Assembly: GCF_001650905.1 (NCBI RefSeq)
Contig: NZ_LXYG01000015.1
Location: 13,232 to 37,231, forward strand
Length of the DNA: 24,000 nucleotides
Source of the DNA: Balneola sp. EhC07
Lineage (GTDB): Bacteria; Bacteroidota; Rhodothermia; Balneolales; Balneolaceae
Direction: 5' to 3'
The notes beneath the pieces are model-generated. The model saw only the letters and a program-made list of their open reading frames with translations. It made no database searches and had not been told where the DNA came from. The position numbers were made by a program, and so were the translations under genes. Below are positions 1-24,000 of this stretch, piece after piece (the stretch's first letter is position 1; each line of letters starts with the position of its first letter).

Positions 1-89
1 AGCTGAATATGTAGTATTAGTATTATTTAATGGAACTTACGAAGCCCTATATCCATTAAAGTATTATCTAACAACAACTAATACTAATT

Positions 90-662
90 ATGAAATTTTT
101 TATATCTACGCTAACATTAGCAGTTTTATTGACATTTTCATCTCATACAAACGCCCAAACATCGGCTCCAACTAAAGACAGATCGGGAATTGGGCCAAAG
201 ATCGGGTATTACAAAGCTCCTGATGCTGATGATGGAACCATGTTTATTGGATTTCAGACAAGAACCCGTGGTGAAGTATTCGGATTTGAATTTGCCGCTG
301 AGTACAGAGGAGAACAAAGCTATTCTACTACAAACGGCGATTTAACGATCAAGCAAATTCCGGTTACAGCTACATTATTAATGCATGTACCTTTAGCTTC
401 TAATTTTCAACCTTATGGTCTTGCCGGTTTAGGGGCTTATTATACTTTTTATGACTACGACGGTGGATTCGTTTCTCCCGGTGATGACGCAGAATTCAAC
501 ATTGGTTATCATTTAGGATTCGGACTTGATCTTCCTCTTAATGAAAGTGCCGGTTTAAATGTCGATTACAGATATTTATTTCTGGATGATCAGGGAGACG
601 ATCTTGACGATACTGAGTTTAGCGGTAATGTTATATCCGCAGGATTAACGTTTTATTTCTAA
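90..662 (+). CDS. Small outer-membrane beta-barrel protein (OmpW/OMP_b-brl-like)
   Basis: 190-aa ORF. Signal peptide MKFFISTLTLAVLLTFSSHTNA/Q. Alternating aromatic/Gly beta-strand pattern (FGFEFAAEYRG, GLGAYYTFYDY, LNVDYRYLF). C-terminal OMP signature ending in aromatic residues (GLTFYF). Followed by an intrinsic terminator. Confidence 0.7.
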   Translation: MKFFISTLTLAVLLTFSSHTNAQTSAPTKDRSGIGPKIGYYKAPDADDGTMFIGFQTRTRGEVFGFEFAAEYRGEQSYSTTNGDLTIKQIPVTATLLMHVPLASNFQPYGLAGLGAYYTFYDYDGGFVSPGDDAEFNIGYHLGFGLDLPLNESAGLNVDYRYLFLDDQGDDLDDTEFSGNVISAGLTFYF

Positions 663-685
663 ACTAGAAAAACCTTACTTTACAG

Positions 686-718
686 ATCCGGTATTCAATC
701 AGAGTACCGGATTTTTTT
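686..718 (+). terminator. Rho-independent terminator of the OMP gene
   Basis: Perfect 8-bp stem atccggta (686-693) / taccggat (705-712), 11-nt loop, then a T-run to 718. It overlaps the first ATG (719) of the next ORF. Confidence 0.7.
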
Positions 719-742
719 ATGCACTTAAATCTAATTATTGGA

Positions 743-1666
743 ATGGCAGAGATTATCCTACCGGAAGTAGAACTGAATATTTATTCACCAAAAGCCCCTG
801 TTGAAGCAACTATTGTAGAGAATTATGTTTGCACGGCAGAAAACAGCCCAAATATAGTTCGACATATTACTTTTGATATTTCGGGTACTGATTTAGTAGA
901 CAGGATCAGAGTTGGACAATCTGTTGGAGTACTTCCTCCCGGTGAGAATGAAAAAGGGCGTCCGCATAAATTACGTTTATATTCGGTTTCATCCCCTACA
1001 AAGGGAGAAGGAGGAAAATCACATCTGGTTTCCACTACTGTTAAAAGGTCTATAGATGAAATAGATGGCAAACTTTATCTGGGTGTTGCTTCAAATTATC
1101 TTTCTGACTTGAAGCCGGGGGATAAAGTTCAACTTACAGGACCAAGTGGAAAAAGATATTTGCTACCGGAAAATGCTCAGGATTTCAATTACGTATTTTT
1201 TGCTACCGGAACAGGAATAGCTCCTTTCAGAGGTATGATCATGGAATTGTTTGAGTCGGGCTATAAAGGTGATGTAGCTCTGGTTTTTGGTTGTGCTTAC
1301 AGAACGGATATACTGTATCCGGATTTTATAAAGGAAATGACCGAGAAGCACTCTAATTTTCATTATTTGAGTTGTGTATCCAGAGAAGACAGACGTAGCG
1401 ACGGAAGTAAATATTATGTTCAAAGTGTGATCAATGATCATGCTGATACTTTGAATCCAATTTTTGAAAAAGAAAATACGCTAATCTATATTTGTGGAAT
1501 GAAGGGAATGGAAACGGGTATCTATCAGAATCTTGCACTTCAGGGGCATACAGAGTATTTGCAGGTAAGAGGAGATCTTGCAGAAATAGATCCTAAAGAA
1601 TGGAGTTGGGAAGATCTTAAAAAGAATATTAAGCCTTCGGCCCGTACTTTTGAGGAAGTATATTAA
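743..1666 (+). CDS. Ferredoxin--NADP+ reductase, plant-type (FAD/NAD(P)-binding)
   Basis: FAD-binding RLYSVSS motif (plant-type RLYSIAS), NADP-binding GTGIAPFR, YICGMKGM, and the terminal aromatic ...EEVY typical of plant-type FNR. The longest ORF starts at 719, but that ATG sits in the T-tail of the upstream terminator, so Met at 743 (MAEIILPEV...) is preferred. Confidence 0.85.
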   Translation: MAEIILPEVELNIYSPKAPVEATIVENYVCTAENSPNIVRHITFDISGTDLVDRIRVGQSVGVLPPGENEKGRPHKLRLYSVSSPTKGEGGKSHLVSTTVKRSIDEIDGKLYLGVASNYLSDLKPGDKVQLTGPSGKRYLLPENAQDFNYVFFATGTGIAPFRGMIMELFESGYKGDVALVFGCAYRTDILYPDFIKEMTEKHSNFHYLSCVSREDRRSDGSKYYVQSVINDHADTLNPIFEKENTLIYICGMKGMETGIYQNLALQGHTEYLQVRGDLAEIDPKEWSWEDLKKNIKPSARTFEEVY

Positions 1667-1694
1667 GTGAAAGGTGAATAGTGAGCATTGAGTA

Positions 1695-2270
1695 TTACTC
1701 TAGCTTATTTAAATTTGATACACCTCCTGAAACCACAAATTTCATAAAAGTAGCCGGATCTTTCTTGATTGGTTTCACATGAATTTTATCCACTATGTAA
1801 AGATTTCCGGAGAAATTGTATGAATGTGGGCAATACACCGCTACTTCGTCCTCTAGTCCAAGATCAGTAAGAGATTCCTGTGTTATAAAACCTAAACGTT
1901 TTACGCCCGGAACTCCGAAATCTACAACAACAGGAGCTGTAAATTTCTTTTTATCCCCAACAAAAGCTTCGGTAAGATCTCTTAATGAGCTATAAATAAT
2001 ACTCACCAAAGGGGTTCTGGTAAGAAGCTTCTCGAATAAATGAACAATGGGTTTTGTGAAAGCTCTTGTAAATACAAATCCGATAAGAGTGATGGCTATA
2101 AAGCCGGTAATTATCCCTAAGCCGGGAATATTATAATCGAACCAGCTGTAAAACAGATAATTGAGAGATTCATTAGCCCATCCAATTGCTATTGAAACCA
2201 AATAAATGGTGGCGCCAACAGGAAACACAATTAGCATTCCGCGGAAGAAAAAATTGAGAATAGTTTTCAT
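1695..2270 (-). CDS. DUF502-family integral membrane protein
   Basis: 191 aa. Two N-terminal TM helices (GMLIVFPVGATIYLVSIAIGW; PGLGIITGFIAITLIGFVF) followed by a soluble domain, the layout I associate with DUF502 proteins. Family assignment is from memory. Confidence 0.6.
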   Translation of the reverse strand: MKTILNFFFRGMLIVFPVGATIYLVSIAIGWANESLNYLFYSWFDYNIPGLGIITGFIAITLIGFVFTRAFTKPIVHLFEKLLTRTPLVSIIYSSLRDLTEAFVGDKKKFTAPVVVDFGVPGVKRLGFITQESLTDLGLEDEVAVYCPHSYNFSGNLYIVDKIHVKPIKKDPATFMKFVVSGGVSNLNKLE

Positions 2271-2454
2271 AGCTGTCTGATAAGTTTAAAGTCGGAATAA
2301 ATGTCGCCACTAATTCATAAAGCACAAAATGTTTATTTCAGGTTTTTAATTCAGACATTTCAATTAAATCTGTAAACATAAATCTAACATCGAGTGTGAA
2401 GCAGATTTTTTTTATCTTCACCATCTTAATTTTCAACCGATTTTTTAATTCAAA
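2271..2454. promoter_or_regulatory. Divergent intergenic region (DUF502 gene / alaS), presumed promoters
   Basis: 184-nt AT-rich gap between divergently transcribed genes. Contains a weak hairpin, gtgaag-N14-cttcac, near 2395-2420. No consensus promoter was confidently identified. Confidence 0.3.
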
Positions 2455-2457
2455 TTG

Positions 2458-5133
2458 ATGTCCACTAAGACTTCATCCCAAATACGTCAGGAATTCCTGG
2501 AATTTTTTAAAGAAAAGGATCACGCTATTGTAGAAAGCGCACCGGTAGCTCCTAAAAATGATCCAACATTATTGTTCACCAATGCAGGGATGAACCAGTT
2601 CAAACCAATATTTCTAGGGGAAGAGAAGACGCTTTCTCATGAAGGAAAGGAATGGAATCGCGCTGCAGATACCCAAAAATGTATTCGAGTAAGTGGGAAA
2701 CACAATGATCTGGAAGAGGTTGGATACGACACCTATCATCATACTTTGTTTGAGATGTTGGGAAACTGGTCGTTTGGTGACTATTTCAAAAAAGAAGCCA
2801 TTGGTTGGGCTTGGGAATTATTGGTTGATAAGTGGGGCTTAAATCCTGATCAATTATACGCTACTGTTTTTGGTGGCGATGATGAAGACAGACTTCCGGT
2901 TGATGAAGAAGCAATTGAACTTTGGAAAAGCGAAACTTCAATTGACCACGCTCATATTTTGAAATGCGGTAAGAAAGACAATTTCTGGGAAATGGGAGAC
3001 ACCGGACCATGTGGCCCATGTTCAGAAATCCATATTGATCTGAGATCAGAAGAAGAACGCAAAGAAGTTGATGGAGCTACTTTAGTAAACGCAGATGATC
3101 CCAGAGTGATGGAGATCTGGAATCTGGTATTTATTCAGTTTAATCGTCAGAAAGACGGTTCACTTCAACCATTACCGGATATGCATGTGGATACCGGAAT
3201 GGGTTTCGAAAGAGTTTGCGCTGTCCTTCAGGGTAAGACTTCAAATTACGATTCTGATGTTTTTACACCGTTATTGAACACAATTTCTGAATTTGCAGGA
3301 ATGAAGTACAGCAGTTCCGACAGTGAGAAAGATATCGCTATGAGAGTTATTGCTGATCATATTCGTGCTGTAGCTTTTTCTATTGCGGACGGTGCTTCTC
3401 CCGGAAATGATGGTCGTGGATATGTTATTCGAAGAATTCTAAGAAGAGCGATCAGATATGGTTGGGATAAATTAGGTTTCAAAGAACCATTTTTCTACAA
3501 ACTGGTTGATGTTCTTGCTGATCAGTTCAAGGATGTATTCCCGGAAATGGAAGCTCAGAAAGAATATGTCATCAATGTGATCAAATCAGAAGAAAAAAGC
3601 TTCTTAAAAACATTAGGACAAGGAATCCAACTCTTTAAGGAAGTCTCAAAAGGAAAAGACGTTATTTCCGGTGACGACGCTTTTAAACTTCATGATACGT
3701 ATGGATTCCCAATCGATCTTACTCAGCTAATGGCTAGAGAAGAAGACATCGAAGTTGATGTAGATCGATTTAACGAGTTGATGAAAAAACAGAAAGATCG
3801 CGCACGAGCAGCCGGTAAGTTTTCTGTTGATCAGAGTGGGGGTGGTGATTGGGTATTAGTTAATAGTAAAGAAGTCAGCGAGACTCACTTTGTTGGATAT
3901 GATGACCTTAAAGTAGAAACAGAATTTACTTCGTTCAGAAAAGAAGGAAAGCGTTTTGCTTTCAAACTTGCTAAGACCCCATTTTATGCAGAGAGCGGTG
4001 GTCAGGTTGCTGATACAGGTTTAGTAACAAATGGAAATGAATACATTCATGTTATTGATGTACAAAAAGTAAATGGAGAGTTTGTTCATTACACAGAAAA
4101 CCTTCCTGAAGACCTTTCAGGTGGTTGGCTTGCTCAGATTGATACATCCAGAAGAAAAGAAATTCAAAAACACCATTCAGCTACTCATTTAGTTCATGCA
4201 GTTTTAAGAGAAGAACTAGGCGATCATGTAGCTCAAAAAGGTTCTTTGGTAGATGATCATCATTTACGATTTGATTTCTCACACTTTGAAGCAGTTACGG
4301 ATGAAGAACTCAAAGTGATCGAGCAAAGAGTTAACGAAAAAATTCAGGAAAATATCCCGTTAGATGAACAGAGAAGTGTTCCTATCGAAGAAGCTAAAGA
4401 AATGGGAGCGATGATGCTTTTCGGAGAGAAATACGGAGATGAAGTTAGGGTAATTACTTTTGATCCTGAATTTTCCAGAGAATTATGCGGTGGAACTCAT
4501 GTACAAGCTACCGGCGAAATCGGTTACTTCAGATTTACTCAGGAAACTTCGGTAGCTGCAGGAGTGAGAAGAATCGAAGCTGTGTGCGGTAAAGCTGCAG
4601 ATCAGATTTTGAGGAATGAACAATCACTTCTAAAAGAAATTAAAGGAGTAATTGGACAAAGCACCGATCTGGTTGCAGACATCAAGAAACTTCAGGAAGA
4701 AAAGAAAGCTTTAGAAAAAGAACTTTCTGCTCAGAATCTTCAGAACACCGGAGCTAAACTAACTGAATTATTTTCAAATCCGGAATCATTAGACGGAAAT
4801 ATCACACTTGTAAAAGGAGAAATTCCCGGCGCTGACATGGATGTGCTAAAGCAACTGGGTTACGATGCTTTGGAAAAATCTTCTTCAAATACAGTTACAG
4901 TTCTAGGTTCAAAAGATGAAGAAGAAGGAAAAGTATATCTGATGGTATCAGTCACTGATGATCTGATAAAAGAAAAAGGATTAAAGGCAGGAGCATTAGT
5001 TGGGCAACTTGGACGGTTAGTAGGTGGTGGCGGTGGTGGACAACCAAGTCTTGCTACTGCTGGTGGACGTCAACCTGAAAAGCTAGAAGAAGCACTATCT
5101 AAAGTGAATGAAATCATTTTAAATACCATTTAA
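2458..5133 (+). CDS. alaS: Alanine--tRNA ligase
   Basis: About 891 aa. Class II AlaRS motifs (FTNAGMNQFKP, RVSGKHNDLEEVG, HHTLFEMLGNWSFGDYFK, CGPCSEIH). Editing-domain HxxxH (HSATHLVH) and CGGTH. C-terminal DHHA1 with GGGGGGQPSLATAGG. ATG at 2458 is preferred over TTG at 2455. Confidence 0.97.
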   Translation: MSTKTSSQIRQEFLEFFKEKDHAIVESAPVAPKNDPTLLFTNAGMNQFKPIFLGEEKTLSHEGKEWNRAADTQKCIRVSGKHNDLEEVGYDTYHHTLFEMLGNWSFGDYFKKEAIGWAWELLVDKWGLNPDQLYATVFGGDDEDRLPVDEEAIELWKSETSIDHAHILKCGKKDNFWEMGDTGPCGPCSEIHIDLRSEEERKEVDGATLVNADDPRVMEIWNLVFIQFNRQKDGSLQPLPDMHVDTGMGFERVCAVLQGKTSNYDSDVFTPLLNTISEFAGMKYSSSDSEKDIAMRVIADHIRAVAFSIADGASPGNDGRGYVIRRILRRAIRYGWDKLGFKEPFFYKLVDVLADQFKDVFPEMEAQKEYVINVIKSEEKSFLKTLGQGIQLFKEVSKGKDVISGDDAFKLHDTYGFPIDLTQLMAREEDIEVDVDRFNELMKKQKDRARAAGKFSVDQSGGGDWVLVNSKEVSETHFVGYDDLKVETEFTSFRKEGKRFAFKLAKTPFYAESGGQVADTGLVTNGNEYIHVIDVQKVNGEFVHYTENLPEDLSGGWLAQIDTSRRKEIQKHHSATHLVHAVLREELGDHVAQKGSLVDDHHLRFDFSHFEAVTDEELKVIEQRVNEKIQENIPLDEQRSVPIEEAKEMGAMMLFGEKYGDEVRVITFDPEFSRELCGGTHVQATGEIGYFRFTQETSVAAGVRRIEAVCGKAADQILRNEQSLLKEIKGVIGQSTDLVADIKKLQEEKKALEKELSAQNLQNTGAKLTELFSNPESLDGNITLVKGEIPGADMDVLKQLGYDALEKSSSNTVTVLGSKDEEEGKVYLMVSVTDDLIKEKGLKAGALVGQLGRLVGGGGGGQPSLATAGGRQPEKLEEALSKVNEIILNTI

Positions 5134-5223
5134 CACTTGTAGTCCAGAGAATTACGAAATCTTCCTAAAAATTGAATATATTCAAGCCCATTTTTGAAGG
5201 GTTAAGGTTATAAAAAACGAACT

Positions 5224-6324
5224 ATGGCAAAAAAGAAAAGCGGTAATGTTGAATTTGCTCCAAGAGGTATTGGAGATGAAAAATCAGGTGCAGTACAGAA
5301 AGGGGTTGATCTTCCGGCTGCTACAAAATCAAAACATAAAGATCTGGGACTTTCAGCTGCAAAGCTAAAAGCGATGTATGAGCAAATGTATTTGCAGCGT
5401 CGTTTTGAAGAAAGAGCGATGCAGCAGTATCAAAAAGGAAAATTTGGCGGATTTCTTCACCTTTATATTGGTCAGGAAGCGATCTCGACCGGAACAACTT
5501 TTGCATTGAATGATGACGACGATATCATTACAGCATATCGTGACCATGGTTGGGGACTTTGCAGAGGAATTTCAGCAAACGAAGGAATGGCTGAACTTTT
5601 TGGTAAAGCAACAGGATGCTCCAGAGGTAAAGGCGGATCAATGCATTTCGCTAAAGCAGAAAATCATTTTTGGGGCGGTTACGGAATCGTTGGTGGACAT
5701 ATTCCAATTGGTGGTGGTCTTGCATTCGCTAATAAATATGAGCAGAATGGCCGAATTTCTACCTGCTTTTTTGGTGATGGAGCAGTAGATCAGGGAGCAC
5801 TACACGAAACTTTTAATATTGCTCAACTTTGGAAACTTCCGGCAATTTTCGTTGTAGAAAATAACGGATATTCTATGGGAACAGCTGCCCGACGTCATAC
5901 AGTTGCAGATATTGTGGACAGAGCTGATGGTTACGGAATGAAAAGTGCTGTGATCAACGGTATGGATGTGTTCTCTGTGTATGAGAAGATGAAAGAGATC
6001 GCTGATGATGTGCGCAAAAACTCAGAACCTTGGTTTGTTGAGATCAGAACGTACAGATATCGTGGACACTCAATGTCAGATCCTCAAAAGTACAGAACTA
6101 AAGAGGAATTGGAAGAATATCAGAAGAATGATCCGATCGAAAGATTGAAAACATATATTCTCGAAAATGACATCGCCAAAGAAGCGGCGCTTGAGAAGAT
6201 CGAAGAAAAAGTAGAGCAGGAAGTATTAGATGCAGTCGAATTTGCAGATAATTCTGACTTCCCGAAAGATGAAGAGCTCTACGAGGATATGTTTGTAGAA
6301 GACGATCCATATTTCCATACCTAA
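5224..6324 (+). CDS. pdhA: Pyruvate dehydrogenase E1 component, alpha subunit
   Basis: 366 aa. ThDP-binding GDGAxxQG...NNGY motif (FFGDGAVDQGALHE...VVENNGYSMGT) and YRYRGHSMSDP, characteristic of heterotetrameric PDH E1 alpha. Operon context with E1 beta and E2. Confidence 0.92.
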   Translation: MAKKKSGNVEFAPRGIGDEKSGAVQKGVDLPAATKSKHKDLGLSAAKLKAMYEQMYLQRRFEERAMQQYQKGKFGGFLHLYIGQEAISTGTTFALNDDDDIITAYRDHGWGLCRGISANEGMAELFGKATGCSRGKGGSMHFAKAENHFWGGYGIVGGHIPIGGGLAFANKYEQNGRISTCFFGDGAVDQGALHETFNIAQLWKLPAIFVVENNGYSMGTAARRHTVADIVDRADGYGMKSAVINGMDVFSVYEKMKEIADDVRKNSEPWFVEIRTYRYRGHSMSDPQKYRTKEELEEYQKNDPIERLKTYILENDIAKEAALEKIEEKVEQEVLDAVEFADNSDFPKDEELYEDMFVEDDPYFHT

Positions 6325-6347
6325 AAAGAATTTCAAAGAATAGAATA

Positions 6348-7331
6348 ATGGCTGAATTACAATTTAGAGAAGCAATAAAAGCTGCCATCGATGAAGAAAT
6401 GGCAAAAGATGAGAAAGTCCTGATAATGGGTGAGGAAGTAGCTGAATACAACGGCGCTTACAAAACCACCGAAGGACTTCTCGATAAATACGGATATAAA
6501 AGAGTGATCGATACTCCAATTTCTGAGCTTGGCTTTGCCGGTATCGGAGTGGGAGCTGCTATGAACGGTTTGAGACCAATTGTAGAGTTCATGACGTTCA
6601 ACTTTGCAGTATTAGCTGCTGATCAGATCATAAATCACGCTTCTAAGGTGAAGTACATGACCGGTGGACAAATTAATTGTCCGATCGTATTCAGAGGCCC
6701 TAACGCATCAGCAGGACAGTTAGGAGCTACGCATTCTGTTGCTTACGATTCCATGTACGCTCACTTCCCGGGTTTGAAAGTTATTTATACTTCCGAACCA
6801 GATGACGCAAAAGGATTGCTTAAATCTGCCATTCGCGATGATAATCCGGTTTTGTTTATGGAGTCAGAGCAAATGTACGGCTTGAAAGGAGAAGTATCTG
6901 ATGAAGAAGATTACATTATCCCAATCGGGAAAGGAAAGATCAAACGGGAAGGCGAACATGTGACTTTAGTAGCTCACGGAAAAATGTATCACTTAGCAGT
7001 TCAGGCTGCTAAAGAGCTGGCAAAAGACGGTGTGGAATGTGAAATTATTGATCCGAGAACAGTAAAGCCTTTGGATCTTCCGCTGATCATTGAATCGATC
7101 AAGAAAACAAACAGATGCGTAATTCTGGATGAAGCTCATCCCTTTGGTGGATTGGCTGCTGAAGTTGGATTCTTAATTCAACGCGAAGCTTTTGATTATT
7201 TGGATGCACCGGTACAGCGTGTAACACTTCCTGATGTTTGTGCACCATTTGCTAAAAACCTTTTTGATCTTTGGTATCCTTCTGTTAAGCAGGTTGTAGA
7301 TGCTGTGAATCAAGTTACTTACAGAAATTAA
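6348..7331 (+). CDS. pdhB: Pyruvate dehydrogenase E1 component, beta subunit
   Basis: 327 aa. Transketolase-like pyrimidine-binding and C-terminal domains (VIDTPISELGFAGIGVGAAMNGLRPIVEFMTFNF; NPVLFMESE). 23 nt after pdhA. Confidence 0.92.
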   Translation: MAELQFREAIKAAIDEEMAKDEKVLIMGEEVAEYNGAYKTTEGLLDKYGYKRVIDTPISELGFAGIGVGAAMNGLRPIVEFMTFNFAVLAADQIINHASKVKYMTGGQINCPIVFRGPNASAGQLGATHSVAYDSMYAHFPGLKVIYTSEPDDAKGLLKSAIRDDNPVLFMESEQMYGLKGEVSDEEDYIIPIGKGKIKREGEHVTLVAHGKMYHLAVQAAKELAKDGVECEIIDPRTVKPLDLPLIIESIKKTNRCVILDEAHPFGGLAAEVGFLIQREAFDYLDAPVQRVTLPDVCAPFAKNLFDLWYPSVKQVVDAVNQVTYRN

Positions 7332-7355
7332 TAAACTCACTAACTCGAAGAAATT

Positions 7356-8624
7356 ATGGCTATTAAGATAGAAATGCCGAAGCTGAGCGACACTATGGAA
7401 GAAGGTGTGATCGCTAAATGGAATGTTAAAGAAGGCGACAAGATTTCTGCCGGTGATATCATCGCTGAAGTTGAAACTGATAAAGCCACGATGGATGTGG
7501 AAGCTTTTGATGACGGAACGCTTTTAAAGATCATTCCTCAGGAAGGAGATGCGGTGCCTTTAGGTGGACTTATCGCTGTGATCGGTGAAGAAGGTGAAGA
7601 TATTTCTGATATTCTTGACGGAGCAGGAGGGAGCGGAAGTTCTGAAAGTTCTTCGTCTGATGATTCTGACAAAAAAGAAGAAAAAAAGTCTGAAGAATCT
7701 AAAGAGGATAAATCAGAGGAGAAAACAGAAACTAAAGAGACTTCATCCGAATCTGATAACGGAAGAGTAAAAGCTTCTCCATTAGCCAAAAAAATGGCTG
7801 AAGATAAAGGAATTGATCTCACTTCAGTTCAGGGCTCAGGTCCTGATGGCAGAGTTGTTAAGAAAGATATTGAAGATTATAAAGGTGGAAGTAGTTTGTC
7901 TAAACCATCGAGCTCTTCAACTGCATCTAAATCTTTCGAGAGTTTAGAAAGCAAAGAAGTGAAAGTTTCTCAAATGAGAAAAGTGATTGCTCGCAGACTT
8001 TCTGAAAGCAAATTCACCAATCCACATTTCTATGAAACTATAGACATTGACATGAAGGCTGCAATGGCAGCTCGTTCTTCAATGAATGAAGCGAATGATG
8101 TGAAGATCAGTTTCAACGATATCGTAGTGAAAGCTTGTGCGATCGCTCTAACGCGTCACCAGGCAATTAACAGTTCGTGGCATGACGATGTGATCAAAGA
8201 GCACGGAGACGTTCATGTAGCGGTCGCTGTAGCTATTGATGAAGGTTTAATGACTCCTGTTATTACTCATGCGGATAAGAAAGGCTTGTCAGAGATTTCA
8301 TCCGAAACCAGAGAATTAGCCGGATTAGCAAGAGATCGTAAACTACAACCCGAACAAATGGAAGGAAGCACTTTCACTATCTCTAATTTGGGAATGTTTG
8401 GCATAGAAGAGTTTACAGCTATTATTAATCCACCAAATGCTTGTATACTTGCTGTTGGAGCTATCCGTGATGTTCCTGTGGTAGAAAACGGTGCAGTAGT
8501 TCCGGGTAAGCGTATGAAGATCACTCTTTCAAGTGATCATAGAATTGTTGATGGAGCCAAAGCAGCTCAATTCTTAAATACAGTTAAGAATTTACTGGAA
8601 AACCCATTATCAATGCTGCTCTAA
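7356..8624 (+). CDS. pdhC: Dihydrolipoamide acetyltransferase (PDH E2)
   Basis: 422 aa. One lipoyl domain with ETDKA (lipoyl-Lys codon 7482-7484). Ser/Glu/Lys-rich linker. E3/E1-binding domain (ASPLAKKMAEDKGIDLTSVQGSGPDGRVVKKDIE). Catalytic domain with the DHRIVDG active site. Confidence 0.92.
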   Translation: MAIKIEMPKLSDTMEEGVIAKWNVKEGDKISAGDIIAEVETDKATMDVEAFDDGTLLKIIPQEGDAVPLGGLIAVIGEEGEDISDILDGAGGSGSSESSSSDDSDKKEEKKSEESKEDKSEEKTETKETSSESDNGRVKASPLAKKMAEDKGIDLTSVQGSGPDGRVVKKDIEDYKGGSSLSKPSSSSTASKSFESLESKEVKVSQMRKVIARRLSESKFTNPHFYETIDIDMKAAMAARSSMNEANDVKISFNDIVVKACAIALTRHQAINSSWHDDVIKEHGDVHVAVAVAIDEGLMTPVITHADKKGLSEISSETRELAGLARDRKLQPEQMEGSTFTISNLGMFGIEEFTAIINPPNACILAVGAIRDVPVVENGAVVPGKRMKITLSSDHRIVDGAKAAQFLNTVKNLLENPLSMLL

Positions 8625-8653
8625 AGCACGTTTATTTTAATTCTGAATTTAAA

Positions 8654-8681
8654 AGCTCTGATGAAAATCAGGGCTTTTTTT
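8654..8681. terminator. Strong hairpin terminator shared by convergent pdhC (+) and the MotB-like gene (-)
   Basis: 9-bp stem agctctgat (8654-8662) / atcagggct (8667-8675, one G-U pair on the + transcript), GAAA tetraloop, T7 tail to 8681. A4 lies on the other side, so weaker function on the minus strand is possible. The stop codon of the minus-strand gene (8680-8682) abuts it. Confidence 0.8.
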
Positions 8682-10413
8682 ATATCCGTTCATTCAGATA
8701 CATAACAGGAGATAATTCTGAACTATCACGATCGAGAATTGTATAAAGTTCGTTTATTTCATCCCAATCTGAAAACGGTCTTGTTAGCAAATAATAACGT
8801 CCGTTGCTAAAGGTCCTGATACTACTTTGTACATTCATTTCACTTCTAAGTCGTTCGGAAAGTTGATCTACTTCCTGTTTAGAAGAAAAAGAACCCAATT
8901 GTATCTGGTAAGTAAACGTATATTCTGAGACAGTAGAGGGGTCATACTTTATAAAAGCATCTTTAAGTATTTCGATATTCTGTATAGCCTCTAATCTTTG
9001 TAAGGCTGTTGAAATATCGTTTATAGAAGCAGTTAGTACTGTATATGCCTGAAGAGATTTTTCTTCTACAACTGCTTCAATATTGTATTCCTGAGCAAGG
9101 GTTTCTTTAAATGATAAAGCTCCTTGTTCATTTTGAAAGAAAGCCAGTTGAATTTGATATTTAAGAGCCTGAGGCCGTTCCTTTCCATTGTTATAGCATT
9201 GTTGAACAAAACCTGTTATTTGGCTTTTTCCCAGTTTCTCTTCGATAGTACTTTGCAAAGCCATAGTTTCAGAAAAGGAAGTACTACTGGCCGTTCTGGT
9301 TGAGAACAAGGAGTTATTATACATTATCTCAAATTCGTAACCGGTTTTTTGTTCCGTTTCTTTGGAAAAAGCTAAGCTGTTAAAAAAGGATTCAAAGCCT
9401 CCGGCCTGAACTGAATACCTGCAACCGTTTTCAAAATTTCCGGTGTTTACGTTTCTGATTTCCGCTTTTGAAACAGGAACAGTTGGGGTAGAGGTAGGTG
9501 CAGAGATTTGTACAGGGGGCTCTTCTGTTTCTTCAGCAATAGCCTCTTCATTCGATTCAGCTTGTACATCTGTTCTTGCTAAATCATCAGAACTATTTAC
9601 TGCATCTGATTCTTCCGGTACTTCAGCCTCAGCATTAGTCGATTCATCATTTGATCCCAATTCAGGCTCGGAGGATTCCTGATCAGTAGAAACAGAATCT
9701 GCTTTTGCCATTTGTTCAGGGCTTGAATAAAATAATCTGAGAACAACTCTTCTGTTCTTATCTTTACTGGCAGGATAAGGATTGCCCTGTTCATCAAATT
9801 CAACTAAAGGTCGGGAGTCAGCATAACCGGATGCTTTTAAACGTTCCTGAGCAATTCCCATTTCACTGAAATACTTTACAATATTAGATGCTCTTGAGGT
9901 AGATAACTCCCAATTCGAATCAAAGTTAGCGGAAGAAATAGGAACATTATCTGTGTGGCCTTCAACGTCTATTTCAAAATCGTTATAGGATATGATCCTG
10001 AAAGCTGCCAAAACACGGTTAAGGATTTCTGATGCTTCGTTTTCTAAAGTAGCGCTTCCTGAGCTGTATAGATCATCACTTTTGAATCTAATGCGTACAT
10101 CATTTAGTTCTCTGAATATCTCAAGCTTACCTTGTTCAATTTCTGGTGCCAGCAATCCTTCAAGTTCTTCTTTAATGTTTTCAATCGGTGTAGTGATAAA
10201 CTCGGTTTCATTCAAAGAAGATTTGAATAAATCAGAAACAGAAAAGGGCTCTCCATCATTTAAATCTGAGAAAGAAAGTAAAATGACCAAAAAACCAAGA
10301 AGAATGGTAATAATATCAAGATAACTTACCTGCCAACTGTCGTCATCTTCACTTTCAATTTCCTGCTTAGGATACAGTGAATTCTTTGTATTATTTGACT
10401 GATCTAAACTCAA
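8680..10413 (-). CDS. MotB-like stator protein with OmpA-like peptidoglycan-binding domain, acidic linker and three C-terminal SPOR-like repeats
   Basis: 577 aa. N-terminal MotB signature SWQVSYLDIITILLGFLVILLSF with a conserved Asp in the single TM (Asp33, codon 10315-10317; counterpart of E. coli MotB Asp32). OmpA-like core EGHTDNVPI...NWELSTSRASNIVKYF...GYADSRPL...NRRVVLRL (aa about 100-228). Asp/Glu/Ser-rich linker (aa about 232-315). Three repeats of the SPOR pattern (YSVQAGGFESFFNSLAF..., YQIQLAFFQNEQGALSFKETL..., YQIQLGSFSSKQEVDQLSERL...). Confidence 0.8.
   Translation of the reverse strand: MSLDQSNNTKNSLYPKQEIESEDDDSWQVSYLDIITILLGFLVILLSFSDLNDGEPFSVSDLFKSSLNETEFITTPIENIKEELEGLLAPEIEQGKLEIFRELNDVRIRFKSDDLYSSGSATLENEASEILNRVLAAFRIISYNDFEIDVEGHTDNVPISSANFDSNWELSTSRASNIVKYFSEMGIAQERLKASGYADSRPLVEFDEQGNPYPASKDKNRRVVLRLFYSSPEQMAKADSVSTDQESSEPELGSNDESTNAEAEVPEESDAVNSSDDLARTDVQAESNEEAIAEETEEPPVQISAPTSTPTVPVSKAEIRNVNTGNFENGCRYSVQAGGFESFFNSLAFSKETEQKTGYEFEIMYNNSLFSTRTASSTSFSETMALQSTIEEKLGKSQITGFVQQCYNNGKERPQALKYQIQLAFFQNEQGALSFKETLAQEYNIEAVVEEKSLQAYTVLTASINDISTALQRLEAIQNIEILKDAFIKYDPSTVSEYTFTYQIQLGSFSSKQEVDQLSERLRSEMNVQSSIRTFSNGRYYLLTRPFSDWDEINELYTILDRDSSELSPVMYLNERI
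8683..9423 (-). repeat. Three tandem SPOR-like protein repeats inside the MotB-like CDS
   Basis: Protein-level repeats start near aa 331, 417 and 500. Each begins [YR]Y[SQ][VI]Q[AL]G/A.F... followed by an amphipathic helix and a second beta hairpin, as in SPOR (sporulation-related repeat) domains. Diverged at DNA level. Confidence 0.55.
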
Positions 10414-10424
10414 TTTCCGCTACC

Positions 10425-11222
10425 CTAAAATTGTTGACTTGTTCTATGCATATGAGCTTTGAGTTTGTCGTAGATCTGAAGCGAAGATTTTTGCTGTTGA
10501 ATCAACAGAATTCCTTCCAAAATCAGTTTTTCTCTGAAAAATTGAAGAGAAGCAATATTATTCATCTTTTTTGCCATTGGAATAAAGATGAAATTCCCAA
10601 TTATGATACCATAAAGAGTGGTCATAAGTGCAGCTGCAAGTCCTGTTAATAAAGAATCCATTTCATTAAAACCGGACAGAATAACGATAAGTCCAAATAG
10701 TGTTCCCAGCATACCGAAGACGGGTGCTGTTTTCCCCATACTTGCAATTATTTGATTGATCTGCTGTTGTCGTGTAAATGTTTCCTGAATATTTATTTCG
10801 GCTAACTCACGAAGATCTTCTGTTGAATAATTGGTATCTAAAATTGAAAAGAGATACCCTTCAAAACGATTTCCATACTCCTCACTTAATTCAGAAACAG
10901 CTTTAATTTTATTGATCCGAATTCTTTTTTGCCACTCTAAGATTTTTTCAATGTCTGTTTCAAGTAACTGATCATCTATATTGCTTTGAGAAAAAAGCCT
11001 TGTACTTTCTCGTAGTGCTCTAATGACTTTCTTAAAGGGATAGCTAATGAATACACTTGCTGATATACCTCCAAATACTATTGCAAGACTTGGAAGGTTA
11101 AGAAACTCATATTTTGATGGAATCATATTGTATTGAGCGAACCCAACCACAAGTAGAGCTCCCCATACTAAAATTGCTAAGGAAACTAAGAAACAAAAAA
11201 TGTTTAAAAATGATGTGCGCAT
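10425..11222 (-). CDS. MotA/PomA-type stator channel protein (MotA_ExbB family, 4-TM flagellar-stator architecture)
   Basis: 265 aa. TM1-TM2 pair, then an approximately 100-aa charged cytoplasmic loop. TM3 APVFGMLGTLFGLIVIL and TM4 LMTTLYGIIIGNFIFIPMAKK keep the conserved prolines. MotA-type C-terminal tail REKLILEGILLIQQQKSSLQIYDKL (compare the MotA consensus EGIL.IQ.G.NP). 11 nt upstream of the MotB-like gene. Confidence 0.85.
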   Translation of the reverse strand: MRTSFLNIFCFLVSLAILVWGALLVVGFAQYNMIPSKYEFLNLPSLAIVFGGISASVFISYPFKKVIRALRESTRLFSQSNIDDQLLETDIEKILEWQKRIRINKIKAVSELSEEYGNRFEGYLFSILDTNYSTEDLRELAEINIQETFTRQQQINQIIASMGKTAPVFGMLGTLFGLIVILSGFNEMDSLLTGLAAALMTTLYGIIIGNFIFIPMAKKMNNIASLQFFREKLILEGILLIQQQKSSLQIYDKLKAHMHRTSQQF

Positions 11223-11257
11223 GTTTTAGTTATGGTTTAATAATTCTTTCATTGTTT

Positions 11258-11737
11258 TCATTCTATTAAGCCTTGTCTCTTTAACTCATCGATTATAGCA
11301 GGAGAGGGGGGTATGGGTAAGTTCTCATCCATTTCGAGAGCTCTTCTCCAAAAAGCCACGAAGTTCTCAGTAGAACCCAATCCCAAATAGATGCTCCCTT
11401 TCAAAGCAAGCAGATCCGCAGTTTCCTTTACCTGTAAAGCACGGTTAATTAAAAATAGAGCGTCCTGATACTCTCCACTATAAAATTTCTGTTGAGAGAG
11501 AATATAAAGCGTGGTAATCCTGTTGGCTTTCGTTTGATAGTCTTTATGAAGTTCTTCTTTATATACCTGCATCAATGAATCTCTTCGGGCCTTTTCAAGA
11601 TCTATTTCCTCAGGATCGTTTGTATCAGAACTCTCCGTTTGAGTTAAAGGACTTTCATTTTGATCTGATTCAACGGGGCCATTAACCGATGTACTTTTAG
11701 TACTTCTGCAAGAAAACAGAAACGATATCCACATCAT
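11258..11737 (-). CDS. TPR-repeat lipoprotein (putative)
   Basis: 159 aa. Short signal with a lipobox-like FLFS/C (Cys10). Ser/Thr/Asp/Glu-rich tether. C-terminal TPR module (FYSGEYQDALFLINRALQVKETADLLALKGSIYLGLG...WRRALEMD). That module is paralogous to the C-terminus of the 993-aa usher-like protein. Confidence 0.6.
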   Translation of the reverse strand: MMWISFLFSCRSTKSTSVNGPVESDQNESPLTQTESSDTNDPEEIDLEKARRDSLMQVYKEELHKDYQTKANRITTLYILSQQKFYSGEYQDALFLINRALQVKETADLLALKGSIYLGLGSTENFVAFWRRALEMDENLPIPPSPAIIDELKRQGLIE

Positions 11738-11774
11738 AGAAATGCAGATAAAGGTTGCATTCGATATGTATTGC

Positions 11775-13601
11775 TTATTCTTGATCTGCTTTGCTTAGTT
11801 TTAACGATTTTCTAAGAGAACTGACCAATTTCTTTTTGGCCTCTGCATTAATTTGATGTTCACCGTTTATAGATTCAAGCTCAAGGCGAATTAATTGTTG
11901 CTCGCGTTTTGGCCTTCCATTTAAAATTTTATCTATAGATGCTGTTTCAAGCCCAATTAATGCTTCCAGTAATGTGGAAGTGTCTAGTTCTTCAACACCA
12001 TTTTTGACTACTTCGTCTTCTAATTCAGGAATCTGGTCTATAGTAAAGAATTCTTTTTCTAATATTATACCTACTTGTGAGCCTGTAGATTTCAACTGCT
12101 CGATATATCTTCGCTGTTCGTCTACAGGAAGATTTTCAAGAATTGGTAAAATATTTTCAACACCAAAATCCTGCTCATGTACATTGTCTCTTACTAAGAT
12201 TGCTTTTTCAAACAATCCGCTGGAAATTTTACTCTGTTCTTTATAGGAGAGCGTATGCAGAGTAGACATTTTAAGCATAATTTCTGCGGCTCTGGATCTT
12301 TCAAACGTATTTAAGATAGAAGCGGCTTTATCCTCAGGTAAGTAATCAATTATGAGGGCTGCACTTACATTGTTTTCAGTTTTTATAAGCTCAGTTAACA
12401 GATCATCAGATAGGTGAGTCAGAAACTTGAACAGCCCAAGCTTAGCATGTTTTTTTTGTGATTTTTCATCGGTGCTTTCATCCTTAATAATAGAATTAAA
12501 GTACTTGGCAGCTCTGTATTTTTCATCAATAGACATTGGGGGTAGATTTCGTATAGCTACCTTAATAGTCTCTAGTTTTTCTTCGTCTATATGATTTTGG
12601 AGTAATTTAAGAGAGCTGGAATCAATAGATGAAACAACTTCAGCAACATTTGAAGGTCCATTTTTTTCGTCACTATCAATCCAGAATTCGAAAACCAAAG
12701 AAACCTCCTGTGGATATTTGAAAAAGTTTTCTGAAACTAATTCGAACTCAGAAACTATATCCCGGGAATGTTCTTTAGAACTTCCGAAGAAGGAAAGATT
12801 ACTATCGGGGTTTAAACTTCCTTCCACCGTAATGTCACTTTTAAGATTATCTCTTTGAGACTGGAAATCAGATTTATCTCTGGAGTTTCTAAATATTCCG
12901 TATCCAAATAATCCAAGTAAAAATACTGCAAGTAAAATTATTTCAACCAAATAGTCTTTGAAAGAACTTAAGAGGGGTTTAGGCTCCGGCTCTTCGGTAT
13001 TAGTTATTACAACAGCAGGTTCAAAATCCGGATCAGGGATAGCAAGTTGAGTAATATTTATTACATCACCTCTGGTGAAATCAATTTTAGCAGCAAAACC
13101 AGTTACACGTCTCATAAAGTCTAAATCAGTATCAGACAGGGAGGTATCGGCATATATATTAACAGCAAGGCTATTAAGCTGTAAAGTCTTATAAGTAGTT
13201 TGGTTTGTAGTATTTTGAGGAGTTGTTTGTACAGTTTGGGAATTTTGGAGGTTTTCATCCGGAAGAAAAGGGAGGCCGGGCAAAAAGCTTTGTGAATTTC
13301 TTGTTACAGTTTGAGTACCGGGTGTTTGTAAAGTTTCTTCTATAAATTCAGCTTCAATATTAACGTCTACAAAAAATTTCTTTCTGTCAAAGTGATTAGA
13401 AAGTATTAGAATAATCTGTGAATCGTAAGCCTGTTCAAGTGAAGCAATTTGTAGCTGTCCGGATTGAGAGATGACACCGGAAGATTGAGCTCTTGCTGAT
13501 AAGCCTGAAATGCATAAGACTATTAAGAGAGAGAACAGATATCTCAGCATTAAATACTTCCTCAAATTTTTTTTAACCAACGTATTCATTTTACATATCA
13601 T
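11775..13601 (-). CDS. Bitopic inner-membrane protein: periplasmic FliF/SctJ-like ring-building-motif region fused to cytoplasmic FliG-like (middle + C-terminal torque) domains
   Basis: 608 aa. N-terminal signal/anchor (LRYLFSLLIVLCISGLSARA/Q). Periplasmic aa about 40-215 with two helix-strand modules resembling RBMs (LEQAYDSQIILILSNHFDRKKFFVDVNIEAEF; LNSLAVNIYADTSLSDTDLDFMRRVTGFAAKIDFTRGDVINITQL). TM aa 217-237 (LVEIILLAVFLLGLFGYGIF). Cytoplasmic ARM-like repeats: FliG_M/MgtE_N-like TENNVSAALIIDYLPEDKAASILNTFERSRAAEIMLKMSTL, and FliG_C-like EFFTIDQIPELEDEVVKNGVEELDTSTLLEALIGLETASIDKILNGRPKREQQLIRLELES...AEAKKKLVSSLRK. The latter aligns to the remembered FliG_C consensus MFVFEDI..LDDR.IQ.VLREVD..DLA.ALKGAS.E...KI..NMSKRAA..L.E.LE...P.....EEAQ..I....R.L. 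Met5 (13589) or Met18 are alternative starts. Confidence 0.65.
   Translation of the reverse strand: MICKMNTLVKKNLRKYLMLRYLFSLLIVLCISGLSARAQSSGVISQSGQLQIASLEQAYDSQIILILSNHFDRKKFFVDVNIEAEFIEETLQTPGTQTVTRNSQSFLPGLPFLPDENLQNSQTVQTTPQNTTNQTTYKTLQLNSLAVNIYADTSLSDTDLDFMRRVTGFAAKIDFTRGDVINITQLAIPDPDFEPAVVITNTEEPEPKPLLSSFKDYLVEIILLAVFLLGLFGYGIFRNSRDKSDFQSQRDNLKSDITVEGSLNPDSNLSFFGSSKEHSRDIVSEFELVSENFFKYPQEVSLVFEFWIDSDEKNGPSNVAEVVSSIDSSSLKLLQNHIDEEKLETIKVAIRNLPPMSIDEKYRAAKYFNSIIKDESTDEKSQKKHAKLGLFKFLTHLSDDLLTELIKTENNVSAALIIDYLPEDKAASILNTFERSRAAEIMLKMSTLHTLSYKEQSKISSGLFEKAILVRDNVHEQDFGVENILPILENLPVDEQRRYIEQLKSTGSQVGIILEKEFFTIDQIPELEDEVVKNGVEELDTSTLLEALIGLETASIDKILNGRPKREQQLIRLELESINGEHQINAEAKKKLVSSLRKSLKLSKADQE
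11802..12053 (-). other. FliG C-terminal (torque-helix) like domain within the 608-aa protein
   Basis: aa 517-600. Conserved positions versus the remembered FliG_C consensus: F-x-F/T-x-D, E-[VL]-D-T, L-x-x-A-L-x-G, K-I, K-R-x-x-x-L-x-x-x-E-L-E. The KR...ELE segment occupies the position of the charged torque helix that contacts MotA in flagella. Confidence 0.55.
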
Positions 13602-13618
13602 AGGAACTTTTTATACTC

Positions 13619-16600
13619 CTAGTTTCCTGGTTGAGTTCTTATTAATTGGTCTAATACTTCAATATCCGGAATAAAGATATCAGGATTAAATTCTAATGCT
13701 GTATCCCAGTTTTTTTGAGCTTCTTTTTTATCACCTTGTAAGTAATACAGACTTCCTTTTAAAGCATAACCCTGAGCGGTTTCAAATAGGCTCAAAGACT
13801 CGTTGACTAATGTCAGAGCCCTGTCAATATCTCTGTTATAAAAAGCAGTTTGTGCCTGGATAATCAATCTTAATGTCCGATCAATATTTTCATCATATTC
13901 TTCCTGAAGTTGAATTATTTCATCCGATTGGCTGATTTCTGCTAATATGCTTGTATCAGGTACTATTTCAATGTTACGGATGTCAAAGTCTTTTGGAACA
14001 AGCACTATGCTAAGCCCTTCTATGAAATCTCCTTCCGGTATAGACCTTACCTCAAAGTTAGGTAAACTATCGCGTATTTTTGAATCTAAAATATCTAACT
14101 GACTCTGATCAATGCTTAGTTTATACTTTCCGGGAGGTATCTCAAAAGAATAAAAACTCCCATCTGAAAATGTCCTGATCTCTTTAAAAAAGTCACTATC
14201 AATTGAAGAAATTATAACTTTAAGGCCGGCTATTCCGGATTTTCTTCCATTTTCAAAAAATCGTTCAACTGTTCCTTCAACAACACCGGACATATAAAAT
14301 GGAATTTCCACTTTCTTGAATCGATTTGGATCGGTAATCAAACCAAAATTTTCAAACTCCGGTACTAGCATAGGATTTCTTATAGCTCCTTTATTCAATT
14401 CCATATTGTAGTAAAAATAAGGCTGCATCTGCGTGAAATAATGGACTCCATTTTTGGAAAAGTTCATTGCACCTGATCTTGTGACACGCAGAGCATTTTC
14501 ATTTATCAGGTCATCTTCTTCATCAAAAGTTCCGTTATTATTGTTATCAACGAAAAGTTTAACGGCAGTACCTGATCTGCCAACTTGTTCTCTACTGGTA
14601 AATAAGAAATTATTATAATTTGTATCGTAACCTATAGACCCTCTGAGGTTTTGCGTTAAATTGTAATTGTCTCGAATAGAACTAAAGTTAGAACTGGACC
14701 TTACCTTGTTGAAATCGATACTAAAGCTAAATCTGACAGAGTTAAACTTATTAAAGAAATTTCTACCTACTGAAAATTGAAATCTTCCATTTTTGAAAAT
14801 GCTTCTTGAGATAAATAATTGTGCAGATTCAATTTCTTTTTGAATAGGCAAATAACGCATTTGAGCTCTCAAAAAAGTTCCTTTTAAGTAGGAGGGGATA
14901 TTTCGATTACGCGAAATTGTATATGTAACTGAGTTTTCAATTGCAGCTAAACTTGTTGGAGAAAGAATATCAAACCGCCCAAAATATCTATCGATATAAC
15001 CTATTCGGACATTAAATTTATTAAATCGAGAATTTGCATCCGCTCTGAACGTTGTAATACTGGATGATTCACCAAAACGAGAAAAGGCAGAAACTCTTAC
15101 ATTAAGAGGGGTAGAGCCGAATGAAAAAGGGTAGAACAGAGTGCTGCTTATTCGTTTATCATCATTAGAAGGATTATAAATACTAAATCCGGATGAGTAA
15201 TTTATAAAATCAACATTAAAACTTGCTGAATTAGGATAAACAGCATTTAATGTAGATCGATAGAAAGCATCGGTTGCTCCTTCAAGAGTAAAAATATAAT
15301 TCGTGGATATTCTGGAAGAAAGAGACGAAATAAAAGTTGGCAAAGTAGTATGAAATCCTTCATAATATTCAATACCAGCCTTAGCAGTAAGCCAATCAGT
15401 CAATCCATATGATCCCGATCCTTGTGCTGTTAGTACTCGGTTGGACGTGCCTATCAAAGGATTATCTAGTTCACCGAGGTTTACTATGTAGTTAAACTCG
15501 CCGGCCGGCTGGAAGTTAAAAGGAACCTGAATACGATTTGACCTTTCTATGATTTGACCGGTAGGACCATAAATTCTTAGATCTAGTTGAGTTGCACCAT
15601 AAGTAAGCGGGGCTAAGAACCTGTAGTCACCGGCTTGATCAGAAATTTGAAAATCTATTAGTGCATTATTAAGGTAGAGTTCCACTTCTGATTGAGGAAT
15701 AGTAGTGCCCTGAACCTCAAATTCATCAAATAGTCGTCTAGGCTCTACCGGTTCATTTGAAAAACGAACTCCGCTGTATGGGCTTTTATTTACACCATCT
15801 GTAAGAGTTTGACCAATGGTCAATTTTGTAATTATATTTTGATCTCTAAAGTATCTTCTCCACCTAAGATTATTAGTGGAAAAGTTTGAAAAGTTTTCAG
15901 AAAAGCTCCCAAATAACGAGCCCTGAAGATCTCCTCCATAAAGTTGTAAACCAATATTACTATTATAGTTGTATATATTAACTTGATCAGATAAGTTTGC
16001 AGAAAGGTTATAGTCGACAAATCCACCATCCAAGAAAGGTTTCTTCCTCTTAAATTTAAGGTCATAATTATTTTCAGAGAAACGGTTGTTGTCGGCAACT
16101 CTTCGTTTTTGGTTTCTTAATACTTTCTGTATTACGGGGAGTTCTTTCTGTGTAATCAAACTAAGTCTTAGATTCCCGAAGTCAACCATAAAATCCAACT
16201 GAAATATATCATAGAAAAATTCAGGCTTTAAATAGAAATCTATTTCTTTGATTAAAAAATCCTCTGAAGAAATTTGATGAGTTTCGTTTCCGAATCTGAT
16301 AAAATTGTCCTGGAGATTTATGGAATATGGAGTTTGTTCTGAAGAGAAATTTCCCGATATAATCAAACCATCCTGATTATTTTCTATACCAAGGAGATTG
16401 AAGATTTCATTTACAGGGAGGTAAAAATTGTCATCTTTATAATAAGAGATAACAACAGTATTTATTATTCCGCGATGCCTGAATTCAAGATATACTTCGG
16501 ATTCGTCAGAAGTATTCTGAGCGGAAGCTTCAGGTTGTGTTAGAAGTACACAAAAGAGAAAGAAGCATATCTTTACAGTTATTTTGAACCAATCTCTCAA
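13619..16600 (-). CDS. Usher-like outer-membrane assembly protein with CarboxypepD_reg-like domain and C-terminal TPR module
   Basis: 993 aa. Signal peptide (FCVLLTQPEASA/Q). N-terminal domain resembling usher NTD (YLEFRHRGIINTVVISYYKDDNFYLPVNEIFNLLGIE). Long beta-strand-rich, aromatic/Asn/Ser-rich barrel-like region. Plug-like segment FEVQGTTIPQSEVELYLNNALIDFQISDQAGDYRFLAPLTYGATQLDLRIYGPTGQIIE (compare the usher pattern V.G...p.a.V.v..NG..i....v.aG.F.i.dl....G.l.v.v....G). Ig/CarboxypepD_reg-like GVVEGTVERFFENGRKSGIAGLKVIISS...FSDGSFYSFEIPPGKYKLSI. TPR at aa about 905-993. Sits next to the chaperone-like and pilin-like genes. Confidence 0.55.
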   Translation of the reverse strand: MRDWFKITVKICFFLFCVLLTQPEASAQNTSDESEVYLEFRHRGIINTVVISYYKDDNFYLPVNEIFNLLGIENNQDGLIISGNFSSEQTPYSINLQDNFIRFGNETHQISSEDFLIKEIDFYLKPEFFYDIFQLDFMVDFGNLRLSLITQKELPVIQKVLRNQKRRVADNNRFSENNYDLKFKRKKPFLDGGFVDYNLSANLSDQVNIYNYNSNIGLQLYGGDLQGSLFGSFSENFSNFSTNNLRWRRYFRDQNIITKLTIGQTLTDGVNKSPYSGVRFSNEPVEPRRLFDEFEVQGTTIPQSEVELYLNNALIDFQISDQAGDYRFLAPLTYGATQLDLRIYGPTGQIIERSNRIQVPFNFQPAGEFNYIVNLGELDNPLIGTSNRVLTAQGSGSYGLTDWLTAKAGIEYYEGFHTTLPTFISSLSSRISTNYIFTLEGATDAFYRSTLNAVYPNSASFNVDFINYSSGFSIYNPSNDDKRISSTLFYPFSFGSTPLNVRVSAFSRFGESSSITTFRADANSRFNKFNVRIGYIDRYFGRFDILSPTSLAAIENSVTYTISRNRNIPSYLKGTFLRAQMRYLPIQKEIESAQLFISRSIFKNGRFQFSVGRNFFNKFNSVRFSFSIDFNKVRSSSNFSSIRDNYNLTQNLRGSIGYDTNYNNFLFTSREQVGRSGTAVKLFVDNNNNGTFDEEDDLINENALRVTRSGAMNFSKNGVHYFTQMQPYFYYNMELNKGAIRNPMLVPEFENFGLITDPNRFKKVEIPFYMSGVVEGTVERFFENGRKSGIAGLKVIISSIDSDFFKEIRTFSDGSFYSFEIPPGKYKLSIDQSQLDILDSKIRDSLPNFEVRSIPEGDFIEGLSIVLVPKDFDIRNIEIVPDTSILAEISQSDEIIQLQEEYDENIDRTLRLIIQAQTAFYNRDIDRALTLVNESLSLFETAQGYALKGSLYYLQGDKKEAQKNWDTALEFNPDIFIPDIEVLDQLIRTQPGN
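13661..13864 (-). other. TPR module at the usher-like C-terminus, paralogous to the lipoprotein module at 11309-11506
   Basis: Hand alignment of usher-like aa 914-978 with lipoprotein aa 79-143: 25 identical residues over 65 ungapped positions (FY...AL.L.N..L...ETA...ALKGS.Y...G........W..ALE......IP). Similarity continues to both C-termini after a 1-residue shift (D.L.R). Confidence 0.7.
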
Positions 16601-16636
16601 AAAAATTACTTTTATGTTTTATATACTTCTTCAAAT

Positions 16637-17470
16637 TTATTGTATTTGAACGGTGGTACTGGAAGCTGAGGGCGACATTTGGACTAGATCTTGTTCAGAT
16701 ACGTCGTTACGTTCTGATACAAATTCTACTTTAACCTGATAGCTACCAGGCTCCATATCTTCAATGTTAAAATTTTGCCCATGAGTGCCGTCAAAATAAA
16801 AGCTGGTTGATAATGATGAAGTTCTCATAATTTTCCCATCTTTAATTATGGACGTAGTAACCGTACCTAAAAAAGGCGAGTTTCCAGTGCGTTCAAAATC
16901 AGATAATATCTGTATCGTATTTTCATCAATCATTCTTGTTCTGATTTGATTGATGTTAATACCGGTATTTGTTTCTCCAACTTTATAAAATAACCCGGTA
17001 ATTTGTTCAAATTTCACTCCAATTTGAGCATTTACAGCGTCAGAGGCTCCAAGCTCTAATGGAGGGCTTTCCGGTGTTGAAGTAGTTCTTATGCGAGCCC
17101 AATAAGTCTGTTCAACCAAATCTTGTGAAGCGTTTATTCTTAAACGAACGATTTGACGACTACCACTTTGAAGTACAAAATTTTGAGGAAAGGCCCTTAC
17201 GTTTTCCGCTATGGAATAATTTTGTGCAATTTCTGAACTATCCCTCACAAAACTTTTATCACCAAATTCGTTAGTATCAAAATATCCAAATAGAAAATCT
17301 ACAGAGATTTCTTGTGGTTGTTGAGAATTATTGATAACCATAAATGTTCCAAATCTGGAATTGTCATCAAGAAACATGTTTGTAGGTGCAATTGTAACCT
17401 GCGACAGAACTGTTGCAGATAAAATCACACATAAAAATAACCCGCCTGTAATAACCCTTATTATATTCAT
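16637..17470 (-). CDS. Periplasmic pilus-assembly chaperone-like protein (PapD/MSP Ig-fold, two-domain)
   Basis: 277 aa. Signal peptide (LFLCVILSATVLS/Q). N-terminal pattern VTIAPTNMFLDDNSRFGTFMVINNSQQPQEISVDF and FPQNFVLQSGSRQIVRLRIN...QTYWARIRTT resembles the PapD_N consensus (i.P.r.i......s..l.v.N.....; l.PP...l.pg..q.vRi.....e..f.l.v.e.p). All-beta second domain. Position between pilin-like genes and the usher-like gene. The canonical PapD Arg8 is not obviously conserved. Confidence 0.45.
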   Translation of the reverse strand: MNIIRVITGGLFLCVILSATVLSQVTIAPTNMFLDDNSRFGTFMVINNSQQPQEISVDFLFGYFDTNEFGDKSFVRDSSEIAQNYSIAENVRAFPQNFVLQSGSRQIVRLRINASQDLVEQTYWARIRTTSTPESPPLELGASDAVNAQIGVKFEQITGLFYKVGETNTGININQIRTRMIDENTIQILSDFERTGNSPFLGTVTTSIIKDGKIMRTSSLSTSFYFDGTHGQNFNIEDMEPGSYQVKVEFVSERNDVSEQDLVQMSPSASSTTVQIQ

Positions 17471-17542
17471 GACTGCTTTTTAGTTGTAAATGATGCAGTA
17501 AAGTAAAGAATTAAAATCAAATATATTTTGGATAGTTTTAAT

Positions 17543-17574
17543 AAAAAAAAAGTCCCGCTTTTAACGAGACTTTT
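17543..17574 (-). terminator. Intrinsic terminator after the 183-aa pilin-like gene (intra-cluster attenuator)
   Basis: Minus-strand RNA AAAAGUCUCG-UUAAAA-GCGGGACUUUUUUUUU: stem GUCUCG/CGGGAC (one G-U pair) extendable by A-U pairs, followed by a U9 tract. Lies 22 nt after the stop at 17596 and about 70 nt before the chaperone-like start. Confidence 0.65.
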
Positions 17575-17595
17575 AATTCGTTTAAGACTAATCTA

Positions 17596-18147
17596 TCACT
17601 GATAGTTAACAGTGAAAGTTAAATCTCCGGAAGCACCTGCAGTACCACTGTCAGAAGTATAAGTTCCGGCAGCTTGACCTGAAAGTGCACCTAAGTTACC
17701 ACCGATGTATACAAATAATGCACCGCCAGCAGAAGTTTCAGTAGCTGCACCTGCAGTTGCTTTAGTTACATCACTTGAACTTGCAATTGCATCTGTACTA
17801 TTCGCAGAAACATCAGGAGTGAAAGTCATTGAATTAGTTCCGTCACTTAATGTAACAGTTGCTTGATCCCAGTCAATAACTAACTGAGTTGTGTTAGCAG
17901 CAGAAATGGAGAATTTTCCAAAAGTTGCGCCACCACCAACATCAGCAGTGTTAGTACCTTGAGGATCAAGAACAGGAGAACCTGTATCCTGAATGTTTCC
18001 GAAACTTACATCAGAAACGAAGGTAAGTGCAATGTCAGCAAGAATAACAGCAGATGTGTTAATATCTTGTGTTTCCTGTGCATTAGCTACAGGATTAGCA
18101 AAAGCAACAAGAGCTAAAGCAGTAATGATATATTTTAAATTTTTCAT
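17596..18147 (-). CDS. DUF4402/SCPU-like secreted pilin candidate (probable major subunit)
   Basis: 183 aa. Signal peptide MKNLKYIITALALVAFANPVANA/Q. Thr/Ser/Ala/Gly-rich all-beta composition. Motifs SFGNI about 25 aa after the cleavage site and C-terminal GTYTSDSGTAGASGDLTFTVNYQ, matching my memory of DUF4402 proteins (...G.Y.g...vtV.Y-x end). Own upstream 120-nt gap and downstream terminator. Confidence 0.7.
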   Translation of the reverse strand: MKNLKYIITALALVAFANPVANAQETQDINTSAVILADIALTFVSDVSFGNIQDTGSPVLDPQGTNTADVGGGATFGKFSISAANTTQLVIDWDQATVTLSDGTNSMTFTPDVSANSTDAIASSSDVTKATAGAATETSAGGALFVYIGGNLGALSGQAAGTYTSDSGTAGASGDLTFTVNYQ

Positions 18148-18186
18148 AGTTTTTTAATTTGTGTGAAGTAGAGTTGTATTCTTTAT

Positions 18187-18217
18187 TCAAGCTAACGACT
18201 ATCTGATTTGTTTCAAA
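18187..18217 (-). promoter_or_regulatory. Candidate Bacteroidota-style promoter upstream of the 183-aa pilin-like gene
   Basis: Minus strand TTTG (18217-18214) - N19 - TAGCTTGA (18194-18187). This is a partial match to the Bacteroidetes sigma-A consensus TTTG-N19-21-TAnnTTTG (last two positions mismatch). It lies in the 120-nt intergenic gap. Confidence 0.25.
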
Positions 18218-18267
18218 TTAGAGTGTTTTAATGAAGATTTCTTAATGTTTCTAAATAAAGAGTGTGG

Positions 18268-18801
18268 TTATTCATAAGTAACACTTACAACCACTTCTGC
18301 AGTGTATATTCCATTAGGGATGTTTCCTACATCAATACCTCCATACACATAAAGGAACATTTCCTGCCATACATCTCCGGAGTTGGAAAGATTTTCATCT
18401 CCGTCATAGATTGATATTAATCCTTGATTATTAGATAAAGGCACAGCATTGTTGATATTATTTACTCCTGAATTATTATAAGAGGCTTCTAATTGCAAAG
18501 GGATACGTTCTGTTACTGCAGGATTAATATTAATGAGCTCTTCAGGAACCAACATGTTAATTTGTATATTTTGAGTATAATAAGCTCTTATAGAAAACAC
18601 TCCCATTCTTACATCGCCAATCCGAACTTCTCTGTACCCCGAATTTGAAACCACGTTTCCAAAATCGAGTGATTGTTCAACGGTCACATTTAATTCAGGT
18701 TCAATTTTAAGGCGTAGATTGATAAACTGGCTATTAGCTGGTATAAGGTCAAGCGTTACCCAAATAAAGCTTATTAGCATTATGATCGATGACTTAATCA
18801 T
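18268..18801 (-). CDS. DUF4402-like secreted pilin paralog (minor subunit candidate)
   Basis: 177 aa. N-terminal hydrophobic signal. LDFGNV motif, IPLQLEASYNNSGVNNINN segment (shared with the 216-aa paralog), and C-terminal GIYTAEVVVSVTYE. Its start overlaps the upstream gene stop by 8 nt (ATGATTAA). Confidence 0.6.
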   Translation of the reverse strand: MIKSSIIMLISFIWVTLDLIPANSQFINLRLKIEPELNVTVEQSLDFGNVVSNSGYREVRIGDVRMGVFSIRAYYTQNIQINMLVPEELININPAVTERIPLQLEASYNNSGVNNINNAVPLSNNQGLISIYDGDENLSNSGDVWQEMFLYVYGGIDVGNIPNGIYTAEVVVSVTYE

Positions 18802-19444
18802 AATTTATCGTTACAGAAATACTTGAATTGTAACTGCCTGCGTCAACGTTGCCTATATTAATTGATCCATATATATATAGATATGCAGTTTCATTGAATA
18901 TGCTCGGATCATATCCTTCATAAACAGGGGTTGGGGGAGGGCCTGGAGGACCATTAGTTCTTTGTAATATCTGAAACTGAGCACTTGCTACATTAGATAA
19001 CACCGTGATGTTAACTGATTCATTAACATTGTTATTACCCCGATTAGCATAAGCAGCTTCTAAGGTAAAAGGGATTCTGCAAGAGGGGTCCGTTTCACAT
19101 CCAAGATCTCCATTTAGCAAAAGATAGTTATCAGCTGTAATGTCTACTAACACATCCAGATATTTAACACCCTCGAGGGTCAATATTTTTGCATTAACTA
19201 AATCGATAGACGCCGGGCCTTGATTTTGTATCAACGTGCCGAATTCTAATTCTTCAGATGGATTAAATTCTGATAATGAAATGCTATATGCACTACTATA
19301 CTGACCAAAGTCAATTTCCTGAGCAGAAACAGATGTAGAGCTACTTATACTTGTAATTAAAAAGACAATGCAACAAAAAACAGAATATTTAAGATATGCC
19401 GGTGATTTTTGATAAGAAGCTATTTTTATTAAAATGCTATTCAT
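18794..19444 (-). CDS. DUF4402-like secreted pilin paralog with Cys pair and Pro-rich insertion
   Basis: 216 aa. Signal ending SSTSVSA/QE. LEFGTL motif, IPFTLEAAYANRGNNNVNE, and C-terminal GSYNSSISVTINYD. Unique GCETDPSC and NGPPGPPPTP insertions. Confidence 0.6.
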   Translation of the reverse strand: MNSILIKIASYQKSPAYLKYSVFCCIVFLITSISSSTSVSAQEIDFGQYSSAYSISLSEFNPSEELEFGTLIQNQGPASIDLVNAKILTLEGVKYLDVLVDITADNYLLLNGDLGCETDPSCRIPFTLEAAYANRGNNNVNESVNITVLSNVASAQFQILQRTNGPPGPPPTPVYEGYDPSIFNETAYLYIYGSINIGNVDAGSYNSSISVTINYD

Positions 19445-19484
19445 TTAATTAATGTCTACGATCATTAAAATTACAATGCCAACA

Positions 19485-19988
19485 TCATATGTAATCAATC
19501 TCTATGGTAAAGTCTCCTTCGTAATTACCTGGAACTGCATTTGTAATATTAATTCTTCCACCAATCCAAAAGTAATATCGGCCCTCAAGACTAAATTGAA
19601 TAGATCTGTTCTCTGTATCTAAAAGTTCTGATGTAGATTGGTTTTCAATAGAGTTGCCGGAAATTTCATACATAAAAGTTAATGTTGATGTACCATCAAC
19701 TTGAGTTAATACAATTTCCGGAAGATATGTGAGTCTGAAAGCTGCTTCGGGATTACCGGTAGCAATCATAAAGCCCGCATTAATACTGTTGATCGGATTT
19801 ACGTATAGTTCTTGTTGTCCGGGCTGTACATTTCCGAACGTCATAGACTGAACTGTAATTAAATCAATACTGGAAACTATATTAGCGCCTACCTTAATAT
19901 CTCCAGAAACCTGAATATTTTGTTCTTGAGCAAATAGAAAATGATTTGTACTAACTAAAATAATGAGGGATACGACTAATTTTTTCAT
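19485..19988 (-). CDS. DUF4402-like secreted pilin paralog (most divergent)
   Basis: Signal MKKLVVSLIILVSTNHFLFA/Q. Met at 19988 is preferred; the longest ORF starts at 20003 with MQLFSMKK. MTFGNV motif and C-terminal PGNYEGDFTIEIDYI. Confidence 0.6.
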   Translation of the reverse strand: MKKLVVSLIILVSTNHFLFAQEQNIQVSGDIKVGANIVSSIDLITVQSMTFGNVQPGQQELYVNPINSINAGFMIATGNPEAAFRLTYLPEIVLTQVDGTSTLTFMYEISGNSIENQSTSELLDTENRSIQFSLEGRYYFWIGGRINITNAVPGNYEGDFTIEIDYI

Positions 19989-20039
19989 GCTGAATAATTG
20001 CATATAAAATTAATAATTACCAGTTAATTCTTTTTAATA

Positions 20040-20049
20040 AGAACGTTCT
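20040..20049. promoter_or_regulatory. Perfect 10-bp palindrome AGAACGTTCT in the gap between the adhesin gene and the first pilin-like gene
   Basis: agaacgttct is read directly at 20040-20049. It is adjacent to an AU-rich 11-bp hairpin (about 20054-20082) with no U-tail. Function unknown. Confidence 0.2.
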
Positions 20050-20089
20050 AATGTTTTGAATAATTTCGTAAATCATTCAAAAGTCGAAA

Positions 20090-23000
20090 TTATTTTATAA
20101 GAGTAAATCGCTCAGTGTAAATTTGAGAATCTGTTTGAAGACGATAGAAGTAAATCCCACTTGCTAAGTGCTCAGCTCTATAGTTTATGTTATAAGTGCC
20201 TGCAGTCATTCGTTTATTTAACAACGTGGAAATTTTCCTTCCAAGAATATCGTATACAACCAAGCTTACTTCAGAATCTACATCCAAGCCAAACGGAATT
20301 GTAGTTGTTGGATTGAAGGGGTTTGGATAGTTTTGTGATAAGAAAGATTTTTCCGGGATATTAAGTTCGATTTCTTCTGTAGTAATTTTCAGAGTGAACC
20401 GCGCATCATCGGCTTTTTTTCGGATAACTTTTTGTTTTGTATATGGATTAGCAACTTTGGCTTTGCTTTTGGTTGAGTGAAAGAATGTATATTCTTCCTG
20501 ATCAATTAGATCTATTTCCTTGTCAGTTTCATTGTCAATCAATGAGATCAACCATTCATCAGGGATATTATCAAAGTTTATACCTCTAATTTTGAAATCG
20601 CCTGAAATCGGAAACCCTTCTTTATACCCGTTTATATTAACAGGAAGCAAATACCTGTTTGTAAACTCCAATGGAAGATTGTTTATGACTAACGGAGTTC
20701 CGTCATCTAACAAACTAAAGATTTCTAAACGATTTGAAGTAAAAGGAAGCAGTTCAAATGCATCAAAATTATCTTTTGCTTCAGATGCATTTTTAGTAAA
20801 CATAAAGCTTACATCTTTTTTTAATCCGTTTGAGGTAAGTTCCAAAGTAAGTAATGGAATATCATCTGTTTGTTCTGTTCTTATTTCTTTTCTGAGAAAT
20901 GCCCCACCTGTTGTTTTAGCATCAGTAGTAACTTTTAAAACAGGGCTTGAAGCATTTGCTTTAATCCAGAATCCCTGGAATGGAGCAATTAAACCACTTC
21001 CGATTGTTCCTGTAGTTCCATTCCAGGTTAGATACTCTCCATTACCACCATTAGCTGCCGGATCCCAAACATAAATAGTGTTTTCGATATTCGTTTTTGT
21101 CCAGCTTGGAGAATCATCCCAGTCAATGGTGGCACCAAAAGGATTACCCACTAAATTCCAGCCAGTATCTGCGTTAGCGGTGTAAGTTACTCCAAAGTCT
21201 ACTTCACCAGCTGTTCCGTTAAATTCTTGTCCACTAACATCTAAAGTATCCGGAAGAGGGTTGTTATATCTGGCATCTGCAGCAATATCTCCAAAGAAAA
21301 ATACAAAAATACCCTGACCTTCTACTAAAGGGTCAGTAGCATTTCCTGGAGCTCTGTATCGTTGATTATCAGTGCCTTCAAAGCTTTCTAAATAAGTGAG
21401 TACATTGGGTTGTAAACTGTCAAGAGCCGCATTTCCAAGTGTTGAGCCTGTAAAGCCCTGAGTTAATGTCCCGTCCAAAAGATCACCAAATGTAGAAGAA
21501 ACAGGAGAGGAGAGAATACGCCATCCTCTTACACCTGATATTTTTCTTTGAAAACGTAAAGTTCCGGTTCCATATCTAATACCTTCCACGACTAGATTCT
21601 TTCCACTTGGTATCAGTAACTCGCCGGATGTCATAATAAGACTGTCATTGATAGCGAGGTTCTCTTCTACAGTTACGCCATTAGCATTATCAATTACAAG
21701 ATTGGTGTATGCATGAGGGTTAGTAATACTTTGGGCTGAAACCCCGTTCATAACAACTGTTCCAACATTTATAGCACTTACATCCAGAATATCACCTCCA
21801 ACAGTGATGCTGTCAGCATTGGTTCCAAGTACACTTCCGCCAGATAAGTTGCCTGTAATTGTGAAATTTATACCTCCGGAAATGGTTAAAGAAGCACCGG
21901 TTTCCATAGAAACGGATGAGACACTTGCTCCTGTTACATCTACAACAGGTAGTTCATTTCCTCCCCCCGGTGTAACAGGTATAAAAACAACGGAAGACGG
22001 TCCGGGAACAGTACCAACATTCCAATTGCCTGTATCTTCCCAGTCAGAGGCTAAACTTGCAGAACCTAACTGGCTTTCCCAGATATGAGTAAAAGCAGCA
22101 AATTCTACAGTAGCATTGTCAGTAATTGACACAGCATTTACTGTTCCGGTTATAGTAGCAGTCTCGGCTACCATAGTTGAAGTTAAAGTATCAGAATAGC
22201 TTCCGTCACTATTATCAATTATAGAACCACTTGTACTGGCAAGAGTACCTGTCGTAGTTGATAAGGTTATGGCATCTCCACCTGTAGTTATATTATTACC
22301 AAATTCGTCTTTCAGATTAACAGTAATAATAGATGTACTTGTCCCATCATTTAGAATAACAGTTGGTGAAGCGGTAATTAAAGATGTTGTTTCTGATGCA
22401 GCTCCGGCACTAACCAAAAAACTGTTACTCGTCCCGAATTCAGACCCAGCAGAATTTGTAGCAGTGATTGTACATGATCCTACACTGGAAATGCTCACAC
22501 TTGTAGAAGACAATACTCCGGAAGAGAAATTGGCAGAAGTTCCTTGTCCGGTATCCATCGTACAACTGGATGAAATAACTACAGTGCCATTAAAAGTAGT
22601 AACGGTGGTTGAGGTGCCATCAATAGCAGTAATTTTAATACTAAAAGTTTGGCCGGCAGTTTTAGAACTGATATTCCCTGAAGGAATACGTTCTATCAGA
22701 AAAGACGTAAGCGTACCAGCATTTACTATATCAAATGTAGAACTTGTATCTGAATTTAATCCTGTGCTGGTCGATACAAGTCTTTTTGTACCAATAGCAT
22801 CGATAGCCAAAGTGTCAAATTCTGATATACCTAATGCATTAGTTTCTATTGATGTGGATTGGTTCAGATTACCACTGCTTTCCGGCGAAAGTGCAATAGA
22901 AATATCTACTCCTGATTGTTCAATGCTGTTCCCAAATTGGTCTACCAGCTGTACTCTAACAGCAGGAGTAATAGAGCTATCTATATTAGTAGTTGAAGGC

Positions 23001-24000
23001 TGCTGAACAAATATTAAACTATCGGAGACTCCCGGAATCATATTAATGATTCCATAGTTTGTTGCTCCACCTTGCCCGGTAGTACCAGTGTTGGTAATGT
23101 TTCCGGTATTTGGGATAGTCCCTGTTGTTGGCCGTATTTCGAGTCCTGTAAATTCAAGTTGTCCGGGATTGGTGGATGAAGCCGCGTCTATTGTAAAAGT
23201 TACAGCAGATGAGCTAACACTGGTAAATGAAGCGTCTAATTCTGTAGATCCCCCAAATGCGGGAGATTCAGTAATACCAATGGTTCCACCTGTATTCCAC
23301 TCGAAACCAGTTGGGGCAGTAAGTACAAATGTTCCACTTGAAGTATACTCACCTATAAAACCTTCTTGTACAAATGGACCTGTCAAAGAAGTAAAAGTCG
23401 TGTTGGCATCATCAGCAGAAATAGTGGCTCCTCCTGTTGCCGGAGTTAACTTACGAATTGCCTGATCATATTTATCGGCGAGATAGTCCTCAATGCTTTC
23501 CCGCTCGGTTTGAGAAATACTACGGCTGTAAAAAATAAACTCTGCGATTTCGCCATCCCAACTATTATTTCCGGAATCTTTTCCTCCTTTTCCCAATAAG
23601 GCAGTAGTGGCAGTTGTAATCGATCCGGATGGAGGAGGATCAGCTGCAGAACTGGGATTATTCAAAATTCCATCAACATATAGATCGTAAGTTGTACCAC
23701 TTTCCCATTGCAAACTGATTATTTGAGCACCTGTAGTTTGGATATCAGAAAAGCTTTCTAATTGGTTATCAGGATCGTTTCCAAGAATACCTGTTTTTAT
23801 TACATCGCTGAAAGATCCGCCCCCGTTTGCTCCTGAAGCATCATATCTGATAGTTAAAATTTCATCAGCTCCTGAAGGAGAGTCCGCAATAAAAAGTCCT
23901 TTATCTGAATTTGTAACATCAGATTTATAAACTATAAACAAGCTGAATTCAGTGTTACTGTTGATGTAATTTGTTTGACCATCACTATCAAGAAAATGAT
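20090..24000 (-). CDS. Giant surface protein (5'-truncated by window edge): LamG-like + Ig-like (Big) repeats + beta-helix-like region + T9SS C-terminal sorting domain
   Basis: The reading frame stays open from 23941 to the window end (upstream codons translate ...HFLDSDGQTNYINSNTEFS-L-FIVYK with no stop), so the TTG at 23941 is not the start. LamG/ConA-like motif WDGEIAEFIFYSRSISQTERESIEDYL. Ig-like repeats (e.g. ITASPTVILNDGTSTSIITVNLKDEFGNNITTGGDAITLSTTTGTL, invasin/Big_1-like). C-terminal NYPNPFNPTTTIPFGLDVDSEVSLVVYDILGRKISTL...AGTYNINY...LASGIYFYRLQTDSQIYTERFTLIK, a type-A T9SS sorting tail. Confidence 0.85.
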   Translation of the reverse strand, partial: HFLDSDGQTNYINSNTEFSLFIVYKSDVTNSDKGLFIADSPSGADEILTIRYDASGANGGGSFSDVIKTGILGNDPDNQLESFSDIQTTGAQIISLQWESGTTYDLYVDGILNNPSSAADPPPSGSITTATTALLGKGGKDSGNNSWDGEIAEFIFYSRSISQTERESIEDYLADKYDQAIRKLTPATGGATISADDANTTFTSLTGPFVQEGFIGEYTSSGTFVLTAPTGFEWNTGGTIGITESPAFGGSTELDASFTSVSSSAVTFTIDAASSTNPGQLEFTGLEIRPTTGTIPNTGNITNTGTTGQGGATNYGIINMIPGVSDSLIFVQQPSTTNIDSSITPAVRVQLVDQFGNSIEQSGVDISIALSPESSGNLNQSTSIETNALGISEFDTLAIDAIGTKRLVSTSTGLNSDTSSTFDIVNAGTLTSFLIERIPSGNISSKTAGQTFSIKITAIDGTSTTVTTFNGTVVISSSCTMDTGQGTSANFSSGVLSSTSVSISSVGSCTITATNSAGSEFGTSNSFLVSAGAASETTSLITASPTVILNDGTSTSIITVNLKDEFGNNITTGGDAITLSTTTGTLASTSGSIIDNSDGSYSDTLTSTMVAETATITGTVNAVSITDNATVEFAAFTHIWESQLGSASLASDWEDTGNWNVGTVPGPSSVVFIPVTPGGGNELPVVDVTGASVSSVSMETGASLTISGGINFTITGNLSGGSVLGTNADSITVGGDILDVSAINVGTVVMNGVSAQSITNPHAYTNLVIDNANGVTVEENLAINDSLIMTSGELLIPSGKNLVVEGIRYGTGTLRFQRKISGVRGWRILSSPVSSTFGDLLDGTLTQGFTGSTLGNAALDSLQPNVLTYLESFEGTDNQRYRAPGNATDPLVEGQGIFVFFFGDIAADARYNNPLPDTLDVSGQEFNGTAGEVDFGVTYTANADTGWNLVGNPFGATIDWDDSPSWTKTNIENTIYVWDPAANGGNGEYLTWNGTTGTIGSGLIAPFQGFWIKANASSPVLKVTTDAKTTGGAFLRKEIRTEQTDDIPLLTLELTSNGLKKDVSFMFTKNASEAKDNFDAFELLPFTSNRLEIFSLLDDGTPLVINNLPLEFTNRYLLPVNINGYKEGFPISGDFKIRGINFDNIPDEWLISLIDNETDKEIDLIDQEEYTFFHSTKSKAKVANPYTKQKVIRKKADDARFTLKITTEEIELNIPEKSFLSQNYPNPFNPTTTIPFGLDVDSEVSLVVYDILGRKISTLLNKRMTAGTYNINYRAEHLASGIYFYRLQTDSQIYTERFTLIK
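20093..20332 (-). other. T9SS type-A C-terminal sorting domain (Por_Secre_tail-like)
   Basis: The last approximately 80 aa match the well-known pattern NYPNPFNP.T.I.F.L......L.VYD.LGR.v..L......aG.Y......l.sGiYFYrL......... K. Confidence 0.85.

Follow-up and report, generated by a model that had tools for sequence, protein, structure and literature searches.

A conserved gene cluster in Balneola sp. EhC07 links a predicted chaperone-usher pilus locus to a flagellar-type stator and a FliF-FliG-like fusion protein

Classical chaperone-usher assembly requires no inner-membrane energy source, and the archaic (sigma) class of chaperone-usher systems includes the Csu pili of Acinetobacter, with SCPU-type subunits. 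To our knowledge, the other outer-membrane processes powered by the MotA/ExbB family (Ton, Tol, Agl-Glt, and T9SS) all use a periplasm-spanning transducer, and a beta-barrel usher that rotates in the outer membrane is without precedent. An overview of MotA/ExbB-family motors that power outer-membrane processes is available (PMC12505986). For the flagellar motor, engineered FliF-FliG fusions are reported to still assemble rings (PMC6079021). As the initial annotation of the locus had claimed, we found no description in the literature of a usher-pilus kit joined to a flagellar-type rotor/stator, and the cluster analyzed here is possibly a new ion-driven surface-filament machine.

The 24,000-nucleotide stretch of DNA from the marine bacterium Balneola sp. 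EhC07 that was analyzed (the window) contains a cluster of 11 minus-strand genes, the last of which, encoding an adhesin, runs off the window edge (Table 1). The initial annotation had counted 12 genes, but no stop codon interrupts the adhesin frame from 23941 to the window edge, so that this is one gene cut by the window; its homologs are 1739-2522 aa long. The single strand and the spacing given there (gaps of 11-125 nt with one overlap) agree with the ORF list: from 8680 upward, the gaps are 11, 35, 37, 17, 36, 125, 120, -8, 40, and 86 nt, the 8-nt overlap being that of the D2 and D3 genes. Codirection by itself is unremarkable; what lies above chance is the conservation of gene order.

Terminators had been reported after the gene for the 183-aa D1 protein and at the distal end of the cluster, and both were recovered as hairpins, the former a strong one with a T-run, although the scan also gave weaker minus-strand matches within genes. 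In total, 13 terminator-like sites were found versus a shuffle expectation of 9.5 +/- 3.8, which is no excess. The distal hairpin lies between the MotB gene and a convergent 2-oxoacid dehydrogenase E2 gene and closes both the cluster and the E2 gene. The hairpin after D1 probably acts as an attenuator, setting how much pilin is made relative to the assembly proteins; a comparable hairpin is found at the equivalent site 3' of D1 in one related locus (L008), and none is found at the equivalent site in another (L015).

Table 1. Positions in the window of the genes, domains, and hairpins of the cluster
Feature	Position	Strand	Remarks
MotB gene	8680-10413	-	ORF
MotA gene	10425-11222	-	ORF
TPR lipoprotein gene	11258-11737	-	ORF
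FliG-like fusion gene	11775-13601	-	ORF
Predicted usher gene	13619-16600	-	ORF
Predicted PapD-like chaperone gene	16637-17470	-	ORF
D1 gene	17596-18147	-	ORF
D2 gene	18268-18801	-	ORF
D3 gene	18794-19444	-	ORF
D4 gene	19485-20003	-	ORF
Predicted adhesin gene	20090->24000	-	ORF, 5'-truncated by window edge
Intrinsic-terminator-like hairpin after D1	17574-17548	-	12-bp stem + T9 run
Hairpin terminator	8651-8678	bidirectional	12-bp stem, A-run and T-run flanks
Usher C-terminal TPR tail	13643..13924	-	residues ~893-986; Pfam TPR_2 5e-6
FliF-RBM3-like periplasmic domain	12957-13487	-	within FliG-like gene
TM helix of FliG-like protein	~12888-12953	-	
FliG N/M/C of FliG-like protein	~11778-12704	-	

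Like chaperone-usher pilus loci, especially those of the archaic/Csu type, the cluster appears to encode a two-domain PapD-like chaperone, a FimD/PapC-like usher with a 24-strand barrel and a plug, and several small secreted paralogous subunits, with the gene of the candidate major subunit followed by a terminator. Both assembly proteins had been proposed initially, and predicted structures support the proposals. The AF2 model of the 277-aa chaperone (pLDDT 87.5) has two beta-sandwich domains, and its Foldseek matches in the PDB include CfaA, EcpB, FimC, PapD, Caf1M, CsuC, and others (E ~1e-8, probability 1.0), identifying it as a predicted PapD-like periplasmic chaperone; sequence profiles gave no match for this protein. 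In the model of the 993-aa usher (pLDDT 74.8), an N-terminal domain precedes a 24-strand barrel, into which a plug is inserted after strand 6, and C-terminal beta-sandwiches and then a TPR tail follow. The top 19 Foldseek PDB matches of the usher are all FimD/PapC (E 1e-25 to 2e-9), the next best fold class being at 3e-6, and the protein is thus predicted to be an outer-membrane usher. Sec signal peptides are present on the putative pilins, the chaperone, and the usher.

The locus departs from chaperone-usher pili in that a TPR tail is present at the C terminus of the usher, the putative subunits are of the DUF4402 type, with no solved structural relative found by sequence, the putative operon runs on into a rotor-stator module, and a predicted T9SS adhesin heads the cluster. 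The four small secreted proteins had been described as DUF4402-like paralogs, which Pfam supports, for D2 and D3 at sub-threshold scores. D4 (172 aa, with a signal peptide) reaches 28.9 bits versus a cut-off of 25.2, is conserved in 33 loci, and is paralogous to D1 (hhalign probability 97.4%, E 1e-11). D3 (216 aa; E 0.075, matching over the full length) and D2 (177 aa; E 0.053, profile positions 2-129 of 129) also have signal peptides and are each syntenic in 33 loci; a C-terminal G-x-Y...Y motif is common to D1, D3, and D4. D1 (Pfam DUF4402 1e-4, 23.3 bits; matched by 5 of 14 orthologs) is rich in Ala, Gly, Thr, and Ser and is the candidate major fiber subunit, its gene being seen by BLAST in only about half of 35 Balneolaceae species loci. 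The allele types of D1 depart from the species tree. Borderline Pfam matches are all that point to the DUF4402 proteins as putative pilins. For the adhesin, Pfam matches to Invasin_D3 (Ig-like, 7e-19) and Por_Secre_tail (a C-terminal T9SS sorting domain, 7e-9) bear out the T9SS-tailed protein described earlier and predict a large surface adhesin.

The genes that follow the usher resemble the core of the flagellar motor (FliF, FliG, and MotA/MotB or PomA/PomB) in encoding a stator with a plug, a channel Asp, and an OmpA-like anchor, together with FliG N/M/C domains that have part of the torque-helix charges and are preceded directly by a FliF RBM3-like domain and TM helix. The 608-aa FliG-like protein begins with a signal peptide, which is followed by the periplasmic RBM3-like domain, the TM helix, and the cytoplasmic FliG domains. 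The latter, already noted in the initial annotation, are supported by Pfam (FliG_M 6e-9, FliG_C 6.5e-8) and by the similarity of residues 393-601 to Thermotoga maritima FliG (E 2.4e-18) and of residues 312-378 to FliG_N (E 0.0019). The FliF-like part holds only for the membrane-proximal RBM3-like domain; FliF is the top PDB match of the periplasmic-domain profile at a borderline E of 0.0018, and 13 of 15 members of the FliG-fusion family match YscJ_FliF_C. The protein is thus a predicted FliF(RBM3)-TM-FliG fusion with borderline homology to FliF. Torque-helix residues R566 and E574 (= Escherichia coli FliG R281 and D289) are invariant across the family, on which no paper was found; of the five classical FliG charges, just two are retained.

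The stator calls were likewise borne out. MotA (265 aa; Pfam MotA_ExbB 1.9e-18) matches solved flagellar MotA/PomA proteins over its full length (E 1e-20 to 1e-23) versus 2e-3 for TolQ over TM3-4 only, and its best NCBIfam matches are MotP, MotA, and PomA, every one under its equivalog cut-off. Both MotA prolines and the MotB Asp are present; the canonical charged motif RxxGxxxLE is not conserved in the alignment of the window MotA. These matches indicate a flagellar-type, MotA/PomA-like stator A subunit. MotB (577 aa) has a TM helix with the conserved Asp, a plug, an OmpA-like peptidoglycan-binding domain, an acidic linker, and a SPOR tail (Pfam MotB_plug 6.6e-7, OmpA 1.2e-14, and SPOR 1.1e-9 in two stretches). 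The TPR lipoprotein (159 aa) is supported as such by Pfam TPR and by a lipobox Cys that is invariant in 18 orthologs, distant lineages included. It is a paralog of the usher TPR tail (34% identity, BLASTP E 2e-13). Profile searches and predicted structures upheld every domain call that could be tested.

Unlike the flagellar motor, this module has FliF and FliG in one polypeptide, with FliF cut to one ring-building motif; the FliM-binding EHPQR motif is degenerate, reading ENNVS in the window protein, MotB has SPOR domains, and the neighbors are pilus genes. Other flagellar genes (FliM, FliN, export apparatus, rod, hook, and filament) are present in none of the loci examined, in line with the lack of export, rod, and hook genes noted before. 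The architecture also recalls ExbBD-TonB, TolQRA-Pal-CpoB, AglRQS-Glt, and GldLM-T9SS in having an ion-driven inner-membrane motor, a periplasmic link, and an outer-membrane effector, and Tol-Pal in the participation of a periplasmic TPR protein (CpoB). However, the A subunit groups with flagellar stators and not with TolQ/ExbB, its partner would be contacted in the cytoplasm via the FliG domain and not within the membrane, and the outer-membrane effector would be a usher.

The genetic linkage of the stator, FliG-like, and pilus genes that had been claimed for this genome is real and reaches far beyond it, and in the loci seen it is never beside flagellar genes. The order D4-D3-D2-(D1)-chaperone-usher-FliG-like-TPR-MotA-MotB holds throughout the 35 Balneolaceae loci, even where the FliG-like protein is no more than 36-40% identical; the full D4-to-MotB block is present in 32 of them, and contig ends truncate the other three (L001, L023, and L033). 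In five far more divergent metagenomic lineages (L045 to L049), a usher-TPR gene (32-42% identical) lies directly upstream of the FliG-like gene. MotA and MotB follow on the contig in L045, L046, L047, and L049, and the L048 contig stops after its TPR gene. A small gene precedes MotA-MotB in L045, L047, and L049, although only that of L047 was shown to be homologous to the TPR lipoprotein (E 1e-6); L048 has a TPR homolog. The chaperone gene is also present in L046 and L047.

Each module is also found by itself. Orthologous loci of Gracilimonas and Balneola vulgaris, the latter with the same flanking genes as the window, keep the pilus module without the motor, so the motor is probably dispensable for building the fiber. 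In these loci the usher carries a SPOR tail in place of the TPR tail, and the tail of the window MotB (residues 294-577) aligns collinearly with it (E 1e-11 and 9e-9). The predicted peptidoglycan anchor therefore lies on the usher in motor-less loci and on the stator in motor-bearing ones, which fits what a torque-generating design would require. Conversely, a five-gene motor module without usher, chaperone, or pilins occurs in Elusimicrobia (GCA_002412545.1) and on metagenomic contigs (L043 and L044). It encodes a FliF-RBM3/FliG fusion with PGLP and RGD motifs, a TPR protein, MotA, and a MotB that, unlike that of the window, has no SPOR domain; in place of the pilus genes is one for a ~359-aa secreted protein with faint similarity to FlgO/FlgT_M (E 0.002 and 0.05, below the cut-off). 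The signature TPR of the usher tail recurs in the TPR protein of the motor module, including the usher-less Elusimicrobia version (44% identity). The tail itself is found on every usher that adjoins a motor and is present exactly where the motor is, and we propose that it is a coupling domain.

The initial reading of the locus as an energized, possibly rotary filament machine thus stands as to domains and linkage, but not as to gene count, and each module also occurs alone. We favor, with a probability of about 0.45, a single envelope-spanning machine in which a DUF4402 chaperone-usher fiber is mechanically coupled to a flagellar-type rotor-stator. MotA5B2 units, held on peptidoglycan by the OmpA and SPOR domains and powered by H+ or Na+ flux, would push the FliG_C torque helix of a ring formed by the RBM3-like domain, and the periplasmic face of this ring would be joined to the usher via the usher TPR tail and the paralogous TPR lipoprotein. 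Through this linkage, the motor could turn or cyclically load the usher-fiber base. As the motor is gone from the Gracilimonas and B. vulgaris loci whereas the pilus genes remain, it would act on the finished fiber (rotation, sweeping, motility, or detachment) and not power assembly. Some functional coupling of the two modules is likely; it is not obligatory, because either module can exist alone. An energized or rotary function is purely an inference, and real continuous rotation of the fiber is doubtful. The FliG-like protein of L045 and L046 has a periplasmic LysM domain at its N terminus, which would anchor the supposed rotor on peptidoglycan and fits poorly with continuous rotation.

The same LysM domains point to a coupled but nonrotary machine, in which the fusion would be a static or limited-motion transducer like TonB, TolA, or GldM, with the TPR tail and TPR lipoprotein as a possible adaptor; stator strokes would then do conformational work on the usher (plug opening, subunit export against load, or fiber retraction/release). 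The transducers of the other outer-membrane processes named above favor this explanation, which is a tenable though somewhat unlikely one: the stator is of the flagellar and not the ExbB/TolQ type, its partner unites a complete FliG and the ring-building motif of FliF, which are parts of a rotary design, and the intact usher, chaperone, and pilins of the motor-less loci imply that gating and assembly are not intrinsically energy dependent. That either module can stand alone would also suit two unrelated neighbors, an ordinary chaperone-usher pilus operon and a separate envelope motor with, for example, a role in envelope maintenance or, as the SPOR domains suggest, at the division site. In L011, moreover, identity to the window is 79-93% for the pilus genes and only about 50% for the FliG-like and MotB genes, indicating separable histories. 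Nevertheless, such independence is improbable given that the same-order adjacency holds from 99% down to ~20-25% identity of the FliG-like protein, that the usher tail is homologous to the motor TPR protein and restricted to motor-bearing loci, and that L046 and L048 show a 4-nt overlap between the usher gene and the FliG-like gene.

It is very unlikely that the motor serves the T9SS-tailed adhesin instead of the usher fiber, as GldLM moves SprB. The Balneolaceae loci share this adhesin at their head and a SprA_N gene lies near L047, but an adhesin homolog is kept upstream in motor-bearing and motor-less loci alike, none was seen upstream of the L046 pilus genes, the T9SS has its own GldLM motor, and it is the usher gene that is conserved directly beside the FliG-like gene. 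A KEGG survey found incomplete flagellar pathways in some Balneolaceae and proposed gradual loss (PMC9909488), which would allow the FliG-like, MotA, and MotB genes to be decaying remnants of a lost flagellar regulon. This explanation is effectively refuted by conservation: the genes are intact across 35 species with no other flagellar gene beside them, and the FliG portion forms one protein with a conserved periplasmic domain and TM helix in a family of about 180 50%-identity clusters (E<=1e-30) that share the same full-length architecture.

Eleven minus-strand open reading frames (ORFs) run from the window edge down to position 8680, and their coordinates reproduce the spacing of 11 to 125 nt, with one 8-nt overlap, given in the initial annotation. 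Its count of twelve genes was one too high, because the adhesin frame stays open from 23941 to the window edge as a single truncated gene. The cluster contains a strong hairpin with a T-run and ends in a bidirectional hairpin. The Bacteroidetes-type promoter motif (TTTG...TAnnTTTG) showed no enrichment and no occurrence within the cluster, and a sigma-70 scan gave matches at chance level. The upstream flank, on the opposite strand, carries housekeeping genes for AlaRS and the 2-oxoacid dehydrogenase subunits E1 alpha, E1 beta, and E2. The G+C content is 33 to 37% over most of the cluster (window 10001 to 21000), 37 to 41% in the housekeeping flank, and 39 to 42% in the adhesin gene. A “Q-rule” with Gln at the signal peptide cleavage site is known from Bacteroidota, and the N termini encoded in the window fit it: six of eight predicted signal peptides have Gln at or beside the site after Ala (...AQ), and those of the chaperone and of the secreted paralog D2 read ...SQ. 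In the source annotations, the cluster proteins are called “FliG C-terminal domain-containing protein,” “molecular chaperone,” or “hypothetical.” Database proteins identical or 97 to 99% identical to those of the window are labelled Balneola sp. MAG, and one locus (L001, OZ244952.1) is a 97% match.

Coordinates of cluster features in the window and of features at related loci
Feature	Locus	Coordinates	Strand	Remark
Adhesin gene	Window	20090-24000	minus	
D1, candidate major fibre subunit	Window	17596-18147	minus	183 aa
Strong hairpin and T-run	Window	17574-17548	minus	Directly after D1
Chaperone gene	Window	16637-17470	minus	277 aa
Usher gene	Window	13619-16600	minus	993 aa
FliG-like gene	Window	11775-13601	minus	608 aa
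Bidirectional hairpin	Window	8651-8678		End of cluster
Mosaic cluster	L011 (OZ254085.1)	3634-15002		
Extra small genes	L036, motor-less	400-5776		
Extra small genes	L037, motor-less	4062-6326		
Extra small genes	L039, motor-less (B. vulgaris)	4688-7438		
FliG-fusion gene with LysM	L045	799-3000		LysM, E = 1.8e-4
FliG-fusion gene with LysM	L046	5844-8267		LysM, E = 1.4e-14
Regulatory genes downstream of MotB	L046	9755-11928		AraC-type response regulator, histidine kinase beside it
Regulatory gene downstream of MotB	L049	4949-5743		AraC-type response regulator
MerR-family small gene	L040, stand-alone motor	9717-10001		
MerR-family small gene	L043, stand-alone motor	181-459		
Type IV pilus set	L040/L041, Elusimicrobia	1-8767		

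From its N terminus, the FliG-like protein comprises a signal peptide that ends in AQ and is cleaved before S, roughly 175 aa of conserved periplasmic domain, a single transmembrane (TM) helix, and a cytoplasmic part. The FliG-like nature of that cytoplasmic part, proposed initially from the sequence, is borne out by Pfam matches to FliG_M (36.4 bits) and FliG_C (33.3 bits), each exceeding its cut-off, and by the alignment, in the same order, of residues 393 to 601 with T. maritima FliG over its middle and C-terminal domains (E = 2.4e-18). Residues 312 to 378 align weakly with FliG_N (E = 0.0019). In the torque helix, R566 and E574 (R281 and D289 in E. coli) are invariant across the family; two of the five classical FliG charges are retained, the remaining three are lost, and the FliM-binding EHPQR motif is degenerate.

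The periplasmic domain was searched with a profile of 15 diverse family members. FliF was its best match in the PDB (E = 0.0018, covering nearly the whole domain) and accounted for five of the top six, and 13 of the 15 members matched Pfam YscJ_FliF_C, at best with 5.7e-5 and in all cases under the cut-off. Comparison by hhalign with one FliF gave a probability of 20%; against a single FliF, the full FliG-like profile had reached only 6.5%, and the more diverse periplasmic profile was required. The motif LS..(D/E)(L/I)..(L/M)......G.....RGD.(I/V).(I/V)...P is spaced as it is in a real FliF just ahead of the second TM helix. From the FliF complement of two TM helices and RBM1 to RBM3, only an RBM3-like segment and a TM helix were found. 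We read the 608-aa protein from these alignments as a natural minimal FliF(RBM3)-TM-FliG fusion in which the FliF part is borderline significant, so that the FliF/FliG-like rotor of the initial annotation stands for FliG and contracts to the RBM3-like segment for FliF.

The stator assignments are confirmed by Pfam and, for MotA, by alignments with solved proteins. In MotB (577 aa), Pfam matches MotB_plug, OmpA, and SPOR, the last in two stretches, and the channel Asp lies within SYLDIIT; MotA (265 aa) aligns over its full length with the solved flagellar MotA and PomA (E = 1e-20 to 1e-23). TolQ aligns with the window MotA over TM3-4 only (E = 2e-3, against 1e-23 for MotA; NCBIfam tolQ, 1.6e-3). 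The top NCBIfam matches of MotA are MotP, MotA, and PomA, all far under their equivalog cut-offs, which makes it, as judged from sequence, a divergent stator subunit of the flagellar type. The pair has the four-TM A subunit with a large cytoplasmic loop and the B subunit with Asp, plug, and peptidoglycan-binding domain that characterize such stators; the canonical MotA charged motif is not conserved in the alignment. Ton and Tol energisers have an ExbB/TolQ-type A subunit, which the window MotA does not fit, and no TonB or TolA homolog is present within the cluster. The 159-aa protein is a tetratricopeptide repeat (TPR) lipoprotein; its lipobox Cys does not vary among 18 orthologs, and NCBIfam had no match for it. 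A PADLOC search returned generic ZorB/MotB similarity for MotB only and nothing for MotA and the other cluster proteins; Zorya (ZorA with a long tail, ZorB, and effectors) and any other defence-system reading were discarded.

The identities of the chaperone and the usher were resolved only by predicted structures. As sequence profiles against the PDB, the chaperone, usher, and pilin alignments gave nothing useful, and NCBIfam had no match for the usher, the chaperone, or the pilin candidates. The AlphaFold (AF2) model of the chaperone (pLDDT 87.5) has two beta-sandwich domains, and Foldseek matched it to CfaA, EcpB, FimC, PapD, Caf1M, and CsuC at E of about 1e-8 with probability 1.0; the single best match was a WxLIP two-Ig protein. 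By its model, the protein initially listed as a candidate is thus a PapD-fold periplasmic chaperone with two Ig-like domains, for which sequence profiles alone fail. The usher model (pLDDT 74.8) contains, by DSSP, 6 + 18 barrel strands and a six-strand insert at residues 289 to 359, where ushers carry the plug, along with an N-terminal domain (34 to 150), C-terminal sandwiches (700 to 870), and then a TPR tail. Its top 19 PDB matches are all FimD or PapC (E = 1e-25 to 2e-9), with the next fold class at 3e-6. The usher-like outer membrane protein therefore has, by model, the 24-strand barrel, plug after strand 6, and N- and C-terminal periplasmic domains of an usher.

Four secreted paralogs had been described as DUF4402-like. 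This holds at the Pfam cut-off of 25.2 bits for D4 (28.9 bits); D1 lies just under it, and D2 and D3 match weakly. An hhalign probability of 97% makes D4 and D1 clear paralogs. Chaperone-usher subunits have an incomplete Ig fold and polymerise by donor-strand exchange; for the DUF4402-like pilin candidates, a profile search of the PDB found no relative. The adhesin is T9SS tailed as proposed, since residues 1205 to 1279 form a Por_Secre_tail (E = 6.7e-9; 36.4 bits against a 27-bit cut-off) of the kind found on T9SS cargo, and it also has an Invasin_D3 domain. Adhesin homologs at related loci (1739 to 2522 aa) have DUF2341 and Laminin_G_3 N-terminal of Invasin_D3.

When one genome per GTDB species was scanned, the species with a FliG-like protein numbered 35, every one of them in the Balneolaceae. 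The order pilins-chaperone-usher-FliG-like-TPR-MotA-MotB is retained at all 35 loci, the complete D4-to-MotB block being present in 32 and interrupted by contig ends in L001, L023, and L033. Among these loci, the identity of the FliG-like protein to that of the window drops to 36 to 40%. BLAST detects the D1 gene in only about half of them.

An exhaustive HMM search (E ≤ 1e-30) recovered the full-length fusion in 182 clusters at 50% identity, mostly 580 to 750 aa with end-to-end matches. Eight distant family members were inspected, five of them usher linked (L045 to L049) and three without an usher. In the usher-linked loci, a TPR-tailed usher, 32 to 42% identical to that of the window, is encoded directly upstream of the FliG-like protein, and the two genes overlap in L046 and L048. 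MotA and MotB follow in L045, L046, L047, and L049, and the L048 contig stops after the TPR gene. The small intervening gene of L047 encodes a TPR lipoprotein homolog, and L046 has no such gene. Both L046 and L047 also encode the chaperone (hhalign E = 1e-33); no DUF4402 likeness was found in their small proteins. The neighbourhood search suggested in the initial annotation thus placed the usher-TPR gene beside the FliG-like gene in the 35 Balneolaceae loci and in L045 to L049. AraC-type response regulators are encoded downstream of MotB in two of these lineages.

The three members without an usher (Elusimicrobia GCA_002412545.1, L043, and L044) represent a stand-alone unit. It is complete in L040/L041 and L044, with the FliG fusion, a secreted protein of about 359 aa, a TPR protein, MotA, and MotB, and L043 is cut after gene 2. 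The secreted protein has faint similarity, below threshold, to FlgO and FlgT_M. A MerR-family small gene lies just upstream of the fusion at two of the stand-alone loci. The Elusimicrobia module adjoins a divergent type IV pilus set (PilM, prepilin peptidase, pilin, PilC, PilT, and PilB), which may be coincidence or another pilus link.

Gracilimonas and Balneola vulgaris DSM 17893 encode ushers that are 54 to 62% identical to that of the window over the usher body and are longer (1169 to 1549 aa) because a long SPOR tail replaces the TPR tail. At these loci, genes for the adhesin, DUF4402 proteins, and chaperone are present, and those for the FliG-like protein, TPR lipoprotein, MotA, and MotB are absent. 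In B. vulgaris, the usher gene is followed by E2/E1/AlaRS/DUF502, the genes flanking MotB in the window, so that the locus occupies the same chromosomal site. The motor-less usher's SPOR tail (876 to 1167) is collinear with the MotB tail of the window (294 to 577; E = 1e-11 and 9e-9, 22% identity). The TPR lipoprotein is a paralog of the signature TPR unit in the usher tail (34% identity, E = 2e-13), and each shares about 44% identity with the TPR protein encoded in the Elusimicrobia motor module. Thus, the motor module's TPR unit is on the usher exactly where the motor is present, and the peptidoglycan anchor is on the usher if the motor is absent and on the stator if it is present. Since distant outgroups have both the usher-TPR and the motor, the motor-less form looks derived, plausibly through a deletion that joined the usher body to the MotB tail. 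Between the adhesin and DUF4402 genes, the motor-less loci have extra small genes (three in L037/L038, four in B. vulgaris, and seven in L036), one with DUF4900, which the window's cluster does not have.

What these data establish is homology and genetic linkage; the mechanism beyond them we infer. Most likely, the stators would be anchored to peptidoglycan via their OmpA and SPOR domains and act on FliG_C of a ring built through the RBM3-like domain, with the usher TPR tail and the TPR lipoprotein linking that ring to the usher. Because motor-less lineages keep the entire pilus kit, the motor probably moves the fibre and does not build it. In the most far-reaching reading, the chaperone-usher fibre would be spun by MotAB stators and a FliF/FliG ring and would represent a second kind of rotating filament on the bacterial surface, assembled independently of the first; we give this a probability of roughly one in five. 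A non-rotary, TonB-like power stroke is favoured at least in the L045 and L046 lineages, where a periplasmic LysM domain at the N terminus of the FliG-like protein would tether the “rotor.” MotB of these two lineages has no SPOR, and from lineage to lineage peptidoglycan-binding modules are shuffled between usher, MotB, and FliG-like protein.

The deep conservation and the co-variation of domains make a chance adjacency of pilus and motor genes unlikely. The reading of the motor genes as a flagellar relic was ruled out by conservation and family size. Genes for the type III export apparatus, rod, and hook are absent from the window, as the initial annotation had stated, and from the related loci of about 20 kb that were examined, and the same is true of the FliM/FliN switch and the filament. 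The cluster shares with the flagellar motor a MotAB-type stator and FliG M and C domains, and FliM/FliN, export, rod, hook, and filament are not at the locus. With the chaperone-usher pathway it shares the PapD-fold chaperone and the 24-strand usher. Assembly of chaperone-usher pili at the outer membrane is the standard example of a process that needs no energy source in the inner membrane; the genetic context of the cluster, with its linked stator, departs from this, yet motor-less orthologous loci exist. On present evidence, the cluster belongs to neither family as defined and unites parts of both in an arrangement for which the literature searched gave no description.

To our knowledge, torque generation by FliG and MotA is known from flagella only. 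A conserved genetic fusion of FliG-MotA and a chaperone-usher pilus would be a new class of envelope machine. If the rotary reading is true, a widespread stand-alone module would represent a living flagellar rotor-stator core working without any type III secretion system, with direct bearing on the origin of the flagellar motor. The cluster would also give debates on that origin a missing item, namely, a rotor-stator pair outside the flagellum, here one that lacks an export apparatus and has its FliF-FliG fusion in minimal form. Natural controls are at hand in the motor-less sister loci and the usher-less motor modules, and there are cultivable relatives among Balneola and Gracilimonas isolates. 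A literature search, with subscription journals mostly outside it, returned nothing on DUF4402, on MotAB paired with a FliG that is non-flagellar or membrane anchored, or on stators associated with ushers. A recent survey of MotAB relatives names Exb, Tol, Agl, and Zor as the systems outside flagella and mentions no FliG partner (PMC12505986). Published statements on the motility of B. vulgaris, which bears the motor-less pilus locus, conflict: the species is flagellated and motile according to Urios 2006, as cited in PMC5167729, and flagellar assembly genes are absent from Balneola genomes in a KEGG survey (PMC9909488).

Variation among the Balneolaceae loci is uneven. Distant loci have about 3 kb of unassigned genes between the adhesin and DUF4402 genes, none of which are in the window's cluster. 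D1 has at least two allele types at odds with the species tree, being 73 to 97% identical to the window in L002, L006, L011, L025, L030, and L031 and about 30 to 34% identical in others; in L025, L030, and L031, the FliG-like protein is only about 40% identical despite a window-like D1. This pattern suggests exchange or diversifying selection on an exposed subunit. The L011 cluster is a mosaic, with a pilus module 79 to 93% identical to that of the window against 50% for FliG-like, 51% for MotB, and 82% for MotA, a contrast that implies recombination at the usher/motor boundary.

Follow-up and report, generated by a model that had tools for sequence, protein, structure and literature searches.

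A flagellar-type MotA/MotB pair whose MotB carries a movable tri-SPOR cassette in a flagellum-less Balneola

What does a flagellar-type stator do in a bacterium that has no flagellum? Such stators are treated as a single group devoted to flagella in the one systematic study that we found (PMC12505986), and a locus of Balneola sp. EhC07 merits close attention in this respect. In the 24,000-nucleotide stretch of DNA analysed herein (the window), the last gene pair of a conserved minus-strand operon encodes a MotA-like A subunit of 265 aa (10425..11222) and a MotB-like B subunit of 577 aa (8680..10413), the latter composed of a 229-aa MotB core, a linker and a tri-SPOR cassette. The conserved order of the operon is DUF4402 pilin-like genes, chaperone-like gene, usher-like pore, FliF-FliG fusion, TPR lipoprotein, MotA and MotB. 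More specifically, the context on the same strand consists of a chaperone-like gene with four DUF4402 pilin-like genes (16637..20003), a 993-aa usher-like outer-membrane protein with C-terminal TPR repeats (13619..16600), a 608-aa fusion of FliF-like, transmembrane, FliG_M and FliG_C parts (11775..13601; Pfam, and TIGR00207 fliG at 8.5e-13) and a 159-aa TPR lipoprotein (11258..11737), whose gene invariably separates motA from the FliF-FliG gene. The convergent motB and PDH-E2 genes are parted by a hairpin with a 12-pair stem followed by a T run (8651..8678); with an A run on one flank and a T run on the other, it could act as a terminator for either gene. No published description was found in the literature.

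The pair is of the flagellar-stator type. Flagellar stators (the 'FIT' clade of PMC12505986) have an expanded TM2-TM3 cytoplasmic domain with at least four helices and an unbroken TM3, while the generic ExbB/TolQ type has three transmembrane helices, a small cytoplasmic domain and a kinked TM3. For the MotA-like protein, which was analysed by its open reading frame, Pfam, NCBIfam, the PDB and a structure model with Foldseek, hydropathy and the model agree on four hydrophobic helices (residues ~5-28, 36-60, 167-185 and 191-214) that enclose a cytoplasmic domain of ~100 aa. The part of this domain at residues ~61-133 (10824..11042, minus strand) is the counterpart of the torque-generating interface, and in the model the TM2-TM3 interval holds four short cytoplasmic helices (63-78, 84-103, 105-116 and 120-129) and TM3 runs as one continuous helix (134-183). 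In the TM3-TM4 channel region (10578..10745, minus strand), P167 and P215 align with P173 and P222 of E. coli MotA, and T174, T201 and T202 are the counterparts of PomA T158, T185 and T186, threonines with a role in the Na+ site (PMC6677748); the tail LILEGILLIQ aligns with the same motif in C. sporogenes MotA, Paenibacillus MotA1 and PomA.

The database matches point the same way. Pfam MotA_ExbB is matched at 1.9e-18; the best NCBIfam matches are MotP/PomA/MotA (2e-33 to 4e-29) against 1.6e-3 for TolQ, and the PDB matches are MotA/PomA (3e-23 to 1e-10) against 2e-3 for TolQ and 0.39 for ExbB, a preference of ~20 orders of magnitude in both collections. With Foldseek, ranks 1-23 are all MotA/PomA (TM 0.65-0.78), and only then does ExbB/TolQ follow (TM 0.35-0.46). 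In the tree, the flagellar MotAs and those of this module form one clade with support 100/99, separate from ExbB/TolQ. A generic ion transporter of the ExbB/TolQ kind is thus ruled out by the four transmembrane helices, the unbroken TM3, the weak TolQ and ExbB matches and the separate clade, and the flagellar layout with its TM3/TM4 prolines and EGILLIQ tail, which an earlier note on this DNA had read from the letters, is borne out by hydropathy, alignment, model, tree and Foldseek. As for other motors of the superfamily, MotA has no PADLOC match at all, including none to ZorA, a protein with a long C-terminal tail, MotB shows only a generic ZorB/MotB similarity (1.8e-17), and GldL is absent among the PDB matches of MotA up to E = 10. 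Unlike the known MotAB/PomAB, however, all NCBIfam MotA/MotB scores of the pair are far under the equivalog cut-offs (for MotA, where the curated models are MotA, PomA and MotP, 115.5 bits at best against 394), and the module MotAs form a clade of their own (support 99/96). A common origin of this clade with the family's own flagellar MotA is not rejected by the AU test (p = 0.3).

The B subunit belongs with MotB/PomB, having a single transmembrane helix with an Asp, a plug and an OmpA-like wall-binding domain. It starts with TTG, the sole in-frame start ahead of codon 42. Hydropathy places the transmembrane helix at residues 29-47 (10273..10329), with the channel Asp33 encoded at 10315-10317, exactly where the earlier note had put it; this residue is invariant in 41 homologues, and so are W27, Q28 and all of S30-I37. 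The profile searches that had been suggested were run, and they recovered MotB_plug at residues 18-66 (10216..10362; PF13677, 6.6e-7, 29.2 bits against a cut-off of 24) and a predicted OmpA-like peptidoglycan-binding domain at residues 116-204 (9802..10068; PF00691, 1.2e-14), all on the minus strand; in the latter the motifs GHTD...NWELS..RA and RR are invariant among the 41 homologues. Homology to the periplasmic domain of MotB/PomB extends over residues ~72-231, with PDB matches to MotB/PomB at 2e-19 to 9e-15. Moreover, a SPOR-less paralogue, 41% identical to the core, ends exactly where the extension starts, and past the 229-aa core the extension measures 348 residues, in agreement with the earlier estimate of ~350.

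The extension opens with an acidic linker rich in Ser, Thr and Pro (residues 230-328, 9430..9726, minus strand; 25% D/E, 4% K/R). It was previously taken as ~85 aa long; the acidity holds, while the length from Y229 to the cassette is ~99-101 aa. The long flexible tether proposed together with it is not a conserved requirement: among 41 homologues the linker ranges over 21-154 aa between flanks that are fixed in length on both sides, and since it goes down to 21 aa, reach is not a conserved need. The cassette is a self-contained region of 245-250 aa with three SPOR-type beta-alpha-beta-beta-alpha-beta units on the minus strand, namely a divergent unit 1 (residues ~329-408, 9190..9429) flanked by the invariant Cys331 and Cys406, unit 2 as the most canonical one (residues ~415-494, 8932..9171) and unit 3 (residues ~495-577, 8683..8931). 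The whole MotB matches Pfam SPOR in two stretches (38.9 bits, 1.1e-9). Scored singly against PF05036, whose cut-off is 21 bits, unit 2 obtains 22.3 bits and unit 3 obtains 23.0 bits, and unit 1 has no Pfam match; by profile-profile comparison with hhalign, unit 1 is related to units 2 and 3 at E ~1e-6 (probability 81-82%) and unit 2 to unit 3 at 2.4e-14 (probability 98.5%). All three units have the SPOR topology in the AlphaFold2 model of the cassette (pLDDT 88.5, pTM 0.80). The claim of three SPOR-like repeats is therefore upheld for all three by model and hhalign, and by Pfam for the last two only.

The first strand of the units follows the pattern Y-x-[VI]-Q-x-G-x-F, with the Gln kept in all three. 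In the PDB, the SPOR domain of CwlC (1X60) is the sole significant solved relative of the cassette profile, and this domain together with generic SPOR proteins matches the unit 2 part. Foldseek on the whole three-domain model is unspecific and returns only generic tandem ferredoxin-like proteins. The high pTM suggests that the three units pack together, and such packing could hide the faces of the sheet by which other SPOR domains hold glycan; by analogy with these domains, the cassette is assumed to bind denuded glycan strands. Like the proteins of PF05036 such as FtsN, DamX, DedD, RlpA and CwlC, it combines this fold and first-strand motif with a periplasmic position and a flexible linker. 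Unlike them, it consists of three units fused into a body of constant length, in which two cysteines flank unit 1, and it is borne by a motor subunit or by outer-membrane proteins instead of division proteins.

Such a stator had been called unusual. In fact the architecture itself is confirmed, but it is the rule in ~45 sampled Balneolaceae genomes, and public records hold such MotBs under generic names (OmpA family protein, SPOR domain-containing protein, chemotaxis protein MotB). It is not a product of chance, because more than 120 protein clusters share it at identities that go down to 37%; the synteny of the operon persists to 38% MotB identity, and the MotA orthologues are 68-100% identical across genera with all frames intact. 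The host is without a flagellum: neither FlhA nor flagellin is found in its 98.6%-complete genome, so MotAB is not a flagellar stator here, neither the sole one, as the earlier note had allowed for, nor a spare one, and none of 19 genomes sampled from the genus has FlhA. Genus g4 has the pair together with a complete flagellar set, which comes with a separate MotA of its own.

The distribution of the cassette tells more about the machine. Where Balneolaceae loci have the motor, the cassette is on MotB and the usher-like protein has TPR repeats at its end, while in motor-less sister loci the cassette forms the C-terminus of the usher-like protein. All 35 genomes with the orthologous MotA have the cassette on MotB, and this MotA occurs in none of the 11 family members with an usher-borne cassette. 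In the motor-less locus of G057, the usher-like protein shares 47% identity with that of the window over residues 9-872 and then, in place of the TPR repeats, has a cassette collinear with MotB 329-576 (E 1e-14); four further motor-less loci from three families have the usher-borne cassette as well. The cassette is also found at the C-terminus of small outer-membrane barrels. In a search of 1.84 billion representatives, the classified full-length cassettes are C-terminal on MotB-type, usher-type and small-barrel-type proteins and on one unknown protein type, and the remaining matches are short, probably partial proteins. The tri-SPOR unit is thus a movable cassette, and this is a new finding of the present analysis. 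In the cassette tree the MotB type needs one origin only, while the usher type is deeper and paraphyletic. The motor does not require the cassette, since a motorised locus of another family (L054) lacks it altogether; nor is the motor bound to pili as such, since a SPOR-less paralogous module on contig 12 has a small outer-membrane protein as its partner and no pilus genes. The cassette is on the pore where there is no motor and on the stator where there is one. This speaks for a single wall site common to pore and stator, and the same anchor on the usher-like pore of the motor-less sister clusters would tie the motor to the pore. As to the earlier suggestion that the extension places the stator beneath an usher-like pore, the sister loci lend it real, if indirect, support, and the placement itself is what we infer from this exchange of carriers.

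On balance, we consider it rather probable that MotA/MotB works as a flagellar-type stator in a flagellum-less host and that the cassette is a second wall anchor fixing this stator. The FliF-FliG fusion would be the rotor and the partner of a stator presumably of the form MotA5B2; ion flow via the MotA/MotB channel would turn MotA around the wall-fixed MotB, and the cytoplasmic domain of MotA would push the FliG-like domain of the fusion. The coupling ion may be Na+, since the Na+-site residues of PomA/PomB are all present. Of the five classical FliG charges, the FliG-like domain has lost three; at the positions of E. coli FliG R281 and D289 it has R and E. On the MotA side, the cytoplasmic domain has basic R102/K105 and acidic E111; HMMER aligns R102 with PomA R88 and E111 with PomA E97, and in the comparison with the FliG-facing charges of E. 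coli (R90/E98) and PomA (R88/K89/E96/E97), K105 is always basic and position 102 is R, K, N or Q. With the two FliG counterparts kept, and with R102/K105 and E111 in MotA, a rotor contact of MotA with the FliG-like domain is plausible as far as sequence can tell. The OmpA-like domain would bind peptidoglycan as in MotB/PomB, and the cassette would add an anchor for peptide-free glycan strands as other SPOR domains do. Its original role may have been to tie the pore to the wall; on MotB it would fix the stator at the wall site of the pore, or at the septum and new pole. A wall anchor fixing the stator at the pore is the best reading of the cassette that we can infer. We take the nearest functional analogue of the cassette-ended usher-like protein to be PilQ with its AMIN domains, wall-binding repeats on a pilus pore, although fold and pilus system differ; to our knowledge, AMIN domains never occur on a stator.

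Whether the cassette bears load may be questioned, because MotB already holds a complete OmpA-like anchor and the need for a second one is not obvious. SPOR domains are targeted to the septum, where they gather on the peptidoglycan; the cassette would then deliver its carrier, be it usher-like pore, small barrel or MotB, to the division site and hence the new pole, acting mainly as an address label of a machine that becomes polar as a whole; the AMIN domains of the PilQ secretin likewise target the septum for type IV pili. The recognition of units 2 and 3 by Pfam, the first-strand Gln of all three units and the presence on differing carriers of the same apparatus fit such a targeting tag, but the small outer-membrane barrels with the cassette resemble OmpA analogues, which are general wall tethers and not polar markers, and we hold a role mainly as a label to be unlikely, if still worth serious thought. 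It is distinctly improbable that the SPOR fold has been turned into a docking module that binds, in place of peptidoglycan, some protein or polysaccharide such as the fibre, the TPR proteins or the usher-like protein. Unit 1 has indeed passed beyond Pfam recognition and gained its invariant cysteine pair, the model is a compact three-domain body, and Foldseek offers nothing more specific than ferredoxin-like tandems; against this, the usher-type cassette scores 53.8 bits as SPOR, generic SPOR proteins and CwlC match the profile, and where the cassette follows an outer-membrane barrel, the protein reproduces the layout of OmpA, a barrel plus a wall binder.

The anchored stator may also be questioned from the side of the motor. 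The pair could be an energiser in the style of Tol-Pal or TonB with a flagellar-type sequence, which drives a conformational cycle of the envelope for secretion or assembly through the pore instead of continuous rotation of a FliG ring. Like Tol-Pal (TolQRA, TolB, Pal, CpoB), the gene set spans inner membrane, wall and outer membrane with an ion-driven A/B motor, a wall binder of the OmpA type, a TPR protein and a partner in the outer membrane; the septum is a site of action for SPOR domains and Tol-Pal alike, the FliG charges are partly lost, and the module also occurs with an outer-membrane protein that is not part of a pilus. However, TolQ has three transmembrane helices and a small cytoplasmic domain and matches MotA only at E ~2e-3, MotA is flagellar by sequence, fold and tree, Pfam finds no TolA/TonB-like protein among the operon genes and TolB is missing as well, and a neighbouring gene always encodes a protein of FliG_M and FliG_C with counterparts of R281 and D289; an energiser seems quite unlikely to us. 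As for the view that the genes merely remain from a flagellum since lost, or provide a spare stator to one encoded elsewhere, the flagellar genes of Balneolaceae have been read as a broken pathway from a flagellated ancestor (PMC9909488), and the AU test leaves room for the common origin. Such an account is nevertheless scarcely credible in view of the missing FlhA and flagellin, the well-conserved MotA with its intact frames, the fixed operon context, the separate flagellar MotA of genus g4 and the module clade of its own.

Among known systems, the nearest is MotAB/PomAB, the four-helix 'TGI4' class (PMC12505986), for example C. sporogenes MotAB (6YSF, 8UCS) and Vibrio PomAB (8BRD, 8ZYV). The shared features are the four-TM A subunit with four short cytoplasmic helices, unbroken TM3, P173/P222 counterparts and an EG(I/V)LxIQ tail, the B subunit with its TM Asp, plug and OmpA-like domain, the adjacent A and B genes, the FliG-type partner with R281/D289 counterparts and the Na+-site threonines of PomA; the differences, besides scores and clade, are the host without flagellum, the partner being a FliF-FliG fusion in a pilus-like operon and the 348-aa extension of MotB. 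The 5:2 motors GldLM (type IX secretion and gliding), AglRQS and ZorAB are also ion-driven members of the superfamily that serve a non-flagellar envelope or surface machine, but they belong to its generic non-flagellar branch and have no FliG partner.

To sum up, a flagellar-type stator is kept under strong selection in flagellum-less bacteria, and beside a separate flagellar stator in flagellated relatives, and the SPOR cassette gives one of the rare clues that comparison can offer to the wiring of its machine. Pathway tools that count MotA, MotB and FliG as an 'incomplete flagellum' misread such genomes (PMC9909488). More generally, and only tentatively, Balneolaceae, and with a plain MotB a broader group of Bacteroidota, may power an outer-membrane fibre or pore machine by a true rotor and stator of flagellar type, a FliF-FliG ring and MotAB, outside the flagellum, and the move of the cassette from pore to MotB would record how the stator became a fixed, wall-tethered part. 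If true, this would be the first case of flagellar-class stators with a job outside flagella, and present-day cells would offer an example of a partial flagellar motor that has a function of its own; and if rotation were shown, it would bear on how the core of the flagellar motor could function before the rest of the flagellum existed or independently of it.

The motA and motB genes close a co-directional gene block, which also encodes a giant protein with a T9SS tail, four DUF4402 pilin-like proteins, a chaperone-like protein (277 aa), an usher-like outer-membrane protein (993 aa, with TPR repeats at its end) presumed to be the pore of a pilus-like operon, a 159-aa TPR protein, and a 608-aa protein that joins a weak FliF_C match, one transmembrane helix, FliG_M and FliG_C (TIGR00207 fliG, 8.5e-13). 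The MotA-like ORF (265 aa) lies at 10425-11222 on the reverse strand, and 11 bases downstream of it follows the MotB-like ORF (577 aa) at 8680-10413 on the same strand, with a TTG start that is the sole in-frame start ahead of codon 42. Between the convergent motB and pyruvate-dehydrogenase E2 genes, a hairpin at 8651-8678 with a 12-pair stem, a run of A before and a run of T after could serve as terminator of both genes. The full gene order is kept in five loci with MotB 38-46% identical, usually with the same neighbours, alaS and pyruvate-dehydrogenase genes, and at a sixth locus, L055, the contig ends just upstream of motA. In 35 genomes, orthologues of the window MotA have identities of 68-100%; its paralogues have 42-47%.

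The window MotA belongs to the flagellar type. Four hydrophobic helices are present along with a cytoplasmic domain of about 100 aa, and NCBIfam matches the protein to MotP, PomA and MotA at 2e-33 to 4e-29 against 1.6e-3 for TolQ, every score being far under the curated equivalog cut-off. Among solved structures, Clostridium sporogenes MotA (3.4e-23) and PomA (4e-20) are each matched over residues 38-258, against 2e-3 for TolQ and 0.39 for ExbB, and GldL is absent from these matches. In the AlphaFold2 model (pLDDT 75.5, with residues 1-39 poor), TM1 (5-28) and TM2 (36-60) are followed by short helices at 63-78, 84-103, 105-116 and 120-129, by TM3 as an unbroken helix 134-183, by TM4 as helix 188-242 and by a tail helix; such traits have been given for the four-helix class of flagellar ion transporters (PMC12505986). 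Foldseek with this model returns MotA/PomA at all of ranks 1-23 (E 4e-10 to 7e-6, TM 0.65-0.78), and ExbB/TolQ from rank 24 on (E about 8e-3, TM 0.35-0.46). Moreover, P167 and P215 are the counterparts of E. coli P173 and P222, and the tail LILEGILLIQ carries the same motif as MotA, MotA1 and PomA. Together with the tree described below, these comparisons bear out the earlier note, which had assigned this protein to the flagellar-stator layout rather than to that of ExbB/TolQ. An affiliation with Zorya was rejected, ZorA not being found by PADLOC.

Phylogenetically, flagellar and module MotAs (the module being the FliF-FliG fusion, TPR lipoprotein, MotA and MotB) form one clade with support 100/99, separate from ExbB/TolQ, in a tree that took in G206_nearFlhA, an antisense or wrong-frame ORF with a branch length of 5.7. 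In the tree rebuilt without this ORF and the long-branch G206_x4, the module MotAs separate as a clade (99/96), and support for the group of flagellar MotAs is 87/85; a common origin of the module MotAs with the flagellar MotA of the Balneolaceae themselves is not rejected by the AU test (p = 0.3).

A stator of flagellar type could be taken as a remnant of a flagellum or as a spare flagellar stator, a reading that we reject. Neither FlhA nor flagellin was found in the genome of Balneola sp. EhC07 (3.62 Mb, 98.6% complete); a flagellate relative genus, g4, has a separate flagellar MotA; and the MotA orthologues remain 68-100% identical. FlhA is found in none of 19 genomes of the window's genus, in agreement with PMC9909488, and in all eight genomes of g4, at least five of which (G049, G079, G085, G087, G103) have both module MotAs and a third MotA of flagellar type; in G079 and G129 the flagellar-type MotA lies near flhA. 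The window MotAB is thus not a flagellar stator.

The four MotA_ExbB genes of the EhC07 genome comprise two of ExbB/TolQ type, the window MotA and a paralogue on contig 12. The latter belongs to a second module (10328-15315 of that contig) with a FliF-FliG fusion of 600 aa, an outer-membrane-like protein of 357 aa with VFRF at its C-terminus, a TPR lipoprotein of 211 aa, a MotA of 274 aa and a plain MotB of 224 aa. Pilin, chaperone and usher-like genes were not found near it, and therefore a link between the motor module and pili is not obligatory. Elsewhere in the genome, on contig 17 (245792-246689), the end of a SPOR domain (35.9 bits, within a 594-aa open frame) lies some 300 bases ahead of the MotA_ExbB domain of one ExbB/TolQ-type gene, so that a further SPOR protein neighbours an ion-motor gene here. 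In a distant member of the phylum, from another class, a locus of genome G506 (7656-12902) encodes a 375-aa protein, a TPR protein, MotA, MotB and a FliF-FliG fusion in changed order, and several genomes of the same family give full-length MotA matches at 25-31% identity. Orphan MotA-like genes of 265-270 aa, each followed by a gene of 263-286 aa, are present in three further genomes (G485, G112, G299); their identity to the window MotA is 29-35%, no FliF-FliG gene adjoins them, and they may represent another class of non-flagellar stator.

The core of the window MotB is conserved. MotB_plug and OmpA are matched in Pfam; Asp33 (codon 10315-10317, within WQVSYLDIITILLGF) is invariant across 41 homologues, as is the wall-binding motif GHTD...NWELSTSRA...RR in MotB homologues, and the nearest solved relatives of the periplasmic domain are C. 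sporogenes MotB and PomB (2e-19 to 9e-15). MotA T174, T201 and T202 with MotB D33 correspond to PomA T158, T185 and T186 with PomB D24, which are required for Na+ conduction (PMC6677748). Since these threonines also occur in C. sporogenes MotA, this correspondence is a hint of Na+ coupling and no proof. At the putative rotor contact, five of six fusion proteins have R and E at the counterparts of FliG R281 and D289, the counterparts of K264, D288 and R297 are lost, and in the matching helix MotA has R102/K105 and E111, with K105 always basic and position 102 varying among R, K, N and Q.

Beyond this core, MotB is extended by a linker and a tri-SPOR cassette (residues about 329-577). Residues 12-229 align with the contig 12 paralogue at 41% identity, and the end of the paralogue, RIYY, falls exactly opposite RLFY229, so the extension is a clean C-terminal addition. 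In the 41 homologues, the core takes 217-231 aa and the C-terminal block 244-250 aa. The linker, described earlier as long and acidic, is acidic throughout (D/E 22% against K/R 5.5%), but its length varies (21-154 aa, median 105). Of the three SPOR-like repeats claimed, units 2 and 3 taken singly exceed the Pfam cut-off and unit 1 does not, while all three are recovered by profile comparison and by the model. By hhalign, units 2 and 3 match each other at 98.5% (2.4e-14) and unit 1 matches either at 81-82% (about 1e-6); the model (pLDDT 88.5, pTM 0.80) repeats the beta-alpha-beta-beta-alpha-beta order three times. In unit 1, the invariant Cys331 and Cys406 mark the beginning of the first strand and the close of the last, respectively; because these strands adjoin in a SPOR-type fold, a disulfide between them is plausible. 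The sole significant solved relative of the cassette profile is the CwlC SPOR domain (1X60, E 0.0018), and ordinary SPOR proteins in a library of 1.84 billion proteins are matched to the profile stretch covering unit 2. Foldseek with the three-domain model returns generic tandem ferredoxin-like/ACT/RRM proteins alone (TM about 0.2) and is uninformative; therefore the cassette is assigned to SPOR on the strength of Pfam, of profile comparison, of its topology and of the CwlC match. MotBs combining plug, OmpA and SPOR occupy the first 120 clusters at least, with identities as low as 37%, and the named ones are almost all Balneola or Balneolaceae.

Depending on the locus, the cassette is carried by the pore or by the stator. 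It is present in 82 of 201 genomes sampled from the order, in about 45 within ORFs of 499-663 aa (MotB type) and in about 34 within ORFs of 1127-1506 aa. For example in G057, a genome of the same genus, the same chromosomal site encodes four pilin-like proteins, one chaperone-like protein and an usher-like protein of 1175 aa, with FliF-FliG, TPR lipoprotein, MotA and MotB not found at the locus. This usher-like protein is 47% identical to that of the window over residues 9-872, beyond which it has the cassette in place of the TPR repeats, collinear with MotB 329-576 (25% identity, E 1e-14, both cysteines; SPOR score 53.8 bits). The same layout recurs in four other motor-less loci of three families. 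Conversely L054, a motorised locus of another family, has the TPR tail, TPR lipoprotein, FliF-FliG, MotA and a plain 220-aa MotB, the cassette being absent. All 35 genomes with the orthologous MotA have the MotB-type cassette, and that MotA is absent from all 11 family members whose cassette is of usher type; this is a pattern and not a statistic, as kin are not independent. In the cassette tree, a single origin is enough for the MotB-type copies (core of 19 rows, 97/98), and the usher-type copies are deeper and paraphyletic; therefore one transfer from pore protein to MotB within Balneolaceae is the likeliest history.

A library-wide search gave 342 cassette matches at E <= 1e-3. Among the best 150 of these, all full-length matches classified are at C-termini, on carriers of MotB type, usher type, 513-530 aa and one 580-aa type; some short matches are probably partial proteins. 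Five carriers of 513-530 aa (P0142, P0144, P0146, P0148, P0161) consist of a signal peptide, an N-terminal part resembling a small outer-membrane barrel (with a weak Pfam OMP_b-brl match in P0161 alone), a Pro-rich linker and the cassette with both cysteines, the same layout as OmpA with the cassette in place of its C-terminal domain. That they share the N-terminal part with the 357-aa contig 12 protein was rejected, no similarity being seen. P0130 and P0133 (about 580 aa) have a signal peptide and about 325 residues without Pfam match before the cassette. In genome G155 (contig 11, 246078-247865), two separate full-length matches in a 1505-aa usher-like frame suggest a tandem duplication of the cassette, and P0153 (972 aa), unrelated to the motor, has seven Pfam SPOR domains (238 bits).

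The cassette would be a wall anchor or wall address belonging to the wall site of the pore; placed on MotB, it would fix the stator at that site, where the stator would act on the FliG-like domain of the fusion. However, L054 does without the cassette, the linker can be very short, and the paralogous module is without pilus genes, all of which speak against so simple a scenario. Our literature search returned no publication on MotB with SPOR, on DUF4402, or on an usher accompanied by a FliG/MotAB module, and PMC12505986 mentions neither SPOR, Balneola nor Bacteroidota. What the present analysis contributes is the assignment of the stator to a type, the observation that relatives have it alongside flagella, and the finding that pore and stator exchange the cassette. 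Altogether, a genome without a flagellum encodes a stator of flagellar type, within a conserved operon that also includes a FliG-bearing partner and a pore; the SPOR-type cassette is modular, its carrier being the pore in some loci and the stator in others.

Follow-up and report, generated by a model that had tools for sequence, protein, structure and literature searches.

A gene at positions 11775..13601 on the minus strand of the 24-kb stretch of Balneola sp. EhC07 DNA that we analyzed (the window) encodes a 608-aa protein that, as judged from sequence profiles and a structural model, joins a shortened FliF, end to start, to a complete FliG in a natural fusion. The gene lies in an operon that runs through pilin-like genes, a chaperone-like gene, an outer-membrane usher, the FliF-FliG fusion, a TPR lipoprotein, MotA, and MotB, and this arrangement suggests that rotor and stator of the flagellar kind are put to a use not yet described, away from any flagellum. 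Our literature search found no published description of such a FliF-FliG/MotAB/usher system. We favor, at a probability of roughly 0.55, a reading in which a ring of the fusion protein would be driven by MotAB, with its output most likely passing to a chaperone-usher pilus by way of TPR modules.

The open reading frame of the fusion begins with ATG, and Pfam searches, profile comparisons, and an AlphaFold model agreed on the order of its parts: a signal peptide or anchor, a single RBM3 domain of the FliF type bearing a beta-collar-like hairpin, one transmembrane (TM) helix, and the N, M, and C domains of FliG. A sequence-only reading of this DNA had proposed a single polypeptide joining a FliF-like periplasmic part, a TM helix, and a FliG-like cytoplasmic part, and this overall design was borne out. 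The FliF part comprises the signal or anchor segment, the RBM3 ring domain, a short beta-collar, the TM helix, and a cytoplasmic tail. All genes and protein features given below are encoded on the minus strand. The N-terminal hydrophobic segment (aa 1-38; 13488..13601), modeled as a helix over aa 2-32, ends in SARA immediately before Q39 and is probably a cleaved signal peptide, or otherwise a first TM helix. Q39 of this [A/S]-Q junction was conserved in at least 90% of 39 homologues of the fusion, and an A-x-A pattern followed by Q is common to other secreted proteins of the operon.

The periplasmic domain that follows (aa 47-186; 13044..13463) was assigned with AlphaFold, Foldseek, and an N-terminal family profile. 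The sequence-only reading had seen two RBM modules here, with SctJ-like motifs among them; the AlphaFold model instead shows a single alpha-beta-beta-alpha-beta RBM of the RBM3 type (helix 47-68, strands 76-97 and 129-151, helix 157-170, and strand 180-185), whose two long strands, aa 76-97 and 129-151, form the collar-like hairpin. RBM1 and RBM2 (the SctJ-homology region, PF01514), which house the export gate in FliF, are absent from the fusion, with no match in Pfam and no second RBM in the model. Foldseek aligned the domain with FliF S-ring and RBM3-collar structures (8z5v_A, 7d84_A, 8zdt_A, and 6sd1_A) at E values of about 5e-5 to 2e-4 and TM scores of 0.5-0.57 on the target, and the N-terminal family profile retrieved canonical FliF proteins carrying both PF01514 and PF08345 at 2e-7 to 9e-7 from among 1.84 billion proteins. 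The Pfam YscJ_FliF_C model (PF08345) matched aa 116-186 with E=0.008 and 17.1 bits, under its cut-off of 23.8. Profile and fold comparison thus both returned FliF RBM3/collar rather than an unrelated fold for the periplasmic part.

Two short motifs stand out in this domain. At the tip of the hairpin, within a low-confidence loop of the model (aa 98-131), the homologue alignment revealed LPGLPFLP (aa 107-114; 13260..13283), of which PGLP was invariant in the 39 homologues and near-invariant in 76 distant ones. Of 133 family representatives, 114 had the pattern PG[LIVMF]P, which was missing from all four canonical FliF proteins checked (E. coli FliF and three database representatives), and by this comparison the LPGLP tip motif is specific to the fusion family. 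The second motif, RGD, precedes the last RBM3 strand (aa 177-179; 13065..13073), is invariant in the fusion homologues, and is common to canonical FliF: it aligned with KRGDSLNV of E. coli FliF (residues 395-432), and canonical FliF representatives have RGDxxSI at the equivalent position.

The AlphaFold model places the TM helix at aa 210-238 (12888..12974), in agreement with the earlier placement at aa 217-237, and the hydrophobic run LVEIILLAVFLLGLFGYGIF begins within it at aa 218. Helices resembling the FliF C-terminal tail and a FliG_N-like domain follow at approximately aa 276-372 (12486..12776), as assigned by profile and Foldseek. In profile comparisons, query residues 313-379 matched FliG_N (5tdy_B) with E=1.6e-4, and query residues 159-315 matched FliF residues 404-559 weakly (E=0.067); PF14842 is carried by many homologues of the fusion. 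The FliG middle domain (aa 392-466; 12204..12428) was delimited with Pfam FliG_M and an alignment to Thermotoga maritima FliG (1lkv), FliG_M matching aa 402-466 with E=6e-9 and 36.4 bits against a cut-off of 25. Pfam MgtE_N also matched aa 393-446. The EHPQR motif of FliG_M, which binds FliM, is reduced to a near-invariant E409; HPQ is replaced by NNV in this protein and is unconserved across the family.

The C-terminal torque domain (aa 504-607; 11781..12092) was identified with Pfam FliG_C, which matched aa 504-596 with E=6.5e-8 and 33.3 bits (cut-off 23.3), and with hhalign, which aligned the protein with E. coli FliG 113-310 at a probability of 96% and E=1.5e-9. The family profile matched FliG crystal structures at E=3e-28, and Foldseek aligned the AlphaFold model with full-length FliG at 2.4e-8 over 312-333 columns. 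The FliG_M-like and FliG_C-like domains proposed from the sequence were therefore both upheld, and the cytoplasmic part matched FliG, including FliG_C, rather than generic MgtE_N/ARM repeats; that these two domains made up the whole of the match did not hold, the FliG_N-like region being present as well. Within the torque domain, the KR....L...ELE segment that had been likened to the torque helix does align with it (RPKREQQLIRLELES, aa 563-577; 11871..11915). R566, the equivalent of E. coli R281, is invariant, and E574, the equivalent of D289, is at least 90% conserved. D288, in contrast, is L573 here, and K264 and R297 are likewise replaced, by I549 and H582, so that the torque charges are kept at two of five positions. 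The fusion gene gave dN/dS values of 0.05-0.08.

Downstream of the fusion, the order TPR lipoprotein, MotA, and MotB given in the sequence-only reading was confirmed by the open reading frames and Pfam, with intergenic gaps of 37, 35, and 11 nt. The TPR protein (159 aa; 11258..11737) has a lipobox-like N terminus (LFSC) and weak TPR matches in Pfam. It was present in all loci, with dN/dS of 0.11-0.13. MotA (265 aa; 10425..11222) matched Pfam MotA_ExbB at 1.9e-18, the NCBIfam MotP/PomA/MotA models at 1e-29 to 1e-33 versus 1e-2 to 1e-3 for TolQ/ExbB, and MotA/PomA structures in the PDB at 1e-20 to 1e-23. No other gene of the operon is as conserved (68-99% identity, dN/dS 0.02), and the protein fits the MotA plan of four TM helices with a large cytoplasmic insert, the prolines of TM3 and TM4 being retained within APVFG and IPMA. 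The segment corresponding to MotA R90/E98 is rewritten as QKRIRINKIKAVSE, its register differing between two alignments. MotB (577 aa; 8680..10413) comprises a plug, a TM helix with Asp33, an OmpA-like domain, an acidic linker, and two SPOR domains (MotB_plug 6.6e-7, OmpA 1.2e-14, and SPOR in two stretches), the channel Asp33 lying within a YLDIIT motif at aa 31. Equivalog cut-offs were not reached by either subunit, the best MotA model giving 115.5 bits against 394 and the best MotB model 152 against 283. With its plug, channel Asp33, and peptidoglycan anchor, the MotA/MotB pair is a stator of the flagellar type.

Upstream, the gene at 13619..16600 encodes a 993-aa outer-membrane usher of the FimD/PapC fold with an extra C-terminal TPR domain, as assigned by AlphaFold and Foldseek. 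The AlphaFold model (pLDDT 81.7) has an N-terminal domain, a large barrel, two beta-sandwich C-terminal domains, and a helical tail, and it aligned with FimD/PapC at E=1.7e-29 to 1e-15 over as many as 949 columns; the Pfam Usher family matched two of 13 usher homologues. FimD/PapC ushers themselves consist of an N-terminal domain, a 24-strand barrel with a plug, and two C-terminal domains, the same fold as found here. The tail (aa 882-986; 13643..13957) is helical in the model and contains a TPR_2 match at aa 942-974. Its identity per 100 aa tracks that of FliF-FliG and not that of the usher body, so that, on this measure, the tail is inherited with the motor genes. Related ushers lacking the motor have SPOR in place of TPR. 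In tblastn searches, the TPR lipoprotein also matched the usher C terminus at two loci (L024 and L028) with 32-40% identity, and on this evidence the lipoprotein is a paralogue of the usher tail. The TPR-tailed usher directly upstream of the fusion gene is the strongest clue offered by the gene context, and it was absent from the sequence-only reading.

Between the usher and the pilin-like genes lies a gene for a secreted protein of 277 aa (16637..17470) that was present in all loci and probably encodes a periplasmic chaperone. PapD_N matched three of its 13 homologues (best E=0.0021), and no sequence match was found in the PDB. Beyond it are four DUF4402 pilin-like genes encoding 172, 216, 177, and 183 aa (17596..20003), with a terminator-like hairpin at 17548-17574 following the 183-aa gene. 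DUF4402 matched 12 of 12 pilin-like members (best E=2e-6), and their best PDB match was the SCPU-domain protein 8cio_A, a weak one at E=0.62. We regard the chaperone and pilin assignments as weak.

The host of the fusion gene is a marine bacterium. The ten genes of the operon keep one order in 35 Balneolales genomes, and the cultured type strain Gracilimonas tropica DSM 19535 (L031) has the whole cluster. The stretch from the chaperone-like gene to motB had no terminator-like site; a strong one lies after motB. Purifying selection was measured on the operon genes, with dN/dS of 0.02-0.13. In every related locus with enough flanking sequence, a dedicated flagellar-type MotA/MotB pair lies two genes downstream of the fusion. 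Neither the window nor the 10 kb on either side of the 35 loci contained flagellar genes (FliM/FliN, export gate, rod, or hook).

More than 100 further fusion clusters at 50% identity, from at least two phyla and including Elusimicrobiota, were mostly accompanied by MotAB. MotAB was present in five of six distant loci bearing FliG and was missing from a relative that likewise has no FliG. One distant high-GC locus repeats the order TPR-bearing usher, FliF-FliG, MotAB. The commonest form of the module, found in Elusimicrobiota and others, has no usher and consists of five genes encoding FliF-FliG, a protein of about 360 aa in the usher's stead, a TPR protein, MotA, and MotB. In loci of the Elusimicrobiota type, the protein of about 360 aa gave weak FlgO and FlgT_M matches (best E=0.0023).

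Since genes for an export gate, rod, hook, FliM, and FliN are all missing from the window and from the flanks of the 35 loci, the machine is not a flagellum. We suggest that the fusion probably assembles as an inner-membrane ring, as FliF RBM3 does, and would present a circle of FliG_C domains to MotA/MotB units, which would push against the ring, powered by ion flow. The sequence-only reading had cast the protein as a minimal rotor and a client of 5:2 motors, which is also what we infer. In Balneolales, the output most likely would cross the periplasm to the chaperone-usher pilus machine. The TPR modules, one at the C-terminal end of the usher and the other a separate lipoprotein, are the likely connectors and may bind the LPGLP loop at the collar tip, or the stator. 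The fibre would thereby be rotated, extruded, or retracted. To our knowledge, chaperone-usher systems have no inner-membrane component and no requirement for a proton-motive force; classical assembly proceeds without energy from the inner membrane, and so it is not obvious what a motor would do there. Pairing a single usher or usher dimer with a many-membered ring is also geometrically awkward. Further points against this reading are the absence of an usher from the commonest form of the module, the three torque charges that are replaced, the rewritten R90/E98 segment of MotA, and the weakness of the chaperone and pilin assignments.

It is possible, but on balance rather unlikely, that the RBM3 ring makes up, with the TPR proteins, a fixed platform in the inner membrane and periplasm by which the usher, or some other protein of the outer membrane, is positioned or gated. 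There would be no sustained rotation, and FliG and MotAB would only anchor or regulate the platform, for instance by clamping it to peptidoglycan in a way that depends on ions or load. Relatives with LysM, RBM3, a TM helix, and a TPR protein adjoin an usher-like gene without FliG or MotAB, so the ring in the periplasm may serve a purpose apart from the motor. A fixed platform is also consistent with a weak fold match of the fusion model to SpoIIIAG in Foldseek, SctJ/SctD and SpoIIIAG being examples of RBM rings that serve as static scaffolds; with the LysM, SPOR, and OmpA domains of the system, all of them peptidoglycan-binding; and with the partial retention of torque charges. However, a full FliG with an invariant R281 equivalent has been retained, and the presence of FliG tracks that of MotAB across loci. 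The stator, moreover, is very strongly conserved with its plug, channel Asp, and both prolines, which is hard to explain without ion-driven work.

A bolder interpretation, which we consider doubtful, is that the system constitutes a second kind of ion-driven rotary surface organelle, one without type III secretion, in which the ring, turned by MotAB, would act through the TPR-tailed usher to spin, extrude, or retract the chaperone-usher fibre. The protein of about 360 aa may then be an outer-membrane protein, and the usher-free five-gene form would represent a living flagellar rotor and stator without an axial structure, with a bearing on the origin of the flagellar motor. Balneola genomes are reported to be without flagellar assembly genes (PMC9909488), yet Balneola vulgaris has been described as motile by flagella (PMC5167729), and there is therefore room for the fibre to be what was seen.

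It is highly improbable that the fusion and MotAB are functionless leftovers of a lost flagellum, as the broken flagellar pathways and suggested gradual loss in Balneolaceae (PMC9909488) and the missing EHPQR, RBM1, and RBM2 might imply, and this is contradicted by the conservation data: the reading frames are intact in the 35 genomes and the more than 100 further 50%-identity clusters, dN/dS is 0.02-0.13, the family-specific motifs are invariant, and the genes keep a fixed order with partners that are not flagellar, an order that recurs in at least two phyla. Equally remote is the reading of the fusion as a genuine MS-ring and C-ring protein with its remaining flagellar genes elsewhere in the genome, for which the database name "flagellar motor switch protein FliG" and the flagella ascribed to B. 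vulgaris speak, but against which stand the missing RBM1 and RBM2, the lost FliM-binding motif, a score of 48.3 bits against the 226.7-bit cut-off of the FliG equivalog model TIGR00207, the lack of any flagellar gene in the window or within 10 kb of the 35 loci, and the occurrence of the cluster in G. tropica, reported to be non-motile and without flagellar assembly genes.

Receiving torque is what defines FliG within the flagellar rotor, and from the literature searched the protein is not known to work outside the flagellum. Whether rotor parts have another function is a question that has been raised (PMC12199754). The operon offers a concrete, conserved, and testable case: a minimal rotor contained in a single polypeptide, accompanied by a stator of its own and by outer-membrane partners that can be identified. 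Should the motor act on a chaperone-usher pilus, this would overturn the view that pili of this kind need no energy from the inner membrane to be assembled and held. Should the usher-free form prove ancestral, models of the origin of the flagellar motor would be informed by it.

Compared with flagellar FliF, FliG, and MotA/MotB (PomA/PomB), the system shares the RBM3/collar fold, the RGD motif, the TM helix, the N-M-C order of FliG, the R281 and D289 equivalents, and a stator with plug, channel Asp, and OmpA-like anchor. Canonical FliF has two TM helices flanking its periplasmic region and forms a ring of about 33-34 subunits. Here, in contrast, FliF and FliG are joined in one polypeptide that has no RBM1 or RBM2 and bears a short collar with a new LPGLP tip, and EHPQR, D288, K264, and R297 are not kept. 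Unlike in the flagellum, no genes for FliM/FliN, the export apparatus, rod, hook, or filament lie nearby, and the partners are TPR proteins and an usher.

Engineered and spontaneous FliF-FliG fusions of Salmonella and Vibrio (PDB 8z4d/8z4g) are covalent and joined end to start, as here, and 8z4d matched the family profile at E=4e-20. They contain full-length FliF, total about 945 aa, and belong to a complete flagellum, whereas the present fusion is natural, 608 aa long, and non-flagellar. The Vibrio FliFG papers describe the laboratory fusions as still forming rings. The FliF-FliG fusion of Chlamydiaceae (Bergeron 2016, PMC4768692) is likewise natural and combines a shortened FliF with FliG-like sequence in an organism that is believed to lack flagella. 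At about 330 aa, it has an RBM2-like region and one more RBM, a TM helix, and a FliG_M-like segment only, and it was proposed to work with the injectisome (PMC4768692). By its published description, it has no torque domain, and no MotAB partner is described for it, whereas the present protein pairs RBM3 with a full FliG beside MotAB.

The system resembles chaperone-usher pili (FimD/PapC and the archaic Csu/SCPU type) in its usher fold, its small secreted beta-rich subunits with their weak SCPU link, and the hairpin after the presumed major subunit gene. It differs in that the usher carries a TPR tail and is firmly tied to a module of rotor and stator. Flagellar motors have periplasmic TPR/Sel1 scaffolds, among them Vibrio MotX and Campylobacter PflA/PflB, and FlgO/FlgT are H-ring proteins; the comparison of these with the TPR proteins encoded with the stator here and with the protein of about 360 aa yielded no significant homology and serves as a lead. 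The TonB/ExbBD, Tol-Pal, GldLM (type IX secretion and gliding), and Zorya systems follow the same logic, an inner-membrane ion motor energizing an outer-membrane or periplasmic process, and clients of 5:2 ion motors have been reviewed (PMC9389320). Those systems act through an extended B-subunit or a TonB/TolA-like arm, whereas the machine proposed here would use a FliG ring and a stator of the flagellar branch.

The open reading frame at 11775-13601 (minus strand, ATG start) encodes, as the sequence-only reading had it, a protein of 608 amino acids. Proteins 99-100% identical to it occur in Balneola sp. metagenome-assembled genomes, where the databases name them 'FliG C-terminal domain-containing protein' or 'flagellar motor switch protein FliG'. 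Pfam matched FliG_M to aa 402-466 (E=6e-9, 36.4 bits against a cut-off of 25), FliG_C to aa 504-596 (E=6.5e-8, 33.3 bits against 23.3) and, below threshold, the FliF C-terminal family PF08345 to aa 116-186 (E=0.008). Pfam matches this far beyond chance confirmed the FliF/FliG-type observation. The family profile matched the middle and C-terminal domains of T. maritima FliG (1lkv) over aa 394-603 with E=3e-28, full-length FliG (3hjl) at 1.6e-22, and the FliG N-terminal domain (5tdy_B) over aa 313-379 at 1.6e-4. An alignment of 39 homologues, 21-86% identical to the fusion in the window, served as input for an AlphaFold model (mean pLDDT 70), which Foldseek matched to full-length FliG in C-ring cryo-EM structures (E=2.4e-8, 312-333 aligned columns). 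The FliG-like cytoplasmic part that had been proposed, FliG_C included, is thus borne out; its restriction to the middle and C-terminal domains is not, since FliG_N was matched as well. The specific FliG_C and FliG_N matches rule out a generic MgtE_N/ARM identity for this region.

The family profile weakly matched FliF residues 404-559 (E=0.067, fusion aa 159-315), and aligning the N-terminal profile to E. coli FliF alone with hhalign likewise gave a weak result (E=0.044, 38 columns). The FliF link rests on Foldseek and on a profile search of a large database. Foldseek returned about 20 FliF S-ring or RBM3-collar structures with E=5e-5 to 5e-4 and TM-scores of 0.5-0.57 on the target. The profile of aa 1-295, searched against 1.84 billion representative proteins, gave 246 matches at E<=1e-3, including canonical FliF proteins with strong PF01514 and PF08345 matches at 2.4e-7 to 9.4e-7. 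At aa 177-179, an invariant RGD lines up with the KRGDSLNV segment of E. coli FliF, and the motif recurs in the canonical FliF proteins found by this profile. Taken together, the profile, Foldseek and RGD matches make the protein a direct fusion of two units: the stretch of FliF that begins at RBM3 and runs to the FliF C-terminus, and then the whole of FliG.

The AlphaFold model comprises an N-terminal hydrophobic helix (aa 2-32), a helix (aa 47-68), two long strands joined via a disordered loop (aa 76-97 and 129-151), a helix and then a strand (aa 157-170 and 180-185), a TM helix (aa 210-238) followed by a disordered linker, and an all-helical region (aa 276-607). Given the order of these elements, the periplasmic part is a single alpha-beta-beta-alpha-beta RBM with its first two strands stretched as a hairpin, and not the two modules claimed from sequence. 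The N-terminal segment, which ends SARA/Q with an [A/S]-Q junction in at least 90% of homologues, is probably a cleaved signal peptide; an A-x-A/Q-like junction is common to the other secreted proteins of the operon.

The protein departs from its flagellar counterparts in several respects. Unlike flagellar FliF, it lacks both RBM1 and RBM2, the region homologous to SctJ, and its collar is short. The collar tip carries LPGLP, invariant in the family (the motif is found in 114 of 133 representatives) and missing from E. coli FliF and the three canonical FliF representatives checked. Whereas flagellar FliG_M has the FliM-binding EHPQR motif, the fusion keeps only one conserved Glu. The charged torque helix was recovered in part: R566 (R281 in E. 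coli FliG) is invariant and E574 (D289) nearly so, but the equivalents of D288, K264 and R297 are L, I and H. The score against the FliG equivalog model, 48 bits, falls below the 226.7-bit cut-off. On all these counts, the fusion is not an orthodox FliG or FliF.

Following the fusion gene after a 37-nt gap is a gene for a 159-aa TPR protein whose N-terminus resembles a lipobox; this protein is a paralogue of the TPR tail of the operon's usher. The MotA/MotB pair comes next, confirming the claimed order in which only the TPR gene separates the pair from the fusion. MotA matched models of MotP, PomA and MotA at 1e-29 to 1e-33, versus 1e-2 to 1e-3 for TolQ and ExbB, and solved MotA and PomA structures at 1e-20 to 1e-23. 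The TM3 and TM4 prolines are retained. The helix that we take to correspond to the one bearing R90 and E98 in E. coli MotA reads QKRIRINKIKAVSE, in a register that differs between the HMMER and MAFFT alignments. MotB (577 aa, window 8680-10413) combines a plug and an Asp33-bearing TM helix with an OmpA-like domain, an acidic linker and two SPOR domains. SPOR domains bind septal peptidoglycan. When this MotB was compared with loci L029, L030, L033 and L047 from related genomes, the SPOR domain seemed to move between components, lying in MotB here and in the usher of Gracilimonas clusters without the motor. The match to MotB covers only about 230 aa at some Gracilimonas/Aliifodinibius-type loci. 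A strong two-way terminator-like hairpin at 8651-8678, between motB and a convergent dihydrolipoamide acyltransferase (E2) gene, marks the operon end.

On the upstream side, 17 nt from the fusion gene, lies a gene for a 993-aa protein with no informative Pfam match except TPR. Profiles of this protein and of the 277-aa chaperone-like protein against the PDB returned TPR matches only, or none; the usher identification needed a structure model. In the AlphaFold model (pLDDT 81.7), an N-terminal domain and a large barrel are followed by two beta-sandwich domains and a helical tail. Foldseek matched this model to FimD and PapC (E=1.7e-29, up to 949 columns); as modelled, the protein is a genuine usher to which a TPR domain has been added. 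The 277-aa secreted protein gave weak PapD_N matches in 3 of 13 homologues, and for the four DUF4402 proteins farther upstream, the best PDB match was a SCPU-domain protein (E=0.62). The chaperone and pilin identities of these putative components are weak. A strong terminator-like hairpin (window 17548-17574, minus strand; 12 pairs and then a T run) lies directly 3' of the 183-aa DUF4402 gene and 5' of the chaperone-like gene. In classical pilus operons, a comparable attenuator lies 3' of the major subunit gene, and by this analogy the placement suggests that the 183-aa protein is the major fibre subunit. No terminator-like hairpin was found from the chaperone-like gene to motB. A sigma-70 promoter scan performed no better than on shuffled sequence and was not used. 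The DUF4402 genes for the 216-aa and 177-aa proteins share 8 nt (window 18794-18801), which suggests translational coupling. Preceding the pilin-like genes, at 20090-23941 on the minus strand, is a gene for a protein of at least 1283 aa with an Invasin_D3 domain and a type IX secretion C-terminal sorting domain, whose start may be beyond the window end; its position is kept in many loci, including a motor-less Gracilimonas cluster.

Scanning one genome per species gave 35 loci. All of them are in Balneolales, and they include Gracilimonas tropica DSM 19535. Every sufficiently flanked locus had the same order of pilin-like, chaperone-like, usher, FliF-FliG, TPR, MotA and MotB genes. MotA is the most conserved operon gene (68-99% identity). 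The fusion had a dN/dS of 0.05-0.08, MotA one of 0.02, the usher one of 0.07 and the TPR gene one of 0.11-0.13; on these values and the conservation, a pseudogene or relic is rejected. For loci L003, L004, L005 and L007, identity to the window is 40-67% in the usher body and 77-90% in the fusion; for locus L011, it is 79-91% in the usher body and only 48% in the fusion. These discordant identities indicate separate histories for the two operon halves. The usher TPR tail (the last ~93 residues) tracks the motor half, at 81-86% in the first four loci and 62-66% in L011. The operon is a recombination mosaic of a pilin/chaperone-like/usher-body half and a motor half (window 13619-16600 compared with L003-L007 and L011), with its breakpoint just before the usher TPR tail. 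In related Gracilimonas clusters without FliF-FliG and MotAB, the usher ends in a SPOR domain rather than TPR. This swap and the mosaic pattern tie the usher to the motor via its TPR tail.

Among the best 146 non-redundant matches to the N-terminal profile, 104 carry the FliG part; they span about 450-810 aa, most of them about 570-750. A word search seeded by the alignment found 18 proteins only, Elusimicrobiota-like ones among them. The neighborhoods of distant relatives, sampled at selected loci, were of four kinds. In Elusimicrobiota-type loci, FliF-FliG is followed by a ~360-aa secreted protein, a TPR protein, MotA and MotB, with MotAB not found nearby in one sampled locus. The ~360-aa partner (L036 11877-12950 and homologues) is conserved between FliF-FliG and the TPR gene; it gave no significant family match, only weak FlgO/FlgT_M matches, and its C-terminus is barrel-like, ending YEISLLRFNF. 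A high-GC lineage has pilin-like and chaperone-like genes, a TPR-tailed usher, a LysM-starting FliF-FliG and then MotA and MotB; in one such locus (L043 5751-8267), the FliF-FliG frame runs into a lipobox (LLAGC) and TPR region that corresponds to the separate 159-aa TPR gene. A FliG-less relative of 322 aa (L048 3633-5080; L049 3168-4615) consists of LysM, an RBM3-like domain and a TM helix, precedes a 160-aa TPR protein and adjoins a 967-989-aa usher-like gene; no MotAB was found in these two loci. In one representative (P0334), an RBM3-like region is fused to a TPR domain. From these neighborhoods, FliG travels with MotAB and the RBM3 ring domain travels with TPR. In an Elusimicrobia genome (L036/L037 1-8767), the five-gene FliF-FliG/MotAB module lies divergently beside a type IV pilus set (PilB/MshE-like, PilT-like and PilC-like proteins, pilin, prepilin peptidase and PilM), an arrangement that may reflect chance or a connection to another fibre.

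The fusion has the parts that form the S-ring and torque ring in flagella, and it is co-inherited with a flagellar-type stator retaining its ion-channel residues. We propose that the fusion would assemble as a ring, that MotAB would turn or push on this ring, and that the TPR modules, judging from the linkage and the mosaic structure, would join ring or stator to the usher, allowing ion-motive force to act on the fibre machine. We give this MotAB-driven, TPR-linked ring a probability of roughly 0.55. Its main rival is a static scaffold, with FliG and MotAB confined to anchoring or regulation. The FliG-less relatives support this rival, but an intact stator conserved so very strongly weighs against it, and we consider it a considerably less probable explanation. 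The selection on these genes makes a functionless flagellar remnant very improbable, and membership of a real flagellum is equally so, with RBM1/RBM2 and EHPQR missing and the cluster present in G. tropica, reported to be non-motile and without flagellar assembly genes (PMC9909488, PMC5167729).

Chaperone-usher pili are not known to involve any inner-membrane motor. The literature searched yielded neither a description of a FliF-FliG/MotAB/usher operon nor a mention of DUF4402. One paper lists flagellar motility for Balneola vulgaris (PMC5167729), which conflicts with a later comparative-genomics study reporting that flagellar assembly genes are missing from Balneola (PMC9909488). A 2025 survey noted rotor proteins in non-motile species and asked about another function (PMC12199754). 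FliF-FliG fusions made in the laboratory in Vibrio are reported to form rings still. The natural fusion of Chlamydiaceae is about 330 aa and injectisome-linked, with an RBM2-like region and a FliG_M-like segment only (PMC4768692), whereas the Balneola fusion has 608 aa, RBM3 and a full FliG. We rate the operon as a flagellar-type rotor and stator in which the rotor has been pared down to a single polypeptide, with a different output wired in.
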